In this document: piece after piece, positions 1-64,000 of the stretch
Layout of the letters: each line of letters starts with the position of its first letter
Position numbering within the stretch: position 1 is the first letter of the stretch
Source of the DNA: Squalus acanthias
Lineage: Eukaryota
NCBI GenBank assembly: GCA_030390025.1
Contig: JASTWF010000332.1
Span: forward strand, 434,001-498,000
DNA length: 64,000 nt
Reading direction: 5' to 3'
Notes under the pieces: generated by a model
What the model was told of the DNA's origin: nothing
The model's input: only the letters and a program-made list of their open reading frames with translations
The model's database searches: none
Program-made: the position numbers and the translations under genes

Positions 1-108
1 AGATGTCACAATGGGGGCTGAAGTTGAAATCCTAGTCTTGATTGTCCTTTTAAAAAACTTCACTACTTCCCCTTGGTGAGTTCTGCAAGGTTTTGCTTGG
101 GCGGGGGA

Positions 109-296
109 GGGAGTAATTTTAACCTAACCCGTTCAGCAGAAACCTGACGGGATCGGATCGGCGGCCTGTTTTACAACTTGCCCGAAATTAAACTCCACCG
201 ACTTCGTTGGCAAGTGTAATCGGACGGGTTGTTAAATGGACGGTTGATCTGAACCCCTCAGTATCCAGCTGGGCCTTTTGGCTTAAAATTACCCCC
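109..296. mobile_element. Short MITE
   Basis: Ends GGGAGTAATTTTAA / TTAAAATTACCCCC. Interior resembles 563-737 and 15605-15796. Confidence 0.65.
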
Positions 297-562
297 GAGG
301 TTTCTAAAACTGTACCAATCCTTTGATGACTACGGTTGAGACCCCATTATCTGTGCTCCAATTGGCCACCTTTCTCCATTACCCATCGGAATTTTCACCA
401 GACAAAGACAGCGCCTCATTGCACTGCTCTCCAACAGTAATCTCCTCCTACCTCACATCTGTCAATCTTCACAGCCCAAAAAAAGATTAAATTCTGTTTG
501 TCCAATTAGTGTTTCTCCATTCCCATGTCTCGGGTATTACTGCACCATGCAAGACTGGAATT

Positions 563-737
563 GGGGGCGTAATTTTAACCTAACTGGCGCGGTGAGAAAC
601 TGACGGGATCGGGTCAGGTTTTACATCCTGCCCTGTGTTACTCTTCATTGACTTTAATGGAGAGTAAAATCGGCCGGAGTGTGAAACCACCCAATCCTGT
701 CCGTTTTCCATTGGGCAGATTAGGTTAAAATTACCCC
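563..737. mobile_element. Short MITE
   Basis: Inverted ends GTAATTTTAACCTAA / TTAGGTTAAAATTAC. Confidence 0.7.
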
Positions 738-944
738 TGTGGGTTGTCTTGATTATCCACCAATTTCAGTTATCCACCAAAGGGACCATCTCCAGTAAAG
801 CAAATAATGGAGGTTCCACTATATACTTCTTTGACAGCAAAAGTTAGATTAACATTGGCTCCAATTGCTTGTGTATACACCTCCCTAAAGTGTATAATAG
901 TACTGTACTAATTATAATACAATTAATATGCCAGCTGACTCATT

Positions 945-1581
945 GGCCCCGATTTTAAAGGGAGGGAGGGTATGGAGTGCGTGAGCCCCGAAGCAAATGG
1001 CTCACCCGGAGAGTCCGGCGATGTGGAGGTTCAGACAATCTTAACGGCCGGGGTCTCATTTCTGTAAATTTTCTTCGTGACCCACCCAAACCACAGGCGG
1101 GAGCGGGAATTCGGCGGCAGGAGGCCACAGCCGGGGACCCACAAGATCGATCCCCGGCAGTCAAGTAAGCGGGGGTGGGGGAGAGGAGAGGGGAGGGGTG
1201 GGGAGCCGGTGGCAAGGGAGGCTCACTCCTGCTCCTCCTGGCCCACAGGGAAACCTAAAATTAAATTTTAATTACTTACCTGCCTGGGCCTCTTCTGGCC
1301 AACCCCACCGACAGGTTTGGGTGCAGTCAGAGAGGGGAACTTTATTTGTAGGGCCTGGGGTGGCTGTTCCCCCACTCGGGCCTCCCAACTAAAATTGCAG
1401 ATTGGGTCCCGATTACATTATCTGCATATTTAAACAGGACCAGGCTGCCTTCCTGCGGGCGCCCCACTCGCCTGCTCAAAAGAGCAGGTTAGCATCGGGA
1501 CATGGCGGGGAGGCAGCGGGGCTGGAGGGGGTAAGTCGCTGCCCTCATTTTAACTGGCGGGGGGGAGTTAAAATCGGGGCC
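945..1581. mobile_element. GC-rich MITE (Harbinger-like)
   Basis: 18-bp perfect inverted repeat CATTGGCCCCGATTTTAA (941) / TTAAAATCGGGGCCAATG (1585). Confidence 0.75.
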
Positions 1582-3353
1582 AATGCATCATTGAATGCTG
1601 ATGTAAATGCTGTGTAAGCAACAATGTACAACTGCACCAGTAAAGAAAGTAGACATACACAGAACTGTAGAACACTATCACTAGGATGTGACCTTAGCAA
1701 CTGGAGTATTGGTTTTAATGTTCATTATCCAGGGGCCTGCTCAACAATAACCAAATAAAGTTGCCCTCTCTGATCGCTACCCAAAAAAAAAGTGTCATTG
1801 GATTTTATTCTTATTGTTCACGGCTGAATCATGCTCAGGATACTAGAGTAGATTTTCTGTTCTGTATGACTGGGAGAAGTGACGTGGAATGGCCAATCGA
1901 GGTCAGCCAGTGTCTGGGCCAAGGAACTCTCAGTTCCTACCTGCTTATTTTGAGTACATGATAATAGACTTTAACTTTGGGTTTATGACCGATTGAATTG
2001 GTCAGTATTTGTTTTCCAGCATTTTGTTTTGCCCCAGACTTTTGGCAGCAGGATTTATCATTGCTACAATAAACATTCTGGATAGGGGAGCGCCAGTGGT
2101 GCTCCTCTCTCTTTCTGTTTTTGTGTGTTAGTTGGAAGAAGAGGATGAAAGGAGGGAACTCCAAGGCAGGCTTTGTTTGCAGCAGAAGCAGAACTCACTC
2201 ATCCACACAAGTTGTGTCTGTCGACCCAGGCATGGGAATATCTGTGAAAAGTGCATTCATAGACTGCACAAATTGTTGGACCAGAGCCTGTGGTGTTTCA
2301 CCCATTAATATTAATGGATGGAACATCGTAGATTGTGGGCCAGGGATTTCCCAACCTATTCACTTGAGAACACTCTTGAGAGAGCAGATGATCGTGAATG
2401 GGCCCGCTATGCACTGCCTTATTCTGAAGCAGAGAAATAGTGTTTAGCTGTTCAAAGTTTGAAGAGCAGTTGAGGAGTGAGACCCAAATGTCCATCCTGC
2501 CTCCCAGCTTAAGTGCGAGTAATTGAACATGCAGCTTGCAGGTAGGTTCTTTGGAAAGGTTGCTTTGTGGACTCACCTTTCCAAAAAGTAATGTAACTAC
2601 ACTTACAGTTTGAAGTGGCAGTAAAGAAAGCACTCTGATGCGTGGGAAGCTTAGAAAGATGTTTTGTGAATACTTAGCTTGCAGCTTCTGTCATGATGAG
2701 AGGACACCCATTGTGGCATGCATTATTTGCCCATCTACTTGATATAATGAAATATCGGCTAGCCTTATCATGATAGACTTCCTCAAGTTGTTAAACATTT
2801 TCCTCAGCCGCTTGCAAGTTCTTTGGCGGTTGGGTGCGGCACTGATTCTGTCTGCCACCTAAAGTCAAGCAGACTGGTTGGAGCTTCTGTGTGGAGGACG
2901 TGCTGTGGTTCCAAACAGAGCAACCCTTCTTTGTCACAAGTTTTCCTCAAACACCTCCAAAGCAGCTTCAGAAAAGGAAGTGCTGTGTGCCCTCAACCAG
3001 CCCCTTGCAGGTTTATCACCCAGTAAAAAATATGGGACACCTTTAAATAGCCTTTAAGAGCTAAGCTCTTGCTAGCCGGCCCATTCCGGGTCGCGTGCTT
3101 GCTGTGCATAATTAATTAGGCCAACATCACCGAATCTGGCAGGGTTGGCCCACATGACTTTGGTGAGCACAAAGCTCGCTGCGCTCCGATCCTGCGGTTT
3201 CACTGCCGGGACTGGATGACTTATCCTGTCGAACAATTTTATCACATTCTGTTGCTTGGTATTGACATTCATGCTTCATTCAGCCTTAAAATGAAAGGAC
3301 AGAGGGGATTAATGTGAAGATAATGCAGCAATTTCTGTGCTTCCTTCCTGCAG

Positions 3354-3452
3354 AAGGCTGATATGTACAGCTTCGGAATGGTAATGCTGGACATGCTGTT
3401 TCAGTGCACAGCACAAGAACGCCAGAAGTGGAAGGATCGGATTGGACAATGT
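3354..3452 (+). CDS. EIF2AK4-like: GCN2-like exon, kinase subdomains IX-X: KADMYSFGMVMLDMLFQCTAQERQKWKDRIGQC
   Basis: ttccttcctgcag acceptor, gtaaga donor, 99 bp, phase 0-0. Matches the eIF2a-kinase K-x-D-x-[YF]-S-x-G...T..ER pattern (GCN2 KVDLFSLG...TASER). Confidence 0.9.
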
Positions 3453-3711
3453 GTAAGAATTTAACTTTACCCTAAACAATGACTAAATGACAGCTGTAAA
3501 CAAAAGATGTTTAATTCGGTTCGTCCCTTTTGGGAAGGCACTGACCTTTGTTGGACTGCTTTCTTGTTCTTTTTCGTCTTGTTACTTTAAACGCCAAATT
3601 GCACACACACTCAGTTGCAGTGATGTAGGATCAGATCTTTATTGAAACCTCATACAATCCACAAGTACACAAGTGTATGAGTGCACAGATCTTTTCATAC
3701 TACACCATTGC

Positions 3712-4215
3712 AGTGTGAGCGAACTGCTGAGACACCACACTTCACGATTCCAGTGTGAGCTCTTGAGACATCATACTCTCACGATTCCAGTATGAGCTCT
3801 TGAGACATCATACTCTCACGATTCCAGTGTGAGCTCTTGAGACATCATACTCTCACGATTCCAGTGTGAGCTCTTGAGACATCATACTCTCACGATTCCA
3901 GTGTGAGCTCTTGAGACATCATACTCTCACGATTCCAGTGTGAGCTCTTGAGACATCATACTCTCACGATTCCAGTGTGAGCTCTTGAGACATCATACTC
4001 TCACGATTCCAGTGTGAGCTCTTGAGACATCATACTCTCACGATTCCAGTGTGAGCTCTTGAGACATCATACTCTCACGATTCCAGTGTGAGCTCTTGAG
4101 ACATCATACTCTCACGATTCCAGTGTGAGCTCTTGAGACACCACACTTCACGATTCCAGTGTGAGCTCTTGAGACATCATACTCTCACGATTCCAGTATG
4201 AGCTGCTAAAGACAG
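3712..4215. repeat. 37-bp minisatellite, ~13 copies
   Basis: Unit CTCTTGAGACATCATACTCTCACGATTCCAGTGTGAG, near-identical copies. Confidence 0.95.
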
Positions 4216-4578
4216 ACTCACTCGCAATCTTATACTACATTTCACCTTTGATCATTACTTTCTATGTATACCACCAATAATTCATAGCACATCAAAGATA
4301 CATACAAATGACAACAGAATAACAGCATGAACTAAACAAACATGCACTTCCATAAACACAAGAGACCTAATGTCATAAACTTCCCATTCTCCTAAACACA
4401 AGTGACCAAGCTGACACATTCCAGACCGTTACAGTTATGGCTGAATGACTCTTACACATTCTTCTATTTTACTTTCCTGTGACGATATTCTTGTTTTAAA
4501 ATCCCCTTACACAATTTACAACCCGTGCTCAGCAGAAAGCTGTTTTAACTTTTAACTCATTGTGTGCTGGTCTCACAG

Positions 4579-4608
4579 ACAGCCCAGAAAGAACACCGAG
4601 GCACCCAG
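4579..4608 (+). CDS. EIF2AK4-like: Probable 30-bp exon: TAQKEHRGTQ
   Basis: tctcacag acceptor, CAG/gtaatg donor, phase 0-0. Weak similarity to GCN2 ...GEHAKQ. Confidence 0.55.
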
Positions 4609-4829
4609 GTAATGTGAACCCTCGTTCCCACAGCCTCCACTTAGTGTTTGTCCTCCGTGGAATCAAATGATCTTTTACAGTGCATAGTGTACACTTAGAT
4701 GCTTGCGTTTTCTTTTAAGGTTAAAGCAGTAACAACAAAGGTGAACTAAATCTTTATTCTTAAAATTACTGATTCCATTTTTAAAAACAAATTAAAATAT
4801 GCTTTTGATGTCTCCGCATTACTTTGCAG

Positions 4830-4907
4830 AACTCTCAATGCTACATACATGAACTTTTTGTTGACAAAACAAAGGCCTTCCTTTTGCAACCAGAATTCTT
4901 GAGCTTG
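4830..4907 (+). CDS. EIF2AK4-like: Exon: NSQCYIHELFVDKTKAFLLQPEFLSL
   Basis: actttgcag acceptor, consensus gtgagt donor, 78 bp open, phase 0-0. Confidence 0.7.
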
Positions 4908-4963
4908 GTGAGTAACTGAGCCATTTAAGGTTCAACTTTAGCAGCAGATTCTTTTTGAAGTAC

Positions 4964-5123
4964 AGTACTGAGGGAGTGATGCATTTTTGGAGGTGCCGTC
5001 TTTCAAATGAGACATTAAACTGAGGACCTGTCTACCCTCTCGGGTAGACATAAAAGATCCCATGGCACGATGGGAAGAAGAATCAAGTGTTCTCCTGGTG
5101 TCCTGATCAACATTTATCACTCA
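4964..5123 (+). mobile_element. Deu-domain SINE fragment
   Basis: GTGCCGTCTTTC..ATGAGACATTAAAC..AAAAGATCCCATGGCAC, shared with 21924-22400. Confidence 0.75.
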
Positions 5124-5184
5124 GCAATATTTACAAAGGCAGTACATTAGATTTGGTGAATTACAGGCCCTTAGCTTGATTTTG

Positions 5185-6400
5185 GTTACAGGCAAGTTGG
5201 TACAAAGGATCTTAGAGATACTGTATCACCACCTCAACAGAGAAGGGGTTATCAGAGGCTCTCAATGTGGAAAATGTCTTGCCTCACCAAGCTGAGAATT
5301 TTTTAAGGAATTTACTAGGTTGGTGGATCTAGGTAGCCCAGTTGACATTGTATGTCTTGATTTTCAAAAGGCCTTTGGCAAGGTGCCACGCAATAGTCTA
5401 CTTAATAAAACTGAGTCCTGTGGGATTAGTGGGCATTTGTTGAGTTGGATACGGAATTGATTGCATTCTCGTAGGCAGAAGATTGTTATTAATGGGGACC
5501 AGTTACTAGTGGAGACCCGCAGGGGTTGGTGTTAAGGCCGGTGCTTTTCATAATCTATATTAACGATCTGGATGAAGGCATTGGGGGAACTGTCCGCAAG
5601 TACGTGGGTGATACAAAGATTTATACGAGTGTTAGGACCTTAGATGAGGATTGCAAGCAGATATAGATGCGAGGGGGAATGGACTCACATCTGGCAGATA
5701 TCACTTAATATAGATAAATATAGTGTTCCACATGTTGTAATGCCAAGCATGTGCACACCATGCAGGGGTTGCGAGCTTAGGGTTGGTATGCGGGAGAAGA
5801 ACCTTGGTGTTCTAGTATCTGAATCTCTGAAGGTCCATGAGCAGTACCGTGAGGTTATTGTAAAAGTAAATAGAGATTGAGAATGTATTACCATGGCGAT
5901 TATATACAAAACAAAAAAACAATTTACTGTCCTCGTTTAAGACGATGGTTAGGACTCATTTAAATACTATGTCCAGTTTTGTTCACCTCTCGTGGTGGGT
6001 GATATAGAGGGCTCAGGAAAAGATTCAGAAAAAGGTTACTAGATTGGTATGTAGTTTATAAGTCCTTAGTTACCACAATAGGCTTGGCGAGTTGGGATTT
6101 TACTATAGAAAAGCATCGACTTTGAGGAGATTTGACTGAGATCTTTAAAATAATGAAATTATATGTGGATAGGCTATTTGAATTAGATAGGTTAAGGAGG
6201 ACCATAAGTTAGATAAGCGCAGAACTAGATTTGATGTCAGGGGGTACTTCTTTTCAAAGAGAGTTGTGGACCTCCGGAATAAGTTGCTGGTTCAACGAGT
6301 GCGGATTCACTGCAAACATTCAAAAGGGCGCTGGACAAGTTCCTGACTGCGGCCAGCATCACGAATATTGAAGGTGGTTGGGGTATTGGGGGGATGGGTC
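5185..6400 (+). mobile_element. Old degenerate CR1 LINE, RT and 3' part
   Basis: Decayed LDFQKAF.KVPH, PQG.VL.P.LF.IYINDL and CVQF.SP motifs with stops and frameshifts. Confidence 0.8.
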
Positions 6401-6723
6401 TCCCAGTCACCGTGGTGTCCTGGAACTTGTTTGATTGCTAGGATAAAGGTTTTAAAATGGCTGAATTTTAAAGCTATTAGAAGTTATCTTCAGGCAGTCC
6501 AAATGTGGTATATTTATACAAATAGAAGTTTATGGAAAATATTAAGTTAACTTTTCAATTGGTCCTCTGCATGTCTCACCCTCCATCAAGTTTGATGACT
6601 CATTAGAATTGTATGGTACAACAGTTAATCTTAGACTATATTGTAATGTGTACTAGCATAGACAGTTATAATTTGAAGTGAAGCAATCAGATTGCTTTAT
6701 TTCAACCTCGAATGTATAGTAAA

Positions 6724-6969
6724 AAGAAAGACTTGCATTTATATAGCTCCTTTCACGACCTCTGGATGTCCCAAAGCGCTTTACAGCCAATGAAGTACTT
6801 TTGAAGTGTAGTCACTGTTTTAATGTAGGAAACGTGGCAGCCAATTTACCCACAAACAGCAATGAGATAATGACTAGATAATCTGCTTTTTACTGGTGTT
6901 GGTTGAGGGATAGATATTGGCCAGGACAGCGGGGAGAACTCCCTTGCTCTTCTTTGAAATAGTGCCATG
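6724..6969 (-). mobile_element. SINE 3' half
   Basis: Reverse complement of the 3' half of the 21924-22400 SINE. Confidence 0.85.
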
Positions 6970-7160
6970 AATGTGTATTGATTTTGAATGTGTATTGATT
7001 TTGAATGTGTATTGATTTTGAATGTGTATTGATTTTGAATGTGTATTGATTTTGAATGTGTATTGATTTTGAATGTGTATTGATTTTGAATGTGTATTGA
7101 TTTTGAATGTGTATTGATTTTGAATGTGTATTGATTTTGAATGTGTATTGATTTTGAATG
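6969..7160. repeat. 17-bp tandem repeat, ~11 copies
   Basis: (GAATGTGTATTGATTTT)n, perfect copies. Confidence 0.95.
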
Positions 7161-7596
7161 GAGCCACCTGATTCCTTGGGCTGGATTTTTCCATCCTCGG
7201 CGGGTCCGGGATGGGCGTCGTCGGTGGCGTGTGGGGACCTCGCATCTGTGTTGATCCCGGCCTCCAACAAGATACTCCGATGATTAGACTTGTTAAGCCC
7301 GCCCTGCAAGGTTCCCGGCCAATTAATAGAAAGCAGGTTGGATGACGTCATTTGATGACGCGTCATCAGCCGGTTTCCTTAAAGGGGTCATGTCCAAATT
7401 GATTTTGACAGTTCTTCTGTCAGTGTTCTGCAGCATTGAGGTGCTGCACCCATGACTCCCTCCATATGTGGATAGACTGGAGAAGCTGGGGTTGTTCTCC
7501 TTAGAGCAGGGTTGTCAGGAGGACCTGGCTGCAGTGGCACAAACCTTTCAATGATCACAGTAGATCATGAAACGTTAATGCAAAGCCACACTCAAC

Positions 7597-7780
7597 GTCA
7601 CAGGACGGAGTGAGGAGACTCAGATCAAACTGTCACAGGACGGAGTGAAGAGACTCAGCTCAAACTGTCACAGGACGGAGAGTGAAGAGACTCAGATCAA
7701 ACTGTCACAGGACGGAGAGTGAAGAGACTCCGATCAAACTGTCAGGACGGAGTGAAGAGACTCAGATCAAACTGTCACAG
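7597..7780 (+). repeat. Five 34-37 bp monomers at the CR1 5' end
   Basis: GTCACAGGACGGAGTGAAGAGACTCAGATCAAACT repeated. Confidence 0.9.
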
Positions 7781-7849
7781 AAGTGTATTGTTTTAATTTA
7801 AATTAATTAAAGGGTAAATAATATTAATAAATTTAATTAATTACATAGA

Positions 7850-8806
7850 ATGGGAGAGCAGGTGATGTGTTACTGCTGCAATATGTGGGAGCTGGTGGAC
7901 ACCATTGATGTTCACGGTGATCACATTTGCAGTAAGTGTTGGCTGCTCGAGGAACTCCGGCTCCGTGTTGATGAGCTGGAGTCCGAGCTTCAAACACTGC
8001 GACACATCAGGGAGGGGGAGAGTTACCTGGACTCTGTGTTCCAGGAGGTAGTCACACCAATTAGATTAACTAATTCAGATGTAGCCCGTGATCAGGGACA
8101 GGAGGGTGTGACTACGAGTGAGGCAGGTACGGGGATCCAGGAGGTAGTGTTGGAGGAGCCGCAGCCCTTGCTCTTGTCCAACAGGTTCGAGGCTCTTACT
8201 CCCTGTGAGGACGGGAGCAGGGACTGCAGGGAGGATGAGCAACCTGGCCACAGCACCGTGGTACGGGGAGCCATTCAAGTGGGGGGAGTAAAAAGAAATG
8301 TTGTAGTGGTAGGGGATAGTATCATTAAGGGGATAGATAGGGTTCTTTGCAGCCGAGAGCAAGAGTCCCGAAGGCTGTGTTGCCTGCCCGGTGCCAGGGT
8401 TAAGGACATCTCCTCTGGGCTGGAGAGAAACTTGGAGTGGGAGGGGGAAGATCCAGTTGTCGTGGTCCATGTTGGTACCAATGACATAGATAGGACAAGG
8501 AATGAGGTTCTGCTGAGGGAGTATGAGCAGCTAGGGGCCAAATTAAAAAACAGAACCTCTAGGGTAGTAATCTCTGGATTACTACCTGAGCCACGAGCAA
8601 ATTTGGCTAGGGTAAATAAAATCAGAGAGTTAAATGCGTGGCTCAAAGACTGGTGTGGGAGAAATGGGTTTTGCTTCCTGGGACACTGGCACCAGTACTG
8701 GGACAGGAGAGAGCTGTTCCGTTGGGACGGACTTCACTTGGCCAGTGCTGGGACTAGAGTCCTGGCGAATCGAATAACTAGGGCTGTAGAGAGGGCTTTA
8801 AACTAA
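7850..8806 (+). CDS. CR1 ORF1p (zinc finger/leucine zipper + SGNH esterase domain), intact
   Basis: CxxCxM...CxKC followed by a heptad coiled coil; GDSII, CLPGA, HVGTND and DGLHL motifs. Confidence 0.93.
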   Translation: MGEQVMCYCCNMWELVDTIDVHGDHICSKCWLLEELRLRVDELESELQTLRHIREGESYLDSVFQEVVTPIRLTNSDVARDQGQEGVTTSEAGTGIQEVVLEEPQPLLLSNRFEALTPCEDGSRDCREDEQPGHSTVVRGAIQVGGVKRNVVVVGDSIIKGIDRVLCSREQESRRLCCLPGARVKDISSGLERNLEWEGEDPVVVVHVGTNDIDRTRNEVLLREYEQLGAKLKNRTSRVVISGLLPEPRANLARVNKIRELNAWLKDWCGRNGFCFLGHWHQYWDRRELFRWDGLHLASAGTRVLANRITRAVERALN

Positions 8807-8844
8807 TTAGTGGGGGGGAGGTTTCAAGAGAGCAAAAAATAAAA

Positions 8845-11783
8845 ATGTCAGCGGAGAAGGCAATAGAGCAAAGTAGCAGTGGGGTAATTAAAAACCAGAG
8901 CGTGTCAGGAAGGGACAGAATATATAAAGATAAAGGTAAAGTAGTAAAGGGGGTAAAAGCAGGAATAAATTGTCACAAAACATATTTAAAAGTTCTTTAT
9001 CTGAATGCACGCAGCATTCGTAACAAAATAGACGAGTTGACGGTACAAATAACTACGTATGGGTATGATCTTGTGGCCATTACAGAAACATGGCTGCAGG
9101 GTGACAACGACTGGGAATTAAATATGCCAGGGTATTTAACAATCAGGAAGGACAGGCAGGAAGGAAGAGGAGGTGGGGTAGCTATGTTAATAAAGGAAGG
9201 AATCACTGTATTACAGAGAAATGATATTGGGTCAAAGGATCAGGATAATGAAACAGTTTGGGTGGAGATAAGGAATAATAAGGGGAAAAAAACACTAGTG
9301 GGAGTAGTATATAGGCCTCCTAATAGTTGCAACTCTGCTGGAAGAAGTATTAATCAGGAAATAGTTGGGGCATGTAATAAGGGAACAGCTATAATTATGG
9401 GGGATTTTAACTATCATATTAACTGGACAAATCAAATTGGGCAGGGCAGCCTTGAGGAAGAGTTTATTGAGTGTATTAGGGATGGATTTCTTGAGCAGTA
9501 TGTAACTGATCCTACAAGGGGGCAAGCAACCTTGGACCTGGTCCTGTGTAATGAGTCAGGATTAATTAATAATGTCCTAGTTAAGGATCCCCTTGGAATG
9601 AGTGACCATAACATGGTTGAATTCCATATCCAATTAGAGGGTGAGAAGGTTGGTTCTCAGACAAGCGTACTGAGCTTGAATAAAGGAGACTATGATGGTA
9701 TGAGAGCAGAATTGATTAAAGTGGACTGGGAAAATAGATTAAAGGGTAAGACGGTACATGAGCAGTGGTGTTCATTTAAGGAGTTATTTTACAACTTTCA
9801 AAAAATATATATTCCACTGAGGAAAAAAGGGTGTAAAAGAAATGACAGCCATCCGTGGCTAAGTAAAGAAATTAAGGATAGTATCCAACTAAAAACAAGG
9901 ACATATAAGGTAGCCAAACTTAGTGGAGGATAGAAGATTGGGAAGTCTTCAAAAGACAGCAAAAAGTAACTAAAGGATTGATTAAGAAAGGGAAGATAGA
10001 TTATGAAAATAAATGAGCAAAAAATATAAAAACAGATAGCAAGAGTTTCTATAGTTATATAAAAAGAAAAAGGGTGGTTAAGGCAAACGTAGGTCCCTTA
10101 GAGGATGAGACCGGGAAATTAATGGTGGGAAACATGGAGATGGCAAAAATGCTGAACAAATATTTTGTTTCAGTCTTTACGGTAGAGGACACTAAGAATA
10201 TCCCAACACTGGACAAACAGGCTCTAGGGGGGGAGGAGCTAAATACGATTAAAATCACTAAGGAATTGGTACTCAGTAAAATAATGGGACTCAAGGCGGA
10301 TAAATCCCCTGGACCTGATGGCTTACATCCTAGGGTCTTGAGGGAAGTGGCAGTAGGGATTGTGGATGCTTTGGTAATAATTTTCCAAAATTCCCTGGAC
10401 TCAGCAAAGGTCCCGGCAGATTGGAAAACTGCTAATGTAACACCCTTATTTAAAAAGGGTAGTAGGCAGAAGGCTGGAAATTATAGACCAGTTAGTCTAA
10501 CATCTGTGGTGGGTAAAATTTTGGAGTCTATTATTAAGGAGACAGTAACGGAACATTTAGATAAACATAATTTAATAGGACAAAGTCAGCATGGCTTTAT
10601 GAAGGGGAAGTCATGTCTGACAAATTTGCTTGAGTTCTTTGAGGACATAACGTACAGGGTGGATAAAGGGGAACCAATGGACGTAGTGTATTTAGACTTC
10701 CAGAAGGCATTCGACAAGGTGCCACATAAAAGATTATTGCTCAAGATAAAAAATCACTGGATTGGGGGGAATATTCTGGCATGGGTGGAGGATTGGTTAT
10801 CTAACAGGAAGCAGAGAGTTGGGATAAATGGTTCATTCTCGGACTGGCAACCAGTAGCCAGTGGTGTTCCGCAGGGGTCGGTGCTGGGTCCCCAACTCTT
10901 TACAATCTATATTAACGATTTGGAGGAGGGGACCGAGTGTAACATATCAAAGTTTGCAGATGATACAAAGATGGGAGGGAAAGTAGAAAGTGAGGAGGAC
11001 ATAAAAAACCTACAAGGGGATATAGACAAGCTGGGTGAGTGGGCAGAGATTTGGCAGATGCAATACAATATTGGAAAATGTGAGGTTATGCACTTTGGCA
11101 GGAAAAATCAGAGAGCAAGTTATTATCTTAATGGCGAGAAACTGGAAAGTACTGCAGTACAAAGGGATCTGGGGGTCCTAGTGCAAGAAAATCAAAAAGT
11201 TAGTATGCAGGTGCAGCAGGTGATCAAGAAAGCCAACGGAATGTTGGCTTTTATTGCTAGGGGGATAGATTATAAAAACAGGGAGGTATTGCTGCAGTTA
11301 TATAAGGTATTGGTGAGACCGCATCTGGAATACTGCATACAGTTTTGGTGTCCATACTTAAGAAAAGACATACTTGCTCTCGAGGCAGTACAAAGAAGGT
11401 TCACTCGGTTAATCCCCGGGATGAGGGGGTGGACATATGAGGAGAGGTTGAGTAGATTGGGACTCTACTCATTGGAGTTCAGAAGAGTGAGAGGCGATCT
11501 TATTGAAACATATAAGATTGTGAAGGGGCTTGATCGGGTGGATGCGGTAAGGATGTTCCCAAGGATGGGTGAAACTAGAAGTAGGGGGCATAATCTTAGA
11601 ATAAGGGGCTGCTCTTTCAAAACTGAGATGAGGAGAAACTTCTTCACTCAGAGGGTAGTAGGTCTGTGGAATTTGCTGCCCCAGGAAGCTGTATCATTAA
11701 ATAAATTTAAAACAGAAATAGACAGTTTCCTAGAAGTAAAGGGAATTAGGGATTACGGGGAGCGGGCAGGAAATTGGACATGA
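8845..11783 (+). pseudogene. CR1 ORF2 (AP endonuclease + reverse transcriptase), disrupted
   Basis: NARSI, ITETWL, GDFN, SDH; QHGF, PQGSVLGP, FADD. Frameshift near 9928 and in-frame TGA at 10014. Confidence 0.93.
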
Positions 11784-12059
11784 GGCTGAGTTCGGATCGG
11801 TCGAGGCCCTGTGGGTGGCGTAGCGGGCCCAGGGGCTGAGTGGCCGGGTCCTGCTCCTACTTCTTGTGTTCTTTAGATTTGAGGTGAGGATCAGATCAGC
11901 CATGATCTTATTGAATGGCGGAGCAGGCTCGAAGGGCCGATTGGCCTACTCCTGCTCCTATTTCTTATGTTCTTATTAACCTCATCCTCCTGTGCCACTC
12001 ATCACATCCCCATCACTCTGCCTTCCCTACCCTACTCCTGCACATCCTTACACCAACTT

Positions 12060-13690
12060 ACATAAGAACATAAGAAATAGGAGCAGGAATAGGCCACTTG
12101 GCCCCTCGAGCCTGCTCCACCATTCAATAAGGTCATGGCTGATCTTGGGCTCAAAGCCACTTCCCCGCCCGCTCCCCATAACCCTTCACTCCCTTATCTT
12201 GCAAAAATTTGTCTATCTCCACCTTAAATGTATTTAATGACCCAGCCTCCACAGCTCTCTGGGGCAGAGCATTCCACAGATTTACGACCCTCTGAGAGAA
12301 GAAATTCCTCCTCATCTCAGTTCTAAAATGACGACCCTTTATTCTAAAACTGTGCCCCCGCGTTCTAGATTTCCCCACGAGGGGAAACATCCTCTCTGCA
12401 TCTACCTTGTCGTGCCCCCTCAATATCTTATATGTTTCAATAAGATCACCACTCATTCTTCTAAATTCCAATGAGTATAGGCCCAGCCTGCTCAACCTTT
12501 CCTCATAAGTCAACCCCCTCATCTCTGGAATTAACCTAGTGAATCGTCTCTGAACTGCCTCCAATGCAAGTATATCCTTCCTTAAATAAGGAGACCAAAA
12601 CTGTATGCAGTACTGAAGGTGTGGTCTCACCAATACCCTGTACAGTTGTAGCAGGACCTCCCTGCTTTTATACTCCAACCCCTTTGAAATAAAGGCCAAC
12701 ACTCCATTTGCCTTTTTGATTACTTGCTGTACCTGCATGCTAACTTTTTGTGTTTCATACATGAGGACCCCCAGGTCCCTCTGAACTGTAGCATTTTGTA
12801 ATCTCTCTCCATTTAAATAATAATTTGCTTTTTTATTTTTCCTTCCAAAGTGTATAATCTCACACTTTCCCACATTATACTCCATCTGCCAAATGTTTGC
12901 CCACTCACTTAGCCTGTCTATATCCCTTTGCAGGTTCTTTGAGTCCTCTGCACAACTTGCTTTCCCACCCATCTTTGTATCATCCACAAACTTGGCTACA
13001 TTACACTCGGTCCCTTCATGCAAGTCATTAATGTAGATTGTAAATAGTTGAGGCCCCAGCACCGATCCCTGTGGCACCCCACTAGTTACCGTTTGCCAAC
13101 CGGAAAATGACCCATTTATCCCGACTCCCTGCTTTCTGTTAGTTAGCCAATTCTCTATCCATGCTAATATATTATCCCCAATTCTGTGACCTCTTATCTT
13201 ATGCAGTAACGTTTTATGTGACACCTTATCGAATGCCTTCTGGAAATCCAAATACACCACATCCACTGGTTCACCTTTGTCCACCCTACTCGTTACCTCC
13301 TTAAAGAACTCCAGCAAGTTTGTTAAACATGATTTCCCTTTCATAAAACCATGCTGACTCTGCTTGACTGCATTATGATTTTCCAAATGCCCTGCTACTG
13401 CTTCCTTAATGAAGGACTCCAGCATTTTCCCAACGACAGACTGGTCTATAGTTTCCTGCTTTCTGTCTCCCTCTCTTAAATAGGGGTGTTACATTTGCGG
13501 TTTTCCAATCTGCTGGGACCTCTCCAGAGTCCAGGTAATTTTGGTATATTGCAACCAATGCATCCACTATCTCTGCAGACACTTCTTTTAAGACCCTGGG
13601 ATGCAGGCCATCTGGTCCAGGGGACATGTCAACTTTTAGTCCCATTATTTTACTAAGCACTATTTCCTTAGTGATAGTAAGTACTACTTC
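12060..13690 (-). mobile_element. 5'-truncated CR1 (RT + 3'UTR), inverted
   Basis: ORFs 12151-13425 and 13406-13747 encode CR1 RT. Tail ACATAAGAACATAAGAA at 12060. Confidence 0.95.
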
Positions 13691-14920
13691 CTTACCTTGC
13701 ACCTCCACCCATCCCTCTCTATCTATATTATCATTTCCCCATCTCATTAGCCACCCCTCACACTCACCCTCACTCTACTACAAGCATACCAATTAAGAGC
13801 ACACAAGGGTAGGCACTTGGGTGGTTTAGCCAATGTTCATGTTAACTTTCTGGTAATGTGCTGTCAAACATTGAAATCTTTATTTTCAACCCTTTGTGTT
13901 CTTGGACAGATTTGTGTGCACCTTTGAAAGTGTGTTAGTGAGTTCCAGTGAATGGTGAGACATAACGTCCCCCCCCCCCACCCAATGGTGATGAGTGAAA
14001 GGAATGGCTTGGACATTATAGGGATGCTTTATTCTGCTGGTGTGGGGTGGTGACAACCTGGTGCATCATGTGGCAGCCAGGGTGTACAGTGTTAAGTGAA
14101 GCTAATCTGGACATGGTAGATCCATCGCTGGCATCCTGGGCAGCAATATGCACAGGTGATGATGCCCTCTGTCCTGTGCAGCATCAGTTGATTGCGGAGA
14201 AGGTTGGTGTGGATGTTGGTGCTGCTGGTGTGCCCGGTGATGCTGGTGTTGGGGCTGATCGTATTGGGATTCTGAGGACCAAGGTGAGATTTTTTCAAGG
14301 GCACCGATGCTGATGGAATAGATGGCAGGTGAGGTTGAGATGACAAAAGTAATCTGTCAATGTTGAGATAGGTTGCTCCAAGGAGGTGACAGTGGATAGA
14401 GAGATTACTCCAAACACTTCAAAAGTGCATAAAGCTCAAAAGTGAGTTCCAAATACTGAAGGCTCAAGCTTCTGAGGTTGGAAAGCGACCAGCTGTAAAA
14501 TGGTAGTTTTTATACCTCTTTTATAGCTGTGACCTAATGAAAGAAATGGAGAGTTGTTCAGCACCCGACATACTTACCTGGCGTGATCCCCGAGTGACGG
14601 GAACCTTGTGGAAAACTTGGGAAAGCGCTTTGTACCTGGTAAAATGGTGATTTAATTACTTTAAACACCCTTCCAACAAGCACAATTGCATGACCCACTG
14701 CTTCTGCAAAGCACAGGCAGAACCGGCACTAGGGATACTCACAAGGAGGCGGGTTTAGAGTGGGATACCGCCTCGCTGTCAATCATTTGGATTTTAACAG
14801 CAGACCTGCCTCCAAACCCGCCCTCTGAGCGCCAGCAAAATTCAGACCCTTGATTTTAGTTTCCAATGTAGTTTACAGCACTAGTTAAATAGCAGTGACA
14901 AACGTGTTTTTCTTTTACAG

Positions 14921-15166
14921 CTGCAGACATGTCGAGAGTTGTTGCAGGATGATCCTCTGAAAAGGCCCAGTGCCGAGGAGATCCTTCACAGTAAGGATAT
15001 GGGCCTTCTGCCTGAGGAAAGGAGGAGACTGGAAGAAATACTGAATCAAACTCTTTCATCACCAGATAAAGACACACACAGAGAAACCATCAAGTTGATT
15101 TTTGAACGGCTTATTGGAAAAGTCTCCAAGGATCAAGAATCTGCTTACTATCATGCGCTTAGTGAG
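14921..15166 (+). CDS. EIF2AK4-like: Exon, kinase subdomain XI and linker: LQTCRELLQDDPLKRPSAEEILHSK...YYHALSE
   Basis: tttttcttttacag acceptor, GAG/gtattc donor, 246 bp, phase 0-0. Resembles GCN2 LLNHDPAKRPTATELLKS...ELHEVLHHTL...YRTMMAQIF. Confidence 0.92.
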
Positions 15167-15353
15167 GTATTCTCAGTAACTTAAGTATGGAACGCTAACA
15201 TAATACAATATTGCAAAGTGAAGATTTTTTATTTACTCTTGAATCATAGAAATTACAGCACAGAAGAAGGGCATTTGATCCTTCATACCTGGGCTGGTGC
15301 TAACTCTTCAACTGGACCTAACTAGTCCCATTTCCCTGCCCTTTCCTTGTAAG

Positions 15354-15516
15354 TAATGTTCCCACTAATTTCTTTTGGGTGCGTGGTCCCTTTAACGGAC
15401 TGCGCGGCCCATTCAAAATCTCGCGCATGCGCAAAATGTCCCATTGAAAAGCCAGCGATCGGCCTGCGCGGGACCTCCAGGCAGCTGCGTGGCCGCGCAG
15501 TTTAACAGGAACATTG
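15354..15516. mobile_element. hAT-type MITE
   Basis: TIR TAATGTTCC / GGAACATTG, flanked by 8-bp near-duplication CTTGTAAG / CTTGTAAT. Confidence 0.7.
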
Positions 15517-15604
15517 CTTGTAATGCGCTTTTATTCAGTCTGTTTTAAAAGATGAAAATCTAAATAGAATTTGATTGAGGTCTTTAAAATAATTTATTCA
15601 CCAT

Positions 15605-15796
15605 GGGGGTCAATTTTAACCTACCCGGCCCTCAGGAAACTGACGGGATCGGATGCAACGCAGGCTTTAAATCCCGCCCGATAGTGCTCTCCATTGAAGT
15701 CAAGAGAGAGCAAGGTCGGGTGGGGTGTAAACCCGGCATTCCACCCGATCTTGTGGGTTTCCCGCCCGGCGATTAGGTTAAAATGACCTCCCCCCA
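15605..15796. mobile_element. Short MITE (family of 109-296)
   Basis: GGGGGTCAATTTTAACCTA / TAGGTTAAAATGACCTCC. Confidence 0.7.
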
Positions 15797-15977
15797 CATC
15801 TCTTCCGAAGTTGATGATAAATTCCAGCCATAGTAATACCACCAGAGAATGTCTTCAACCTGCATATTAAAATAGACAGAAATGGATGAAAAGCTGATAA
15901 TGACACAGTTCTTTGCAGAGGCTGGATTTTCAAAGGGGCCGGTGACAGTGAGATTTCCTGTTTAAGTGCAATTGAAA

Positions 15978-16410
15978 ACAACAACAACTTGTATTTATAT
16001 AGCGCCTTTAACGTAGTAAAACGTCCCAAGGCGCTGCACAGGAGTTTTTTAAGACAAAAAATTTGACACCGAGCCACATAAGGAGAAATTAGGGCAGAGA
16101 GGTAGGTTTTACGGAGCGTCTTAAAGGAGGAAAGAGAGGTAGCGAGGCGGAGAGGTTTAGGCAGAGAATTCCAGAGATTAGGGCCTAGGCAACAGAAGGC
16201 ACGGCCACCAAAGATGGTGCGATTATAATCAGGGATGCTCAAGAGGGCAGAATTAGAGGAGCGCAGATATCTCTAGGATTGTGGGGCTGAAGGAGATTAC
16301 AGAAATAGAAAGGGATGAGGCCATGGAGGGATTTGAAAACAAGGATGAGAATTTTGAAATCGAGGCGCTGCTTAACCGGGAGCCAATGTAGGTCAGCGAG
16401 CACAGGGGAA
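15978..16410 (-). mobile_element. L2-type LINE 3' fragment
   Basis: PVLADLHWLPVKQRLDFKIL, GGRAF..GPNLWNSLP, and a (GTT)n tail. Confidence 0.85.
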
Positions 16411-16475
16411 GATGGGCACAAATGTTTCTGCAGCAAACCAGTGATTACACAACTGTGTCCTATTTTTCACTTCAG

Positions 16476-16560
16476 ATCATGGACAGGGTCTTTACCATTT
16501 CATCATCCAGGTCGTGGCGATCTGTCGAAAGAGAACTGAGGCTGATATTTCAAAAGCATG
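16476..16560 (+). CDS. EIF2AK4-like: Exon, start of HisRS-like domain: IMDRVFTISSSRSWRSVERELRLIFQKH(G)
   Basis: tttttcacttcag acceptor, gtacgt donor, phase 0-1. IFQKHG corresponds to GCN2 IFKRHG (motif 1 region). Confidence 0.9.
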
Positions 16561-16984
16561 GTACGTGGTCTTATATAACTATTGATTTCGTTAAAGGGCT
16601 AGCATCTTCGGAAAAAGTGTTTGGCAAACTTTTTTGGGGGGTTTCATATGGGAGGAGAGCAGTGCATCATTTTTGTTACAATGACTCCAGGTGAAAATGA
16701 TTCAATAATGCGTTTTTGGCGCAATTTACATTATCACATTGTGCATTTGCAAACGAGGAAAGGTTTGCCAAGCACTTACTCATGAAGACATTGCACCTTT
16801 GTTGTGTAAGTTTGAGGTGTGCCTTTCATCTATGCAGAATCAACGAGTAAATGCGATGTTCAGTCAACTGTGACAATTGAGTCTGTCGGTGCTTGCTGTT
16901 CAGCATGGATGCTTAGCTCTCAGAGAGCACTGGTTGTAAATTAAAAATTAAGAAACAGACAGTGAGGATGTATTACCAGATGAT

Positions 16985-17755
16985 TAAATACAAAACAACA
17001 ATACTGTAATATAAGACCTTGGTTAGAGCTCATTGAGAATACTGTGTCCAGTTTTGATTCCTTCACATGATGGGTTATAATAGAAGCCCTGGAAAAAGTT
17101 CAGTGGAGGGCCACTAGATTGATACCTAGTACACAGGTCCTTAGTTACCACAATAGGCTCAGATACACGGGTAGGGGGTGGGGATTACTTTAGAAAAGCA
17201 TAGACTTGAGGAGATTTGATTAATCTGTTCAAAATAGTGAAAGGATTAGATTTGGTTCAGGTGGATAGGCTATTTGAGTTAGATAGGATGGGGAGGACCT
17301 GTGGCATAAATATATTGCGTAAGCATAGAACTAGGTTAGATGTCTGGAGGTATTTTGTTTGACCTGTGGAACAAGTTGTTGTCTGATAGACTGAGCACAG
17401 GCTCACTGCGCATTCAAAAGGCAGCTGGACAAGTTCCTGACAGCGGCCGACATCACACATCACCGTGTGAAGGTTGTAGGGATATTGGGGGGTGGGTCTT
17501 CCAATCACTCTGGTCCTCTGTTTGATTGCCTTTGGGGATCAGAGAGCAATTTCACAGAATTTCGTTTCCCCAGAATTAGAGTTTGTTTTTTTAACCTGTG
17601 TTTTTGCCTCTCCCAGGAGAGTGCATGTTTGGTGTGTGTGTGTGTGTGTGGGGGGAGCCTGCGGGGGTTATGGTGTGTCTAGGTTGCACCATTACAGTAT
17701 GGGACAGGCTTGATGGATCAGCTGGTTCATGTCCTTGATTTTTGTATGTTCGTAA
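16985..17755 (+). mobile_element. Old CR1 3' fragment
   Basis: Similar to 5900-6400; decayed LVR.H.EYCVQF motif and 3'UTR. Confidence 0.7.
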
Positions 17756-17789
17756 AGTCCTACCGAAACAGCAAAAATCTTGTCTCAAT

Positions 17790-18460
17790 GGGGTCGATTT
17801 TAACCCCCCGGCCTTGTGAGAATGGTGCGCGGGAGGGGTTAAAATCAGGCTGAATCCTCTAAGCGGCCTGAGGCCGCACCATTCCCACCCGGCGACATCT
17901 TGCTTTCACTGACTTTGAAGTCGGCTGAGACTCCTGCTGCAGATGGGCGAGGGCCTCATTTAAATGGAAAAGTTGCGGCCTGATGGTGTCATCGGTACCG
18001 TGGCGTGAATTTTGCAGAGACCGCCCGGTGTCAAACTCCCCAGAGAAACCCGGCGACATGCAGCAGAGCGGCCAGGAGAGGCCAAGATAAGTAAAATGTT
18101 TGAATCTTTGGAGGAGCAGGGCGAAAAACCTCGGGCCTCTCTTGACCCGGCTCTCCCTTTCCCTCCCCGCACCGGCAACTGTTTGGGAAACCTCCCCCCC
18201 CCTCCAGTACTTGTCCCGGGGCCTGTTCCCTCAGGTCCCCGGCGGTAGTCGGAGCCTACCTCCATTCCCGCTCCCGCCCGCCGGCCTTGACATCACTCCC
18301 GCTGGCTACAAGCGGGACACCGACATCAATTATTCAAATGTGGACCTTGAGCTAAAATCAGCCAGGGCCGCGCTTCCTTCATAACTGCTGGGTGCCGCCA
18401 TTTGCTTCGGGTCTCCCACTCCCCCCTCCCCCCTCCCCTCCACCCCATTTAAAATCTGGT
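17790..18460. mobile_element. GC-rich MITE
   Basis: GGGGTCGATTTTAA ... TTAAAATCTGG ends. Confidence 0.55.
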
Positions 18461-19572
18461 CTTTCTCACAGCCTCAGTACTGTTGCTACAAATTCACTTG
18501 TTTCAAGTAGTGATGCCTGAGTGAATGTACCCTGTGTGCTTCAGTGGGCTGATAATCACAGTGATTTATGCAGGTAATTATAGGGGTGGTTCTACTTTGT
18601 GGAGCTGAACTGCTTGATAAATGTTTTAATAGATTAAAATAGCAGATTTTTAAAGAGCATTGAGTTAGGTGAGTGAAAAGATTAACAGCGCTGTTGCATC
18701 CTGCAGGAACTAGGAGTGTCACATGCCTTTCACTTAAAAACTCAACAGTGACGCTCCCAGAGAGATGACACGTGCTGCATACATGTGCAGGAAGCCACGC
18801 GTGCCATCTTCCTGGTGGGAAAAAAACAGCCAAGAGACTGCTTGTGTGTTGTCCTCCTTGTCTGTTCTTGCAAGCGAGCTATCCCAAACACTGAGCTACC
18901 TGCTGAGACATTGTTGACTTATTTAGCACGATTAATATTTTCTAAGGTTTTAGCTATTGTGCTATTGTTGTTGCGGTCTGTGTTTTATTTTACTGATGTT
19001 TGTTGTTCAGATCCAATGAGGGGGGAAACCAGTCAAGTAAGGCACTTTGTGGTATGGATTTATTCTAAATAAATGTGTTGCCACGGGGACTTAAGTCCGA
19101 CAGCACACCTACTTACGAGCATATGAATTTGACGGAAGGAAAAAGACCAGCTGGTCCACCAGGCCTGCCCCACACTCAGGAACATAAGAATGTGAAGGAT
19201 TGGAAAAGGCCATTGAATTCCATCTGGCTGGTCCCAGTGTCCAGTAAATATCGTATCCCATGATATCCCTCTGTAATTCTGTTCCCCTGGTACTTACCCA
19301 ACTCTCTCTTCAATTAGCTGATAGAGTCAGCCCCCTGATGCCTTCCTTGGCAATCCTTCCACCCTCTGCATAAAGTAGTTAAACCTCAATCGGTCTTTTC
19401 ACCCTCTTCTGCAAAGCTTGTGGCTGTTAGATCTGGCGCCATGGGGCACCAGGCTGTAGTTTTACAATTAGGAATTATTCATGCGACAGATTTCCTTTCT
19501 CAACTGTGCTGTAATGAGCAACGGTGCTGGAGGGGGAAGTGAGTGTGAGAGTTATATTTTCTTCTGCTCCAG

Positions 19573-19694
19573 GTGCTGCTCCTGTGGATATTCCCGAGAT
19601 TATTCCATTCAGTGTGGGGACGTCCTGTCGCTGTGACGTCACAACAATGCTAAGCAGTGATGGGTATATTTATGAAATGACGCTGGATCACAAG
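19573..19694 (+). CDS. EIF2AK4-like: Exon: (G)AAPVDIPEIIPFSVGTSCRCDVTTMLSSDGYIYEMTLDHK
   Basis: cttctgctccag acceptor, AAG/gtatgt donor, 122 bp, phase 1-0. Colinear with GCN2 GAVQLCTPLLLP...FMDHSGMLVMLPFDLR. Confidence 0.9.
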
Positions 19695-19747
19695 GTATGT
19701 CTGCACGATATGGCACACTAATACAGTATTGTAATACACTGCATTGA

Positions 19748-19970
19748 AAGAAAGAAGAAGTTGCATTTATATAGCGCCGTTCACGACCTCGGGATGTCCC
19801 AAAGCGCTTTACAGCCAATGAAGTACTTTTGAAGTGTAGCCACTGTTGTAATGTAGGAAACACAGCAGCCAAGTTGCGCACAGCAAGCTCCCACAAACAG
19901 TAATGAGATAAATGACCGGATAATCTGTTTTTTAGTGGTGTTAGTTGAGGGATAAATATTGGCCAGGACA
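19748..19970 (-). mobile_element. SINE 3' half
   Basis: Reverse complement of the 21924-22400 SINE tail. Confidence 0.85.
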
Positions 19971-20073
19971 TTCTGCACGTGACCTGTTCTTGCACAAAAT
20001 AATTGCATAAAAAATACAAAACCCTGTTTGGTTACTATTCCGTCTGACTGTTAATGTCTCCCTCTGTTTACAG

Positions 20074-20123
20074 GTGCCCTTTGTGCGTTTTGTTCATAAA
20101 AACAAAATAAGTGAAATTAAAAG
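20074..20123 (+). CDS. EIF2AK4-like: Exon: VPFVRFVHKNKISEIK(R)
   Basis: ctctgtttacag acceptor, AAG/gtaaat donor, 50 bp, phase 0-2. Matches GCN2 IPFARYVARNNILNLKR. Confidence 0.92.
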
Positions 20124-20525
20124 GTAAATGGAGGCTGTGTGACGATGTTTTTACAGAAACACAGGCACGTGGGCTGCTCTGTGCCTTGTCATTCCTTCAT
20201 AACAAAATGACACAGAAACAAATTGTTCGGCAGGAGGAAGAAATTTTTACTTTATTCTATTGCAAAATGTTCTCTATTACATACATTGGTTACTGTGATG
20301 CTGAAAACACTTAAAAGCCTTTTATTTGTTCACTCCATCAATTATTGCCTGAATGCTCTAATCACATCTCAGCAATGAGAAAATGGTCTTGCGGAGGCGA
20401 AATGACCAGTTTGAGTGAATGCTCTGTGCCAGCTAACTTGCCTTGAGCAACCACTACATTTCCTGTCTTTAGTGGGCCAAGTGAGCATTCTCAGCAATGA
20501 CACACCAAAGACTCCAGTGATGTAA

Positions 20526-21178
20526 GCCCCGATTTTCAAGGGGGGATGGGGATCGGTGCGCGAGAGCCTCAAAGCGGGCAGCGCACCCGTAGCGTCCGGG
20601 GTCGTGGAGACTCGGACAATCTGAACGCAGGGCCTCATTAACATAAAAGTTCCCGGGGTCTCGCCCGAACTACCTGGTCGGCGGGCGGGAGCGGGAATTT
20701 GGCTGCACGAGGCCGCAGCCGGAGACCCGTGGGAACGGTCCCCGGCGCTCAGTGAAAGGAGGGGACTTCAGGGCGATTTGGGGAAAGGCCGGGTCTGGAG
20801 ATCGAGGGGAGGCCGTGGCTGGGAAGGCCCAAGAGCTCCTTACAGGGCCTGCGGGGAGCACTCTTAGCCCACAAGGAGTTCTAACAGAAGTATTTTTTAA
20901 AGACTGACCGTAGCCTCTTCTGGCCAGTCGACTTCTCCCGCCATGCTTCCACTGCCGGGCTGCAGACAGTGCAGGACTTCCCCCAGACTTCAGGTTAATA
21001 TTATTTTGAATGTTAAGTGGGCCTGCCTTTAGCGGGAGCCTCGACGATGGCCTGATTCACCGTCATAAAACTGACGGCGGTCGAGAACACGGCCGGTTGG
21101 AGCCGGGAGGTAAAGTTTTCAGATTTTAACCCCTCCCACACACCATTCTCGCCGGCGAGAGAGGTTTAAAATCCCAGC
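20526..21178. mobile_element. GC-rich MITE
   Basis: GCCCCGATTTT ... AAAATCCCAGC. Interior similar to 945-1581. Confidence 0.6.
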
Positions 21179-21381
21179 TATAATTCCTGGATCAAAGAGC
21201 AATCTGGTCCTGATTTATAATTGTTTTATTTTGGTAAAAAAAAGTTACCCTGAATCACAACTTGGATAGATATTGAACGTGCTGTATGAAAATGCAGATT
21301 GTCTTGAAAACTCATGGATGAGAAAAGATAGGTCTGAACTGTGCCGCATGCTAAGTGAATTCTCATCATTTTGTTGTAAAG

Positions 21382-21535
21382 GTACTGCATGAAGAAAAGG
21401 TTTCTTCCGAATGGGCTTCCTTATCAAATACACTGTGCGTTTGATATCATCGATCTCGAGCAGGACTCCATCTTCGCTGTTGCAGAGTTAATTCAAATTG
21501 TGTCCGAGATTGTGAGCAAATATCCTGTAGCTGGG
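21382..21535 (+). CDS. EIF2AK4-like: Exon, HisRS-like motif 2: YCMKKRFLPNGLPYQIHCAFDIIDLEQDSIFAVAELIQIVSEIVSKYPVAG
   Basis: ttgttgtaaag acceptor, gtaagg donor, 154 bp, phase 2-0. YC...CAFDI...AE.I matches GCN2 YCIERVFRP...ECAFDIV...AEII. Confidence 0.92.
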
Positions 21536-21591
21536 GTAAGGATGTGACTTGGATTTCAATTTTAATTGGACTCTCGTTGGGGATTAAATAT

Positions 21592-21920
21592 TATTTCACT
21601 GTCCGTACTACTTTCTGGCATTTTGGATAATTTATTTGGATTAGCAAAGCATCCATCCTGTCTGTGTGCACTGTAATTTCACAGTGGGTCATCACTCCAC
21701 TGTCTGACATGCTATTTCCTGCTTGCTTTTTCTGATATCATTGAAAGAAATGTCGCAATATAAACGTACTCAGTGCTGTTAAAAAAAGACAAATATACAT
21801 CATAATTTATGTCTTTTTTGACCCACTGTGAAATTACAGTGCACACACAGACAGGATGGATGCTTTGCTAATCCAAATAAATTATCCAAAATGCCTGGAA
21901 GTAGTACGCACAGTGAAATA
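21592..21920. repeat. ~100-bp inverted duplication
   Basis: 21592-21691 is the near-exact reverse complement of 21819-21920. Confidence 0.92.
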
Positions 21921-21923
21921 CAG

Positions 21924-22400
21924 TGTCAGCTGTGGCTCAGTGGGTAGCACACTCGCCTCTGAGTCAGAAGGTTGTGGGTTCAAGTCTCACTCCAGAGACT
22001 TGAGCACATAAAGCTAGGTTAACACGCCAGTGCGGTGCTGAGGGAGTGCTGCACTGTCGGAGCTGCCGTCTTTTGGATGAGATGTTAAACCGAGGCCCCG
22101 TCTGCTCTCTCAGGTGGACATAAAAGATCCCATGGCACTATTTCGAAGAAGAGCAGGGGAGTTATCCCCGGTGTCCTGGCCAATATTTTTCCCTCAACCA
22201 ACATAACAAAAAAAAACAGATTATCTGGTCATTATCACATTGTTGTTTGTGGGACCTTGCTGTGCGCAAATTGGCTGCCGCGTTTCCCACATTACAACAG
22301 TGACTCCACTTCAAAAGTACTTCATTGGCTGTAAAGTGCTTTGAGACGTCCGGTGGTCGTGAAAGGCGCTATAGAAATCCAAGTCTTTTTTTCTTCTTTA
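21924..22400 (+). mobile_element. Full-length tRNA-derived Deu-domain SINE (SacSINE1-like)
   Basis: A box TGGCTCAGTGG, B box GGTTCAAGTC, Deu core GCCGTCTTTTGGATGAGATGTTAAACCGAGG, L2-like tail AAAGGCGCTATAGAAAT. Confidence 0.88.
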
Positions 22401-23618
22401 TATGATGTGTAGCAAAACAGTGCCGATTGTTACCTTACATTGGCAGCTCACACTTGAGGCAAGGCGGCTTGGTACTGCCACGAGGTCTACAGTGGTAAAA
22501 CCGGATTCCTCTGTGAAAGCAATACTGAAACGTCATCAGCGACGTTATGCTAATATTACTGCTGTAATAGTTTCCTGCTGATAACATTTTACAAGTCTAA
22601 AGAGGGTATGAATGACCATGTGAAGCTGTTAAATTATTTCAATGAACCTTGGAGCCGGGAGATTGGAATTGCTCTGCACAGTATCAGTAACGAATACATC
22701 AATATGTTTATTCTAAAATTGCAGACGGTGGCTTTTCATGCAATCAGTTTAATGGCTTGCTAAAACACAGGACCAAGGAACTTCACATGGGCCTGTGCGT
22801 CACCAGTTCGCACAGCGTGTCTTCAACCCCTGAAGCTGGAAAAGTGCTTCCACATATAATGCTGAATTTTCCCGTTTGTGTTCAATTTGTCGTGACATGG
22901 AAAGTATTTACTTTGCCTATGGAGAGAATTCCAGGGGTTTGTGGTTGATTCTCCCACGCATTCAGCATCTACTTATGGTGGCTGGAATGCGATTTCACTG
23001 ATGCTGACTCACAACATTTCTCTGGAGTGTAAGACTCCGGAGGAAAAGGATTGCCAAGGAGCAGAGCTTCTCCGAAACTGCTCAGATAGCCTACTGCTCA
23101 GTGACATAGAAAGTCAGAAATTGCATACCAGCCCATTTTAATCTACCACAGGAAACATTACTAGGTTAAGCCATTAAACATTAAGCCACCAGCAGGAAAA
23201 AGTAAACTCCATAACCTTTTGTATCCCTTTACTTGGGCTACATTTCAAAATGGTAAAAAAACACATCTCCATACACATCGAATCCTAGAATCGTACAGCA
23301 CAGAAGGAGGCCATTCGGCCCATTGTGCCTGTGCCGGCTCTTTGAAAGAGCTGCCCAATTAATTGAGTGTTACATTATACTTTAGGTTAAATAGTGCAAA
23401 AGGATTTGCATTTGACTTCTATGTACCAATTTAATACATTCTAATAAGAGAAGACAGTAATACACAAGTATAACCGTGATTGATGAAAGATAGCAACCAG
23501 CAAGGTACTTTAGCTGTCTTTAATAATACTTTATCTGAGACATTTTAAGTGTAAGACTGCACGTTGGCCTTTTTCATAACAGGCTGTAATCGCTTTAAAA
23601 TATTTGTTATCTTAACAG

Positions 23619-23717
23619 AAACAATACAGACAGCTGATTATTAGTCACACACTGTTGGAAGAAACCCTCTTCAAAAATGGAAGTCCAGAATGTGGCTCAC
23701 AGGATCACTGTCCAAAG
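23619..23717 (+). CDS. EIF2AK4-like: Exon: KQYRQLIISHTLLEETLFKNGSPECGSQDHCPK
   Basis: ttatcttaacag acceptor, AAG/gtattt donor, 99 bp, phase 0-0. SHTLL...G.PE corresponds to GCN2 NHTMLL...GIPE. Confidence 0.85.
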
Positions 23718-23737
23718 GTATTTTTTGAAATAAAAGA

Positions 23738-24070
23738 ATATAAGAACAGGAGGAGCCCATTCAGCCCCTTGAGCCTGTTTCGCCATTCAATTAGATAATG
23801 GCCGATCTGTGCCTCAGCTGCATTTGTCCAACGTTGTTCCATATCCCTTAATAGACTTACTAATAAAAATCTATCGATCTCAGTCTTGAAAATCTCAGTT
23901 GACCCAGCATCCACAGCCTTTTGGGGAGCGAGTTCCAGATTTCCACTACCCTTTGTGGGAAAAAAGCGCTTCCCGATTCTGCTCCTGAATGGCCTAGCTC
24001 TAATTTTAAGATTATGCCCCCTTGTTCTGGAGGTTCTGGATTCTGCCACCAGAGGAAATAGTTTCTCTAT
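23738..24070 (-). mobile_element. CR1 3' fragment
   Basis: SRTRGHNLKIRARPFR motif plus 3'UTR. Confidence 0.85.
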
Positions 24071-24605
24071 TAAAGAAAAAGGGGGTGAGATTTCCCCTGT
24101 GCACTACATGCAGGCCCCTCAGGACTCTGTGGCATGTCAAGGCCAATTTCTGTATCAAGCCCATCCTCTGCAGGATGAGAATGTCAATTCTGTCGCATGT
24201 TTGTCCAGAGTTGAGGGACATCTCATTCTCAATATAATAAATATATATATTTAAAAAAATGATAAGAACAGTGCTAATTGAGTGGCTATCCTTTGAGAAT
24301 CCCTGTGGACTCTCTCCCTGCCTCGCACTTGTGCCAGTCTGAAAGCTGCTGCTCGGAGGTGGGTGAGGGTGGTCTGACATTGATTGTTCCTTTTTCTTCC
24401 TACAGCCCTTCATTAGAACTGGTCAGAACTATGTACCCGACACATTAGCCTGTCTTTTCACAGCTGCTGCTGGATCCTGCTGTTTCCCAGCGTTTTCTAT
24501 TTGTATTGTCCATTAACATTTGTTACTATTAGGCTAGACATAAAATTGCCGTCAGCATGAATATATACACCTTTTCTCATTGTGGTTGTTATTCCATTTC
24601 ATTAG

Positions 24606-24755
24606 TCCTGTGTCGGGTTGTCATTCGATGCCGTGTCCCAACAACTGGAAACGTTCTTGCAGCTGAATCCACACTTTGATGGATGCATCACTCGGTGTTG
24701 GGAATCACTGACAATTCTACAGAAGCTATTTGTGGATTCTGCTTTCACGGTAAAG
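24606..24755 (+). CDS. EIF2AK4-like: Exon: SCVGLSFDAVSQQLETFLQLNPHFDGCITRCWESLTILQKLFVDSAFTVK
   Basis: ttccatttcattag acceptor, AAG/gtaaga donor, 150 bp open, phase 0-0. Helical pattern like GCN2 ...GLKDLEEVVGLLKKLGIKLQ. Confidence 0.8.
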
Positions 24756-25505
24756 GTAAGAAGTAAGAGCATTACATTAAGGTAACATCTTGTACTCCTC
24801 AACGTGGTTGATTCTTAAGTGGCCCTGCAAACCACTCAATTGTATCAAACTACTGCAAAGGGTATCTTCAGGGCAACTAGGGATTAGCAGTAAATGCCAG
24901 CATTGCCAGCAGCGTCCACATCCCGAGAGTGGAAAAAAACACACAGTCTGGCGAACACCTTTTTCCTGCATGGTTTCTCGTTTGCAGTTTAGTCAGCTGT
25001 AGAACTCCAGCTGTGCAGCTTTTCTGCTTCACGCAGTAAACAAAATTACAAACCTTCCAAAAATGTTCTATTTTAATTGTTTGACGTGCTGTTCATTTAC
25101 CTGTCTTGCTTTGCGATGCATGCTCACTGTAAATATTATGATGGAAATACATACGGTAGTCAGTAAGTGAGTAAAGTAATTCAAGTCTCATACCTGGTCT
25201 TAGTGGTGAGGAAGCAGACTGGTGCTCTTAAAATTTATCTTCAAATAATTTAAAATACGACTGAGTCACTGACTGGGGGATTCGCTTTCCTCATAATCTC
25301 TATTTTCAATTCCAGTGTTTAAGCAGAGTGAGTTGGAGAACAAACAGGAATTATAGGGGAGAATCCCGTGGAGAAAGCTGAAATAAACTTCCACCTAAAA
25401 AAACAAGGAGCTTTTAAAATGTCTTCTGCGCTTAATGATAGCCACAACAAATATAGAATTTATTTATATCTATCAAATGAAATTTTGTGTCTGTAATGTC
25501 ATCTG

Positions 25506-26678
25506 TCTGTCACACTGAGGTCCGGGTGCCTGTCACACTGAAGTCCCGGTGCCTGTCACACTGGGGTCCCGGTGCCTGTCACACTTGGGTCCCGGTGCCT
25601 GTCACACTGGGGTCCCGGTGCCTGTCACACTGGGGTCCCGGTGCCTGTCACACTGGGGTCCCGGTGCCTGTCACACTGGGGTCCCGGTGCCTGTCACACT
25701 GGGGTCCCGGTGCCTGTCACACTGGGGTCCCGGTGCCTGTCACACTGGGGTCCCGGTGCCTGTCACACTGGGGTCCCGGTGCCTGTCACACTGGGGTCCC
25801 GGTGCCTGTCACACTGGGGTCCCGGTGCCTGTCACACTGGGGTCCCGGTGCCTGTCACACGGGGGTCCCGGTGCCTGTCACACTGGGGTCCCGGTGCCTG
25901 TCACACGGGGGTCCCGGTGCCTGTCACACGGGGGTCCCGGTGCCTGTCACACGGGGGTCCCGGTGCCTGTCACACGGGGGTCCCGGTGCCTGTCACACGG
26001 GGGTCCCGGTGCCTGTCACACGGGGGTCCCGGTGCCTGTCACACGGGGGTCCCGGTGCCTGTCACACGGGGGTCCCGGTGCCTGTCACACGGGGGTCCCG
26101 GTGCCTGTCACACGGGGGTCCCGGTGCCTGTCACACGGGGGTCCCGGTGCCTGTCACACGGGGGTCCCGGTGCCTGTCCACACGGGGGTCCCGGTGCCTG
26201 TCACACGGGGGTCCCGGTGCCTGTCACACGGGGGTCCCGGTGCCTGTCACACGGGGGTCCCGGTGCCTGTCACACGGGGGTCCCGGTGCCTGTCACACGG
26301 GGGTCCCGGTGCCGGCCACACGGGGGTCCCGGTGCCGGCCACACGGGGGTCCCGGTGCCGGCCACACGGGGGTCCCGGTGCCGGCCACACGGGGGTCCCG
26401 GTGCCGGCCACACGGGGGTCCCGGTGCCGGCCACACTGGGCTCCCGGTGCCTCTCACACGGGGCTCCCGGTGCCTCTCACACGGGGCTCCCGGTGTTTCT
26501 CACACTGGGGTCCCGGTGCCTGTCACACTGGGGTCCCGGTGCCTGTCACACGGGGGTCCCGGTGCCTGTCACACGGGGGTCCCGGTGCCGGCCACACGGG
26601 GGTCCCGGTGCCGGCCACACGGGGGTCCCGGTGCCGGCCACACGGGGGTCCCGGTGCCGGCCACACGGGGGTCCCGGT
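25506..26678. repeat. 23-bp GC-rich minisatellite, left arm (~50 copies)
   Basis: Unit GGGGTCCCGGTGCCTGTCACAC[T/G]. Confidence 0.97.
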
Positions 26679-26872
26679 TGTGGTAACACAATACAGCTTC
26701 CTGTGACTCGAACTTTATTGCATCACTTCCTGTGATTAGTCCAGGATAAATACTGGACTGATTAGTTGGATCCTGGAGAGGCATAGAGTAAGACGTCTTT
26801 TGTATGTAGCACCTTTTTAGTTGATTAAAGCTTACTTTAAGTTCACCACGCGTAAGGCTCATTCTTACGACA
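26679..26872 (+). repeat. 5' LTR
   Basis: TGTGGTAAC...TTACGACA; direct repeat of 30926-31119. Confidence 0.97.
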
Positions 26873-26950
26873 ATTTAATCAACTTTGAAAAACTTCGCAC
26901 TCAAACTTTTTGGACGAACTCGGAACTAAGGATCCAGGGAATCACCCATC

Positions 26951-29900
26951 ATGGAAAACATCCTTAAACCATCGCGTCTTGACTTGGACCCAAACACCCC
27001 AGCAGCCGGTAAGGTGTGGAAACACTGGTATCGCACGTTTGACAATTTTCTCGAATATTGCAAGGCTGATGATGACTCAAAGTTGCGGATACTCATCAAC
27101 TGTGTCACCCCGAATGTATTTCAGTATGTCGAGGAATGGGGCAGTTACGAGGAGGCAATTCGGATGCTTAAAAGACGATACACTAAGACACCGAATGAGG
27201 TCTATGCCAGACATCTACTAGCTACAGCCCAACAAGGGCCGGAGGAATCCATTGATAAATTCCTCCAAGAGCTTCGCAGACTTAGTATGGACTGTAACTT
27301 TCAGGCGGCCTCAGCTGAGCTGTACCGTGAAGAAATGATCCGTGATGCTTTCATCTGCGGGCTTGCCTCCCCATTTATACGCCAGCGTCTACTGGAAAGT
27401 AAGACACTTGAGCTTCGGAGAGCTTATGACATGGCTTGCTCTCTAGATCTGGCAAAAAGAAATGCAGACCTTTATACAGTGCCCAGACCTCGGTCTGCTG
27501 CCTTAACTACAGTCAGGCAATTTAAGAGGCCACAGGTGAACTCTATTAGGGAGGACTTTATCCCTGACGATCAATCTGATGACTTCACTGATGAAGAGGA
27601 TGATGACCCCACTGTGGCAGCCTCTTGGCAATCTAAGAAATGCTTCTTTTGTGGTGATGAGTTTCACCCTCGGAAATTCTGCCCTGCTCGCAATGCGTTT
27701 TGCAGTCATTGCAACAAAAAGGGTCATTTTGCAAAGGTTTGCCTATCAAGAGCCTCTACGAGGGCTTATCAAGCTAAGTCCTACCGAACTGCCCCGGTAA
27801 GGGCCTTTCAAGATGTTCCGGCTAAAATCTATCGTGCTTCCTCTCGGGTTTTCTCTCGAAGAAACACACCTAGAGTTTCAGCCACTCTTTGTGCAACGAC
27901 ACCAATTACAGCTGCTTGTCCTCAGAACCTATTCCATGCAGCTACAAAAGCATCAATTAATGGACATACTTTAGATGCCTTAATTGACTCAGGTAGCACT
28001 GATAGTTTCATTAGGGAACAGATTGTTGCAGAGTTAAAGCTACATGTTTTCCCATCGGACCAGGCAATTGCGATGGCTCAGTCATCACTTAATACCAGAA
28101 TTTCTGGCTTTTGTATGGTTGAAATAACACTTAATGGTCACAGGTATCCCTCCACCCGGCTTTCGGTGCTCAAGGACTTATGTAGTGATCTTATCTTAGG
28201 GCTGGATTTTCAAAAGCAGCATAAGAAGCTCACCATTGAGTTCGGCGGATCCAAACCTGAACTCACTATTTCTAATATACGACCTCGATTACCGTTCTGT
28301 GCATTGTCAGCAGCTTCACTGGATGAACCCTCACTGTTTACCAGTATCCCTCCTCGATGCAAACCGATTATAACAAAGTCACGACGTTTCAGTCAGGAAG
28401 ACCAGTCTTTTATTGCGGCTGAGATTTCTCGGCTTTTAGCAGAGGATATCATCGAGCCTTGTTCGTCGCCATGGCGCGCCCAGGTCGTTATTGTTAAGAA
28501 CCCTCTACAACCTCACAAGAAACGGCTGTGCATTGACTATTCACAGACCATCAATCAATATACGGACTTGGACGCATACCCATTGCTGCGCATCGATGAT
28601 ATGGTTAATAAACTGGCTGAGTACACGGTGTTCTCAACATATGATCTGAAAAGTGCCTATCATCAGGTACCCTTGAAGGTCTCAGACAAGCAGTATACGG
28701 CCTTTGAAGCCAATGGACGGCTGTATCAATTTCGTCGCCTCCCCTTTGGGGTCACTAATGGAGTGGCTGTCTTCCAGCGAGCAATGGATGACCTGGTCAA
28801 ACAGGAAGACTTGAAGGATACGTTTCCTTATCTGGACAATATTACTGTCGCAGGTCGCAATCAGCGGGAACATGACGCCAATCTCCAACGATTTTGGGAT
28901 GCACTCCAGCACCGTAATTTGACATTAAATGCGGCTAAATCCATTGAGTCACAACCAACCATCAACATCCTTGGCTATTGTGTGGGCAATGGCATCATTA
29001 AACCTGACCCTGAAAGGCTTCGCCCACTCCAAGAGCTCCCGCCACCTAAGAATCCGGCCTCCTTGCGCCGGGCCCTCGGCCTGTTTGCATACTATGCTAA
29101 ATGGATTCCTAACTTCTCGGACCGAATCCAACCTCTACTGAAGGCCAGCACATTCCCACTAGACACAGCGGCTGTTGCAGCCTTTAACCTCCTGAAAAAA
29201 CAGTTGGAGAAAGCGGCTCTTCACTCCATCGATGAGAGTCTTCCTTTTGTTGTTGAGTGTGATGCCTCGGAGGTGGCGATCTCGGCCACTCTGAATCAGG
29301 AAGGTCGTCCGGTGGCATTTTTGTCCAGGACTTTTCAAGGGGCTGAGCTACATTATCCTCCAGTCGAGAAAGAAGCTACAGCCATCATAGAGGCAGTACG
29401 GAAGTGGACTCATCTCCTAGCTCGCCAGCACTTTACCTTAATCACGGACCAGCGATCGGTCGCCTTCATGCTCGATAATCGAAAACGGACCAAAATTAAA
29501 AATAATAAAATCCAACTTTGGCGGCTGGAATTGGCCTCTTTTGGTTACACCATCCACTATCGACCTGGCAAGGAGAATGTGGCTCCGGATACCCTCACAC
29601 GAGCATTCTGCTCCGCCATGGCACCCTCTACGCTCGTAGACATCCATGATGGGTTGTGTCATCCGGGCGTTACTCGCATGCTACACTTCGTGCGGTCCCG
29701 AAATCTCCCATTCTCTACCGGGGATGTAAAGAAGATGTGCTCGGACTGCAGAGTCTGTGCGGAATTGAAACCTCAGTTTTTCCGCACCTCGGGTGGTATA
29801 CTCATACATGCAACCCAGCCAATGCAACGGCTTAGCATCGATTTTAAGGGGCCGTTGCCCTCTTCAACTCGCAACACTTATCTATTGACCATGGTCGATG

Positions 29901-30907
29901 AGTATTCCCGTTTTCCGTTTGCCTTTCCCTGCCCCAATATGTTGACGACCACGGTTATCAGCTGCCTTGAGCAGGTATTTGCTTTCTGTGGCATGGCATC
30001 CTATGTTCATTCGGATTGGGGCCCTTCTTTTATGTCAGGAGAACTCAAGGCCTATCTCTCGGAACGGGGTATTGCTGCCAGCAGAACGACGCCTTATCAT
30101 CCGGTCGGGAATGGGCAAGTCGAGCGTTTTAACGCTATCATCTGGAATGCGGTACGTCTGGCTTTGAGATCTCGGGGCCTACCCAACCAGCAATGGGAAG
30201 CAGTACTTCCAGACGCATTACACTCCACACAGTCCCTCCTTTCGACCGCCACAAATACGACGCCTCATGAACGGTTCTTCCGATTTCAGCGTCGCTCATC
30301 CTATGGGATATCTCTCCCGTCGTGGCTGACTGCAGCGGGACCAGTGCTACTCCGAAGATATGTCCGGGCGTCTAAGAATGACCCCCTGGTAGATGAGGTT
30401 GAGCTCACTGACGTCAACCCTACCTACGCCTATATTCGGTATCCTGACGGTCGGGAATCTACCGTGTCATTGCGGGATCTGGCTCCCTGCCCGCCGAAAC
30501 ATAGAGGGACACCAGGGGATGATATTGTACCAGGCACATCTCTGGGCTCGCCAGGTGCCTCTCATCACGATCTGGATCTGACGCCGGCTGGTATCTCACT
30601 CCAGCGTGCCGACCTGGGGCAGACTGACTATGAGCCCGTCGGGGCTCGCACGCGCAGCCACGATCCACCCCGTACCGTATGCTCGGAAACGGATCTGCCA
30701 CAGCCCTGCCCGACACCCGTTCGGGCACCAGTACACAGTCAGGATCGTCCTGACCCCTCACAGAGCGGGCTGGATCACTCGGACTCTGGTCCACGGCCCG
30801 CGGCGGGTAAACGGGCTAGGGGCCCTCTACCGCTACGAGAACCCAAACGGGTGGGGCTCTCCCTCGTCCGGCGGCTACGAAATGGATGGAGCATCCCGGC
30901 CTCCTAA
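26951..30907 (+). CDS. Gag-Pol polyprotein (Gag with double Zn knuckle, protease, RT, RNase H, integrase)
   Basis: CFFCG..H....CPA....CSHCNKKGHFAKVC; ALIDSGS; LPFG, YLDN; ECDAS; H..CHPG..C.VC, IDFKG, HSD.G, VERFN. The PR-RT-RH-IN order indicates Gypsy. Confidence 0.96.
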   Translation: MENILKPSRLDLDPNTPAAGKVWKHWYRTFDNFLEYCKADDDSKLRILINCVTPNVFQYVEEWGSYEEAIRMLKRRYTKTPNEVYARHLLATAQQGPEESIDKFLQELRRLSMDCNFQAASAELYREEMIRDAFICGLASPFIRQRLLESKTLELRRAYDMACSLDLAKRNADLYTVPRPRSAALTTVRQFKRPQVNSIREDFIPDDQSDDFTDEEDDDPTVAASWQSKKCFFCGDEFHPRKFCPARNAFCSHCNKKGHFAKVCLSRASTRAYQAKSYRTAPVRAFQDVPAKIYRASSRVFSRRNTPRVSATLCATTPITAACPQNLFHAATKASINGHTLDALIDSGSTDSFIREQIVAELKLHVFPSDQAIAMAQSSLNTRISGFCMVEITLNGHRYPSTRLSVLKDLCSDLILGLDFQKQHKKLTIEFGGSKPELTISNIRPRLPFCALSAASLDEPSLFTSIPPRCKPIITKSRRFSQEDQSFIAAEISRLLAEDIIEPCSSPWRAQVVIVKNPLQPHKKRLCIDYSQTINQYTDLDAYPLLRIDDMVNKLAEYTVFSTYDLKSAYHQVPLKVSDKQYTAFEANGRLYQFRRLPFGVTNGVAVFQRAMDDLVKQEDLKDTFPYLDNITVAGRNQREHDANLQRFWDALQHRNLTLNAAKSIESQPTINILGYCVGNGIIKPDPERLRPLQELPPPKNPASLRRALGLFAYYAKWIPNFSDRIQPLLKASTFPLDTAAVAAFNLLKKQLEKAALHSIDESLPFVVECDASEVAISATLNQEGRPVAFLSRTFQGAELHYPPVEKEATAIIEAVRKWTHLLARQHFTLITDQRSVAFMLDNRKRTKIKNNKIQLWRLELASFGYTIHYRPGKENVAPDTLTRAFCSAMAPSTLVDIHDGLCHPGVTRMLHFVRSRNLPFSTGDVKKMCSDCRVCAELKPQFFRTSGGILIHATQPMQRLSIDFKGPLPSSTRNTYLLTMVDEYSRFPFAFPCPNMLTTTVISCLEQVFAFCGMASYVHSDWGPSFMSGELKAYLSERGIAASRTTPYHPVGNGQVERFNAIIWNAVRLALRSRGLPNQQWEAVLPDALHSTQSLLSTATNTTPHERFFRFQRRSSYGISLPSWLTAAGPVLLRRYVRASKNDPLVDEVELTDVNPTYAYIRYPDGRESTVSLRDLAPCPPKHRGTPGDDIVPGTSLGSPGASHHDLDLTPAGISLQRADLGQTDYEPVGARTRSHDPPRTVCSETDLPQPCPTPVRAPVHSQDRPDPSQSGLDHSDSGPRPAAGKRARGPLPLREPKRVGLSLVRRLRNGWSIPAS

Positions 30908-30915
30908 TCTTTTGC

Positions 30916-30925
30916 GGGGGGAGAA
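30916..30925 (+). promoter_or_regulatory. Polypurine tract
   Basis: GGGGGGAGAA immediately before the 3' LTR. Confidence 0.85.
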
Positions 30926-31119
30926 TGTGGTAACACAATACAGCTTCCTGTGACTCGAACTTTATTGCATCACTTCCTGTGATTAGTCCAGGATAAATAC
31001 TGGACTGATCAGTTGGATCCTGGAGAGGCATAGAGTAAGACCTCTTTTGTATGTAGCACCTTTTTAGTTGATTAAAGCTTACTTTAAGTTCACCACGCGT
31101 AAGGCTCATTCTTACGACA
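30926..31119 (+). repeat. 3' LTR
   Basis: Direct repeat of the 5' LTR. Confidence 0.97.
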
Positions 31120-32178
31120 CCGGTGCCTGCCACACTGAGGTCCCGGTGCCTGTCACACGGGGGTCCCGGTGCCGGCCACACTGAGGTCCCGGTGCCTGTC
31201 ACACGGGGGTCCCGGTGCCGGCCACACGGGGGTCCCGGCGCCGGCCACACTGGGGTCCCGGCGCCGGTCACACTGGGGTCCCGGCGCCTGCCACACGGGG
31301 GTCCCGGCGCCTGCCACACGGGGGTCCCGGCGCCTGTCACACGGGGGTCCCGGCGCCTGTCACACGGGGGTCCCGGCGCCTGCCACACGGGGGTCCCGGC
31401 GCCTGCCACACGGGGGTCCCGGCGCCTGCCACACGGGGGTCCCGGCGCCTGCCACACGGGGGTCCCGGCGCCTGCCACACGGGGGTCCCGGCGCCTGCCA
31501 CACGGGGGTCCCGGCGCCTGTCACACGGGGGTCCCGGCGCCTGTCACACGGGGGTCCCGGCGCCTGTCACACGGGGGTCCCGGCGCCTGTCACACGGGGG
31601 TCCCGGCGCCTGTCACACGGGGGTCCCGGCGCCTGCCACACGGGGGTCCCGGCGCCTGCCACACGGGGGTCCCGGCGCCTGCCACACGGGGGTCCCGGCG
31701 CCGGCCACACGGGGGTCCCGGCGCCGGCCACACGGGGGTCCCGGCGCCGGCCACACGGGGGTCCCGGCGCCGGCCACACGGGGGTCCCGGCGCCGGCCAC
31801 ACGGGGGTCCCGGCGCCGGCCACACGGGGGTCCCGGCGCCTGCCACACGGGGGTCCCGGCGCCTGCCACACGGGGGTCCCGGCGCCTGCCACACGGGGTC
31901 CCGGCGCCTGCCACACGGGGGTCCCGGCGCCTGCCACACGGGGGTCCCGGCGCCTGCCACACGGGGGTCCCGGCGCCTGCCACACGGGGGTCCCGGCGCC
32001 TGCCACACGGGGGTCCCGGCGCCTGCCACACGGGGGTCCCGGCGCCTGCCACACGGGGGTCCCGGCGCCGGCCACACGGGGGTCCCGGCGCCGGCCACAC
32101 GGGGGTCCCGGCGCCGGCCACACTGAGGTCCCGGCGCCGGTCACACTGAGGTCCCGGCGCCGGCCACACGGGGGTCCC
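31120..32178. repeat. 23-bp GC-rich minisatellite, right arm (~46 copies)
   Basis: Unit mostly GGGGGTCCCGGCGCCTGCCACAC. Confidence 0.97.
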
Positions 32179-32583
32179 TGTCTGACTGACGTCTCCCACC
32201 TGAGCTGTCTGATTGGTTAGTTTTCCCACTGTGTCAATTGTAAAATACATAAAAACTTTTCACCATTTTTCAGTCCTCATGAGAGTTTTCTACTTACAGC
32301 CCAGAGTCCAATTTTAAAAATGAGCTCCGTTGTGACTTACCTGCTTAATGTCTGCCTCCAGCACCACGTGATGTTCCTTCTCTGGGCGAGCCCCCTCCCC
32401 CCTCACTCGATACCCAGACCCTGCCCTCTGTGATGGATCTGCACCCTTGCCTGCAGCTCACTCCTGCTCCCCTTTCTCTCCCCACACATCCACCTTAACC
32501 CCAAGTCCCACCCTGCTGCTTGGCTTCTGCCACACGTTCGATGCCATTCCCGTTCACTTCCCGACGTCTGCTCCTTTGACAGT

Positions 32584-33010
32584 GATGCGGAGATGCCGGT
32601 GTTGGACTGGGGTGGACAAAAGTGAGAAGTCGCACAACACCAGGTTATTGTCCAACAGCTTTATTTGAAATCACAAGCTTTCGGAGCTCTGCTCCTTCAT
32701 CAGGTGAAGTGAAGAAATACATATGGGCACAGCATATATAGTCAGAGAACAATGCCAGACGACTACAGTTAATCTTTCTAACTGCCCTTTATCACACCTC
32801 GGCAGAGAGACAATCACACAGCTGATCTCTCTTCCAGCTGAAAGTCACCCAGAATTCACCCCCAGCCTAACCGCAGAAAATCTCCACGGGAGTGTAACAC
32901 TGTTGGACTGGGCAATAAACAGGCAATTACTGGACAGGTTCGCATGGCTGGAAGACATTTACACCACGGTTAATTAAGAGGGAAACCCGCCACTCGCGTC
33001 CAGTTGTCTT
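32584..33010 (-). mobile_element. Penelope-like element 3' end (pLTR with hammerhead core)
   Basis: Same terminal sequence as the 43157 and 51482 elements. Minus-strand CTGATGA-AGGAGC..GCTCC-GAAAGCTT. The right boundary is approximate. Confidence 0.7.
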
Positions 33011-33069
33011 CTTGAAACAAGAGGTGCTCGGCAAGAGAAACCAAGGTGATGGGATAATCAAAAATAACC

Positions 33070-33460
33070 CTCTGAGTCAGAAGGTTGTGGGTTCAAATCC
33101 CCCTCCAGAGACTGGAGCGCAAAAATCTAGGCTGACACTCCAGTGCAGTGCTGAGGGAGTGCTGCCCTGTTGGAGGTGCTGTCTTTTGGATGAAACGTTA
33201 AACTGAGGCCCCGTCTGCCCTCTCAGGTGGATGTAAAAGATCCCACGGCACTATTCAAAGAAGAACAGGGGAGTTATCCCTAGTTTCCTGGCCTCAAGCA
33301 ACATCACTAAAACAGATTATCTGGTCATTATCACATTGGCTGCTGCGTTTCCTACATTACAACAGTGACTTCACTTCAAACGTACTTGATTGGTTGTAAA
33401 GCGCTTTGGGATGTCCTGAGGTTGTGGAAGGCGCTATGCAAATGCAAGTCTTTCTTTCTT
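33070..33460 (+). mobile_element. Deu-domain SINE
   Basis: B box, Deu core and tail as in 21924-22400. Confidence 0.85.
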
Positions 33461-34579
33461 TAATTCACACACGAGTTGTGCTTGTTGAAATCTGGAAATG
33501 GAAGACTCATCCTGGACAGCATTAGCAGCGACAGATGATGTCTATAAACCTCATCAAGTTGAAATGCTTCATTCATAAGCTTGCCACCACCGATCTCCCC
33601 AGTTTATTAAGTTTCTCCTTCATCTATTTGAGCGGCTGTGGCTCTGAAACAGAGCCCGGAGCGGGAAGCTCAAGCCGCTGCTCAAAAGGAAAGGTTGTTG
33701 AGCAAACTGAAACAAAGCCAGCACATTTGAGCAAAGAGAACAACTGGAAGAGGTGAAAGGGGGTTGGAAATGATCCACAGTGAAGCCTGTCCATGCTGAG
33801 GGGATTGTTTCTGTGACGGAAGCTGTGAGCCAGGAAACCAGTCTGATGGTGAAAGGATTCGAGTTGGCAGGCACAGCGGCGGCGCTGGCAAACCTCCTTG
33901 TACCAGCGGACCTTTTTTGACGTGACGCAGGGCCACCTCACTTGGGTACAGCAGTTCAACACAGACCCGGATTTTTCCAACAGCTCTCTTTTGAAGTTTC
34001 AGCAAAGGTTTATCTGGATTTGTTTTTCTTTTACTAATTGCAAAAATGACTGCACAACATTAAATATGAGGTTTGATTTTCTGTACTGTCGCAGTGGTCA
34101 ATCTTGATGTAATACAGTAGTTTAATCCTGGTGAGGAGCACGACTAAAGGGAGTTCTTTAATGACGCTCCAGTATTCTACTTGAAATGTACAACTGGGAG
34201 AGTATGGTGAACATGCGATCGAGCTCCACAGTGCTGCTTGTCATGTAATCTTTACAACTGAGCACTAAGGTGCTGGAGTTGTGCTGTAATTTGTTTGCAT
34301 AATTGTACTCTTTTGATGAGTTGTCTAAGTTTTGATGAGTCAAACTTTTGTCTGCAATTAATTTTAATAGGTAATTAAACTGCATTTCCTAATTTGAAGA
34401 AGAAATCAGTGTAATTAAAATTGCCATGAAAATAGCATGATTTGTAATAATTATGCCAAATTCAAATACACGGAGGAATTTCGAACCGATACACTTAATC
34501 TCCCCGCATAACTGCTCTAAAAGTAAATCCATACAATAACACAGCGAGCTTGATGCTGTTTTACGCTTTTTAAAATTTG

Positions 34580-35140
34580 CTTATGGGATCTGGGTGTCGC
34601 TGCCAAGGCCAGCATTTATTGCCCATCCCTAATTGCCCTCGAAGGTGGTGGTGAGCCGCCGCCTTGAACCGCTGCAGTCCGTGTGGTGAAGGTACTCCCA
34701 CAGTGCTGTTAGGGAGGGAGTTCCAGGATTTTGACCCAGCGACGATGAAGGATTGGCGATATACTTCTAAGTCAGGATGGTGACTTGGAGGGGAACTTGG
34801 AGGTGGTGCTGTTCCCATGCGCCTGCTGCCCTTGTCCTTCTAGGTGGTAGAGGTCGCGGGTTTGGGAGGTGCTGCCGAAGAAGCCTTGGCGAGTTGCTGC
34901 AGTGCATCTTGTAGATGGTACACACTGCAGCCACGGTACGCCGGTGGTGGAGGTTTGTGGAGTGAATGTTTAAGGTGGTGGATGAGGTGCCAATCAAACG
35001 GGCTGCTTTGTCCTGGATGGTGTCGAGCTTCATGAGTGTTGTTGGAACTGCACTCATCCAGGCAAGTGGAGAGTATTCCATCACACTCCTGACTTGTGCC
35101 TTGTAGATGGTGGAAAGGCTTTGGGGAGTCAGGAGGTGAA
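34580..35140 (-). mobile_element. CR1-group LINE 3' fragment (YKAQVRSVMEYS family)
   Basis: RT C-terminal YKAQVRSVMEYSPLAW...IQDKAARLI and WNSLP. Same family at 59018-59341 and 62875-63372. Confidence 0.85.
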
Positions 35141-36058
35141 ACACTCACCGTTATCATTATCTTACATTAAACTTATATAAAAACATAGGGTCATGTAGCT
35201 TTACATCTGAAGGAACATTACAGTGAGCACTCACTCTAGTTTCCATGGTATAAGTGAAGCTATTGCCCCTTATGTCATACAAGTGGCCTCAAGTGTGCAA
35301 TGACACTGCAGTTTATCTTCGGGCATTATAACATACTCATGAGACTTCTATAACTCCACTGAGTCTGGGAGACATCACCCACCAGGTCTTTCATGTATTG
35401 CCGCGCTAAGGGCAATCCTTTCTCACAGGAAATGTGCTTGCTTTGCACCGTTGCTGTGGGCAGGTGCAGCAAGCCTAAGGCGGCCTGCAGCTGTCAGAGG
35501 ATGGGGTCATGCGGGACCGCCTTCCCCTGACTGCACCCAGTGCCAGAAAGCAGAGCAAGAAATGAGGAGTGCAGCATTGGGGCTGCTGTTGGAAAGAAGG
35601 CCGCAAAACTCAAAGATCTTCTAAGGGGGAGGAGAAGAGAGAAACCATTGATCTTTGGGCTGCCACCTCCCAGAGGCCTTCTGGTCTGTTGGGGCCCCAG
35701 TGCAAGCACTTGTGACAGGTGTCCGACCATCATACTCCCAGGTAAGTGATGCGAGAGACCAGGAACATGAGACAGAAGGCCGGGAACAGCCCATCTTGTC
35801 TCATTTTAAAATGCTAACTGTGTGCATGGGTCTATTCCAGGAATTCCCAGCAGTGGGGGCGGAAAACCGGCGTAATGTATCCCACCCTCTTTTCCTCTTC
35901 ACTGCACCTCGGAAATTGGTGTTCCCCAGGTTTAAGAGAGGACAATCATTCCTTATCACACAAACTTCACTTTGGAAAAAAATTTCATTACTATTAGATG
36001 GGACAAGTAGGAAGATACTGTGTACTGACTATCTTCCTCCTTTTCTACTTTACTACAG

Positions 36059-36178
36059 GTAGGAAGTTTACGTGGTACAGAAGAAATAAACCTGAAGCAT
36101 TACGAAGGATTGCTTTTTGCTTTGTACAATGCAGCTGGATCTGGCTTTCTGGTGTTCGGAGGGCAGTATACAAAACTA
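36059..36178 (+). CDS. EIF2AK4-like: Exon: VGSLRGTEEINLKHYEGLLFALYNAAGSGFLVFGGQYTKL
   Basis: Long pyrimidine tract + cag, gtaaga donor, 120 bp, phase 0-0. HYEGLLF and GGQY correspond to HisRS/GCN2 HNGIIF and GGRYD. Confidence 0.9.
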
Positions 36179-36464
36179 GTAAGATGTTTAAGAACTCTTT
36201 CTGAAAGAAGATAGGCACTTTGATAGTTCGCTCTGCTTTTGTGTGTTTAGTCTTTAAATTAAGTTCAAGCCCTTTTGTACTTTTAGAACTGCAGCTCCAC
36301 AATCCAGCCAACCTTCTGGTTTTCAGATACGTGGTACGGTGCATATCCTGTACCCTCCCCAAACTTAGCCAAAACGTAGACGCAAAATATTGGTTGAAAG
36401 TGGCAACAGACGATTCATTCATGTTTAACTCTGTTCTAAGCATTCCTCTCACTCTAAACTAGTG

Positions 36465-37147
36465 GGGGGAAATTATGAGGAGAGGTTGCATAAACTTGGC
36501 TTGTATTCCCTTGAGTGTCGAAAGCTAATGGAATGCTAGCCTTTATCGCAAGGGGGCTGGAGTACAAAGGGCTGTAAGTTGTGCTACATTTATATAAAGC
36601 TCTGGTTAGACCACATCTGGAGTACTGCATTCAGTTCTGGGCACCGCACCTCAGGAAGGATATATTGGCCTTGGGGGGGCGCAGCGCAGATTCACCAGAA
36701 TGATACCGGGGCTAAAAGGGTTAAATTGTGAGGGCAGGTTGCATAGACTAGGCTTGTATTCCCTTGAATATAGAAGATTAAGGGGTGATCTAATTGAGGT
36801 GTTTAAGATGATTAAAGGAGTTGATAGGGTAGATAGAGAGACACTATTTCCTCTGGTGGGAGAATCAAGAATGAGGGGACATAACCTTAAAATTAGAGCC
36901 AGGCCGTTCAAGAGCGAAATCAGGAAACACTTTTTCACACAAAAGGTAGTAGATATCTGCAGTTCACTCCCCCAAAAGGCTGTGGATGCTGGGTGAATTT
37001 GAGCTTTCAAGACTGAGAGCGCTATATTTTTGTTAGGTAAGGGTATCAAGAGATATGGCGCAAACGCGGACAAATGGAGTTGAGGTACAAATCAGCCACG
37101 ATCTAATTAGCAGGCTCAAGGGGCTGAATGGCCTACTCCTGTTCCTA
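36465..37147 (+). mobile_element. CR1 3' fragment
   Basis: [33 protein letters not shown] and 3'UTR. Confidence 0.9.
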
Positions 37148-37598
37148 AAGTAGGCCAATTAACAATGCAGGGCAACATTGAAAATTGAGAATTATACCTT
37201 AGATTGGACCTGGAGTTCTTTTGAGCTTAATGAAGCAGAAGATTTTGAAGTAATGCCATAGCAGCAAGAGAAATGAATAGTACACTCCGCTCACATCAGT
37301 GACTAACCCAGGCAGTAGCATATCTGCAACAGCAGGCACTTTTACACATGAATAAGTGTCCCAGGAGACTGGCACTCAAATGGATACTCACTACCTTTTG
37401 TGCTTCTCTGCTTTGTTCATTTTTCTTTTGTAACTACAGCACATTGAGGCCTGTTAGAGGTTTAAAACCAATGATTGACAAACAATTTGTGAAGATGATC
37501 CCTGGGATCAGAGGCTTTAGTTATGAGGAGAGAAACTCAGGTTCTTTATGTTAAAGCAGGGAAATTTAAGAGATCTGATAGGGTGTTTATTATTATAA

Positions 37599-38248
37599 GG
37601 ACGCAACTTCTGCCAACGACATAAAGTAGTTGCACATGCGCAGTTCCAATGGTTTCTTGGTTGTTCTTGCCGGACTTCATAGGCAGCAGTCACTCTGATA
37701 TATTAATGTGGTTTGTTCGTGAAATAAATCATCTTTGTAATTATTAGAAGTAAAGATACTCGCGGTTTGCAGTAATTTCTAACGGGTTTCTGATCGCCGA
37801 TGTGGTGATTAGATGGTGGGGTCCGGCTCGGCTCCAGGTTCCTCACGTGAAGCTGGTGGGCTTGAGAAGCGAAAGCTCCTGGAGTTTATCAACAATCAGC
37901 ATCCACCGAGCTTTAGATTTAAGTCATAATAGACATGGCTGATGATGGTTTAATGTTAAATATTACCAACAATAGGGAGGGGGTGGGGAAAAGAGATCGC
38001 GCTTGCCGAGCTGAGCCGAGAGAGAAAGTTAACATTTATGCGCTGCCGAACTGAGCCGAAAAGAAAATTAAAATTAAAATTTGATTTGGTGTTTCTATCG
38101 GCTTATGTTGAATTGGTGTTTCTTAGGTTGAATTGGTGTTTCTTAGGTTGAATTGGTGTTTCTTATGTTGAATTGCGGATTAAAGAAAGTTGACATTTAT
38201 GCGCAGAATGTTTCTGCGCAGCTTCCGGTTCGTTGGCAGCAGTCACTG
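37599..38248. mobile_element. Non-autonomous insertion in a CR1 remnant
   Basis: 9-bp flanking direct repeat TTATTATAA; subterminal inverted CTGCCAACGA / TCGTTGGCAG; internal 20-bp tandem repeat at 38105-38175. Confidence 0.55.
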
Positions 38249-39146
38249 TTATTATAATTATACTATGAAAACTAAGGGAGAATTTCCACTGGTCAGTGCA
38301 ATGATAACTAGAGAGCATAAATCAGCAAAAGAACAAAGGGAGACTTAGGAGGAATTTGTTTTAATGCACAAGGCCCTTAGAACATGGAATGCCCTGCCAG
38401 AAACACTGGTAAAAGGAGAATCCAGAATAACTTAAAAGGGAAGCAAAGAAATACTTGAATAAGAAAAATTTTAAAACGGTATGGAGAAAGGGCAGGGGAA
38501 TGGGATTGAACGGATAGCTCGTTGAGGGCCAGCACAGCTACTTTGGACTGAATGGACTCCTTCAGTGCAGTAAAATTATATGATTGCATAAAAAGAATGA
38601 AAATGGCGCTTTTTGAGGTAAGTGGAGTCCCAACAGTAACTTGCCGATCCTACGTCTTATTTTTACAGACCTCCAGCCACGTCTGCTGAATCTTGGAGAC
38701 ATCAGCCACCATGTGTCTCGTGTGCTGCCATCATTCCCACAGTCTTTGCACTCTGAGGACTGTGGTTGTGCTTGCGTTGGTCTGTTCCCAGCATTTGCTG
38801 GACCTTGGTCTTAAACCAATTTTTTTCCCCCTTTGGAGTTGAGCATCTCCCAGCTCTGCCGCTGTTTATATTTCTGAACCTTTTGACACTTTCAACCAGT
38901 TAACTTGCCCATTAGCTGCTTGAGAAGCATTAAAGGATCATTATTACTGGCGAATACTCACTGGCTGCCACTTGTTCATTGCCGCAGAAAACATTTCATT
39001 CTCTCAAGTTGCCTGTTTGAACAGGTGATTTTAATAGCAGGTCACTGATTTTTGCAGAAGAACATGCAATTCTTCCATTTTTAACAAAAAGAGGAATGTC
39101 GAGCCCTCGCTACTCGAGCTAATCTGGAAAAGGCAGAGGGCTGGAT

Positions 39147-39512
39147 TAGGAACATAGGAACAGGAGTAGGCCACTCAGCCCCTCGAGCCTGTTCCGCCAT
39201 TCAGTTAGGTCATGGCTGATCTGTATTTTAACTCCATTTACCTGCCTTGGTTTATTATCCCTTAATACCTTTACCGAACAAAAATCTATTAATCTCAATT
39301 TCGAATTTTTCAATTGACCCCGAGCCTCAGCAGCTTTTTGGGGGAGAGAGTTCCAGATTTCCACTACCCTTTGTGTGAAGAAGTGCTTCCTGACATCACC
39401 CCTGAATGGCCTGGCTCTAATTTTAAGGCAATGCCCCCTTGTTCTGGACTTCCCCACCAGAGGCAGTAGTTTCTTTCTGTCTACCCGATGAATTCCATTA
39501 ATCATCTTAAAG
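39147..39512 (-). mobile_element. CR1 3' fragment
   Basis: SRTRGH.LKIRARPFR..RKHFFTQRVV and a (CCTATGTT)n tail. Confidence 0.9.
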
Positions 39513-39700
39513 CCTCAAAGGTGTTAGGGAAGCGTTAAATCAGCCGTTTAAAAAATTCAAAATGAAGTCATAATTAATAAGTAATGATAGGGTCTGGAGA
39601 AATGAAAGAGTACAATCACCTCTGCTATTTGTTTTATATAAGATGATTATTTGAACAAGAATGGCACAGTCTGATTTACTTGTCTGCCACAATGCTGTAG

Positions 39701-39802
39701 CTCCGAAGTTTTGATGTGTCCTTTGGGGAGTTGCCCGAGCTGTCTGCTGCCGGCCTGAACATCGACCTCCAGAAACTGGTAGAAGCAGACGCAAAGGCAA
39801 AG
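39701..39802 (+). CDS. EIF2AK4-like: Exon, motif-3 region: LRSFDVSFGELPELSAAGLNIDLQKLVEADAKAK
   Basis: ctgtag acceptor, AAG/gtaaaa donor, 102 bp, phase 0-0. AAGLNIDLQKL corresponds to GCN2 AIGVSIAIDKI. Confidence 0.85.
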
Positions 39803-40316
39803 GTAAAAGGCAAGAGACAAGAATCCCAGAATCTGAGAAAACGCAGACAATGTTGAAAAAATCTTGGCTTTTTGGCGGGGGTGGGTGGGGGGAGGGGGGG
39901 TGTTTCTATTGATGATGAGTCAGTCCAAAAACTTTTCCGTTAGGAGATAAAACAATTTCTGCCTCAAAGCAAAGTAATCCATTCTATGGCAAAGTAATCC
40001 ATTCAGAGCCTGCAGTTGCCTCTAGGGATCCATAGCGTAAATTTCCCTTTTCGTTTTTCCTTTGCTTAAAGTTGTATCTGAAGATTGAGCCTCAGTCTGA
40101 TTGTCCAGACTGAAGCCAAGATTTCTATGACTTAGTAAATGTCGCTTAATGAGATTTGGCACTGCTGATCTTGGCTACAAGTTATAAACATGGTACAAAT
40201 CGATGACTGATGTCATTTAGTTTACCCCCTGACTATGTTCTGCTATGAAAATACCAAAAAGAATTGCGTAATTTTATTGCAGATGTACAAATAAGTTTTT
40301 CTCGTGTTATGCACAG

Positions 40317-40445
40317 AAACCTGACAGGACGGACAAAATCTGTATTCATTGCACTCCTGACACAAGTGCGGAAATCTGTTTTAAGTTGGCAAGAAAGTTT
40401 TGGGAAGCAGGCATACGCATTAGATTGATGACCAGACTTAATGAG
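40317..40445 (+). CDS. EIF2AK4-like: Exon, anticodon-binding-like domain: KPDRTDKICIHCTPDTSAEICFKLARKFWEAGIRIRLMTRLNE
   Basis: gcacag acceptor, GAG/gtaatg donor, 129 bp, phase 0-0. LARKFWEAGI corresponds to GCN2 LTQKLWTAGI. Confidence 0.9.
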
Positions 40446-40729
40446 GTAATGTATAGAAATCGCTTGATATTCTGAACACAAAGAACTAACGGTGACAGAT
40501 AAGGAGATCCATTGCATTTTAAATCGTAAGAAAGTTTCTTATTTTTAGTATCTGTTTATAAGATGTGGCTTATCACTTCAAATGTTGTTTACTGCAATAG
40601 GTAGTTCAGGTGAATGTACATGTATTCACCAGACAATATTCATAGCCTCTCATACTCCAGAGGCACAGCATTATTCATAGAAAATGCATTTTGATTGCAA
40701 ATGCAAGTGGGAACTTCTTAGAGCTCCAG

Positions 40730-41615
40730 AAGTTCAAAGTGCAGAAGGAGGCCGTTCAGCCCATCGTTCCTGTGCTGGCTCTTCAATAGGGCACTCCAAA
40801 GCAGTCCACTGCCCTAATCTGTCCTCATTGCTCTGTATCTTCAAATGTTTGTCTGCTTTTCCCTTAGAAGATACAACAATTTCTGCCTCAATCACTCCCT
40901 GTGGCAAAGTAATCCATGTTCTAGTAATTCTGCATAAAGAACCTTCTCCTAACCTCTCACTTCAGTCTCTCACTGACTATTTCAAATTGATTACTCCCCT
41001 TCACTGACCTCCCATTCCCCACAACCAGGGAGCTAGACGTCTCCTATTCACGGTATCAAATCCTTCCATAATTTTAAAAACTACAATTAAATCTCTTCAT
41101 TGCCTTCTCTGCTCCATTGGAAATTGTTCCAGTATCTCAATTCTCACCTCACAACTATAGTTTCTCATCCCTGGTGTCATCCTGATCAATCTACGCTGTT
41201 CACTCTCTATAGATTTAATGCCCTTTTCTATAATGGCGTAGCCAAAAGTGCACACAGTACTCTAACTAAACATTGCTTTGTACAAGTTTATCGTTACTTC
41301 TTTGCTTTTGAACTCTATTTCCCTATTTATAAAACCCAAATTGTCATTGGCCTGTTTGTTGCTTTCTCTACCTATACTTCCACTTTCGAGGAATATGTAT
41401 TTGAATCCTAGGTCACTCTGTTCACCCACACCCTTCAGCACCTTTCCATTAAGCAGATACTCACATTACTCTTTTTATCTTCCTAACGTGTTTAATGTGC
41501 ATGTTCCACCTGTCTACCCATTACACTAACCTGTCTAAAATCCTCCTCGCTGTTTGCGAAAACCCCTACTATTGTGTTGTCACTAAATTCCCATTGTTCC
41601 CAAGTCCAAATCCAC
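40730..41615 (-). mobile_element. Old CR1 fragment
   Basis: Decayed reverse-complement CR1 RT C-terminus and 3'UTR. Confidence 0.6.
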
Positions 41616-43156
41616 TATGTTAGCCGATCTTCCACACAAGGATTCAAGTCAAAGTGTAGTCATCAGGTGAAGTGTGGTTAAAAGGCGGGGGATAATTGGA
41701 CCAGTACTTGCAGAAGTGATTCAGTCCTCATTTTAAATTCATACATTCTGTTCTTATTTTTATATCATACTTAGATTTTATAAAGCAGAGTTGGTAGCAG
41801 CATTAGGACTTTTTCTACAGTACAGTACAGACTGAGAAGCTGAAAGATGCAAAACTGAGGTCCTAAAGTGCCACTGCTGGCAGTGAACTGTAATTACAGT
41901 GTGACAAGTTTACATAGGCAGTTTCCATTATAAATGTGGAGACATGAATTTATAATAAACAGTTGACACAGCAGTGTGACAAAAACGTGACAGCAGGAAG
42001 TTCATTTTTGTAGACAGGAAGTACCTGCAGACATCAGATTTTTTAATATATTATCGATATATTGCGAGACAAATCGACTGTCTGGCTTCACTATATCCAA
42101 CCTTTCTCCTATCTGATTGGCACCCATTAACCTTAATCCTTTGTTTTGTGTCCATTAGCCAACTTTCTATCCTTACATTTCTCTTTAACCTTTTTGTAAG
42201 AAGACTCCCGTGAGTCCTCTCATCTATCTAGCATAAATACAACATTGGTGTGTATTTTAAGTAATGAATGTATACTCTCTGTATTAGGAAAAAATTGTAG
42301 CATTTAATCTGATTAAAGCAAAAAGAAACCTTTTGTCCAGAATATGCCACTAGGTGACAGTGTTTAGACAAAAGATAAACTGCTGGTAGAAAACAAGGCG
42401 GCTTTGGAACACTGTTTTCCCGATTACACTGACATTACCCACAGAACCATATAGTCTGGCCAATAAGTTGTGGAAACATTCTGATTTCACTTTTGACTAA
42501 TCCTCTGTGGCCCCTTTTGCTCTGTGTCCAATAAATGTGAGATTAAAATTTTCCACTGTAATTTTAGTGTCTAATAATAGACGGATGTTTGACCACTAAG
42601 TATTGAGTCATTACAAAATTACTCTTATTTCCCTAAATATTAAGGCCATTCTTTGGATCTCACAAATGATCAATAACCAATCTTGATCAGCTCAGCCACA
42701 GGCCATTTGTTCTTTTTCTGTCTACACTGCACGCTGAGGCCTGTCACTTTACAGCTTGACAGGTAATCATGTTTACTTCACATTCCAAGAATGTGACGTC
42801 AGGAAGCATGTAACACAATGTCATCAGCTCTTGGAAAATTGCTCTCCAGTTGCAGTTGTGCAGATGATGTGATGGGAGTACCGCAAGTTTCTATTGATGG
42901 ATGAGCGCATTGCCTCTCTCATCGATACTTACCGTTGTAATTTTTTTAATGTGAAACTTTCACTGTAAAAAGAGAAAATAGAGTACTGTTGGTATTTTTA
43001 GATATTTTACTTGTACATTTTGGTATTTTTGATTCCCAAATATGTGATTTCCTCTCAAGTCTTTCAAGCAGTCATTTTCAACGATGCAACAGTTAAATCT
43101 CCTGTCATGTACTCTTTTCAATTTGCGGTCTGGGATGTTCATCAACATATTCCTGT

Positions 43157-43386
43157 CAAATGTGAGAAGTGGCACAACACCAGGTTATAGTCCAACAGTT
43201 TTATTTGAAATCACAAGCTTTCGGAGCGCTGCTCCTTCGTCAGGTGAAGTGACGTCACTTCCTTCACCTGACGAAGGAGCAGCGCTCTGAAAGCTTGTGA
43301 TTTCAAATAAAACTGTTGGACTATAACCTGGTGTTGTGCCACTTCTCACATTTGTCCACCCCAGTCCAACACCGGCATCTCTACAT
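43157..43386. mobile_element. Palindromic Penelope-end insertion with two hammerhead cores
   Basis: ~198-bp fold-back (43157-43354) plus unique tail; 13-bp direct repeat CATATTCCTGTCA at 43146 and 43387. Confidence 0.85.
43264..43300 (+). ncRNA. Minimal type I hammerhead ribozyme-like motif
   Basis: TCAC-CTGACGA-(AGGAGC agc GCTCT)-GAAA-GCTT-GTGA. Mirror copy on the minus strand at 43211-43247. Confidence 0.6.
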
Positions 43387-44041
43387 CATATTCCTGTCAG
43401 ACTTTGCATTTTCATCCAATTTTGTTTAGTAAATGAACAGAAAGAATCGAAACGAACAGAGAGAATGAAAGGTCACCGACCTGAAACATTAACTTTGTTT
43501 CTTTCTCCACGGATGTTGCCTGAGTATTTCCAGCATTTTCTGTTTTTATTTAAGAAAGAATCGAGTACTGCACTTTTGTTGCCTTACACTTTTATCAGTT
43601 TTGTTCCTGGAAGGAAGGTCATGCACAGTGTGTGTTTAAAATGGAGGGGGAGGGGACTGTTTTATATGGGAAGATTCTCTCAAAATGGAGGGGAGACTAA
43701 AAGGAATGTTTTACAATCAACACGATTTCATTGCACTTGTCCTGTAAAAACATACATTTTTATTGCAACCAGCCTTTGCAGATCCAGGCTGTTCCAATAG
43801 TATTGGTCATTGTCTAAATATCTGGCAAAATCTGACACTATTTCATTGAAGAGTTGCTCATTTGGCACAGACGCACAAAATGTACATACATTATTATAAT
43901 TTTAGGATATTCTGTAGAATGGGGGTAAAGTTTGTTTTCAAAGACAACATTTTGTTGAAACCTTAAACATTATCACTGCATTACTTGGAGGATGTGTAGC
44001 TCAAGTCTTAAAAATCTGACATTGTGTTTTGCTTCTTTTAG

Positions 44042-44116
44042 AAAAAGGTTACAGCTGAGAGTCTTGAAAAGGGAAGGATATTTGTTCTACAGCCACAGGG
44101 TGAAACAGATTTAAAG
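44042..44116 (+). CDS. EIF2AK4-like: Exon: KKVTAESLEKGRIFVLQPQGETDLK
   Basis: ttttgcttctttttag acceptor, AAG/gtaaga donor, 75 bp open, phase 0-0, expected position. Sequence similarity is weak. Confidence 0.7.
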
Positions 44117-44737
44117 GTAAGAACAGCAATCCCAGCCAAGCTGTCCTGTCAGTGGAAGTTAATGAATGTACATAGGACCAATGCAAAGGAGTGGAAGGCC
44201 TGAAACATGGGGGGCGATTTTCCCAGCCCTGAGGAGGCGGGTTTGGAGGCGGGACAGTTGGCAAAATCGCCAAAAGTAAGGGCGGGTTCGGAACCTACCT
44301 CCAACCCGCCTCTGCGCAATTTTGCCGGAGACGGGTTTCATGGGTGTGATTCGGTCCCGCCTCCATCAGTTGGGAGAGGTAGTTAAGACCCTTAAATAAT
44401 AGTTAAGGGCCTCTATAATCCTATTTTGACAGGCCTTTGTTATTTTACCACATTTTCAGCGTGTTCCACGACCCTCCTAAACCACGCCAGCTAATCCTGG
44501 CGGGTTGACAAGTGGGTGGCCTCCTCACAGCTGCAGCTCCACCATTAAAACGGAGCTTTCATCAGGGAGCAGTTGCAGGTAGCAGAACTTTTGTTCCACA
44601 GGTCTTTCAGTACTTTTAGCAGGCCTACAGAAGTTGGAGGTGCTGCAGCTTCTATCTCTCAACTGTGGGACCTCCTTGGAAGACCCTCTCCCCGCTTAGA
44701 CTGAGCGCTTCCCCAACGGAGGTATTTGCCAGCAGCA

Positions 44738-45935
44738 TGGGAGCCATTTATTTCCTTTCACCATGGACCTCAGATTCGGATGAGGAGCAGCCATCGCAGC
44801 AGCAGAACCAGGCAGTTCAGCAGCAACAGCAGCAGAAACACCAACCTCCTGCTCACCCACCTGATGCTGCACAGGGCAGAAGGCGCCAGCACATGGAAGC
44901 ACGTCGCCGCAGGAGATACCCCCCTCTCAGGGTTTACAGAGAGAGGATGAGCTACCTCAACATGACTGAGCAGCAATACCAAAGGAGGCTGAGAGTTTCG
45001 CAACAGGTTGTCGGAGACATCTGCGCACTGCTGCACCAACACCTGGAGCCCAGAGGAGCGGGTGGACACCCCTTACCAGTGGCTGTCAAAGTCACCACCG
45101 CACTCAACTTTTTTTCCTCAGGCTCCTTCCAGGGATCATCAGCAGACATCAGCGGCATCTCCCAGTCAGAGGTTACCGATGCCCTTTTCGCAAAGGCGCA
45201 CAATTACATCCACTTCTCAAGGGATCAAGCAAGTATAACTGCGCGTTCGGTTGGCTTTGCAAATATGGCAGGCTTGCCAATGGTGCAGGGCGTCATAGAC
45301 TGCACACATGTGGCCCTTAGGGCACCCCATCAAAACCCAGCTATCTTTGTCAACCGCAAGGGCTTCCACTCCTCAACGTACAGCTGGTGTGTAACCAGAA
45401 GAAGGAGATTTTGCAGGTTTGTACCAAGTTCTGTGGTAGTGGCCATAACTCGTTCATCCTGCGGAACTCTAGTGTTCCTCCGCTCTTCAATCCGCCAAAC
45501 CAACTTAACGGATGGCTCCTTGGTGACAAGGGCTACCCCCTGAAGAAGTGGCTAATGACGCCGATCAGGAGGCCAGCTAATGAGGCTGAGGAGCGCCACA
45601 ACGCCAGCCACATTTCGACCAGGTCCATCATCGAGCAAACCATTGGCTTGCTGAAGATGCGATTCCGATGCCTTGACAGATCAGATGTAGCCCTGCAGTA
45701 TTCAGCAGCCAGGGTCTCCAGAATGGTCGTGGTCTGCTGTGCACTGCACAGCATGGCACAGCGTCACGGCTTGCAGCTTCCTGATGAGCAAGTGGCTCAG
45801 TTCATAGCCTCCTCAGATGAGGAGAAGGAGGAGGAGGACCGAGCGGCGGCGTATCGACCAGCAGCAGCGGCAGCACGCGAGCACATGGCTGCCCGTGATG
45901 CAAGGATTGTCCTCATCCTGGCCAGATTTGCATAG
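44738..45935 (+). pseudogene. Harbinger (HARBI1-like) DDE transposase, frameshifted
   Basis: [38 protein letters not shown]. 1-nt frameshift near 45371. Confidence 0.9.
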
Positions 45936-46092
45936 GTTGCCCATTGTGGCACATGTGCTTGGCTCCTTCTTAACACATGATAGACAATGGACATGACTCT
46001 CTGGCCTCCTTTCACTCTGACCACCAACCTGACCACGCAAGTGTCGCGGAGCCTGCAATGTGGAGCTGCCTCAGCCAAAATAACAGATGCCA

Positions 46093-46362
46093 TCACGCCA
46101 ACAGTTTGCCATCACCTAATTTTAAAACATTCACACAGGGATGGCATTTCATCAATAAACAGAAACAATCACCCAATCTGCACACAGATCTGGAGGTTAT
46201 ATCCCTTGCCAGCTGGACCCACACAGCCTTGGTTTCTTTGGGAGGCCTCTTCCTCCCAGATGAGAGGAAGAGCACCTCCCTGCTAGCTCTCGCCCCCTCA
46301 ACCAGCATACCCAGCACCTCATCCGAGAACCTCGGGGAGGCCCTTGCCTTGGAGCTGGCCAT
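46093..46362 (-). pseudogene. Harbinger Myb/SANT-like DNA-binding protein remnant
   Basis: PRFSDEVLGMLVEG...REVLF...W..LA..I trihelix/MADF-like N-terminus. Confidence 0.75.
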
Positions 46363-46709
46363 TCTTCAAGGAGATAAAAGTTTGGAGGTGGTGCAGCATC
46401 GACCAAAATCCAGTGGAATGAGCCAACGCAGCAAGCAGCCCTTAAATGAAGCTGGATAAGTGACGTCAGCAGAGGCGAGTTTCAGTCCCAAAAGACTCAT
46501 TGGCCCAGGGGAACCCACACCTCTGAAATCAACTGGCCAATTCGGGAAAAATCGCAAATTTTTCCCACCTGACAGTGGAGGCGGGTTTGGAACCCACCCA
46601 AACCGAAACCCGCCTCCAACCCTCCTCCATTGGGAAAATCGCCCCCCTAATGTCTCTGGAAACCTAAATGCATGACAATCTCCATCACTTATACTGCCCA
46701 CGTTTATAG

Positions 46710-46767
46710 CGGGTAACCATTTACTATCACCATAGAAGTCAATTAGAAAGGCAACCTGTTGAGCGCG
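46710..46767 (+). CDS. EIF2AK4-like: Probable exon: RVTIYYHHRSQLERQPVER(G)
   Basis: gtttatag acceptor, G/gttagt donor. Phase 0-1 bridges the flanking exons. Weakly like GCN2 VKSFEKERQTEKRV. Confidence 0.55.
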
Positions 46768-46881
46768 GTTAGTTTGGGAAGACTCCCCTGTTCCGTAATC
46801 TATTTGCAAGTCGTTAAGGTGTGAGTACCTTAATTACTCAAACCCTTGTACTTACCGATTTAAAAACTCTGCTGATTTCAG

Positions 46882-46934
46882 GCAAACTCCGGTCTTCTGG
46901 CAGCTGTTCAATAAACTCTTCGCACCTCATTAAG
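46882..46934 (+). CDS. EIF2AK4-like: Probable exon: (G)KLRSSGSCSINSSHLIK
   Basis: ctgatttcag acceptor, AAG/gtgcga donor, phase 1-0. Ser-rich linker as expected before the CTD. Confidence 0.55.
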
Positions 46935-47699
46935 GTGCGATTACCTTGGCTACTTATATTTGAGTCTGTTAATCGGCCCTCAGTAAGAAGCAACCGTCCC
47001 CCTTATATAACGGGCAAATCGCGTTAATGCCAACCCACCCGCAATAATCGGTGGGGACTGTAATCACACAGAATTTGTGTTGTCTCAATTTACCTTTAGA
47101 TTAGTACTCCGTTTAGAAAAGCCTCAGACTGTTTTATTATTTGGGCTGTTTTGACTTTCGGGCGATTGACCGGTGGAGTGAGCTGGTCGGCCGCCCATTC
47201 CAGTGACATTGAGGCGGATCCAGCCCCATGATTTTAAGGCCCCAGCCACATTTACATTTCGCCAGGCGATCTGCAGGCACTCCGACCCAGCACGCCGGAA
47301 TTGGCAAAGGAAATCGGGCTGGAGATGCCAGCAAGGTAAGTCACGCGGAGGGTTGGGGGTTGTCCCGGGGGTGATAGCGGCCCAGTTTATTTTTGTGGGC
47401 GCTGATCCGCTGCCATTTCTGACGGCAAAGTGGCTCCCGCAGACTCCGACCAGATCCTACCTAAAATAGCAATCGGGGTCCTCTTTACGTTAATGGACCC
47501 CAATTTCCATATCCAAAGGGGCCTGTCGCAAGTGGGGCAGAAACTTCATAATGGAATTTTAACAATCTGGGCAAATCCAATACTCAGGATTGAGAAATAC
47601 ATTTTCTTGTTTATCAGAGTTAGTTAGGCCATTAAGCTAACCTGTCAGAGGTCAGAGTACAGAGGAAAATTGTAAGAAAGTACTCTCCACATGGAGATG

Positions 47700-48715
47700 T
47701 ACTCATTGGCAGGCTGTGACTACTGGTGTCCCCCAGGGCTCTGTACTGGGGCCAGAGCTTTTGACGATATTTATAAATGACTTGGAGGAAGGAATAGAGA
47801 GCTGTAGATCTAAGTTTGCTGACGACACTAAGTTAGGTGGAACACTAAGCAGTGTAGATGGGAGCAGAAAGTTGCAAAGGGACATTGATAGAATAAGTGA
47901 GTGGGCAAAACTGTGGCAGATGGAGTTCAATGTGGGAAGTGTGGGATCATCCAATCTGGACCTCAAAGACAGATCAGAATATTTTCTAAATGGCAAGAAG
48001 CTAGGAACCATGGATGAGCAGAGAGATTTATGGCTCTAATTCCAGAAATCACTAAAAGCTAGTAGACAGGTACAAAAAATAATTAAAAAGGCTATTGGAA
48101 TGTTGGCCTTTATTTCAAGAGGGCTGAATACAAAGGGGTGGAAGTTGTGTTACGGTTGTGCCGAGCTCTAGTTAGACCCCATCTGGAGTCCTGCAATAGG
48201 TTCTGGGCACCGCACCTCAGGAATGATGTATTGGCCTTGGATAGGGTGCAGTGCAGATTCACCAGAATGATACCAGGGATAAAAGGGTTAAATTACGAGG
48301 ACAGGTTCTGTAGACTAGGCTTGTATTCCCTCGAATATAGAAGATTAAGGGGTGATCTAATTGAGGTTTTAAGATGATTAAAGGAAATGATAGGGTAGAT
48401 AGCGAGAAACGATTTCCCCTGGTAAGAGAGCCCAGAACAAGGGGGCATAACCTTAAAATTAGAGCTAGGCAGCTCAGGGGTAATGACAGGAAGCACTTCT
48501 TCACACAAAGGGTAGTGGAAATCTGGAACTCTCCCCCAAAAAGCTGTTGAGGCTGGGGTTCAGTTACAAATTTAAAAACTGAGATTGATAGATTTTTGCT
48601 CGGCAAGGGTATTAAGGCAGGTAGCTAGAGTTAAGATACAGATCAACCATGATCTAATTGAATGGCAGAACAGGCTCGAGGGGCTGAATGGCCTACTCCT
48701 GTTACTATGTTCCTT
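47700..48715 (+). mobile_element. CR1 RT/3' fragment
   Basis: GVPQGSVLGP, KFADDTK, LVRPHLE and 3'UTR. Confidence 0.92.
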
Positions 48716-48984
48716 CCTCTGTTCCTAGAGCTTCTGTCTATTGTCAGGTAATTATACTATATGCAAAAAAGGAGACCTATAGAATGACAAACATGTTGTA
48801 TAGTTAAATATGTATAATTTAAAAATAAGCGTCCTTTCCCAAACTCGCCTCTGAACAGAGTATTTGTGAGATGTTAAGTGGTCGAGGAGATGCAATGTAA
48901 AATATTATTGAGCTTGTAGTGGGAGCCAATGTGCTCCTCATTTTTCGTGCTTTGATTCCTTCAATGTGTTACTTTATTCTGCAG

Positions 48985-49115
48985 TACAAACCACCAATGC
49001 ACACCACACATTTTTTGGACATTAGCTCACAAAGCACAATGTCTGGCAGCTCCCTCGCTAGGTTACAGGAGCAGGTTTGCAGATATATTCAAAGCAAACA
49101 AAATGGCACCATTTG
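48985..49115 (+). CDS. EIF2AK4-like: Exon, CTD start: YKPPMHTTHFLDISSQSTMSGSSLARLQEQVCRYIQSKQNGTI
   Basis: ctttattctgcag acceptor. Similar to GCN2 LSASTRRRYETQVQTRLQ. Donor is either gtaaag at 49116 or gtttgc at 49075. Confidence 0.65.
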
Positions 49116-49539
49116 GTAAAGTTCCACGCAAGAGATCAGTAGCTAAAATTGAGACACGGAGGCAACCTTCAGGCACAGATCGCAAACTGGTTGGGAAGTA
49201 GGAGGTTGTTGTTGTTTCATATGAGGGGGAAAAGCTTATAATGGGATGTCTAGTTTGGCGATCCATTCGATGGCCTCCTGAGATGCCGAGTGGAGAAATG
49301 AAGTGCCTCCCCCAATAGATCTCAGTGGGCAGGTTGATGTGATGTGTTCCATGGTCTGGGATTCGTGGCCACATTCACACTTTTGGTTATCCCTCATCTT
49401 CCACTTGTGGAGCAGGTGGCCGCATCGTCTCTGCCCTGTGCGGATTGGGTTGAGCGCTGTCCACTATCTTCGAGGGAGGTCGAAGCCAGGGGCCTCTGCT
49501 GTTGGCTCAGTGATGAGGTGTTGGTTCTTTATGTTGCAT

Positions 49540-50477
49540 GAAGTAGGAGGTAGAGAATTGGGATAAAGGGGGCACTTTTGGATTGATAGGTGGTGAAAAA
49601 TGTCAAGGACTCCAGCTTTTCACTCTACATACAAGTGACCTGGATTTGGAAATAGACGACAGTATTTCCAAGTTTGCAGATGATACTGCGTAAGAGGTCG
49701 ACTGAATTGCGAAAAAAAGTACAGAAAGCTGCAAAAGAACACACCAAATATTAAGCAAGTGGGTGGAATGATGGCAGATGCCATCATTTAATGTAATAAA
49801 ATATGAAGCAGGACACTTTGGACGTAGTATGGCTGGTGGGAATACAGTCCAGTGGGGAAGCACTTAGAATTGAAGATGAACAAAGTGATTCTGGGGTCCT
49901 GATATGTTAGTCTTTCAAAGTTGGCATGCAGGTGCAAAAAGTAGACTAAAGGGCAAATGGAAGGTTGGTCTTCATTGCAAAAGTATAGAATACCTCACCT
50001 TAGGCAGGATATACTGGCCTTTGAGGGAGGCCAGTGACAATTCAATGGGCGATACTTGAGATGAATGATGAGATACTGGGTAAAATTGGGTTTTACTGGA
50101 TAGAGATGAAAAGGTTAAGGGGTGGTCTGACTGAGGTGTTTAAAATAATAAAGGGAATTGATGAGGTGATAGAGAAAATTTCTACTCTGTAGTAAGGGAA
50201 ACCAGAACAAAGGGAAGCCGTCTTAAAATGAAAGCTAAACAAACTCAGAACAAAAAAATCTTCACTCAAAGGGTCGCAAGAATGTGGCGCGAACTGCCCC
50301 AGAAGGCTTTGCAAGTGAAATCAATTGAGACGTTTAAAAGGGAGATAGATAAGTACTTAGGAATTAAACATATTAAAGAATATGGAGAGCGGGCAAGGAC
50401 TCTGCATTAAAGAGATGGAACAGTCATGACGAACGAAGTTGATGGACCAAATGGCCTACTCCTGGTTCTATGTTCTT
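49540..50477 (+). mobile_element. Old CR1 fragment
   Basis: Decayed KFADD, FTQRV..MW..LP and 3'UTR. Confidence 0.7.
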
Positions 50478-50920
50478 AACCTTTGACCCCCAGAACAGTT
50501 TTCACCCCGCGCCTAACCTGTATAGCCCAACTGTATTTTGATCCCAGCTGGTGGATTAAATGTTGTGACAGTTGAAATGGATGCAGCATGTTAAAATGAA
50601 CAGAATTAGTGGCATTAATATGATAATCAGAGATATTAGGGGCATTCAAAATGCAGTTAGAAGCAAGGCTGGGTACAGTGGGATAACAGAGGGATGAGCT
50701 TTGATTGGCTAAATAGCCATTTTGCCTCTTTCTTAAATTGGCCAAAATATAGTATTTAACACTTTTGCTTCAAGCATTGCTGACTTTATTTGTTATTAGC
50801 TGCATTTACATTGTGGAGAAAAGCTTAATTGTTAATTAGAATTTGCAGCGAATTAATGTACTTTTGGCATATCTGCCTTGATGTGCAGCCACGTTGAAAG
50901 TACTTTGTGGAAGCAAGCAG

Positions 50921-51013
50921 TTCTCTCAATAGAAATATGCATTTTTGTAAAACGTCTTTTACCTTGCTGCTTGGATTTCTAAAGCATGAAATTAAAAGTT
51001 GCACAGCATGGAG
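50921..51013 (+). CDS. Candidate CTD exon: SLNRNMHFCKTSFTLLLGFLKHEIKSCTAW(R)
   Basis: Open frame ending GAG/gtatta in phase 2, like the penultimate GCN2 exon (..LKLVCDEIYNIK). Acceptor is weak and ambiguous. Confidence 0.35.
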
Positions 51014-51481
51014 GTATTACTTAGCCCCAGCCTTTCACAAAGTTTAATATATTTGGAGCAAAAAGTACTTCGGAGAAGATAATGATGAGATTATAGGAAA
51101 TGCACGAGGGGATTAGGAAAAGTCATGTCTTTGAGTTAAAGGTATAGGGTGAAATTCTAGAATGGAAAAAAAAACGCAAATCTTGGAAATCTGAAATAAA
51201 AACTGAAAATGGAAGTCTATCCGCACACACAACAACCAGAAAACACTCGCACACTCTGCTTTTTGCCTTACCATTTAACCAACAAAAGGACAAAATGATT
51301 GAAGTATACGTGAACACGCCGTGTGAATGAGTATTGAGATCACATGCCCAATGACAGTCTATTACTTATTTCTTATTTACTCATCAAAAATGCAATTAGC
51401 CACATTTGGATTCCCAATGAGCCACATACGGCTAGTGATTATACAACACTGGTCTGGGAGAAGTAGGATGGCCAGAAGCAG

Positions 51482-51706
51482 ATTGAGAGGTCGCACAACA
51501 CCAGGTTATAGTCCAACAGTTTTATTTGAAATCACAAGCTTTCGGAGCTATCGATTTGCTCCTTCCTCAGGTGAACTTCACCTGAGGAAGGAGCAAATCG
51601 ATAGCTCCGAAAGCTTGTGATTTCAAATAAAACTGTTGGACTATAACCTGGTGTTGTGCGACCTCTCAATTTTGTCCACCCCAGTCCAACACCGGCATCT
51701 CCGCAT
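51482..51706. mobile_element. Palindromic Penelope-end insertion with two hammerhead cores
   Basis: Fold-back 51482-51670 plus tail; 11-bp direct repeat CAGAAGCAGAT at 51473 and 51707. Confidence 0.85.
51578..51620 (+). ncRNA. Minimal hammerhead ribozyme-like motif
   Basis: TCAC-CTGAGGA-AGGAGC(aaatcgata)GCTCC-GAAA-GCTT-GTGA. Confidence 0.55.
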
Positions 51707-52320
51707 CAGAAGCAGATGGCCATGTCATTCATACAAACTGGCACAAACTGGAGGAGCCACAGTCATCAGGCTGACTTACACCAGAAGAGGAGCAGCCAGG
51801 CGGTATGTTTGCTTTAGAGGAGTAAATACAGGCACTATGCTGGATCAGGACCAAAAAAAAGCAATGGGACTCCTAGTCGGAAGGCTGGGCCGGGAACCGC
51901 TCCTACCTGCAGGCTGAACCCGATGGCTGAAGCTGGGTTACCAAAGTTCCCCGGGAGTGAAAAGGAGGCGATGTTCCAAAGCTGCTTTGGCCGAGCTCAA
52001 AATGATTGGGGGTGGGGTGGGAGAGGTCATGACCCCCCGACCCCCCCACTGTGTATAGAAGCTTTGTTAAATACAGATGAATGCAAGGGGCAGTAATCTG
52101 TTTCATTTCAGTTTTAGCAGCATACATTATCCAGTTTATGTAAGTCAATTAACTCCTAGAAACTATTGTCTGTAGTCAATCACAGTACGTTTTATGGCAC
52201 GTCTTTCATTTTGGCACTGGCTCATTTAGTTCTACTTAAAACTGATGTGTCTGCACAGCAGTGCTCTGCTGAATGAGATCAAACAGTTGTGTAATCATCT
52301 AACTTAATGTTATCCTCCAG

Positions 52321-52375
52321 GTTAATGTTGCTTTTATATCACTCTGTTTCGCTTGTGCGCATGAAACAAACTATT
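52321..52375 (+). CDS. Candidate CTD exon: (R)LMLLLYHSVSLVRMKQTI
   Basis: ttatcctccag acceptor, phase 2. Hydrophobic strand resembling the GCN2 terminal VSVLFLYSY. Donor uncertain. Confidence 0.4.
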
Positions 52376-52508
52376 GTTGGTTTGTTTAAATACCAAAATA
52401 CTACAAGAAATAACATAGAAAAACTGAATGCTATAAATCTGAAACAGCATCAAAAAAAGACTGGAAATGCACAGCACGCTCATTGACATCGGAAAGGGAA
52501 AAGTTAAT

Positions 52509-53253
52509 GGCCCAGAAATTGATCTCGCTCTGTTCCCGCGGGGGTAAGCCTTTCCCGCGATGTCTCACCTCGCTTATGCTTTTTCTGATCCAGCTCGCAC
52601 GAAATTGATGTTCCAGACATCAGCTGTGCTGGGCTTGCGTATCCCAGCGGCGTAGTTAATTCGTGCGAGCTGTGGGATCACGTGACTCAGTTAGAGCCAA
52701 TGGCAGCACACCATCTTCCATTCATAAGTCTCACAGCATGGCTGAGAGACTTATGAATCTTACACCCCCCCAAAATAACAGCTAAACCTCAATTAAATTT
52801 AAAAAAAAAACCATCACATTAATAAAATAAGTATAGTTAATTAAATTAACCATTTTAAATAAAAAATTAAATTTTTGAAAAAATTTAAAATCTTTTAAAA
52901 AGTTATAAAAATAAACTTACCTGTCTTTAAAGTCTATAAAAAAGATATACCTGTAAAAAAAAAATTCAAAAAAATACTTAATTCACTACTTACCTTCTTA
53001 AAAGCGGGTCTTACTCCTCCTTTTTACATTTCCAAAATCTTCAGTACTTACCTGCGCGTCCAAAGCATGAAGTGCACAGCGTGCGCGCAGCCTGTAGCGC
53101 GCACGCGATGCACTCCGGCCCCGCCCCCTTTTCGGAAGAGCAATTGCCGGTTTTCAGCGCATGCGCAGGGCATGCAGAAAACCGGCAATTGGAGTGGGAA
53201 TACGCGAGAGTATGCAGTGCGTACTCTCGCGTCCCGGGATCAATTTTCGGCCC
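52509..53253. mobile_element. MITE
   Basis: GGCCCAGAAATTGATC / GATCAATTTTCGGCC ends, AT-rich core. Confidence 0.7.
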
Positions 53254-53676
53254 AATGTTTCAAGTGCAACCCGTCATTAAAACTGGGGTCAGATCTTGTG
53301 CTCTCATTCAGTTCCTGACTGGCCTGCTATCAGGAAATAAGATCATGTGTGAACTTACAAAAGTAGCCATTCAAAACCTCAGCCGTGTCCTGAGAGTCCA
53401 CCTGAATCTGCCCTGAGGAATCCTCCACTGGCCCCTATACGGTCCTGAATGGCTCTCTGATCTCCTGCATAGCTGAAAAAGACCATGCTATTGATACTCC
53501 AGGTATCCACTATCATCATCTCCCACTTACATTGAGAAACCTTTTCTCTGCCTTGCTGCTTTAGCTCATGTTACAACAAGTGAATCGTAACCAATAAATA
53601 CCTGCAGGTAATAGGTACCTGCAGCCAACCTCATGAAGCAGTCGATATTAATGGCATTTACCCTGTTTATCTTTAG

Positions 53677-53771
53677 GTGTTGCTGTATGACAGAGGAAAA
53701 GTTTCAACCCTAAACAGCCTAGAGAAGTTTTTGCAATGTGCGAAAAAAAACACAAAACGGACCCCGTCAAG
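53677..53771 (+). CDS. Candidate late exon: VLLYDRGKVSTLNSLEKFLQCAKKNTKRTPS(R)
   Basis: tgtttatctttag acceptor, AAG/gtacag donor, only one frame open. No homology support. Confidence 0.3.
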
Positions 53772-55411
53772 GTACAGCATTAAGAGCATGTGTCGTTTGA
53801 TATAAGCATGTACAATGAGAGTTTGGTACTTTTCATTGATGAAATGAGCGCCTGTTCTACCAAAGTGAATTGAATACACAGATGAGTGAACAGGCCACTA
53901 GTAATGTACAGTGACGGCTGCACAATGCCAGGTGAATATTGAATGGTGCAGGAGAATTACCCGGCATGCCCTGAGATAAGAATGCCCGCATAGGGGGAAG
54001 TGAGTTAAAAGGCTCTGCCACGTTTTGGTATTCCTGACCATTTTTCCATGGGAAGTGTATTAAAAATGTTACCTTTAAATTAAATCCCAGGATTAAAATT
54101 TCCATCGTAGCCAGAGGATTGGGAGGGGGAGGTGTGTTTTAAAGCTCGACGGACAAGATCATGGCATCTTGCTACTTGCGTCCCACTTTGAACTGGGACA
54201 ATAAGAGCCAATTGACTGATCCCAGACAAGGTGGTACTATTTATTGTGAGAACAGCAGTGGGCTAAGGGGGGACAGTAGCAGTGGCTGGATAATTGTGGA
54301 TTGCCAGGCAAGTGAAAAGACTCCGATGACAATGTTTCCATTTCTTTCATAAAATTGTGTGGGGTTTTGGAAAAAACCATTGATGTCTAGTTGCGTTTTG
54401 CTCCCTGCATTAGTTTCCATTGTTGTGGAGGGGGGTCATTTTTGCATATTAATATTTATTTAATGAGACATTTCTCCAGTATTATTGCTTGCTGCTGCAA
54501 TTGAAGTTGTAGCAAAGCAAGTTCTGAGGTTAGGAAGCCCCTTGGGATATGCAATCTTCTAACTCGGAAGCAAGAGAGAAGGAAAGAAACCAACCCCTTT
54601 TTTTTTTTGAGTGTGTGTTTTTGAAGACCACTTCTTCTTATTACAGCAGCCATCACTGCCTGTGGCAGCTCCCATCATCCCTTTACCTTTAACAAGCACT
54701 TACTGTGTTATACTTCAGTCCACACAGACTCACTGCGATCATCAACCCCTCAACCTGCAGTAGCATCGTTCCTTTCCAGCTTTTTTTCATGTTAAAAGCT
54801 CTGCCAGCACTAATGTCATCACACTCCAGCTTTAGTGCATTCACTGAATCTACCATGGCAACTGCTATAATGAGCAGTCTCTGTAGATAAAAATGTTTGA
54901 AAGCAAATGAGGACAAAAAGATGACATTTGTACATGATTGCATGGATTCCAGTAAACAAATGTTCATTTACCTTACAATAAAATATAGTGCTGTTGGAAT
55001 AGTTTATTACTATTCCTCACTTTGAATGCAGATTGCATTTAGATATATGATTAGACAAGATGTGGGTTTGAGTTCAGTCTGTGTTTTAAGGAGATGCTGA
55101 GGCAAATAGCAAAGATGCATTTAAGGGGAAGCTAGATAAGCACACGAGGGAGCAATAATAGAAGGATATACTGATAGGGTTGGATGAAGAGGGGTGGGAG
55201 GAGGCTTGTGTGGAGTTTAAAAGCCGGCAGAGACCAGTTGGGCCGAATGGCCTGTTTCTGTGCTGTAATTCAATGTAATGTAATGTAAATTTCAAAAGTC
55301 GATTTGTAATGCTGCCCAACAACTGATAATGATTGGGTTACAGTTTGAAGTCAAAGCTATCATTAGGTTTGGGGGGAAAACACAGAGACACACATGCAGA
55401 TACACACACAC

Positions 55412-56054
55412 GGCTCGATTTTGTCATTGGGGCGGGCTGGGGTCGTGTCATCCACTTTTCGTGTTAGCCACCCGACTCCAATTGGATGTGGGAGAATTAT
55501 TGAATTTTCCCCTAATTGGGCAATTGAGTTCCAGCATGTGGGAACCCATGACCCAATTAGTGTTTTCAGTCTGAAAGTCGCCTCTGATGATGTCATCATT
55601 GCTGCTGCATTTAAGGTCTGCAAAGACTGGGAACCTTTTGGCCTTTGCTGTGAGAGGGACCTGGAGGCAAAATGAGCAGCAGGAGACCGAAGTCTGCTCC
55701 CAGATTTCTTCTTCTTCTCCTCCCCCTCCTCATCATATCGCCTTTTTTAATGGTAGACCTGCAGCTGATAGTCGACAATCCAAGTGTGCTACCGCCAGGT
55801 TGCACCGTCGTGTTTCAGAAGAGGCGTGCATCACGTCAAAGTGTTAAAATCAGAAAGGCCTCTCAAAATAGGATTATACAGGCAATTAAGTGGTTCTTAA
55901 GGGCCTATCCCACCTCTTGGAGGCGGGACGGAGACGGGATCACAAACCACGCATTTGGGAAAATTGCTCGGAGGCGGGGTCGGGCCCGCCCGCCATTTTT
56001 TGCAATTTTAACACACCTCCATTCCCGCCTCCTCGGGCCTGGCAAAATCGAGCC
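55412..56054. mobile_element. Harbinger-like MITE
   Basis: GGCTCGATTTTG / CAAAATCGAGCC; GGCGGG subterminal motifs. Confidence 0.75.
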
Positions 56055-56272
56055 CACACTCTTTATGAATGCTCTTTATGGAAGCTGCCTACTTAATCAA
56101 AATGTTGGCTATTGGGGATCAGAAAGGTTCTAAACATCACACACAGGACAGGCAATCTGTGTTTTCAATAACAGTGTTTAATTTAGACTTTGGTCTGATT
56201 TGTAATGTAATTTTATGAAACTATTAATCATGGGAAATAACATTTTGATTGTTTTGCTTTTCAACCAAGCAG

Positions 56273-56351
56273 GTGCTCGGCAAAGAGACAGCTTTGTTCC
56301 AAGAGACGACTGAAAGTGCCAAGACTGCATTGTGCACTGAGAAAGTATTAG
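56273..56351 (+). CDS. Candidate terminal coding exon: CSAKRQLCSKRRLKVPRLHCALRKY*
   Basis: ttttgcttttcaaccaagcag acceptor, followed by AT-rich 3'UTR-like sequence and ATTAAA at 56840. Confidence 0.3.
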
Positions 56352-56839
56352 GAATGGAACTTAACCTACTGGTTACTATGCAACTGTAAACATTATCAGG
56401 ATATGAAAATTTGCATTTTTTTTTTAGTAATAACCTGTGGTCTTATTTTCTTCATACCAAGAATAATATAAAAGGGAAGTTAATTAAAACTGCAACAAAA
56501 TCCTAACTGTTAAACGGTGCAGGTACTGGTCTTTACCCTCACTTCTTTGTTCCCATATTTTGTGCTTTAACAAATGTGGTTCAGACTCTCCCTATAAGAA
56601 AACACTTTATTGCAAAAAGTTCCTTTATAGTAACCCCTTGAACTGAGACCTTACCTTTAACATAATCAGTGCTGACTTGTCAGTATGTTTCAAACAAGTG
56701 TGATATTTTATTGCCTTTATCAGTATTCTAATATATACAGGATACAAATGTCACATTTTTGATGACATTTTTAGAATATTGTATTAAGATTATAATGTTG
56801 TCAATATTTTATATACTTCTGCATGTTATAATGTTTTTC

Positions 56840-56845
56840 ATTAAA
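56840..56845 (+). terminator. Candidate polyadenylation signal ATTAAA
   Basis: Lies at the end of an AT-rich stretch after the candidate last exon, with T-rich sequence downstream. Confidence 0.25.
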
Positions 56846-57984
56846 TCATTTTTTTAAAGTTTATGAAGCACCAATTTTTTTTCTCTTGCCAATTTTCTCC
56901 TCTCTCTATCTCTCTCCTGAAGGCATCAGCTCTTTGTTGGGTACAGTTTCACAGGTGCCGGCAGCCTCCTGTACCTTACTCAAGTGGCCATTTCTCAGGT
57001 ATGAGCCTTGGTAGTGAGTATTACCAGATATTTGCAATTGGAGGGAAACAGCCAAGTCTATTCCTGTTCTTGCACCACTGTTGATGCCTAAATGTTCCAG
57101 CAGGGGTCACTAGATAACAATTAGGAATGGGAATCACTGACAATTTGCCACGGTTGGTCAGGACAATGCTAGTACCATCAGCTATCTCAGCACTGATGGG
57201 GCATCAGGCCTGAGATCTTCCTGGTCTCTCTGGTCCAATTTCTGTTTGTTAAACTTTTTCCTGTACCTTTAGCTCAAAATTTTTTTGCACCCTAACTTTC
57301 TGGAAGTGCGAGCTGATAACGGCACAGTGGGGCATCTGGGATCTTAGTGAACAGTGTGGGACCAACTGTCTAACTCCTTAACCAATGAGATTTGTTATTA
57401 ACTGAGAAATAAACAGAAGAATGACAGAGATGGGTGAATTAGAGTCATATCATCAGGTATAGAAAAAGAAAGAGAGAGAAAGAAAGATTGGATCAAGAGA
57501 GAGAAAAAAAAAGAGACAGATAGGGAGAGCAAGAATTTTTTTTTTAATTTTACATTTTTAAAATCTCCAATAACAATTCACTACCCAAAGGAATGAGTCA
57601 CCACACTTTTAATTGTTCACTTTCTGGGCCGGAGAGATTTATTGGCAGTCATTAACAATTATCACGTCGTTAAAAAGGTACTTGCGCTGTTAATTACCAG
57701 ACTTGACTTTCCGTGGTGAGTTTAATGGGCAATTAATGTGCAAATGCAGCAAGTTCTTAAAAATAACGGGGAGGCTAAGGACGAGATGCTGTTTGTGCAA
57801 AGCAAACGGCGGAGCGGCGTAAATCGATCAACATGTTCTGGAAATTCACAGCTCATGGCATATCTCTTAATCCTCGGAACTTGCTGGCCGATTTGCACAT
57901 TGATAATGGCGTGCGCCGTTCAGACGCCCTTATTTTTCCCAGCAACTTCCGGCCCAATATTTACATGTTCCCACCAGGCCTAGA

Positions 57985-58645
57985 GACCCTAAGAGGGCGC
58001 TAACGGAGCGCAAAGCAACTAGTGCCCGGGCGCGACGCCTCCCGCGAAATTCAGCGGGAGGTTAGTGGTGGCGCTAACCGGTAGCGCCCTGCGGCGCTGC
58101 ACCGCTGGCGATGACATCATCGCCGTGCGCAGTGCCCCGCTTGCGCCCCGGCCGTGATCTTCGGGAGCGCCCCCTGACTTATCGCCGGACGCTCTGTGAC
58201 TATTTAAAGGCGTGGTGCAGGGTGGCCATTTTTGTTGCTGGCCACCTGCCTGCGCTCCCGTCCCCGGCCTCCTGAACCGCTCCCCACCCCCCACCCCCCC
58301 CCCCCCCCCCCGCGGAGTGTCGGCTGCGCTCCAAGAGCCCGGCACTTCTCTTGAGTGCCGGGCTCTTTTGCTGGCACTCCCGATCCCCGGGGGCCCAACT
58401 GGGCCCAGGGTCGCGCTGTGCAAGGCCCCTCCCCTTTAAGAAGGGGAGGAAGGCCTGCAATACCGTGGCGCGTGCGCTGCAGCACGTAGCACCATGAAAT
58501 TGACTCGCAACGCCCCAAGATTGATGTGGGGTGCTTCCAGTAGTGCCCCGCTTCCCACTTGGGGTGCAACCACTCAATTTCCGGCGCGGGGGCGCTAATG
58601 TTTCTGGGGCGCTAAAAGTAGGGCGCTACTCAATTTGTAGCCGCT
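57985..58645. mobile_element. GC-rich MITE-like element
   Basis: Repeated GGCGCTAA motifs; related to 61841-62687. Ends approximate. Confidence 0.5.
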
Positions 58646-59017
58646 AATGCTTTACATAGGATTTGATCTAGCTATTGACTGTCTTCCTTGAGGAGGGCCA
58701 TGTTTGGTCTCTTCGGGTCAAGGTAGCTCCAAGGTGACGAAGGCAACTCGGAACCGTGACAATTTTCTGCGGTAGACTCGGTAACTCAGTACCTGAACAA
58801 GCCCAGTCCAACATATCCCAGAGCTTGGTCGAGGCTGGACCAGGCAGTCTGGCTCATTTGGAACCTGGACAGTTCGAGGGATGGGATTCCTCCCACTTCG
58901 CTCCAGATAACGCATGCAAGTCAACATCCCATCAAGTAGGGTCATCCTGGAGGACCAAGCAGCAGGAAACCTCTCCAGTAAGCTGCATGGCTTTAGCTGG
59001 TTAAACTCCATCCATTA

Positions 59018-59341
59018 GATGTGGGCGTTGCTGGCAAGGCCAGCATTTATTACCCATCCCAAATTGCCCTTGAGAAGGTGGTGGTGAGCCCACTTCTTGA
59101 ACCGCTGCAGTCCGTGTGGTGAAGGTACTCCCACAGTGCTGTTAGGGAGGGAGTGCCAGGATTTTGACCCAGCGACGATGAAGGAATAGTGATATATTTC
59201 CAAGTCAGGATGGTGTGTGACTTGGAGGGGATCCTGGAGGTGGTGGTGTTCCCATGCGCCTGCTGCCCTTGTCCTTGTAGATGTTGCGGGTTTGGGAGGT
59301 ACTGTCGAAGAAGCCTTGACGAGTTGCTGCAGTGCATCTTG
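59018..59341 (-). mobile_element. CR1-group LINE 3' fragment
   Basis: Same family as 34580-35140. Confidence 0.85.
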
Positions 59342-60461
59342 TGCGCAACTTCAGTGTTGCTAAGCCTTGACTCTGCTAAATTGCACTAAAGCTCTCTAGG
59401 TGGGGTGTGTCTCTATGGGAAGAGTGTGCACTTCAAATTGGGCAAACAGAAACCTTACAAGTGCATATAGATTCCTCAGTAGCTTGATCTCAAATCTGGT
59501 GAGGAGTTTCTGCATGTGTCTAGCATCCAGCACCAATCTGGTCTTTCGGTCCTTTTCATTGTCAGATATTCATCCAGCCCCTTTTTGAAAGTAATATCTC
59601 TCTTACTAAGTTTGACAAAGTCTGTTCCACATGTCTACTCTTCAAATGTTGAAAAATGTCTTTTGCCAACAACTTCTGGTCCTCTGATGACTGTTTATTT
59701 AAGTTAAATGACCTGATTTGCATCTATATTATTCATGCATTTTAAAGACTCAGTTCCTAGCTCCCTCTCAATTTCTCTCCACTGCAAACCAAATCGTGTG
59801 GTGAGCTTTTTTCCATAACTTAGTACTAATTCCTAGAATCATCCTTCTTTGAATCCTCTCCAGTGCATCAATTGACTATGCCGGTAAGATGTCTCAAAGG
59901 GCAAAGTGTATTCCAAATGTGGCCTCATTGCTCAGTTCTACGGGTTAGACTAACCTGTTTCAGCTACAGATGTATCCCAGTATATGGATAGTCTTGTTTG
60001 GAACAGTCAGGCACTGACTTTCAGCTAATAGTTGATAATTACATCCAAATTTCCCCCCATCTTTGCCAATAGACCCTCATCCGTTGAGTGCACATATTTT
60101 TCTGGTGCCACTGAGCATTACCTCACCTTTTTCCAGACTAAACTACATCTACAAATCTGTTACCCGTCCATTTAATTTGAATACCATTAATGCCACTTAT
60201 GCTAGTTAGTTTGCCACAAAGCTGGGTAGCAATAAGGCTTTTGAGAAATGCTCTTCTCAATCTATTTTATATTTAAAATGGTGAGTGGTCTCAAGGTTTC
60301 AAATGTACTGCACTTGTCGGTGATGCTGAGATCGTAACGTTATATGACATTGAGAAGCAAATTCTCCTCCCCCCCACCACCTGCTGGGAAATTGCTCATC
60401 CACCATTGCCCCCTGTTCACTCCTCTTCATCCTCTTCTTCTTCTCTCACGTTTCCCCTTCC

Positions 60462-60612
60462 ACTGTTGAACTATAACCTGGTGTTGTGCGACTTCTCACT
60501 TGTGTTGGACTGGGGTGGACAAAAGTGAGAAGTCGCACAACACCAGGTTATAGTTCAACAGTTTTATTTGAAAGCACAAGCTTTCGGAGCTGCTGCTCCT
60601 TCGTCAGGTGGG
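60462..60612 (-). mobile_element. Penelope-end fragment with 40-bp hairpin and hammerhead core
   Basis: Arms 60462-60501 and 60523-60562; minus-strand CTGACGA...GAAAGCTT. Confidence 0.75.
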
Positions 60613-60619
60613 AGCAGCA

Positions 60620-61590
60620 GGAGCGATTATAATCAGGGATGCTCAAGAGGGCAGAATTAGCAGAGTGCAGATATCTCGGGGGTGGGGGGGGGGGGGTGGC
60701 GGCGGTTGTGGGGCTGAAGGAGATTACAGAGAAAGGGAGGGGCGAGGCCATGGAGGGATTTGAAAGCAAGGATGAGAATTTTGAAATTGAGGCGTTGCTT
60801 AACCGGGAGCCAGTGTAGGTCAGCGAGCACAGGGGTGATGGGTGAACGGGACTTGGTGCGAGTTAGGACATGGGCAGCCGAGTTTTGGATGACCTCAGGT
60901 TTATGTAGGGTAGAACGTGGGAGGCCAGCCAGGAGTGCGTTGGAATAGTCAAGTCTAGAGGTAACAAAGGCATGGATGAGGGTTTCCGCAGTGGATGAGC
61001 TGAGGCAAGGGCAGAGACGGGCGATGTTACGGAGATGGAAATAGATGGTCTTAGTTATGCCGTGGATGTGTGGTCGGTAGCTCATTTCAGGGTCAAATAT
61101 GTCACCAAGCTTGCGAACAGTGTGGTTCAGCCTCAGACAGATGTTAGGGAGAGGGATGTAGTCTGTGGCTAGGGAACGGAGTTTGTGGCAGGGACTGAAA
61201 TCAATAGCTTCGGTCTTCCCAATATTTAATTGGAGAAAATTTCTGCTCATCCAGAACTGTATGTCGGACAAGCAGTCTGACAATTTAGAGACCGTGGAGG
61301 GGTCGAGAGAAGTGGTGGTGAGGTAGAGCTGGATGTCGTCAGCGTACATGTGGAAACTGACGCTGTGTTTTCAGATGATGTCGCCAAGGGGCAGCATGTA
61401 GATGAGAAATAGGAGGGGGCCAAGGATAGATCCTTGGGGGACACCAGAGGTAACGATGCGGGAGCGGGAAGAGAAGCCATTGCAGGTGATTCTCTGGCTA
61501 CGATTAGATAAATAAGAATTGAACCAGGCGAGTGCAGTCCCTCCCAGCTGGACGACGGTGGAGAGGCGTTGGAGAAGGATGGAGTGGTCG
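60620..61590 (-). mobile_element. L2-type LINE RT fragment
   Basis: [40 protein letters not shown]. Confidence 0.92.
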
Positions 61591-61634
61591 TGGGTTTGGG
61601 AGGTGCTGTCGAAGAAGCCTTGGAGAGTTCCTGC

Positions 61635-62872
61635 AGTGAAGTTCAACACAGATAAATGTGAGGTATTACATTTTGGTAGGAAGAATAGGGAGGTCACTTA
61701 TCACTTGGAGGGTGCGAGTCTAGGTGGGGTAGAGGAACAAAGGGACCTTGGAATACAAATACACAAATCATTAAAAGTTGCGACACAGGTTAGCAAGGCC
61801 ATAAAAGCAAACCAAGCACTAGGGTTTATTTTTAGAGATATGGGGGGAAAAATTCAGTTGGTTGCGCCTCCTGTTAGCGACTTAAGAGGGCGCGAATGGG
61901 GCGCAAAGCAACTGGCGCCCGGGCGCGACGATGTTTGCACCGCTCGCAAAATTAACTAGGCATTTTGCGGTGGCGCTAAACACTACCGCCACGATCTCCT
62001 GCGCCGGTAGATCGTGACGTCAGGCGAGTGTGCAACGCCCCGGTAGTGCCCCGGTGCGGATATTGAGTGGCGCCCCCTGCCTTACCGCCTGCCGCTAGCA
62101 ACGACAGGTTGAGGGGAGCGTTTTGCAGTCAGGAAGGGACTGGGGGAGCGCTGTTTAAAGGCGACTGCTTCCTGCCTTTTTTTGTTGGCGACATTTTTGA
62201 ACCACGCATTCTGAGAGAGAAAGAGAGAGACTTCTAGAGAGATTCAACGCTGTGTGAAGGAGTTATGGGTACTGAGCAGCACTTTGCAGGTTCATTTTGA
62301 TTTGCCCTTCCTTGTATCGATTTAGAAGAGACTTTGGGGGCTGCACTCTGAGCTCTTTCCCTGGTTCTCTCCATTGTTCTTTCCAGCAGATTTGATGTAC
62401 AGGTCTCTCCAGGCCGAGATTCAAGGCTGCAATGAGAAGGATGTGGATGGAAAGCAAGATCAAGAACTGGCCGGCGCCATTGTGTCTGTGTTCCATTGCT
62501 GACTGACATCACATGAGCTTCGCCAGCGCTCTGAGTTAGCGCCTCACTCCTCGTCCTTTACGTCTCAAGACAGATGTGTAGCGCCTGATTTAGCGCTCCA
62601 ATCACCTCCAGGGACGATAAAAGTCAAGTTTGCAGTCGGAGGCGATAATTAGCGCCCCAAATGGGGCGATACTGAATTTCTCCCCCATAGAATTGAAAAG
62701 TAGGGAAGTTACACTAAACCTGTATCGAATCTTGGTTAGACCACACTCAGAGTACTGTGTACAGTTATGGTCGCCATATTACAAAAAGGATATAGAGGCA
62801 CTGGAGAGGGTGCAGAGAAGATTTACAAGGATGATACCAGAAATGCGAGGGTATACATATCAGGAAAGGATG
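61635..62872 (+). mobile_element. CR1 fragment interrupted by a MITE
   Basis: [15 protein letters not shown]...LGFI continues after 62687 as IELKSREV..LVRPH.EYCVQ.W. Confidence 0.85.
61841..62687. mobile_element. MITE nested in CR1
   Basis: TGGGGGGAAAAATTCAG / CTGAATTTCTCCCCCA with TA on both sides; the CR1 frame resumes across it. Confidence 0.8.
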
Positions 62873-62874
62873 TA

Positions 62875-63372
62875 ATCTTGTAGATGGTACACACTGCAGT
62901 CACGGTGCGCCGGTGGTGGATGGGGTGCCAATCAAGAGGGCTGCTTTGTCCTGGATGGTGTCGAGCTTCTTGAGTGTTGTTGGAGCTGCATTCATCCAGG
63001 CAAGTGGAGAGTATTTCATCACACTCCTGACTTGTGCCTTGTAGATGGTGGAAAGGCTTTGGGGAGTCAGGATGTGAGACACTCGCCGCAGAATACCCAG
63101 CCTCTGACCTGCTCTTGTGGCCACAGTATTTATGTGGTTGGTCCAGTTAAGTTTCTGGTCAATGGTGACCCCCAGGATGTTGATGGTGGGGGATTTGGTG
63201 ATGGTAATGACATTGAATGTCAAGGGGAGGTGGTTAGACTCTCTTGTTGGAAATGGTCATTACCTGGCACTTGTGTGGCGCGAATGCTAATTGCCACTTA
63301 TTAGCCAAGCCTGAATGTTGTCGAAGTCTTGCTGCATGCAGGCACAGACTGCTTCGTTATCTGAGGAGTTGT
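62875..63372 (-). mobile_element. CR1-group LINE RT fragment
   Basis: ILGVTIDQKLNW..H...A.QRLG.L, YKAQVRSVM.YS. Confidence 0.88.
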
Positions 63373-64000
63373 AGGTTACTATGTCACATTGGCTGGATCT
63401 AGGGATTTTGGTATTGGTGGGGTTGGCATCAGTAAACACTCTGATGGAAAAGTACACGTTACTATTGACTATTCAGCATGTAGTGATTTAGCTTCATATT
63501 CTGAGACAAAATATACAAATGGGCACCAAAAATGACCTTGAACCTTTTCTTTTTATACAGTGTCAATACGCTCCCTTATATTGATATTGGAAGCACGTGT
63601 CATCAGCGTGAGTCACTCTCCCTCCCCAAATTAAATATCCTCTTTAGATTATTATAGCGTGTTTTTTAACATTCAGCAGCACACGTGTAGCTCTAAACAT
63701 CTGTTGCTCGTTGATGGATAAGAAGACCAATTACTGCCGACATTTGTGCAGATGCTATCCACAGCAAAGTGCAGACTTGCACGTAGCGACTCTAATCTGT
63801 TACAGTTTATTCCCTTACCTTTATTCAATTTCTCCTTTTGATTTTTAGAAGAACATTTATTCTTCTGTTTCTCCCCAAGGCACATTGAGTTCACGCAGAA
63901 TTTTTTAGTTTGTGCGTGGCTCATTTAAAATAAAACAAAATGCAATGTGATGTGCAGAAATCAATCTTTCCTTTGGAATGAGAAAATAGATTTTAAATGA

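Follow-up and report, generated by a model that had tools for sequence, protein, structure and literature searches.

The window, the whole 64,000-nucleotide stretch of Squalus acanthias DNA analyzed here, contains the intact back two thirds of a GCN2-like gene. Based on tblastn with ten shark and ray proteins and junction optimization, we placed 15 GT-AG exons on the forward strand between 3354 and 56351 (Table 1). Each of the ten queries gave 12 to 15 colinear, same-strand matches in the window, and one of them, P0001, gave 15 (E values of 1e-4 to 1e-44). These are exons 9 to 23 of the gene; 8 further exons lie upstream on the same contig. The full model of 23 exons encodes an 877-amino-acid protein, with every intron GT-AG and no internal stops. 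The spliced window portion is 1,683 nt long, in frame and likewise free of internal stops, and the reading frame closes with a TAG in exon 23.

Table 1. Exons of the GCN2-like gene located in the window
Exon	Position	Strand	Length (bp)	Phase	Content	Evidence and remarks
9 of 23	3354..3452	+	99	0-0	Kinase subdomain IX and helix-alphaG T-x-x-E-R motif	tblastn, junction optimization; weak Pkinase match, profile positions 175-203
10	4830..4907	+	78	0-0	Kinase C-lobe	tblastn, junction optimization
11	14921..15166	+	246	0-0	Kinase end, both junction helices, and linker	Best tblastn match, E 1e-44; borders are stop points of contig pieces from 4 runs
12	16476..16560	+	85	0-1	HisRS-like motif 1 region	tblastn, junction optimization, GCN2 comparison
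13	19573..19694	+	122	1-0	HisRS-like core; length and phases as in the canonical GCN2 exon	
14	20074..20123	+	50	0-2	Length and phases as in the canonical GCN2 exon	
15	21382..21535	+	154	2-0	Motif 2 region, with Leu replacing the motif-2 Arg	
16	23619..23717	+	99	0-0		tblastn, junction optimization
17	24606..24755	+	150	0-0	Shortened insertion domain; canonical GCN2 has two exons here	Absent from one annotated isoform, P0007
18	36059..36178	+	120	0-0	Motif 3/HisB region, reads GGQYT	
19	39701..39802	+	102	0-0		tblastn, junction optimization
20	40317..40445	+	129	0-0	Anticodon-binding-like domain start; length as in the canonical exon	
21	44042..44116	+	75	0-0	Anticodon-binding-like domain	tblastn, junction optimization
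22	53677..53771	+	95	0-2	Anticodon-binding-like domain end and basic tail start	
23	56273..56351	+	79 (including TAG stop)		Basic tail	tblastn, junction optimization

An earlier note, made from these letters alone, had described a multi-exon gene with canonical splice sites and no stops, comprising at least 13 exons between 3354 and 52375. The gene and its open frame were borne out, with thirteen exons between 3354 and 44116 and two more beyond 52375. The start of that span is an exact acceptor; its end was misplaced, as exons 22 and 23 lie past it and tblastn with junction optimization supported no exon in the window from 44117 to 52375. Two exons that it had singled out (exons 13 and 14) proved exact in length and phase. 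The introns are filled with repeats, as it had also noted, and these include a LINE, an LTR element, a DNA transposon, and tandem arrays. In this assembly, the locus sits on a 532-kb unplaced contig. Our model is 91.2% identical (800/877) to P0001, a RefSeq-type "eIF-2-alpha kinase GCN2-like" entry; RefSeq already gives the sequence this name, and it is not new to databases. Relative to P0001, the model is 11 residues shorter in the activation segment, at a site upstream of the window, which could be due to a missed micro-exon.

The same genome carries a canonical EIF2AK4 on a separate contig (G000:C1:97,245,380-97,364,116), with exon matches covering gar GCN2 residues 116-1634 at 35 to 82% identity, and so the gene described here is not the sole GCN2 locus. 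The GCN2-like gene shares approximately 25 to 29% identity with canonical GCN2 over 46 to 96% of its length (mostly 88%), consistent with the second, divergent GCN2 lineage that the earlier note had suggested. Compared with GCN2 of its own genome, the protein is 33.4% identical (145/434) from the C-lobe to the HisRS-like part. In our tree, the GCN2-like family forms its own clade with support of 100/100 and is not the ortholog of the genome's EIF2AK4. Six introns fall at the identical alignment column and phase as in the same genome's GCN2, 5 more have equal phase and lie within 14 columns, and three exons (122, 50, and 129 bp) match in length between the two genes. The agreement in exon boundaries, first noticed against human GCN2, therefore holds against this nearer comparison gene. 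These shared positions, phases, and lengths show that the GCN2-like gene is a DNA-level duplicate of GCN2; by common descent evident in gene structure, it belongs to the GCN2 (EIF2AK4) family in the broad sense.

The family was found in sharks and rays only. A word-based protein search returned 10 clusters, all from sharks or rays (1,202 to 2,064 bits), before the next match, canonical GCN2, at 249 bits, and a HMMER scan covering 1.84 billion representatives gave a single cluster, at 1,509 bits, with scores then dropping to 273. Neither search, each covering a very large protein set, turned up a GCN2-like model outside sharks and rays. Among named sharks and rays, at least 12 species have full-length models, on contigs of 81 to 324 Mb. 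Across sharks and rays, sequence conservation is strong in both the kinase and the HisRS-like parts. Orthologs compared pairwise are on average 87 to 88% identical over the kinase lobes, 86% over the junction and linker, and 87% over the HisRS-like core, with lower values for the kinase insert (55%) and the tail (59%). Branching inside the family matches the species tree. The gene had been proposed to be an old, fast-evolving duplicate; fast evolution applies to the long stem branch (3.8 changes per site) and not to the crown branches, which are short (0.03 to 0.13). The duplication may predate the divergence of cartilaginous and bony vertebrates, with the duplicate lost everywhere else. Our literature search found no paper describing this shark and ray gene.

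The predicted protein consists of a short N terminus, a kinase with an insert, two junction helices, a HisRS-like domain, an anticodon-binding-like domain, and a basic tail. Pfam identified a Pkinase domain in 4/4 orthologs (E values of 7.6e-48 to 1.5e-51), and the closest solved relatives of this part are GCN2 kinase domains, followed by PERK, HRI, and PKR. The G-loop, catalytic Lys, HRD, DFG, and APE are all present, so the upstream kinase exons are not disabled. The predicted kinase retains its catalytic, activation-loop, and helix-alphaG residues: Lys50, Glu68, Asp252, and Asp270 (the Lys, Glu, HRD, and DFG positions) are kept in 9/9 or 10/10 family rows, and activation-loop Thr308 and Thr313 in 10/10, as are Thr351, Glu354, and Arg355 of helix alphaG. 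The last three form a T-x-x-E-R motif that is near-invariant in canonical GCN2 (73, 72, and 74 of 75 rows) and that we take to be the mark of eIF2alpha recognition. Their retention suggests that the protein is a putative eIF2alpha Ser51 kinase.

Several modules of canonical GCN2 are missing. In canonical GCN2, the RWD domain binds GCN1, and the C-terminal domain (CTD) is ribosome binding and auto-inhibitory. No RWD (PF05773) was detected in 4/4 orthologs at E values up to 1; the GCN2-like proteins begin only about 20 to 40 residues before the G-loop. The pseudokinase is also absent, with one Pfam kinase domain per protein and an alignment with GCN2 that starts from residue 591 of 8t7t, at the true kinase. 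A weak tblastn search of the gene flanks found no RWD-, pseudokinase-, or CTD-like exon, including no RWD-like exon in 74 kb upstream and no CTD-like exon in 42 kb downstream.

The HisRS-like domain is placed directly C-terminal to the kinase by modeling and homology. An AlphaFold2 (AF2) model of the sensor part (pLDDT of 73.5) matched best, by Foldseek, to the human GCN2 HisRS-like domain (8t7t_A, E value of 2.2e-22, TM of 0.65 on the target), although its alignment included canonical GCN2 rows and the model leans towards the GCN2 fold. The phmmer match to 8t7t extends through residues 21-629. In Pfam searches of 4 orthologs, PF13393 (tRNA-synt_His) scored 14.3 to 23.5 bits, below the cutoff of 25, and PF12745 was not found. 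Hydrophobic residues of the junction helices are kept in 10/10 family rows, and residues of the sensor are replaced. At the motif-2 Arg position (R1120 in yeast), 60/75 canonical rows have Arg and 10/10 family rows have Leu, so that the canonical aromatic-Arg pair has become Phe-Leu with the aromatic residue, Phe566, retained throughout. The yeast Y1092 position is Tyr, His, or Phe in 55/75 canonical rows and Leu in 10/10 family rows. HisB, canonically GGRYD (Arg in 57/75 rows, Asp in 65/75), is GGQYT in 9/9. By a crude count over kept columns only, the catalytic-like domain carries a net charge of -6 to 0 in the family, compared with +3 to +6 in 8 rows of bony-vertebrate GCN2 and -1 in this genome's own partial GCN2. 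After the anticodon-binding-like domain comes a basic tail of 35 amino acids, with a net charge of +14 and low model confidence.

We predicted the structure of a homodimer from two copies of residues 440-862, which scored 0.69 against 0.00 for the best of 3 controls. The interface was symmetric, with contact agreement between runs of at least 86% and a partner pLDDT of 77. Of proteins whose solved structure pairs two copies of one chain, 21/30 attained this mark, compared with 0/23 of those solved as single chains; among eukaryotes, 17/29 pairs attained it, yet only 1/7 of those without an older solved relative did. The predicted pass may reflect model memory, because solved HisRS and GCN2 dimers exist.

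These features suggest that this shark- and ray-specific GCN2 paralog is probably an active eIF2alpha kinase, dimerized through its HisRS-like domain, with no GCN1 or ribosome docking and an altered sensor. The HisRS-like domain and junction helices would hold the kinase as a dimer. Given the loss of the modules for GCN1 docking, ribosome docking, and auto-inhibition, and the substitutions at the motif-2 Arg, at its aromatic partner, and at the HisB Arg and Asp, the kinase would bypass canonical gating by GCN1, the ribosome, and uncharged tRNA. Its output might then depend on the amount made, on the variable insert or the activation segment, or on some other ligand. In the available text of PMC11606652, yeast and human GCN2 kinase/HRSL constructs are active without tRNA or ribosomes, the other GCN2 domains are proposed to be auto-inhibitory, and GCN2 stripped of its extra domains is argued to be persistently active and harmful. 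If a lone core is harmful, as those sections hold, its retention for hundreds of millions of years implies some restraint. According to the available part of PMC11363354, yeast Y1092C is constitutively activating, and motif 2 is needed if GCN2 is to be activated by tRNA, ribosomes, and the P-stalk. Since canonical GCN2 needs motif 2, its replacement here could mean lower activity rather than unlocking.

A bolder version, which we put forward only tentatively, is that this is a natural minimal GCN2 of sharks and rays that shed its docking and off-holding modules and rewired its motif-2/HisB pocket, making it an extra integrated-stress-response kinase with a novel input, retained for roughly the age of the shark and ray crown group. 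The input might be, for example, RNA or a metabolite sensed by the remodeled pocket, or plain control by expression level. The different input that the earlier note had envisaged is suggested by the lost domains and replaced motif residues.

The protein might alternatively be a short, subfunctionalized GCN2 that still senses starvation, with uncharged tRNA bound by the HisRS-like and anticodon-binding-like parts. It would then be akin to an isoform truncated at the N terminus, and the basic tail would substitute for the C-terminal domain that binds ribosomes. We consider this rather unlikely. The whole sensor module is retained (77 to 87% conserved among orthologs), its fold matches that of GCN2, Phe566 is kept, and the charged tail would suit the role; however, the motif-2 and HisB replacements, the missing RWD for GCN1, and, by the same crude count, the less positive catalytic-like domain all argue against it. 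In yeast, Y1119L/R1120L impairs tRNA binding and activation, according to the available part of PMC11363354.

It is improbable that the kinase is active and has exchanged eIF2alpha for a different substrate or moved to another compartment, with the tail as a possible nuclear or nucleolar signal. The very long stem branch, the new tail, and the lost regulatory domains would fit such a shift, but the invariant T-x-x-E-R motif and the solved eIF2alpha kinases as nearest relatives do not. More doubtful still is a role mainly as a partner of canonical GCN2, tuning it up or down through mixed HisRS-like dimers. Both genes occur in one genome, a symmetric interface was predicted (for the homodimer), and HisRS-like domains are described as constitutive dimers in the available text of PMC11606652; however, the two HisRS-like parts share only about 33% identity, and the invariant catalytic, activation-loop, and substrate-recognition residues would be superfluous in a pure modulator. 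Finally, a functionless decaying duplicate or annotation artifact, which the unplaced contig, repeat-filled introns, and absence of an RNA-labeled run among the matches listed might suggest, is very hard to reconcile with an open frame and intact splice sites across 23 exons, full-length models on large contigs in at least 12 species, 87% domain identity across sharks and rays, and a family tree that matches the species tree.

The GCN2-like paralog resembles canonical GCN2/EIF2AK4 in its order of eIF2alpha-type kinase with insert, junction helices, HisRS-like domain, and anticodon-binding-like domain, in its best sequence and fold matches, and in its intron positions and phases. It differs in length (877 versus about 1,650 amino acids), in lacking the RWD, pseudokinase, and C-terminal domains, in its replaced motif-2 Arg and HisB Arg/Asp, in its low identity (25 to 33%), and in occupying a separate locus found in sharks and rays only. 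Authentic histidyl-tRNA synthetase has the same class II catalytic-domain fold, an anticodon-binding domain, and a catalytic-domain dimer (predicted for the GCN2-like protein); in contrast, the GCN2-like domain lacks histidine- and ATP-binding residues, falls below the Pfam tRNA-synt_His threshold, and is fused to a kinase.

Textbooks list four eIF2alpha kinases in vertebrates. The title of PMC5025754 likewise credits vertebrates with four. Another extra eIF2alpha kinase limited to cartilaginous fishes, PKR-sis, is described in the available part of PMC11305385 as Ser51 dependent in yeast once forced to dimerize; it differs in having no domain besides the kinase (residues 260-537, Lys294) and in being the sister of PKR instead of GCN2. 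The supplement of that paper does not contain the S. canicula GCN2-like accessions. The GCN2-like gene would be a second lineage-specific stress kinase of cartilaginous fishes, beside PKR-sis.

The closest functional parallel may be the engineered kinase/HRSL constructs of PMC11606652 (K. marxianus residues 578-1511, and human), which, in the text available, combine kinase, junction helices, and HisRS-like domain and phosphorylate eIF2alpha without tRNA or ribosomes, a feature of the constructs. Those are laboratory truncations of canonical GCN2, whereas the GCN2-like gene, known here from sequence, is natural, has a long history of its own, and adds a basic tail and changed sensor residues. 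The kinase and HisRS-like core exists as a separate natural gene, kept under selection in a whole vertebrate class, and offers a ready test of the model, as put in the available text of PMC11606652, of an intrinsically active core held off by other domains: either the core is restrained by another means, or these animals tolerate and make use of an eIF2alpha kinase that is constitutively dimeric.

We modeled the GCN2-like gene on contig C2584 (532,040 bases; the window is C2584:434001-498000, plus strand) of the S. acanthias assembly (G000; 3.71 Gb, 3882 contigs), optimizing each junction against P0001, its closest ortholog, with GT or GC permitted as donors and AG only as acceptors. By tblastn, ten shark and ray GCN2-like proteins each gave 12 to 15 colinear plus-strand matches in the window, and the model has 15 exons there and 8 upstream (C2584:404097-433942). 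All 22 introns are GT-AG, and the spliced sequence of 2634 nt consists of 877 codons and a stop codon, without internal stops; the window encodes residues 318 to 877. The predicted protein shares 91.2% identity with P0001 (800/877) and 79.4% with P0002 from sawfish. The earlier note had proposed a divergent GCN2 gene at 3354 to 52375. Its acceptor at 3354 is clean, with an ORF encoding a kinase subdomain-IX-like peptide, and its exons at 19573-19694 (122 bp) and 20074-20123 (50 bp) were recovered by a crude splice-site scan. Both of its ends had to be moved, the start to 30 kb upstream of the window and the end to 56351; none of the ten orthologs matched 44117 to 52375 by tblastn. A Pfam scan of 150 of the 437 plus-strand ORFs of at least 38 aa, in the first 22 kb, returned one weak kinase exon and LINE ORFs. 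The flanks of the gene hold 235 ORFs of at least 85 aa, and at such lengths mostly transposons are expected.

The model lacks 11 activation-segment residues of P0001, in a region upstream of the window. Exon 7 is only 34 bp long (area G000:C2584:428714-433256), repeat-like sequence lies directly 5' of it, and the missing peptide is encoded in no frame of the preceding intron. These residues may truly have been deleted, or the gene may use another acceptor or contain a micro-exon that the model missed. In relatives, annotated isoforms omit phase-0 exons without breaking the frame. Exon 17 (window positions 24606-24755) is missing from P0007, and exons 18 to 20 (36059-40445), which encode motif 3 and the beginning of the anticodon-binding-like domain, are missing from P0009. 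Such isoforms may represent splice forms without a sensor, or artefacts of gene modeling.

The introns contain several mobile elements and tandem arrays (see the table). The Ty3/Gypsy-like element of intron 17 carries a single unbroken frame with protease, reverse transcriptase, RNase H, and integrase domains, and it is bracketed by two 23-bp arrays that are open in all three frames.

Mobile elements and tandem arrays in the GCN2-like gene (window positions)
Feature	Position	Location	Strand	Detail
37-bp tandem array	3728-4204	directly downstream of exon 9		12.9 copies, 97% matches
17-bp tandem array	6968-7160
37-bp tandem array	7597-7780
CR1/L2-type LINE	7841-11780	intron 10	+	GDSL-esterase-like ORF1, AP endonuclease, reverse transcriptase
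Second reverse-transcriptase frame	12151-13485	intron 10	-	strand opposite to CR1/L2-type LINE
Ty3/Gypsy-like LTR retroelement	25507-32178	intron 17	+ (frame)
23-bp tandem array	25507-26678	intron 17		51 copies
Ty3/Gypsy-like frame	26930-30904	intron 17	+	1325 aa
23-bp tandem array	31120-32178	intron 17		46 copies
Harbinger/PIF-type DDE_Tnp_4 transposase frame	45321-45932	intron 21	+	E 2e-26

Contigs from at least 20 sequencing runs matched the window; the runs listed are guessed to be RNA or are of unrecorded kind, and none of them is on record as RNA. For four runs (X1, X2, X5, and X7), repeats dominate the matches on 4810-24800, and the 15 joints listed (559 others) include no exon-exon joint. 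Exon 11 (14921-15166) was matched by contigs of 337 to 507 letters from four runs in three studies, from 14920 (15024 in X7) to 15164 (15155 in X5) and with 0 to 3 other letters. Three of these contigs run on for a further 13+119, 23+164, and 271 letters with no match there, and the fourth has 196 letters unplaced. Contigs bounded in this way fit spliced cDNA and, with no exon-exon joint among those 15, give a weak hint of expression.

When the whole genome was searched with gar GCN2 (P0049), exon matches formed a chain at C1:97,245,380-97,364,116, covering residues 116 to 1634 at 35 to 82% identity. This stretch takes in the RWD, pseudokinase, and kinase domains of GCN2 as well as its HisRS-like and C-terminal parts. 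Because this canonical EIF2AK4 chain lies on C1, the GCN2-like gene is not the genome's sole GCN2 locus in canonical EIF2AK4 synteny, the case that the earlier note had set against its own proposal. P0001 is 25 to 29% identical to canonical animal GCN2 over 46 to 96% of its length, mostly 88% (E ~1e-62 to 1e-72). Among solved structures, human GCN2 (8t7t, E 2.4e-70) is its closest relative, and the alignment extends from the kinase G-loop through the first half of the HisRS-like domain.

We rebuilt the corresponding GCN2 exons on C1 and aligned them with the GCN2-like protein from the kinase C-lobe on, where identity is 33.4% (145/434). Six introns share column and phase exactly, five more share phase and lie at most 14 columns apart, and three exon pairs are equal in length (122, 50, and 129 bp); the GCN2-like gene lacks one intron that the canonical gene has in the insertion domain. 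In the kinase part, visual comparison also shows coincident junctions: the one following the G-loop exon, the two flanking the exon that ends just before HRD, and the one preceding subdomain IX. Judged by this gene structure, the GCN2-like gene is a DNA-level duplication of GCN2, because intron positions, phases, and exon lengths are shared; the same features rule out a retrocopy.

The family is confined to sharks and rays in our searches. The 40-residue translation of the 122-bp exon, compared with a large protein collection, gave 10 of 10 candidates at 85 to 97% identity, all named "eIF-2-alpha kinase GCN2-like," from ten shark and ray species and 725 to 916 aa long. A word-based search among proteins of similar length returned ten family clusters (sharks 8, rays 2) at 1202 to 2064 bits, followed by canonical GCN2 at 249 bits, and in an exhaustive HMMER scan of 1.84 billion cluster representatives a single family cluster scored 1509 bits and the next match 273 bits. 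Of the best ten unnamed or doubtful next matches, two are unnamed clusters and the others are a plant kinase and GCN2 of mollusc, insect, and mammal. Cluster members added two species, zebra shark and cloudy catshark. In the protein sets searched, as distinct from genomes, we found no family member in chimaera, lamprey, or bony vertebrate.

To place the family, we built a maximum-likelihood tree of 32 rows and 837 columns (10 family, 9 vertebrate, 8 invertebrate, 4 fungal, and 1 plant GCN2), with isoform P0009 excluded. Family members form a single clade (100/100), whose stem measures 3.8 changes per site and whose crown branches measure 0.03 to 0.13; its internal order matches the species tree. 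The family falls within animal GCN2s (98/95) and outside bilaterian GCN2s (86/87), a placement that could be a product of long-branch attraction. Constraining the family to join vertebrate GCN2 cost 1.42 lnL units (p-AU 0.326). Constraining it to join the same genome's GCN2 cost 14.97 lnL units (p-AU 0.026), which mildly disfavors a recent duplication within the cartilaginous-fish lineage, a result that depends on one partial canonical sequence and a very long branch. These costs are compatible with duplication at the base of vertebrates, and an older one is also possible.

Pfam detected a strong kinase domain in all four orthologs scanned and the HisRS family below threshold (14.3 to 23.5 bits versus 25), with no RWD or HGTP_anticodon2 detected. 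A genome search with PF12745 (HGTP_anticodon2) gave no match, nor did its controls. Four canonical GCN2 queries revealed no RWD-, pseudokinase-, or CTD-like exons in 74 kb upstream and 42 kb downstream, in a search that barely detected true exons; matches outside the gene all had E above 3. Mean identity among orthologs is highest in the two kinase lobes (87 to 88%), the HisRS-like core (87%), and the junction/linker (86%); it is 77 to 80% in the motif-3 and anticodon-binding-like parts and lowest (55 to 59%) in the kinase insert, activation-segment insert, and tail. The kinase insert (P0001 residues 102-190; exons 2 and 3 of the gene, upstream of the window) is the least conserved part at 55%, and retains a short S-V-E-W motif also found in canonical animal GCN2 inserts. 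The C-terminal tail of 35 residues has a net charge of +14; comparison of sensor-domain net charge with canonical GCN2 gave no clear message.

The structure predicted from an 85-row alignment has a mean pLDDT of 73.5 (36.7 from a single sequence). Confidence is low in the kinase insert (102-190), the activation segment (277-309), and the tail (864-893), as well as at residues 1-4 and 631-647. The solved structures that the model resembles most are HisRS-like domains of GCN2 from human, yeast, and K. marxianus (E 2.2e-22 to 1.2e-18), followed by true HisRS enzymes and then GCN2 kinase domains; the alignment included canonical GCN2 rows, so the model is not independent of the GCN2 fold. A two-copy prediction of residues 440 to 862 passed with a score of 0.69 (best of 3 controls, 0.00), with at least 86% of contacts shared between runs and a partner pLDDT of 77. 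The mark is reached by 21/30 solved one-chain pairs and 0/23 solved single chains, and in eukaryotes by 17/29 pairs, yet by 1/7 without an older solved relative. Structures of HisRS dimers and GCN2 dimers have been solved, and the pass is thus read as likeness, not binding.

No family row in the 85-row alignment that covers these positions deviates at the catalytic Lys, the Glu of alphaC, the Asp of HRD and of DFG, the two activation-loop Thr, or the Thr, Glu, and Arg of helix-alphaG; we take the three helix-alphaG residues to be the eIF2alpha-recognition motif. The hydrophobic junction-helix residues are retained, aligned to K. marxianus I1003, L1007, and I1010; L1007A abolishes activity in K. 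marxianus GCN2, according to PMC11606652. The sensor differs from canonical GCN2: the yeast R1120 position is Leu in 10/10 family rows versus Arg in 60/75 canonical rows, the Y1092 position is Leu in 10/10 versus aromatic or His in 55/75, and HisB reads GGQYT (9/9) in place of GGRYD. In PMC11363354, yeast Y1119L/R1120L impairs tRNA binding and activation, and motif 2 is needed for tRNA, ribosomes, and the P-stalk to activate Gcn2; its Arg makes a cation-pi contact with an aromatic residue whose substitution, Y1092C, activates Gcn2 constitutively.

PMC11606652 reports phosphorylation of eIF2alpha by kinase/HRSL constructs in the absence of tRNA and ribosomes, also after RNase treatment, and proposes that the HisRS-like dimer and junction helices drive an active kinase dimer that the remaining domains auto-inhibit. 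From this core-construct model and the dimer prediction, we infer that the GCN2-like protein would be an active eIF2alpha kinase, dimeric via its HisRS-like sensor domain, needing neither GCN1 nor ribosome docking, and with a remodeled sensor pocket. Less probably, it is a short GCN2 still gated by tRNA, which the retained HisRS-like fold speaks for and the Leu replacements speak against; a modulator of the canonical GCN2 encoded on C1; or a kinase with a new substrate or new location, which the retained helix-alphaG residues speak against. A dead gene would sit poorly with an uninterrupted frame and the conservation among sharks and rays.

We found no description of the gene in the literature searched, with most subscription journals outside its scope; where "GCN2-like" is used in the papers listed, it refers to protist or plant kinases. 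The most relevant survey, PMC11305385, describes an extra kinase of cartilaginous fishes, PKR-sis. We rejected its identity with the GCN2-like gene, as the PKR-sis kinase domain comprises residues 260 to 537 with Lys294 and the accessions do not match; the catshark GCN2-like accessions are absent from the supplement of that survey. The shark gene would resemble the kinase/HRSL constructs of GCN2 (PMC11606652), being the same core, naturally made, and PKR-sis is a distinct kinase (PMC11305385), both being extra kinases in cartilaginous fishes. Together with PKR-sis, the GCN2-like gene suggests that the eIF2alpha kinases of cartilaginous fishes may number six, not four.

Follow-up and report, generated by a model that had tools for sequence, protein, structure and literature searches.

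A GCN2 paralogue of sharks and rays carries a conserved leucine at the motif-2 arginine position of its synthetase-like domain

Can a GCN2-type kinase whose synthetase-like domain has leucine at the arginine position of motif 2 still sense amino-acid starvation through tRNA? The question is raised by a 64,000-nucleotide stretch of the Squalus acanthias genome (the window), in which positions 21383..21409 of the plus strand encode YCMKKRFLP, the first strand of motif 2 in a paralogue of GCN2 (EIF2AK4). As the initial annotation had proposed, this segment aligns without gaps with YCIERVFRP of human GCN2 (PDB 8t7t), and the canonical GCN2 of the same genome (G000:C1:97327032-97327200) also reads YCIERVFRP. 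Arg550 (21398-21400) stands opposite human V1142, Phe551 (21401-21403) opposite F1143, and Leu552 (CTT, 21404-21406) opposite R1144, the arginine altered in the gcn2-m2 allele. When the genome was searched with the YCMKKRFLP stretch, the sole further match was the YCIERVFRP exon on contig C1. The segment belongs to exon 15 of 23 (21382..21535, plus strand, with GT-AG splice sites), which encodes the motif-2 hairpin and the following helix and is represented in spliced contigs; a Pfam search of this exon alone returned no family match. Exon 15 is 154 nt long versus 169 nt in the canonical gene, and its ends are identical, so the motif-2 loop is shorter by exactly five codons, as had been estimated. 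The shortened loop is predicted to form a tight turn.

The placement of Leu552 in the arginine column was confirmed in multiple alignments with GCN2 and HisRS proteins. The register was unchanged when human HisRS was aligned using phmmer, with which the phmmer alignment to human GCN2 agreed; it also held in MAFFT, and hhalign paired F-L with F-R. Scored with a profile built from 123 distant GCN2 rows, the register with Leu in the Arg column reached +24.9 bits (24 columns), whereas moving the upstream Arg into that column without a gap gave -66.0 bits. A gapped register, in which two core-strand columns are deleted to bring Arg550 into the Arg column, scored 7.7 versus 3.7 bits over 10 columns, before gap cost, and is disfavored. 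Structure prediction bore this out in part. In an AlphaFold model of a sawshark orthologue (P0006) the motif-2 strands lie at 557-566 and 572-583, and in a canonical fish GCN2 at 105-115 and 125-136; the two models agree in the start of the first strand and in the length of the second, and differ in the loop. However, the alignment from which the paralogue was modeled already had Leu in the Arg column; the model inherits that register and is not independent of it. The leucine is common to the orthologues of other sharks, being kept in each of the 45 orthologue isoform records (14 species, rays included), and between exon 15 and a spliced contig of independent origin (X2 record 19) there were 0 differences; the Leu is therefore neither a chance occurrence nor a sequencing error.

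Orthologue-guided modeling gave a gene of 23 exons, with GT-AG at every intron and an open frame of 877 codons. Eight exons lie upstream of the window (exons 1-8, G000:C2584:404097-433942), and 15, all on the plus strand, lie inside it. Exon 9 (3354..3452) encodes the αF-αG region of the kinase, including the Thr equivalent to human T943 (eIF2α docking), exon 10 (4830..4907) the kinase C-lobe, and exon 11 (14921..15166), which occurs in transcript-like contigs, the end of the kinase and a helical linker to the HisRS-like domain. Then follow the motif-1 helix, ending in a kept K-H-G (exon 12, 16476..16560); a β-hairpin (exon 13, 19573..19694) with Thr (19680-19682) for human P1115 and Leu (19683-19685) for human F1116, which is yeast Y1092; and a helix leading into motif 2 (exon 14, 20074..20123). 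Beyond exon 15, a shortened insertion domain begins in exon 16 (23619..23717) and continues in exon 17 (24606..24755). Exon 18 (36059..36178) encodes the HisA/HisB region, where GGRYD has become GGQYT (Gln, 36164-36166; Thr, 36170-36172), and exon 19 (39701..39802) motif 3. The anticodon-binding-like domain occupies exons 20 (40317..40445), 21 (44042..44116), and 22 (53677..53771), the last of which encodes its end, where most basic residues are lost or variable. Exon 23 (56273..56351) encodes a basic tail, with 14 K/R and no D/E in the last 36 residues, and the stop codon, in place of the CTD. Two contigs, X2 record 19 and X9 record 26, each from a different run that is presumably of RNA, join exons 15 and 17 with a spacing of about 99 nt, equal to the length of exon 16. 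A third run contains a contig with a GT-AG joint, so that spliced transcript-like contigs were found in three runs.

To place the product, we compared it with canonical GCN2 (human, 8t7t and 7qq6; yeast, 9f58; and the copy in the same genome, G000:C1:97.23-97.38 Mb). The two share a GCN2-type kinase domain with a long β4-β5 insert, followed by linker helices and by HisRS-like and anticodon-binding-like domains, to which the paralogue adds its basic tail. A model of the paralogue matched the GCN2 kinase with Z 26.3 (rmsd 2.7 Å, 256 residues aligned) and GCN2 HisRS-like domains with Z 26-27 (rmsd about 8 Å, about 410 aligned), at a sequence identity to canonical GCN2 of about 27%-29%. The paralogue differs from GCN2 in being without the RWD domain, the charged linker, the pseudokinase, and the CTD. 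Pfam detected no RWD domain. The absence of a pseudokinase before the kinase is indicated both by the exon search described below and by the Gly-loop, which in 42 of the 45 records starts no later than residue 60, the other three being N-terminally truncated isoforms; the longest record has at most 936 residues. A search of the 298 kb surrounding the gene revealed no RWD, pseudokinase, or CTD exons (one match, at E 0.1), whereas the canonical GCN2 locus gave 61 matches. The paralogue gene stops at 56351, where the canonical gene continues with CTD exons. HisRS and HisZ-type pseudo-synthetases have in common with the paralogue the class II fold, motifs 1-3, and an HGTP-type anticodon domain, but the paralogue is fused to a kinase and is without the catalytic Arg and the HisB motif; the Pfam tRNA-synt_His model scored 19 bits on it, below the cut-off of 25.

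In the kinase, the catalytic Lys, αC Glu, HRD Asp, Asn, DFG, and APE are kept in 10 of 10 paralogues, as are both activation-loop Thr residues and the αG Thr-x-x-Glu-Arg; at none of the 13 catalytic and docking positions examined did these 10 proteins differ from one another or from 14 canonical ones. The R585-E589 salt bridge of the N-lobe is missing in all ten paralogues, with Leu and Gly at these positions (counted from the Gly-loop). The kinase insert has likewise lost its acidic patch, the longest D/E run being at most 3, versus at least 7 in 14/14 canonical proteins. In the synthetase-like domain, every one of the ten has F-L for the motif-2 aromatic-Arg pair and GGQYT for the HisB GGRYD, i.e., motif-2 Arg→Leu, HisB Arg→Gln, and HisB Asp→Thr, together with P1115→Thr; the corresponding R, R, and D are present in 14/14 canonical proteins. 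The insertion domain has 67 residues versus 105 in canonical GCN2 (38 fewer), and the basic residues in the anticodon-binding strand are mostly lost or variable (10 paralogues against 14 canonical proteins). Also kept in the paralogues are G1109, D1117, H1202, the motif-1 K-H-G, and the linker helices, as is the insert segment that the available text of a 2026 preprint (10.64898/2026.09.09.750423) terms repressive. Two of the 14 canonical proteins, both from skates (P0019 and P0050), have His instead of Arg585 and, in HisB, Phe instead of Tyr; skates are a lineage in which protein searches found no paralogue.

The altered sites are among the most conserved parts of the protein. Leu552 sits inside a 12-residue invariant stretch, and the rebuilt motif-2 and HisB segments, 12 residues each, are among the five longest invariant runs, the others being the DFG, HRD, and linker runs. 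Identity of the motif-2 hairpin is 93% among paralogues, versus 94% among canonical elasmobranch GCN2 proteins. Taken together, this invariance and canonical-like conservation argue that selection maintains the new state. Arg occupies the motif-2 column in 97/97 aligned vertebrate canonical rows and in 97 of 123 distant GCN2-type rows (from 149 representatives, 26 of them without an alignable motif). The remaining 26 of the 123 have other residues, Leu in one, so that a non-Arg residue at this position is, as far as these sequences go, not in itself unique to the paralogue. In a full-length GCN2 from the amphipod Hyalella azteca (P0190), Leu stands in the motif-2 Arg column, a possible independent change.

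Orthologues were found in 14 species (12 sharks and 2 rays), where RefSeq names them automatically "eIF-2-alpha kinase GCN2-like." The 877-residue product is 76%-91% identical to 10 orthologues, and 435 of its 877 positions are invariant in 10 sequences. Among 1.84 billion representatives the family forms a single cluster (1657 bits), the next GCN2-type proteins scoring below 300. Protein searches gave no orthologue in skates, chimaera, or bony fish, which is weak evidence of absence. Of the 22 introns, 9 coincide exactly in position and phase with those of the genome's canonical GCN2, and 8 more share the phase and are displaced by at most 6 columns; the paralogue is therefore a DNA-level duplicate and not a retrocopy. 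In trees of 146 and 34 rows, restricted to the kinase and the first half of the HisRS-like domain, the stem branch measured 2.1 (FastTree) or about 4.7 (mixture model) changes per site, and branches within the family were about as long as those of canonical elasmobranch GCN2. The AU test gave p = 0.21 for sisterhood with jawed-vertebrate GCN2 and p = 0.066 for sisterhood with elasmobranch GCN2, so that neither was rejected. With a stem this saturated, the trees did not place the paralogue, whether as a 2R ohnologue of vertebrate GCN2 or otherwise.

Synteny was examined using a home-made exon finder that recovered part of the known exons and mostly noise; Pfam, run on 50 of 173 candidates, assigned 0 families. 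One neighbor emerged, a PTB/PID-domain gene lying head-to-head 25 kb upstream of the paralogue (minus-strand exons at G000:C2584:378970-379077 and 137843-137962), which we take to be NOS1AP-like, and first exons related to its own were found on C14 and C25. A PID-domain exon also lies 1.4 Mb from canonical GCN2 (G000:C1:95875721-95875855). It belongs to another branch of the family than the paralogue's neighbor and is presumably NUMB-like.

The paralogue is real and conserved, and hitherto has had only automatic RefSeq annotation. We found no paper describing a shark or ray GCN2 paralogue, in a search that covered mostly literature outside subscription, and the available portions of PMC12867742 and PMC5851622 make no mention of sharks. 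Another extra protein of the eIF2α-kinase family confined to cartilaginous fishes, PKR-sis, is described in the accessible text of PMC11305385. PKR-sis is reported there to be sister to PKR, with its kinase at residues 260-537 and without a HisRS-like domain, whereas the kinase of the paralogue is N-terminal and GCN2-type; on these grounds we rejected the identity of the two. The accession prefix of the shark GCN2-like proteins did not occur in one supplement of that paper.

The initial annotation read Leu552 as a natural counterpart of gcn2-m2, and m2 as a block to activation by uncharged tRNA. The likeness lies in the Leu at the Arg position. In the available text of PMC10899773 and PMC6421407, m2 is a double change, Y1119L/R1120L in yeast and F1143L/R1144L in human GCN2; the aromatic residue is thus lost in m2, whereas Phe is kept in 10/10 paralogues, and their Leu is natural, conserved, and one among many changes. 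Nor is the block specific to tRNA, because m2 is reported also to prevent activation by ribosomes and the P-stalk (PMC6421407 and PMC11363354, as excerpted); the 2026 preprint, in its available part, states that tRNA inhibits, and does not activate, mammalian GCN2. A single R-to-L mutant was not found in the accessible portions of the GCN2 mutant literature examined. The position of yeast Y1092, where a Cys substitution suppresses m2 and the paralogue has Leu, is a weak point in the comparison. The idea that this Leu is a compensating activator was weakened by the finding of His there in 14 of 97 canonical vertebrate rows, often in sharks, and of varied residues in distant rows. Leu552 is a marker of a remodeled pocket, not a natural m2 allele. 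By itself it is of modest interest; it is a small part of a remodeling in which the RWD domain, pseudokinase, CTD, motif-2 loop, and HisB Arg and Asp were lost. The suggestion that the paralogue does not sense starvation through tRNA fared better: the residue is the m2 Arg, the change is common to all orthologues, and loss of tRNA-type sensing is likely. In yeast Gcn2, according to the available part of PMC4335047, R1325A in HisB abolishes tRNA binding and D1327A/K block activation.

What, then, might the paralogue do? We put the chances at about even that it is an active eIF2α kinase uncoupled from tRNA, GCN1, and ribosomes, on a synthetase scaffold that likely dimerizes. This starvation-blind kinase is our preferred reading because the parts that serve sensing in GCN2 are removed or altered, whereas those that serve catalysis, docking of the substrate, and, by prediction, pairing are kept. 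GCN1 would have lost its route through the RWD domain; the routes for ribosomes (pseudokinase, CTD, and motif 2) and for RNA (motif 2, HisB, and the anticodon domain) would likewise be removed or altered. Of two brakes, one would be off (the CTD) and one still on (the insert strand). For kinase activity, substrate, dimer state, and ligand, we infer from sequence and from GCN2 mutants. On that basis, closure of the pocket would have ended RNA and P-stalk sensing, loss of the CTD would raise basal activity, and the kept insert strand would still act as a brake; without the N-lobe salt bridge and the acidic patch, output would be lower or rewired. The net effect may be a modest, starvation-blind phosphorylation of eIF2α, set by the place and time of expression or by some partner of the rebuilt surface. 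Such a kinase would likely restrain protein synthesis without answering to a shortage of amino acids. In the accessible portions of the papers concerned, deletion of the CTD raised basal activity of human GCN2 about 20-fold (PMC6421407), the linker helices and motif 1 make up the GCN2 dimer interface (PMC11363354), P1115L is a hypomorphic patient variant, and R585Q is hypomorphic (both PMC11336063).

Several points weigh against a starvation-blind kinase. The Phe that m2 alters is still present. The first motif-2 strand has gained basic residues (K-K-R where canonical GCN2 has E-R-V), and with the strongly basic tail this might let RNA or acidic ligands bind. By analogy, a human construct of kinase plus HisRS-like domain, reported in the available text of PMC6421407 to be still ribosome-responsive, would suggest that the paralogue could be so too, and the hypomorphic R585Q would predict poor activity in a protein without the salt bridge. 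Conservation of motif 2 appears to exceed the obvious need of a passive scaffold. Finally, exon 7 is split by a LINE in the Squalus acanthias genome.

A different explanation is that the pocket was rebuilt rather than closed, and that its new motif-2 and HisB surfaces bind another ligand (a metabolite, peptide, or protein) that triggers the kinase. We consider this possible but on balance unlikely. It extends the preferred reading and differs from it in making the pocket the trigger. The suggestion of another ligand, already made in the initial annotation, plausibly fits the invariance of both rebuilt segments, as does the very long stem followed by a canonical-like rate within sharks and rays. 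The Gcn2 motif-2 loop contacts the linker helix leading to the kinase (PMC11363354, available text), and the linker is invariant in the paralogue. Against a new trigger, none of the searches made yielded a candidate ligand, and both segments sit either in the core of the domain or close to the dimer interface, where folding or pairing could explain their conservation. With similar reserve, we suggest that elasmobranchs may have evolved an extra integrated-stress-response kinase whose pseudo-active site is a sensor for a ligand that is neither tRNA nor the ribosome. It would, again tentatively, be a GCN2 stripped to kinase and synthetase fold and nearly unchanged since the split of sharks and rays.

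That RNA or acidic P-stalk sensing was retained, with Arg550, Lys548/549, and the basic tail replacing the lost Arg in a GCN1-independent mini-GCN2, seems to us improbable. Strand residues i and i+2 point to the same side, and Arg is present at the human Val position in 10/10 paralogues; the gapped register is competitive on score before gap cost; and in 10 of 11 proteins the final 36 residues of the tail include 9-14 K/R. In human GCN2, the kinase and HisRS-like domains suffice for a ribosome response (PMC6421407, in the part available). Set against this are the losses of the HisB Arg, motif-2 loop, most basic residues of the anticodon strand, pseudokinase, and CTD. The catalytic-like domain is moreover net acidic (27 K/R and 31 D/E) versus net basic (40 and 33) in canonical GCN2, and the tail is just 55% conserved and missing from one ray isoform.

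We think it quite improbable that the paralogue serves mainly to regulate canonical GCN2, a role raised in the initial annotation, through mixed dimers or competition for eIF2α, or that it acts on a different substrate, with a weak eIF2α output of its own. The loss of the salt bridge, P1115 equivalent, and acidic patch, with the repressive strand kept, would predict low activity. However, the full catalytic set and αG Thr are kept, and the protein is without the CTD, one of the main domains for pairing; across the dimer surfaces of the linker and motif 1, identity is 88% among orthologues but 23%-26% to canonical GCN2. Finally, that Leu552 is neutral decay in a dying duplicate is very improbable, in that the LINE in exon 7 and the lack of orthologues in skates and chimaera in protein searches are outweighed by open frames in 14 species, high identity, invariance at half of the positions, and spliced transcripts.

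Decay is largely refuted for the family but may still hold for the Squalus acanthias allele. Exon 7, which encodes the activation-loop insert and lies upstream of the window, is split by a 3.6-kb, 5′-truncated LINE (G000:C2584:429625-433241; L006:3625-7241) that removes about 17 nt of the exon. We take this LINE to be CR1-type; it is 90% identical to an element at 8420-11976 of the window. Read from its original acceptor, exon 7 now runs into the LINE. Use of an AG that lies in frame, 33 nt deeper in the old exon, would give a protein 11 residues shorter, in a variable region; the 877-residue model uses this downstream AG. Because the LINE splits the exon, the Squalus acanthias copy may be shortened or null. 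Exon 7 is intact in a DNA contig of a relative and in one spliced contig.

If the paralogue has a trigger of its own, it would be a further eIF2α-kinase input in vertebrates. In either case it is a natural, long-selected GCN2 without the m2 Arg, HisB Arg and Asp, motif-2 loop, pseudokinase, and CTD; with fold, linker, and repressive insert strand kept, it offers a natural test case for GCN2 activation. Swaps of its parts into human GCN2 would tease apart scaffolding and sensing and test the insert-strand model of 2026.

The window also contains several repeats. A near-complete LINE at 7841-11783 (plus strand) has an esterase-like ORF1 and endonuclease and reverse-transcriptase frames, and is 90% identical to the exon-7 copy. 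Intron 17 holds, at 26930-30907 on the minus strand, a 1325-residue frame with zinc-knuckle, protease, reverse-transcriptase, and integrase-like motifs, flanked on both sides by similar sequence; it is presumably a Ty3/gypsy-type LTR retrotransposon. GC-rich tandem arrays flank this element (25481-26735 and 31072-32259) and have long repetitive open frames on both strands. In intron 21, frames at 44620-46362 resemble a transposase and a partner gene, which we assume to be those of a Harbinger-type element.

Follow-up and report, generated by a model that had tools for sequence, protein, structure and literature searches.

A probable self-priming Ty3/Gypsy retrotransposon in Squalus acanthias and its relatives across animals

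In the Tf1 retrotransposon, the RNA's first 11 bases pair with its primer-binding site (PBS), and cleavage by RNase H falls between bases 11 and 12 (from the available portions of PMC7175516, PMC5341516 and PMC4600332). Self-priming of this kind is described for the Tf1/sushi group and for Tcn1, and is predicted for the Copia lineage TAR, in the accessible text of PMC6317226 and PMC10085805. TAR (Houba, Osr-1) and Tcn1 carry the same signature as the one considered here, at least 10 bp of complementarity beginning 0-5 bp past the LTR (available part of PMC6317226), and the present element likewise has a PBS that matches its own LTR, lies 0-5 nt past the LTR and lacks TGG. However, TAR belongs to Ty1/copia and Tcn1 to the chromoviruses, both in plants, whereas the clade described below consists of non-chromovirus Gypsy elements in animals. 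Hairpin priming before the PBS has also been postulated (PMC3601003), and hairpins without a primer site occur in fungal GalEa (PMC5445492) and a bivalve TRIM (PMC6934838), as far as the excerpts of those papers go.

Self-priming is regarded as a hallmark of the chromoviruses of the Tf1/sushi group, the one parallel being that predicted for Copia in plants. No report of it in a non-chromovirus animal Gypsy clade was found in the passages of published papers searched. The likeness of the present element to Tf1 and Tf2 of S. pombe, Tj1 and the Tf1/sushi group lies in a PBS complementary to its own LTR, here as a perfect duplex of 11 nt. Unlike Tf1/sushi elements, it has no chromodomain, two CCHC knuckles and no GPY/F motif, a poly(A)-type hexamer usually lies within its complementary arm, and clade-wide the duplex reaches 16 nt.

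Element architecture and leader

The window, a 64,000-nt stretch of Squalus acanthias contig JASTWF010000332.1, carries a complete, intact Ty3/Gypsy LTR retrotransposon of 4.4 kb, with TG...CA LTRs, a target duplication, a polypurine tract and the domain order PR-RT-RH-IN. Its features, in window coordinates, are as follows:

26674-26678, + strand: left 5-bp target-site duplication (second copy at 31120-31124)
26679-26872, + strand: 5' LTR, 194 bp, TG...CA, with 2 differences from the 3' LTR
26954-30907, + strand: single, unbroken Gag-PR-RT-RH-IN open reading frame, 1317 aa counted from the first Met
27641-27742, + strand: two Gag CCHC zinc knuckles
27947-28210, + strand: aspartyl protease (Pfam PF13650)
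28520-28978, + strand: core of the reverse transcriptase, its YxDD site reading YLDN (PF00078)
29234-29542, + strand: RNase H (PF17917), the predicted primer-releasing nuclease by analogy with Tf1
29630-30103, + strand: integrase zinc-binding and core domains, with no chromodomain 3' of them
30916-30925, + strand: polypurine tract
30926-31119, + strand: 3' LTR, 194 bp, in which the arm recurs at 31066-31076

No chromodomain was found by domain search in the whole protein or in its last 268 residues, which matched 0 families, in a search that detected Chromo in the C-termini of 8 of 20 references. In its own genome the family is abundant and young, with all 40 scored matches being 99-100% identical (864 candidates in a 3.7-Gb genome). 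Both arms are retained in 54 of 57 own-family copies, one having lost the PBS and two carrying single changes, and the copies are too similar for covariation to be testable among them. The element is surrounded by a minisatellite of 23-bp GC-rich units, at 25507-26678 (approximately 51 units) and 31120-32178 (approximately 46 units); the flanks of other own-family copies differ among themselves, so there is no sign of insertion targeting. At the reverse transcriptase motif, most of 121 proteins comprising that of this element (P0001) and its relatives carry YLDN and a minority YLDD, the second aspartate thus being often replaced in elements that appear recently active; a paper search on the YLDN motif found nothing relevant.

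The leader has the components that had been reported for it, which together with the helices predicted here are:

26819-26829, + strand: putative arm for self-priming, complementary to the PBS at every base
26824-26829, + strand: ATTAAA poly(A)-type hexamer by sequence, forming the 3' half of the arm, function putative
26874-26884, + strand: PBS, beginning one base past the LTR end, without TGG
26814-26816, + strand: possible distal extension of the duplex, lying beyond two mismatches and inferred as two A-U pairs and one G-U pair with 26887-26889
26830-26842, + strand: predicted hairpin opening at the first base past the arm (26830-26834 with 26838-26842), pairing probability 0.95 against a shuffled-loop mean of 0.40
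26851-26869, + strand: U5 hairpin predicted by folding (CGTAAG/CTTACG stem), its sequence not conserved between families

The original prediction held that an exact 11-nt reverse complement of the LTR replaces a tRNA-type start, with an ATTAAA in the LTR and a CGTAAG/CTTACG stem in the enclosed loop, and each of these is present at the locus. A lone A at 26873 separates the 5' LTR from the PBS, no TGG occurs within 8 nt, and the stem folds as 7 bp (26851-26857 with 26863-26869). Beyond the exact match, pairing resumes at positions 14-16 after two mismatches. When the LTR was shuffled by mononucleotides, a match of at least 11 nt arose by chance in 9 of 20000 trials; one was also reached at 117 of 20000 random places in the window, a figure probably inflated by palindromic repeats. 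Against a narrow panel of 7 distinct tRNAs, Lys and Cys only, the best match of the PBS was 4 nt; the panel derived from an Rfam search yielding 63 genes, of which 30 loci were read, all Lys or Cys. The 66 nt from 26819 to 26884 have a predicted fold of -15.3 kcal/mol (z = -3.64), and the two longest stretches folded were unremarkable (z = -1.15 and -1.29).

Covariation across relatives and controls

Relatives of the polyprotein numbered 801 at E <= 1e-50, the best 120 of these 801 being mostly 46-64% identical, and those named among the matches listed come from cnidarians, crustaceans, one tunicate, nematodes, an aphid and a sea cucumber; a search of a viral contig set found nothing. Two further families in the same genome (Gag approximately 58% identical) hold the identical 11-mer in both places with differing loops, and also show matching outer (distal) pairs. 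Of 80 metagenome loci, 33 had a Gag N-terminus and 28 of those a testable leader, the five left out having a missing leader (L052, L056, L088), a replaced leader (L032) or a split across contig ends (L046). In the 28 leaders, 11 of 11 positions were paired in 20, 10 of 11 in seven and 9 of 11 in one, with pairing always beginning at the second base past CA. A 5-bp target duplication is common to this element, L034, L057 and L066, and AA precedes TG at the left end in most members having a 3' LTR.

Covariation of the two 11-mers over family members, which had been named as a check on the pairing, was borne out in a set of 24 families with 18 different PBS 11-mers. At arm/PBS positions 1-11, 257 of 264 cells were Watson-Crick pairs, against a mean of 195 and a maximum of 215 in 5000 shuffles, which ignore the relatedness of the families. 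Three or four pair types were seen at positions 5-8 and 12, and in a 14-by-14 matrix of PBS against LTR, each PBS fitted its own LTR best or equal best. The pairing continues outward, with 88 of 144 cells paired at positions 12-17 (shuffle maximum 74), remaining above the shuffles at positions 12-16 and falling to chance level at 17 (4/24). Throughout a wide clade, the arm-PBS match is a real feature and is kept under selection.

The register is constant at LTR end +2 even though the loops vary from 20 to 67 nt across the 24 families, this register being the one scanned and never extending inward as a Watson-Crick pair. The LTR end is independently backed by an LTR pair or partial pair in 19 of the 24 families; it was picked by a pairing-maximising scan in L031, L041, L053, L065 and L079, and partly so in L040, L049 and L077, second-best placements in that scan giving 8-10 of 11 paired. 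A duplex fixed at the LTR end corresponds to primer geometry, since the 3' end of a primer must face U5 and set the end of the cDNA. All 24 families have G at position 2 of the arm and 19 have A at position 1; the four bases just 3' of the arm are likewise conserved among families.

Folding predictions across the same families gave an arm pairing probability of at least 0.8 in 22 of 24. A hairpin directly 3' of the arm was predicted in 17 of 24, with a probability of at least 0.69 (shuffled means 0.19-0.48); it was individually significant (p <= 0.05) in 11 of 24 families by pairing probability and in only 2 of 24 by a cruder longest-stem test. The three-duplex structure of the Tf1 type was not predicted for this element by folding: a U5 stem adjoining the PBS was predicted, but no duplex joining the leader past the PBS with the loop. 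In contrast to the Tf1 'pretzel', as outlined in the available part of PMC10085805, the predicted helices here sit within the loop.

Among control elements, TGG sites were present in all four of the same-genome Mag-type elements whose LTR pair could be used; these elements also have double knuckles. The other control Gypsy loci, 21 with a flanking repeat and drawn from contaminating contigs, had TGG in 12 (self-match of at most 8 nt) and were unreadable in seven. Two chromodomain controls with full LTRs lacked TGG and gave self-matches of 9 nt at +3 and 10 nt at +2, their loops being approximately 90-115 nt in length as against the shorter loops of the present clade. Judged from these leaders, the self-pairing signature marks the expected self-primers plus this clade. 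No chromovirus was found in the element's own genome, where SH3_Tf2-1 matches were retrovirus-like and Chromo matches had no reverse transcriptase or integrase nearby (4 of 16 examined). That genome also holds a second young family, abundant, Mag-type, with many ORFs of 1335 residues and a tRNA PBS (including L191). Separately, GTDB prokaryote genome records gave 107 matches to eukaryotic Ty3/Gypsy elements (L211-L290), most likely from contaminating contigs.

Phylogenetic placement

Trees were built from RT-RH and integrase with 53 rows, then 43 once 10 near-duplicates were removed, with chromodomain references labelled by Pfam domains (Tf1 and sushi themselves not being among them), Mag references labelled by visual comparison with the alignment in PMC2871265 supplement 3, and the SURL-type C-clade absent. 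The element and its relatives form a single long-stemmed clade (100/100), whose sister is a pair of Mag-type elements (93/89, unstarred), both stems being long. In approximately unbiased (AU) tests on a 29-row subset, union with three Tf2-like chromodomain elements was rejected (p-AU 0.000225), as was union with five chromodomain elements (p 0.0162). A comparison of the reverse transcriptase phylogeny with chromoviruses had been named as a further check, and these rejections, the separate clade and the failure of the domain search to find a chromodomain all support a separation from chromoviruses; by its sequence, the element is not placed as a member of the Tf1/sushi group. The TGG-bearing L288 falls in the sister group of those chromoviruses (100/100). 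Two origins of self-priming would be the simplest reading of these trees; less simply, an ancestral self-primer may have been followed by several switches to tRNA.

Self-priming here probably has an origin separate from that of the self-primers known in yeast and fish. Of the suggestion that this may be an independent origin, the separation from chromoviruses is supported, but such an origin would not be unprecedented, given the prediction for Copia TAR in the accessible text of PMC6317226. The description of the element as Mag-like also stands only in part: the double CCHC knuckle is there, but RT-RH is 29-31% identical to Mag-type elements, no closer than to other lineages. Members of the Mag lineage (Mag, Jule, Gulliver, SURL) resemble the element in having two CCHC knuckles, no chromodomain, a single ORF and short LTRs; however, the reverse transcriptase motifs of Mag, Jule and SURL (PMC2871265 supplement 3) match L191 and L204, and not this reverse transcriptase, when compared by eye, and the Mag-type elements of this genome use TGG sites.

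Other candidate affiliations share some features. Cigr-1 of Ciona, compared by tabulated features only, is alike in its two CCHC knuckles, lost GPY/F and missing chromodomain (PMC2774666 supplement 3), but its protease tetrad TANG is not present in this element, and no Ciona protein occurs among the 120 best-listed relatives, where a tunicate relative does. The flatworm Saci2/lennie elements are alike in a single Gag-Pol ORF and variable primer sites, but Saci2 has a 4-bp target duplication where this element has 5 bp, and a PBS assigned to tRNAs, according to the available part of PMC12471100. The same portion of that paper attributes the highly variable primer sites of Saci2 families to different tRNAs. 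The element's reverse transcriptase is 25-35% identical to all outside lineages, its nearest solved structure is Ty3 RT, and atlas matches carry generic Gag names only. The clade may already be named somewhere, since surveys of molluscs and annelids list many Gypsy clades, in main texts without the term PBS as far as the accessible parts go (PMC6238403, PMC8556966). Elsewhere in the trees, the chromodomain Gypsy elements L213, L240 and L246 were placed apart from other chromodomain elements, and a set of own-genome retrovirus-like elements with one zinc knuckle (L192-L199, L210, L174-L180), whose reverse transcriptase is approximately 25% identical to P0001, served as outgroup only.

Priming model and alternatives

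The claim that this element self-primes is strongly supported by the covariation, the fixed register and the controls, and its primer is likely to be a 5' piece of the element's own RNA, generated in the manner of Tf1, as in the whole clade. Transcription would start at, or a few bases upstream of, the arm (approximately 26814-26819), and the arm would fold back on 26874-26884, a hairpin stacking from base 26830 onward. RNase H would cut at the 3' end of the arm as in Tf1, after 26829 or possibly 26828 according to the number of bases, one or two, that integrase removes, leaving a 3'-OH facing U5. Reverse transcriptase would then copy U5 and the rest of R before transferring to the 3' R. The hexamer of the 3' LTR would serve as the poly(A) signal, with the 5' copy being paired and then cut away. 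Finally, the primer would be copied during plus-strand synthesis, keeping arm and PBS matched and so accounting for their covariation.

The original prediction placed the transcription start near 26819; because the covariation reaches 16 nt, which suggests a start further upstream in many families, 26819 itself is a putative start only. Pairing to position 16 would not fit a primer fixed at 11 nt clade-wide, and implies a primer of perhaps up to approximately 16 nt, with a start perhaps up to 5 nt upstream of 26819. The RNA data showed neither a start site nor a cleavage product nor a poly(A) end: 0 reads matched in the sole raw poly(A) run and 0 contigs in one metatranscriptome; the remaining RNA runs yielded contigs that also hold LTR-flank junctions, and therefore inform neither the start, the end nor expression.

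A joint reading of these observations is offered tentatively, with slightly less than even confidence: that a deep, animal-wide Gypsy lineage, spanning cnidarians, crustaceans, insects, nematodes, echinoderms, tunicates and this genome, gained tRNA-free priming separately from Tf1/sushi, using an 11-16-nt primer from a stretch that doubles as a poly(A) signal and is cut at a conserved junction, the point at which the primer duplex has a hairpin stacked on it. If true, a single RNA element would set the primer, silence 5' polyadenylation and repair its own binding site in every round.

The poly(A) signal also underlies the first of the alternatives, in which the duplex mainly hides the signal of the 5' LTR, preventing premature 3'-end formation, while some other primer is used. 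The HIV poly(A) hairpin offers an analogy for such masking of a 5' signal. A canonical AATAAA or ATTAAA closes the arm in 14 of the 24 families, and the partner strand lies only after the 5' LTR, which would make the effect specific to the 5' end. Against this, seven families pair perfectly with noncanonical hexamers (GTTAAA four times, TTTAAA, TTAAAA and ACAAAT), and in two of these, L035 and L039, a canonical hexamer sits within the loop rather than in the duplex; a further three families resemble single-copy decay. Masking would moreover have no need for a register fixed at LTR end +2, and no alternative primer site is visible. As a replacement for self-priming it is therefore unlikely; with seven families pairing without a canonical hexamer, masking is a second role at most, and it may well be a second function of the duplex rather than an alternative.

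Similarly improbable is a primer of the element's own sequence whose source is not a short capped 5' fragment acting in cis but the R copy at the 3' end, another RNA molecule, or a long 5' leader cleaved nowhere but at the arm's 3' end. Because the arm is in both LTRs, sequence alone cannot separate the copies, and the pairing past 11 nt shows that upstream bases matter, which are always present in the 3' copy; however, the sharp stop of covariation at position 17 is the expectation for a nearby 5' end, the short loops and high arm pairing probabilities favour folding in cis, and the Tf1 precedent works in cis. Priming by a host RNA such as a tRNA half or other small RNA, with the LTR match incidental, is very improbable: Copia lineages do have half-tRNA primers without TGG (available part of PMC6317226), and the tRNA comparison covered Lys and Cys rather than the full set, but a host RNA would be unable to change in step with the LTR of each family, as the 18 PBS 11-mers of the 24 families do, each fitting its own LTR best or equal best in the 14-family matrix.

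Self-priming from the element's own RNA, if as widespread in animals as these families suggest and with an RNA architecture of its own, would show that reverse transcriptase and RNase H can be repeatedly co-opted for primer making. Silencing of LTR elements by 3' tRNA fragments acts through the tRNA primer site, according to the portion of that literature available, a site that such self-priming elements would lack. The PBS type of the clade would also explain why PBS-based annotation misses or mislabels such elements. As this family is young and abundant in a genome of vertebrate size, its start site, cut site and primer should be directly mappable.

Other mobile-element remains lie elsewhere in the window. 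LINE-type remains on the + strand at 7841-11783 comprise an ORF with a GDSL/SGNH esterase domain followed by endonuclease and reverse transcriptase pieces, and a second LINE reverse transcriptase piece lies on the opposite strand at 12151-13488; we take both to be typical of CR1/L2 elements. A DDE_Tnp_4 transposase piece, presumably Harbinger-like, occurs at 45321-45935, within the region 44620-46459.
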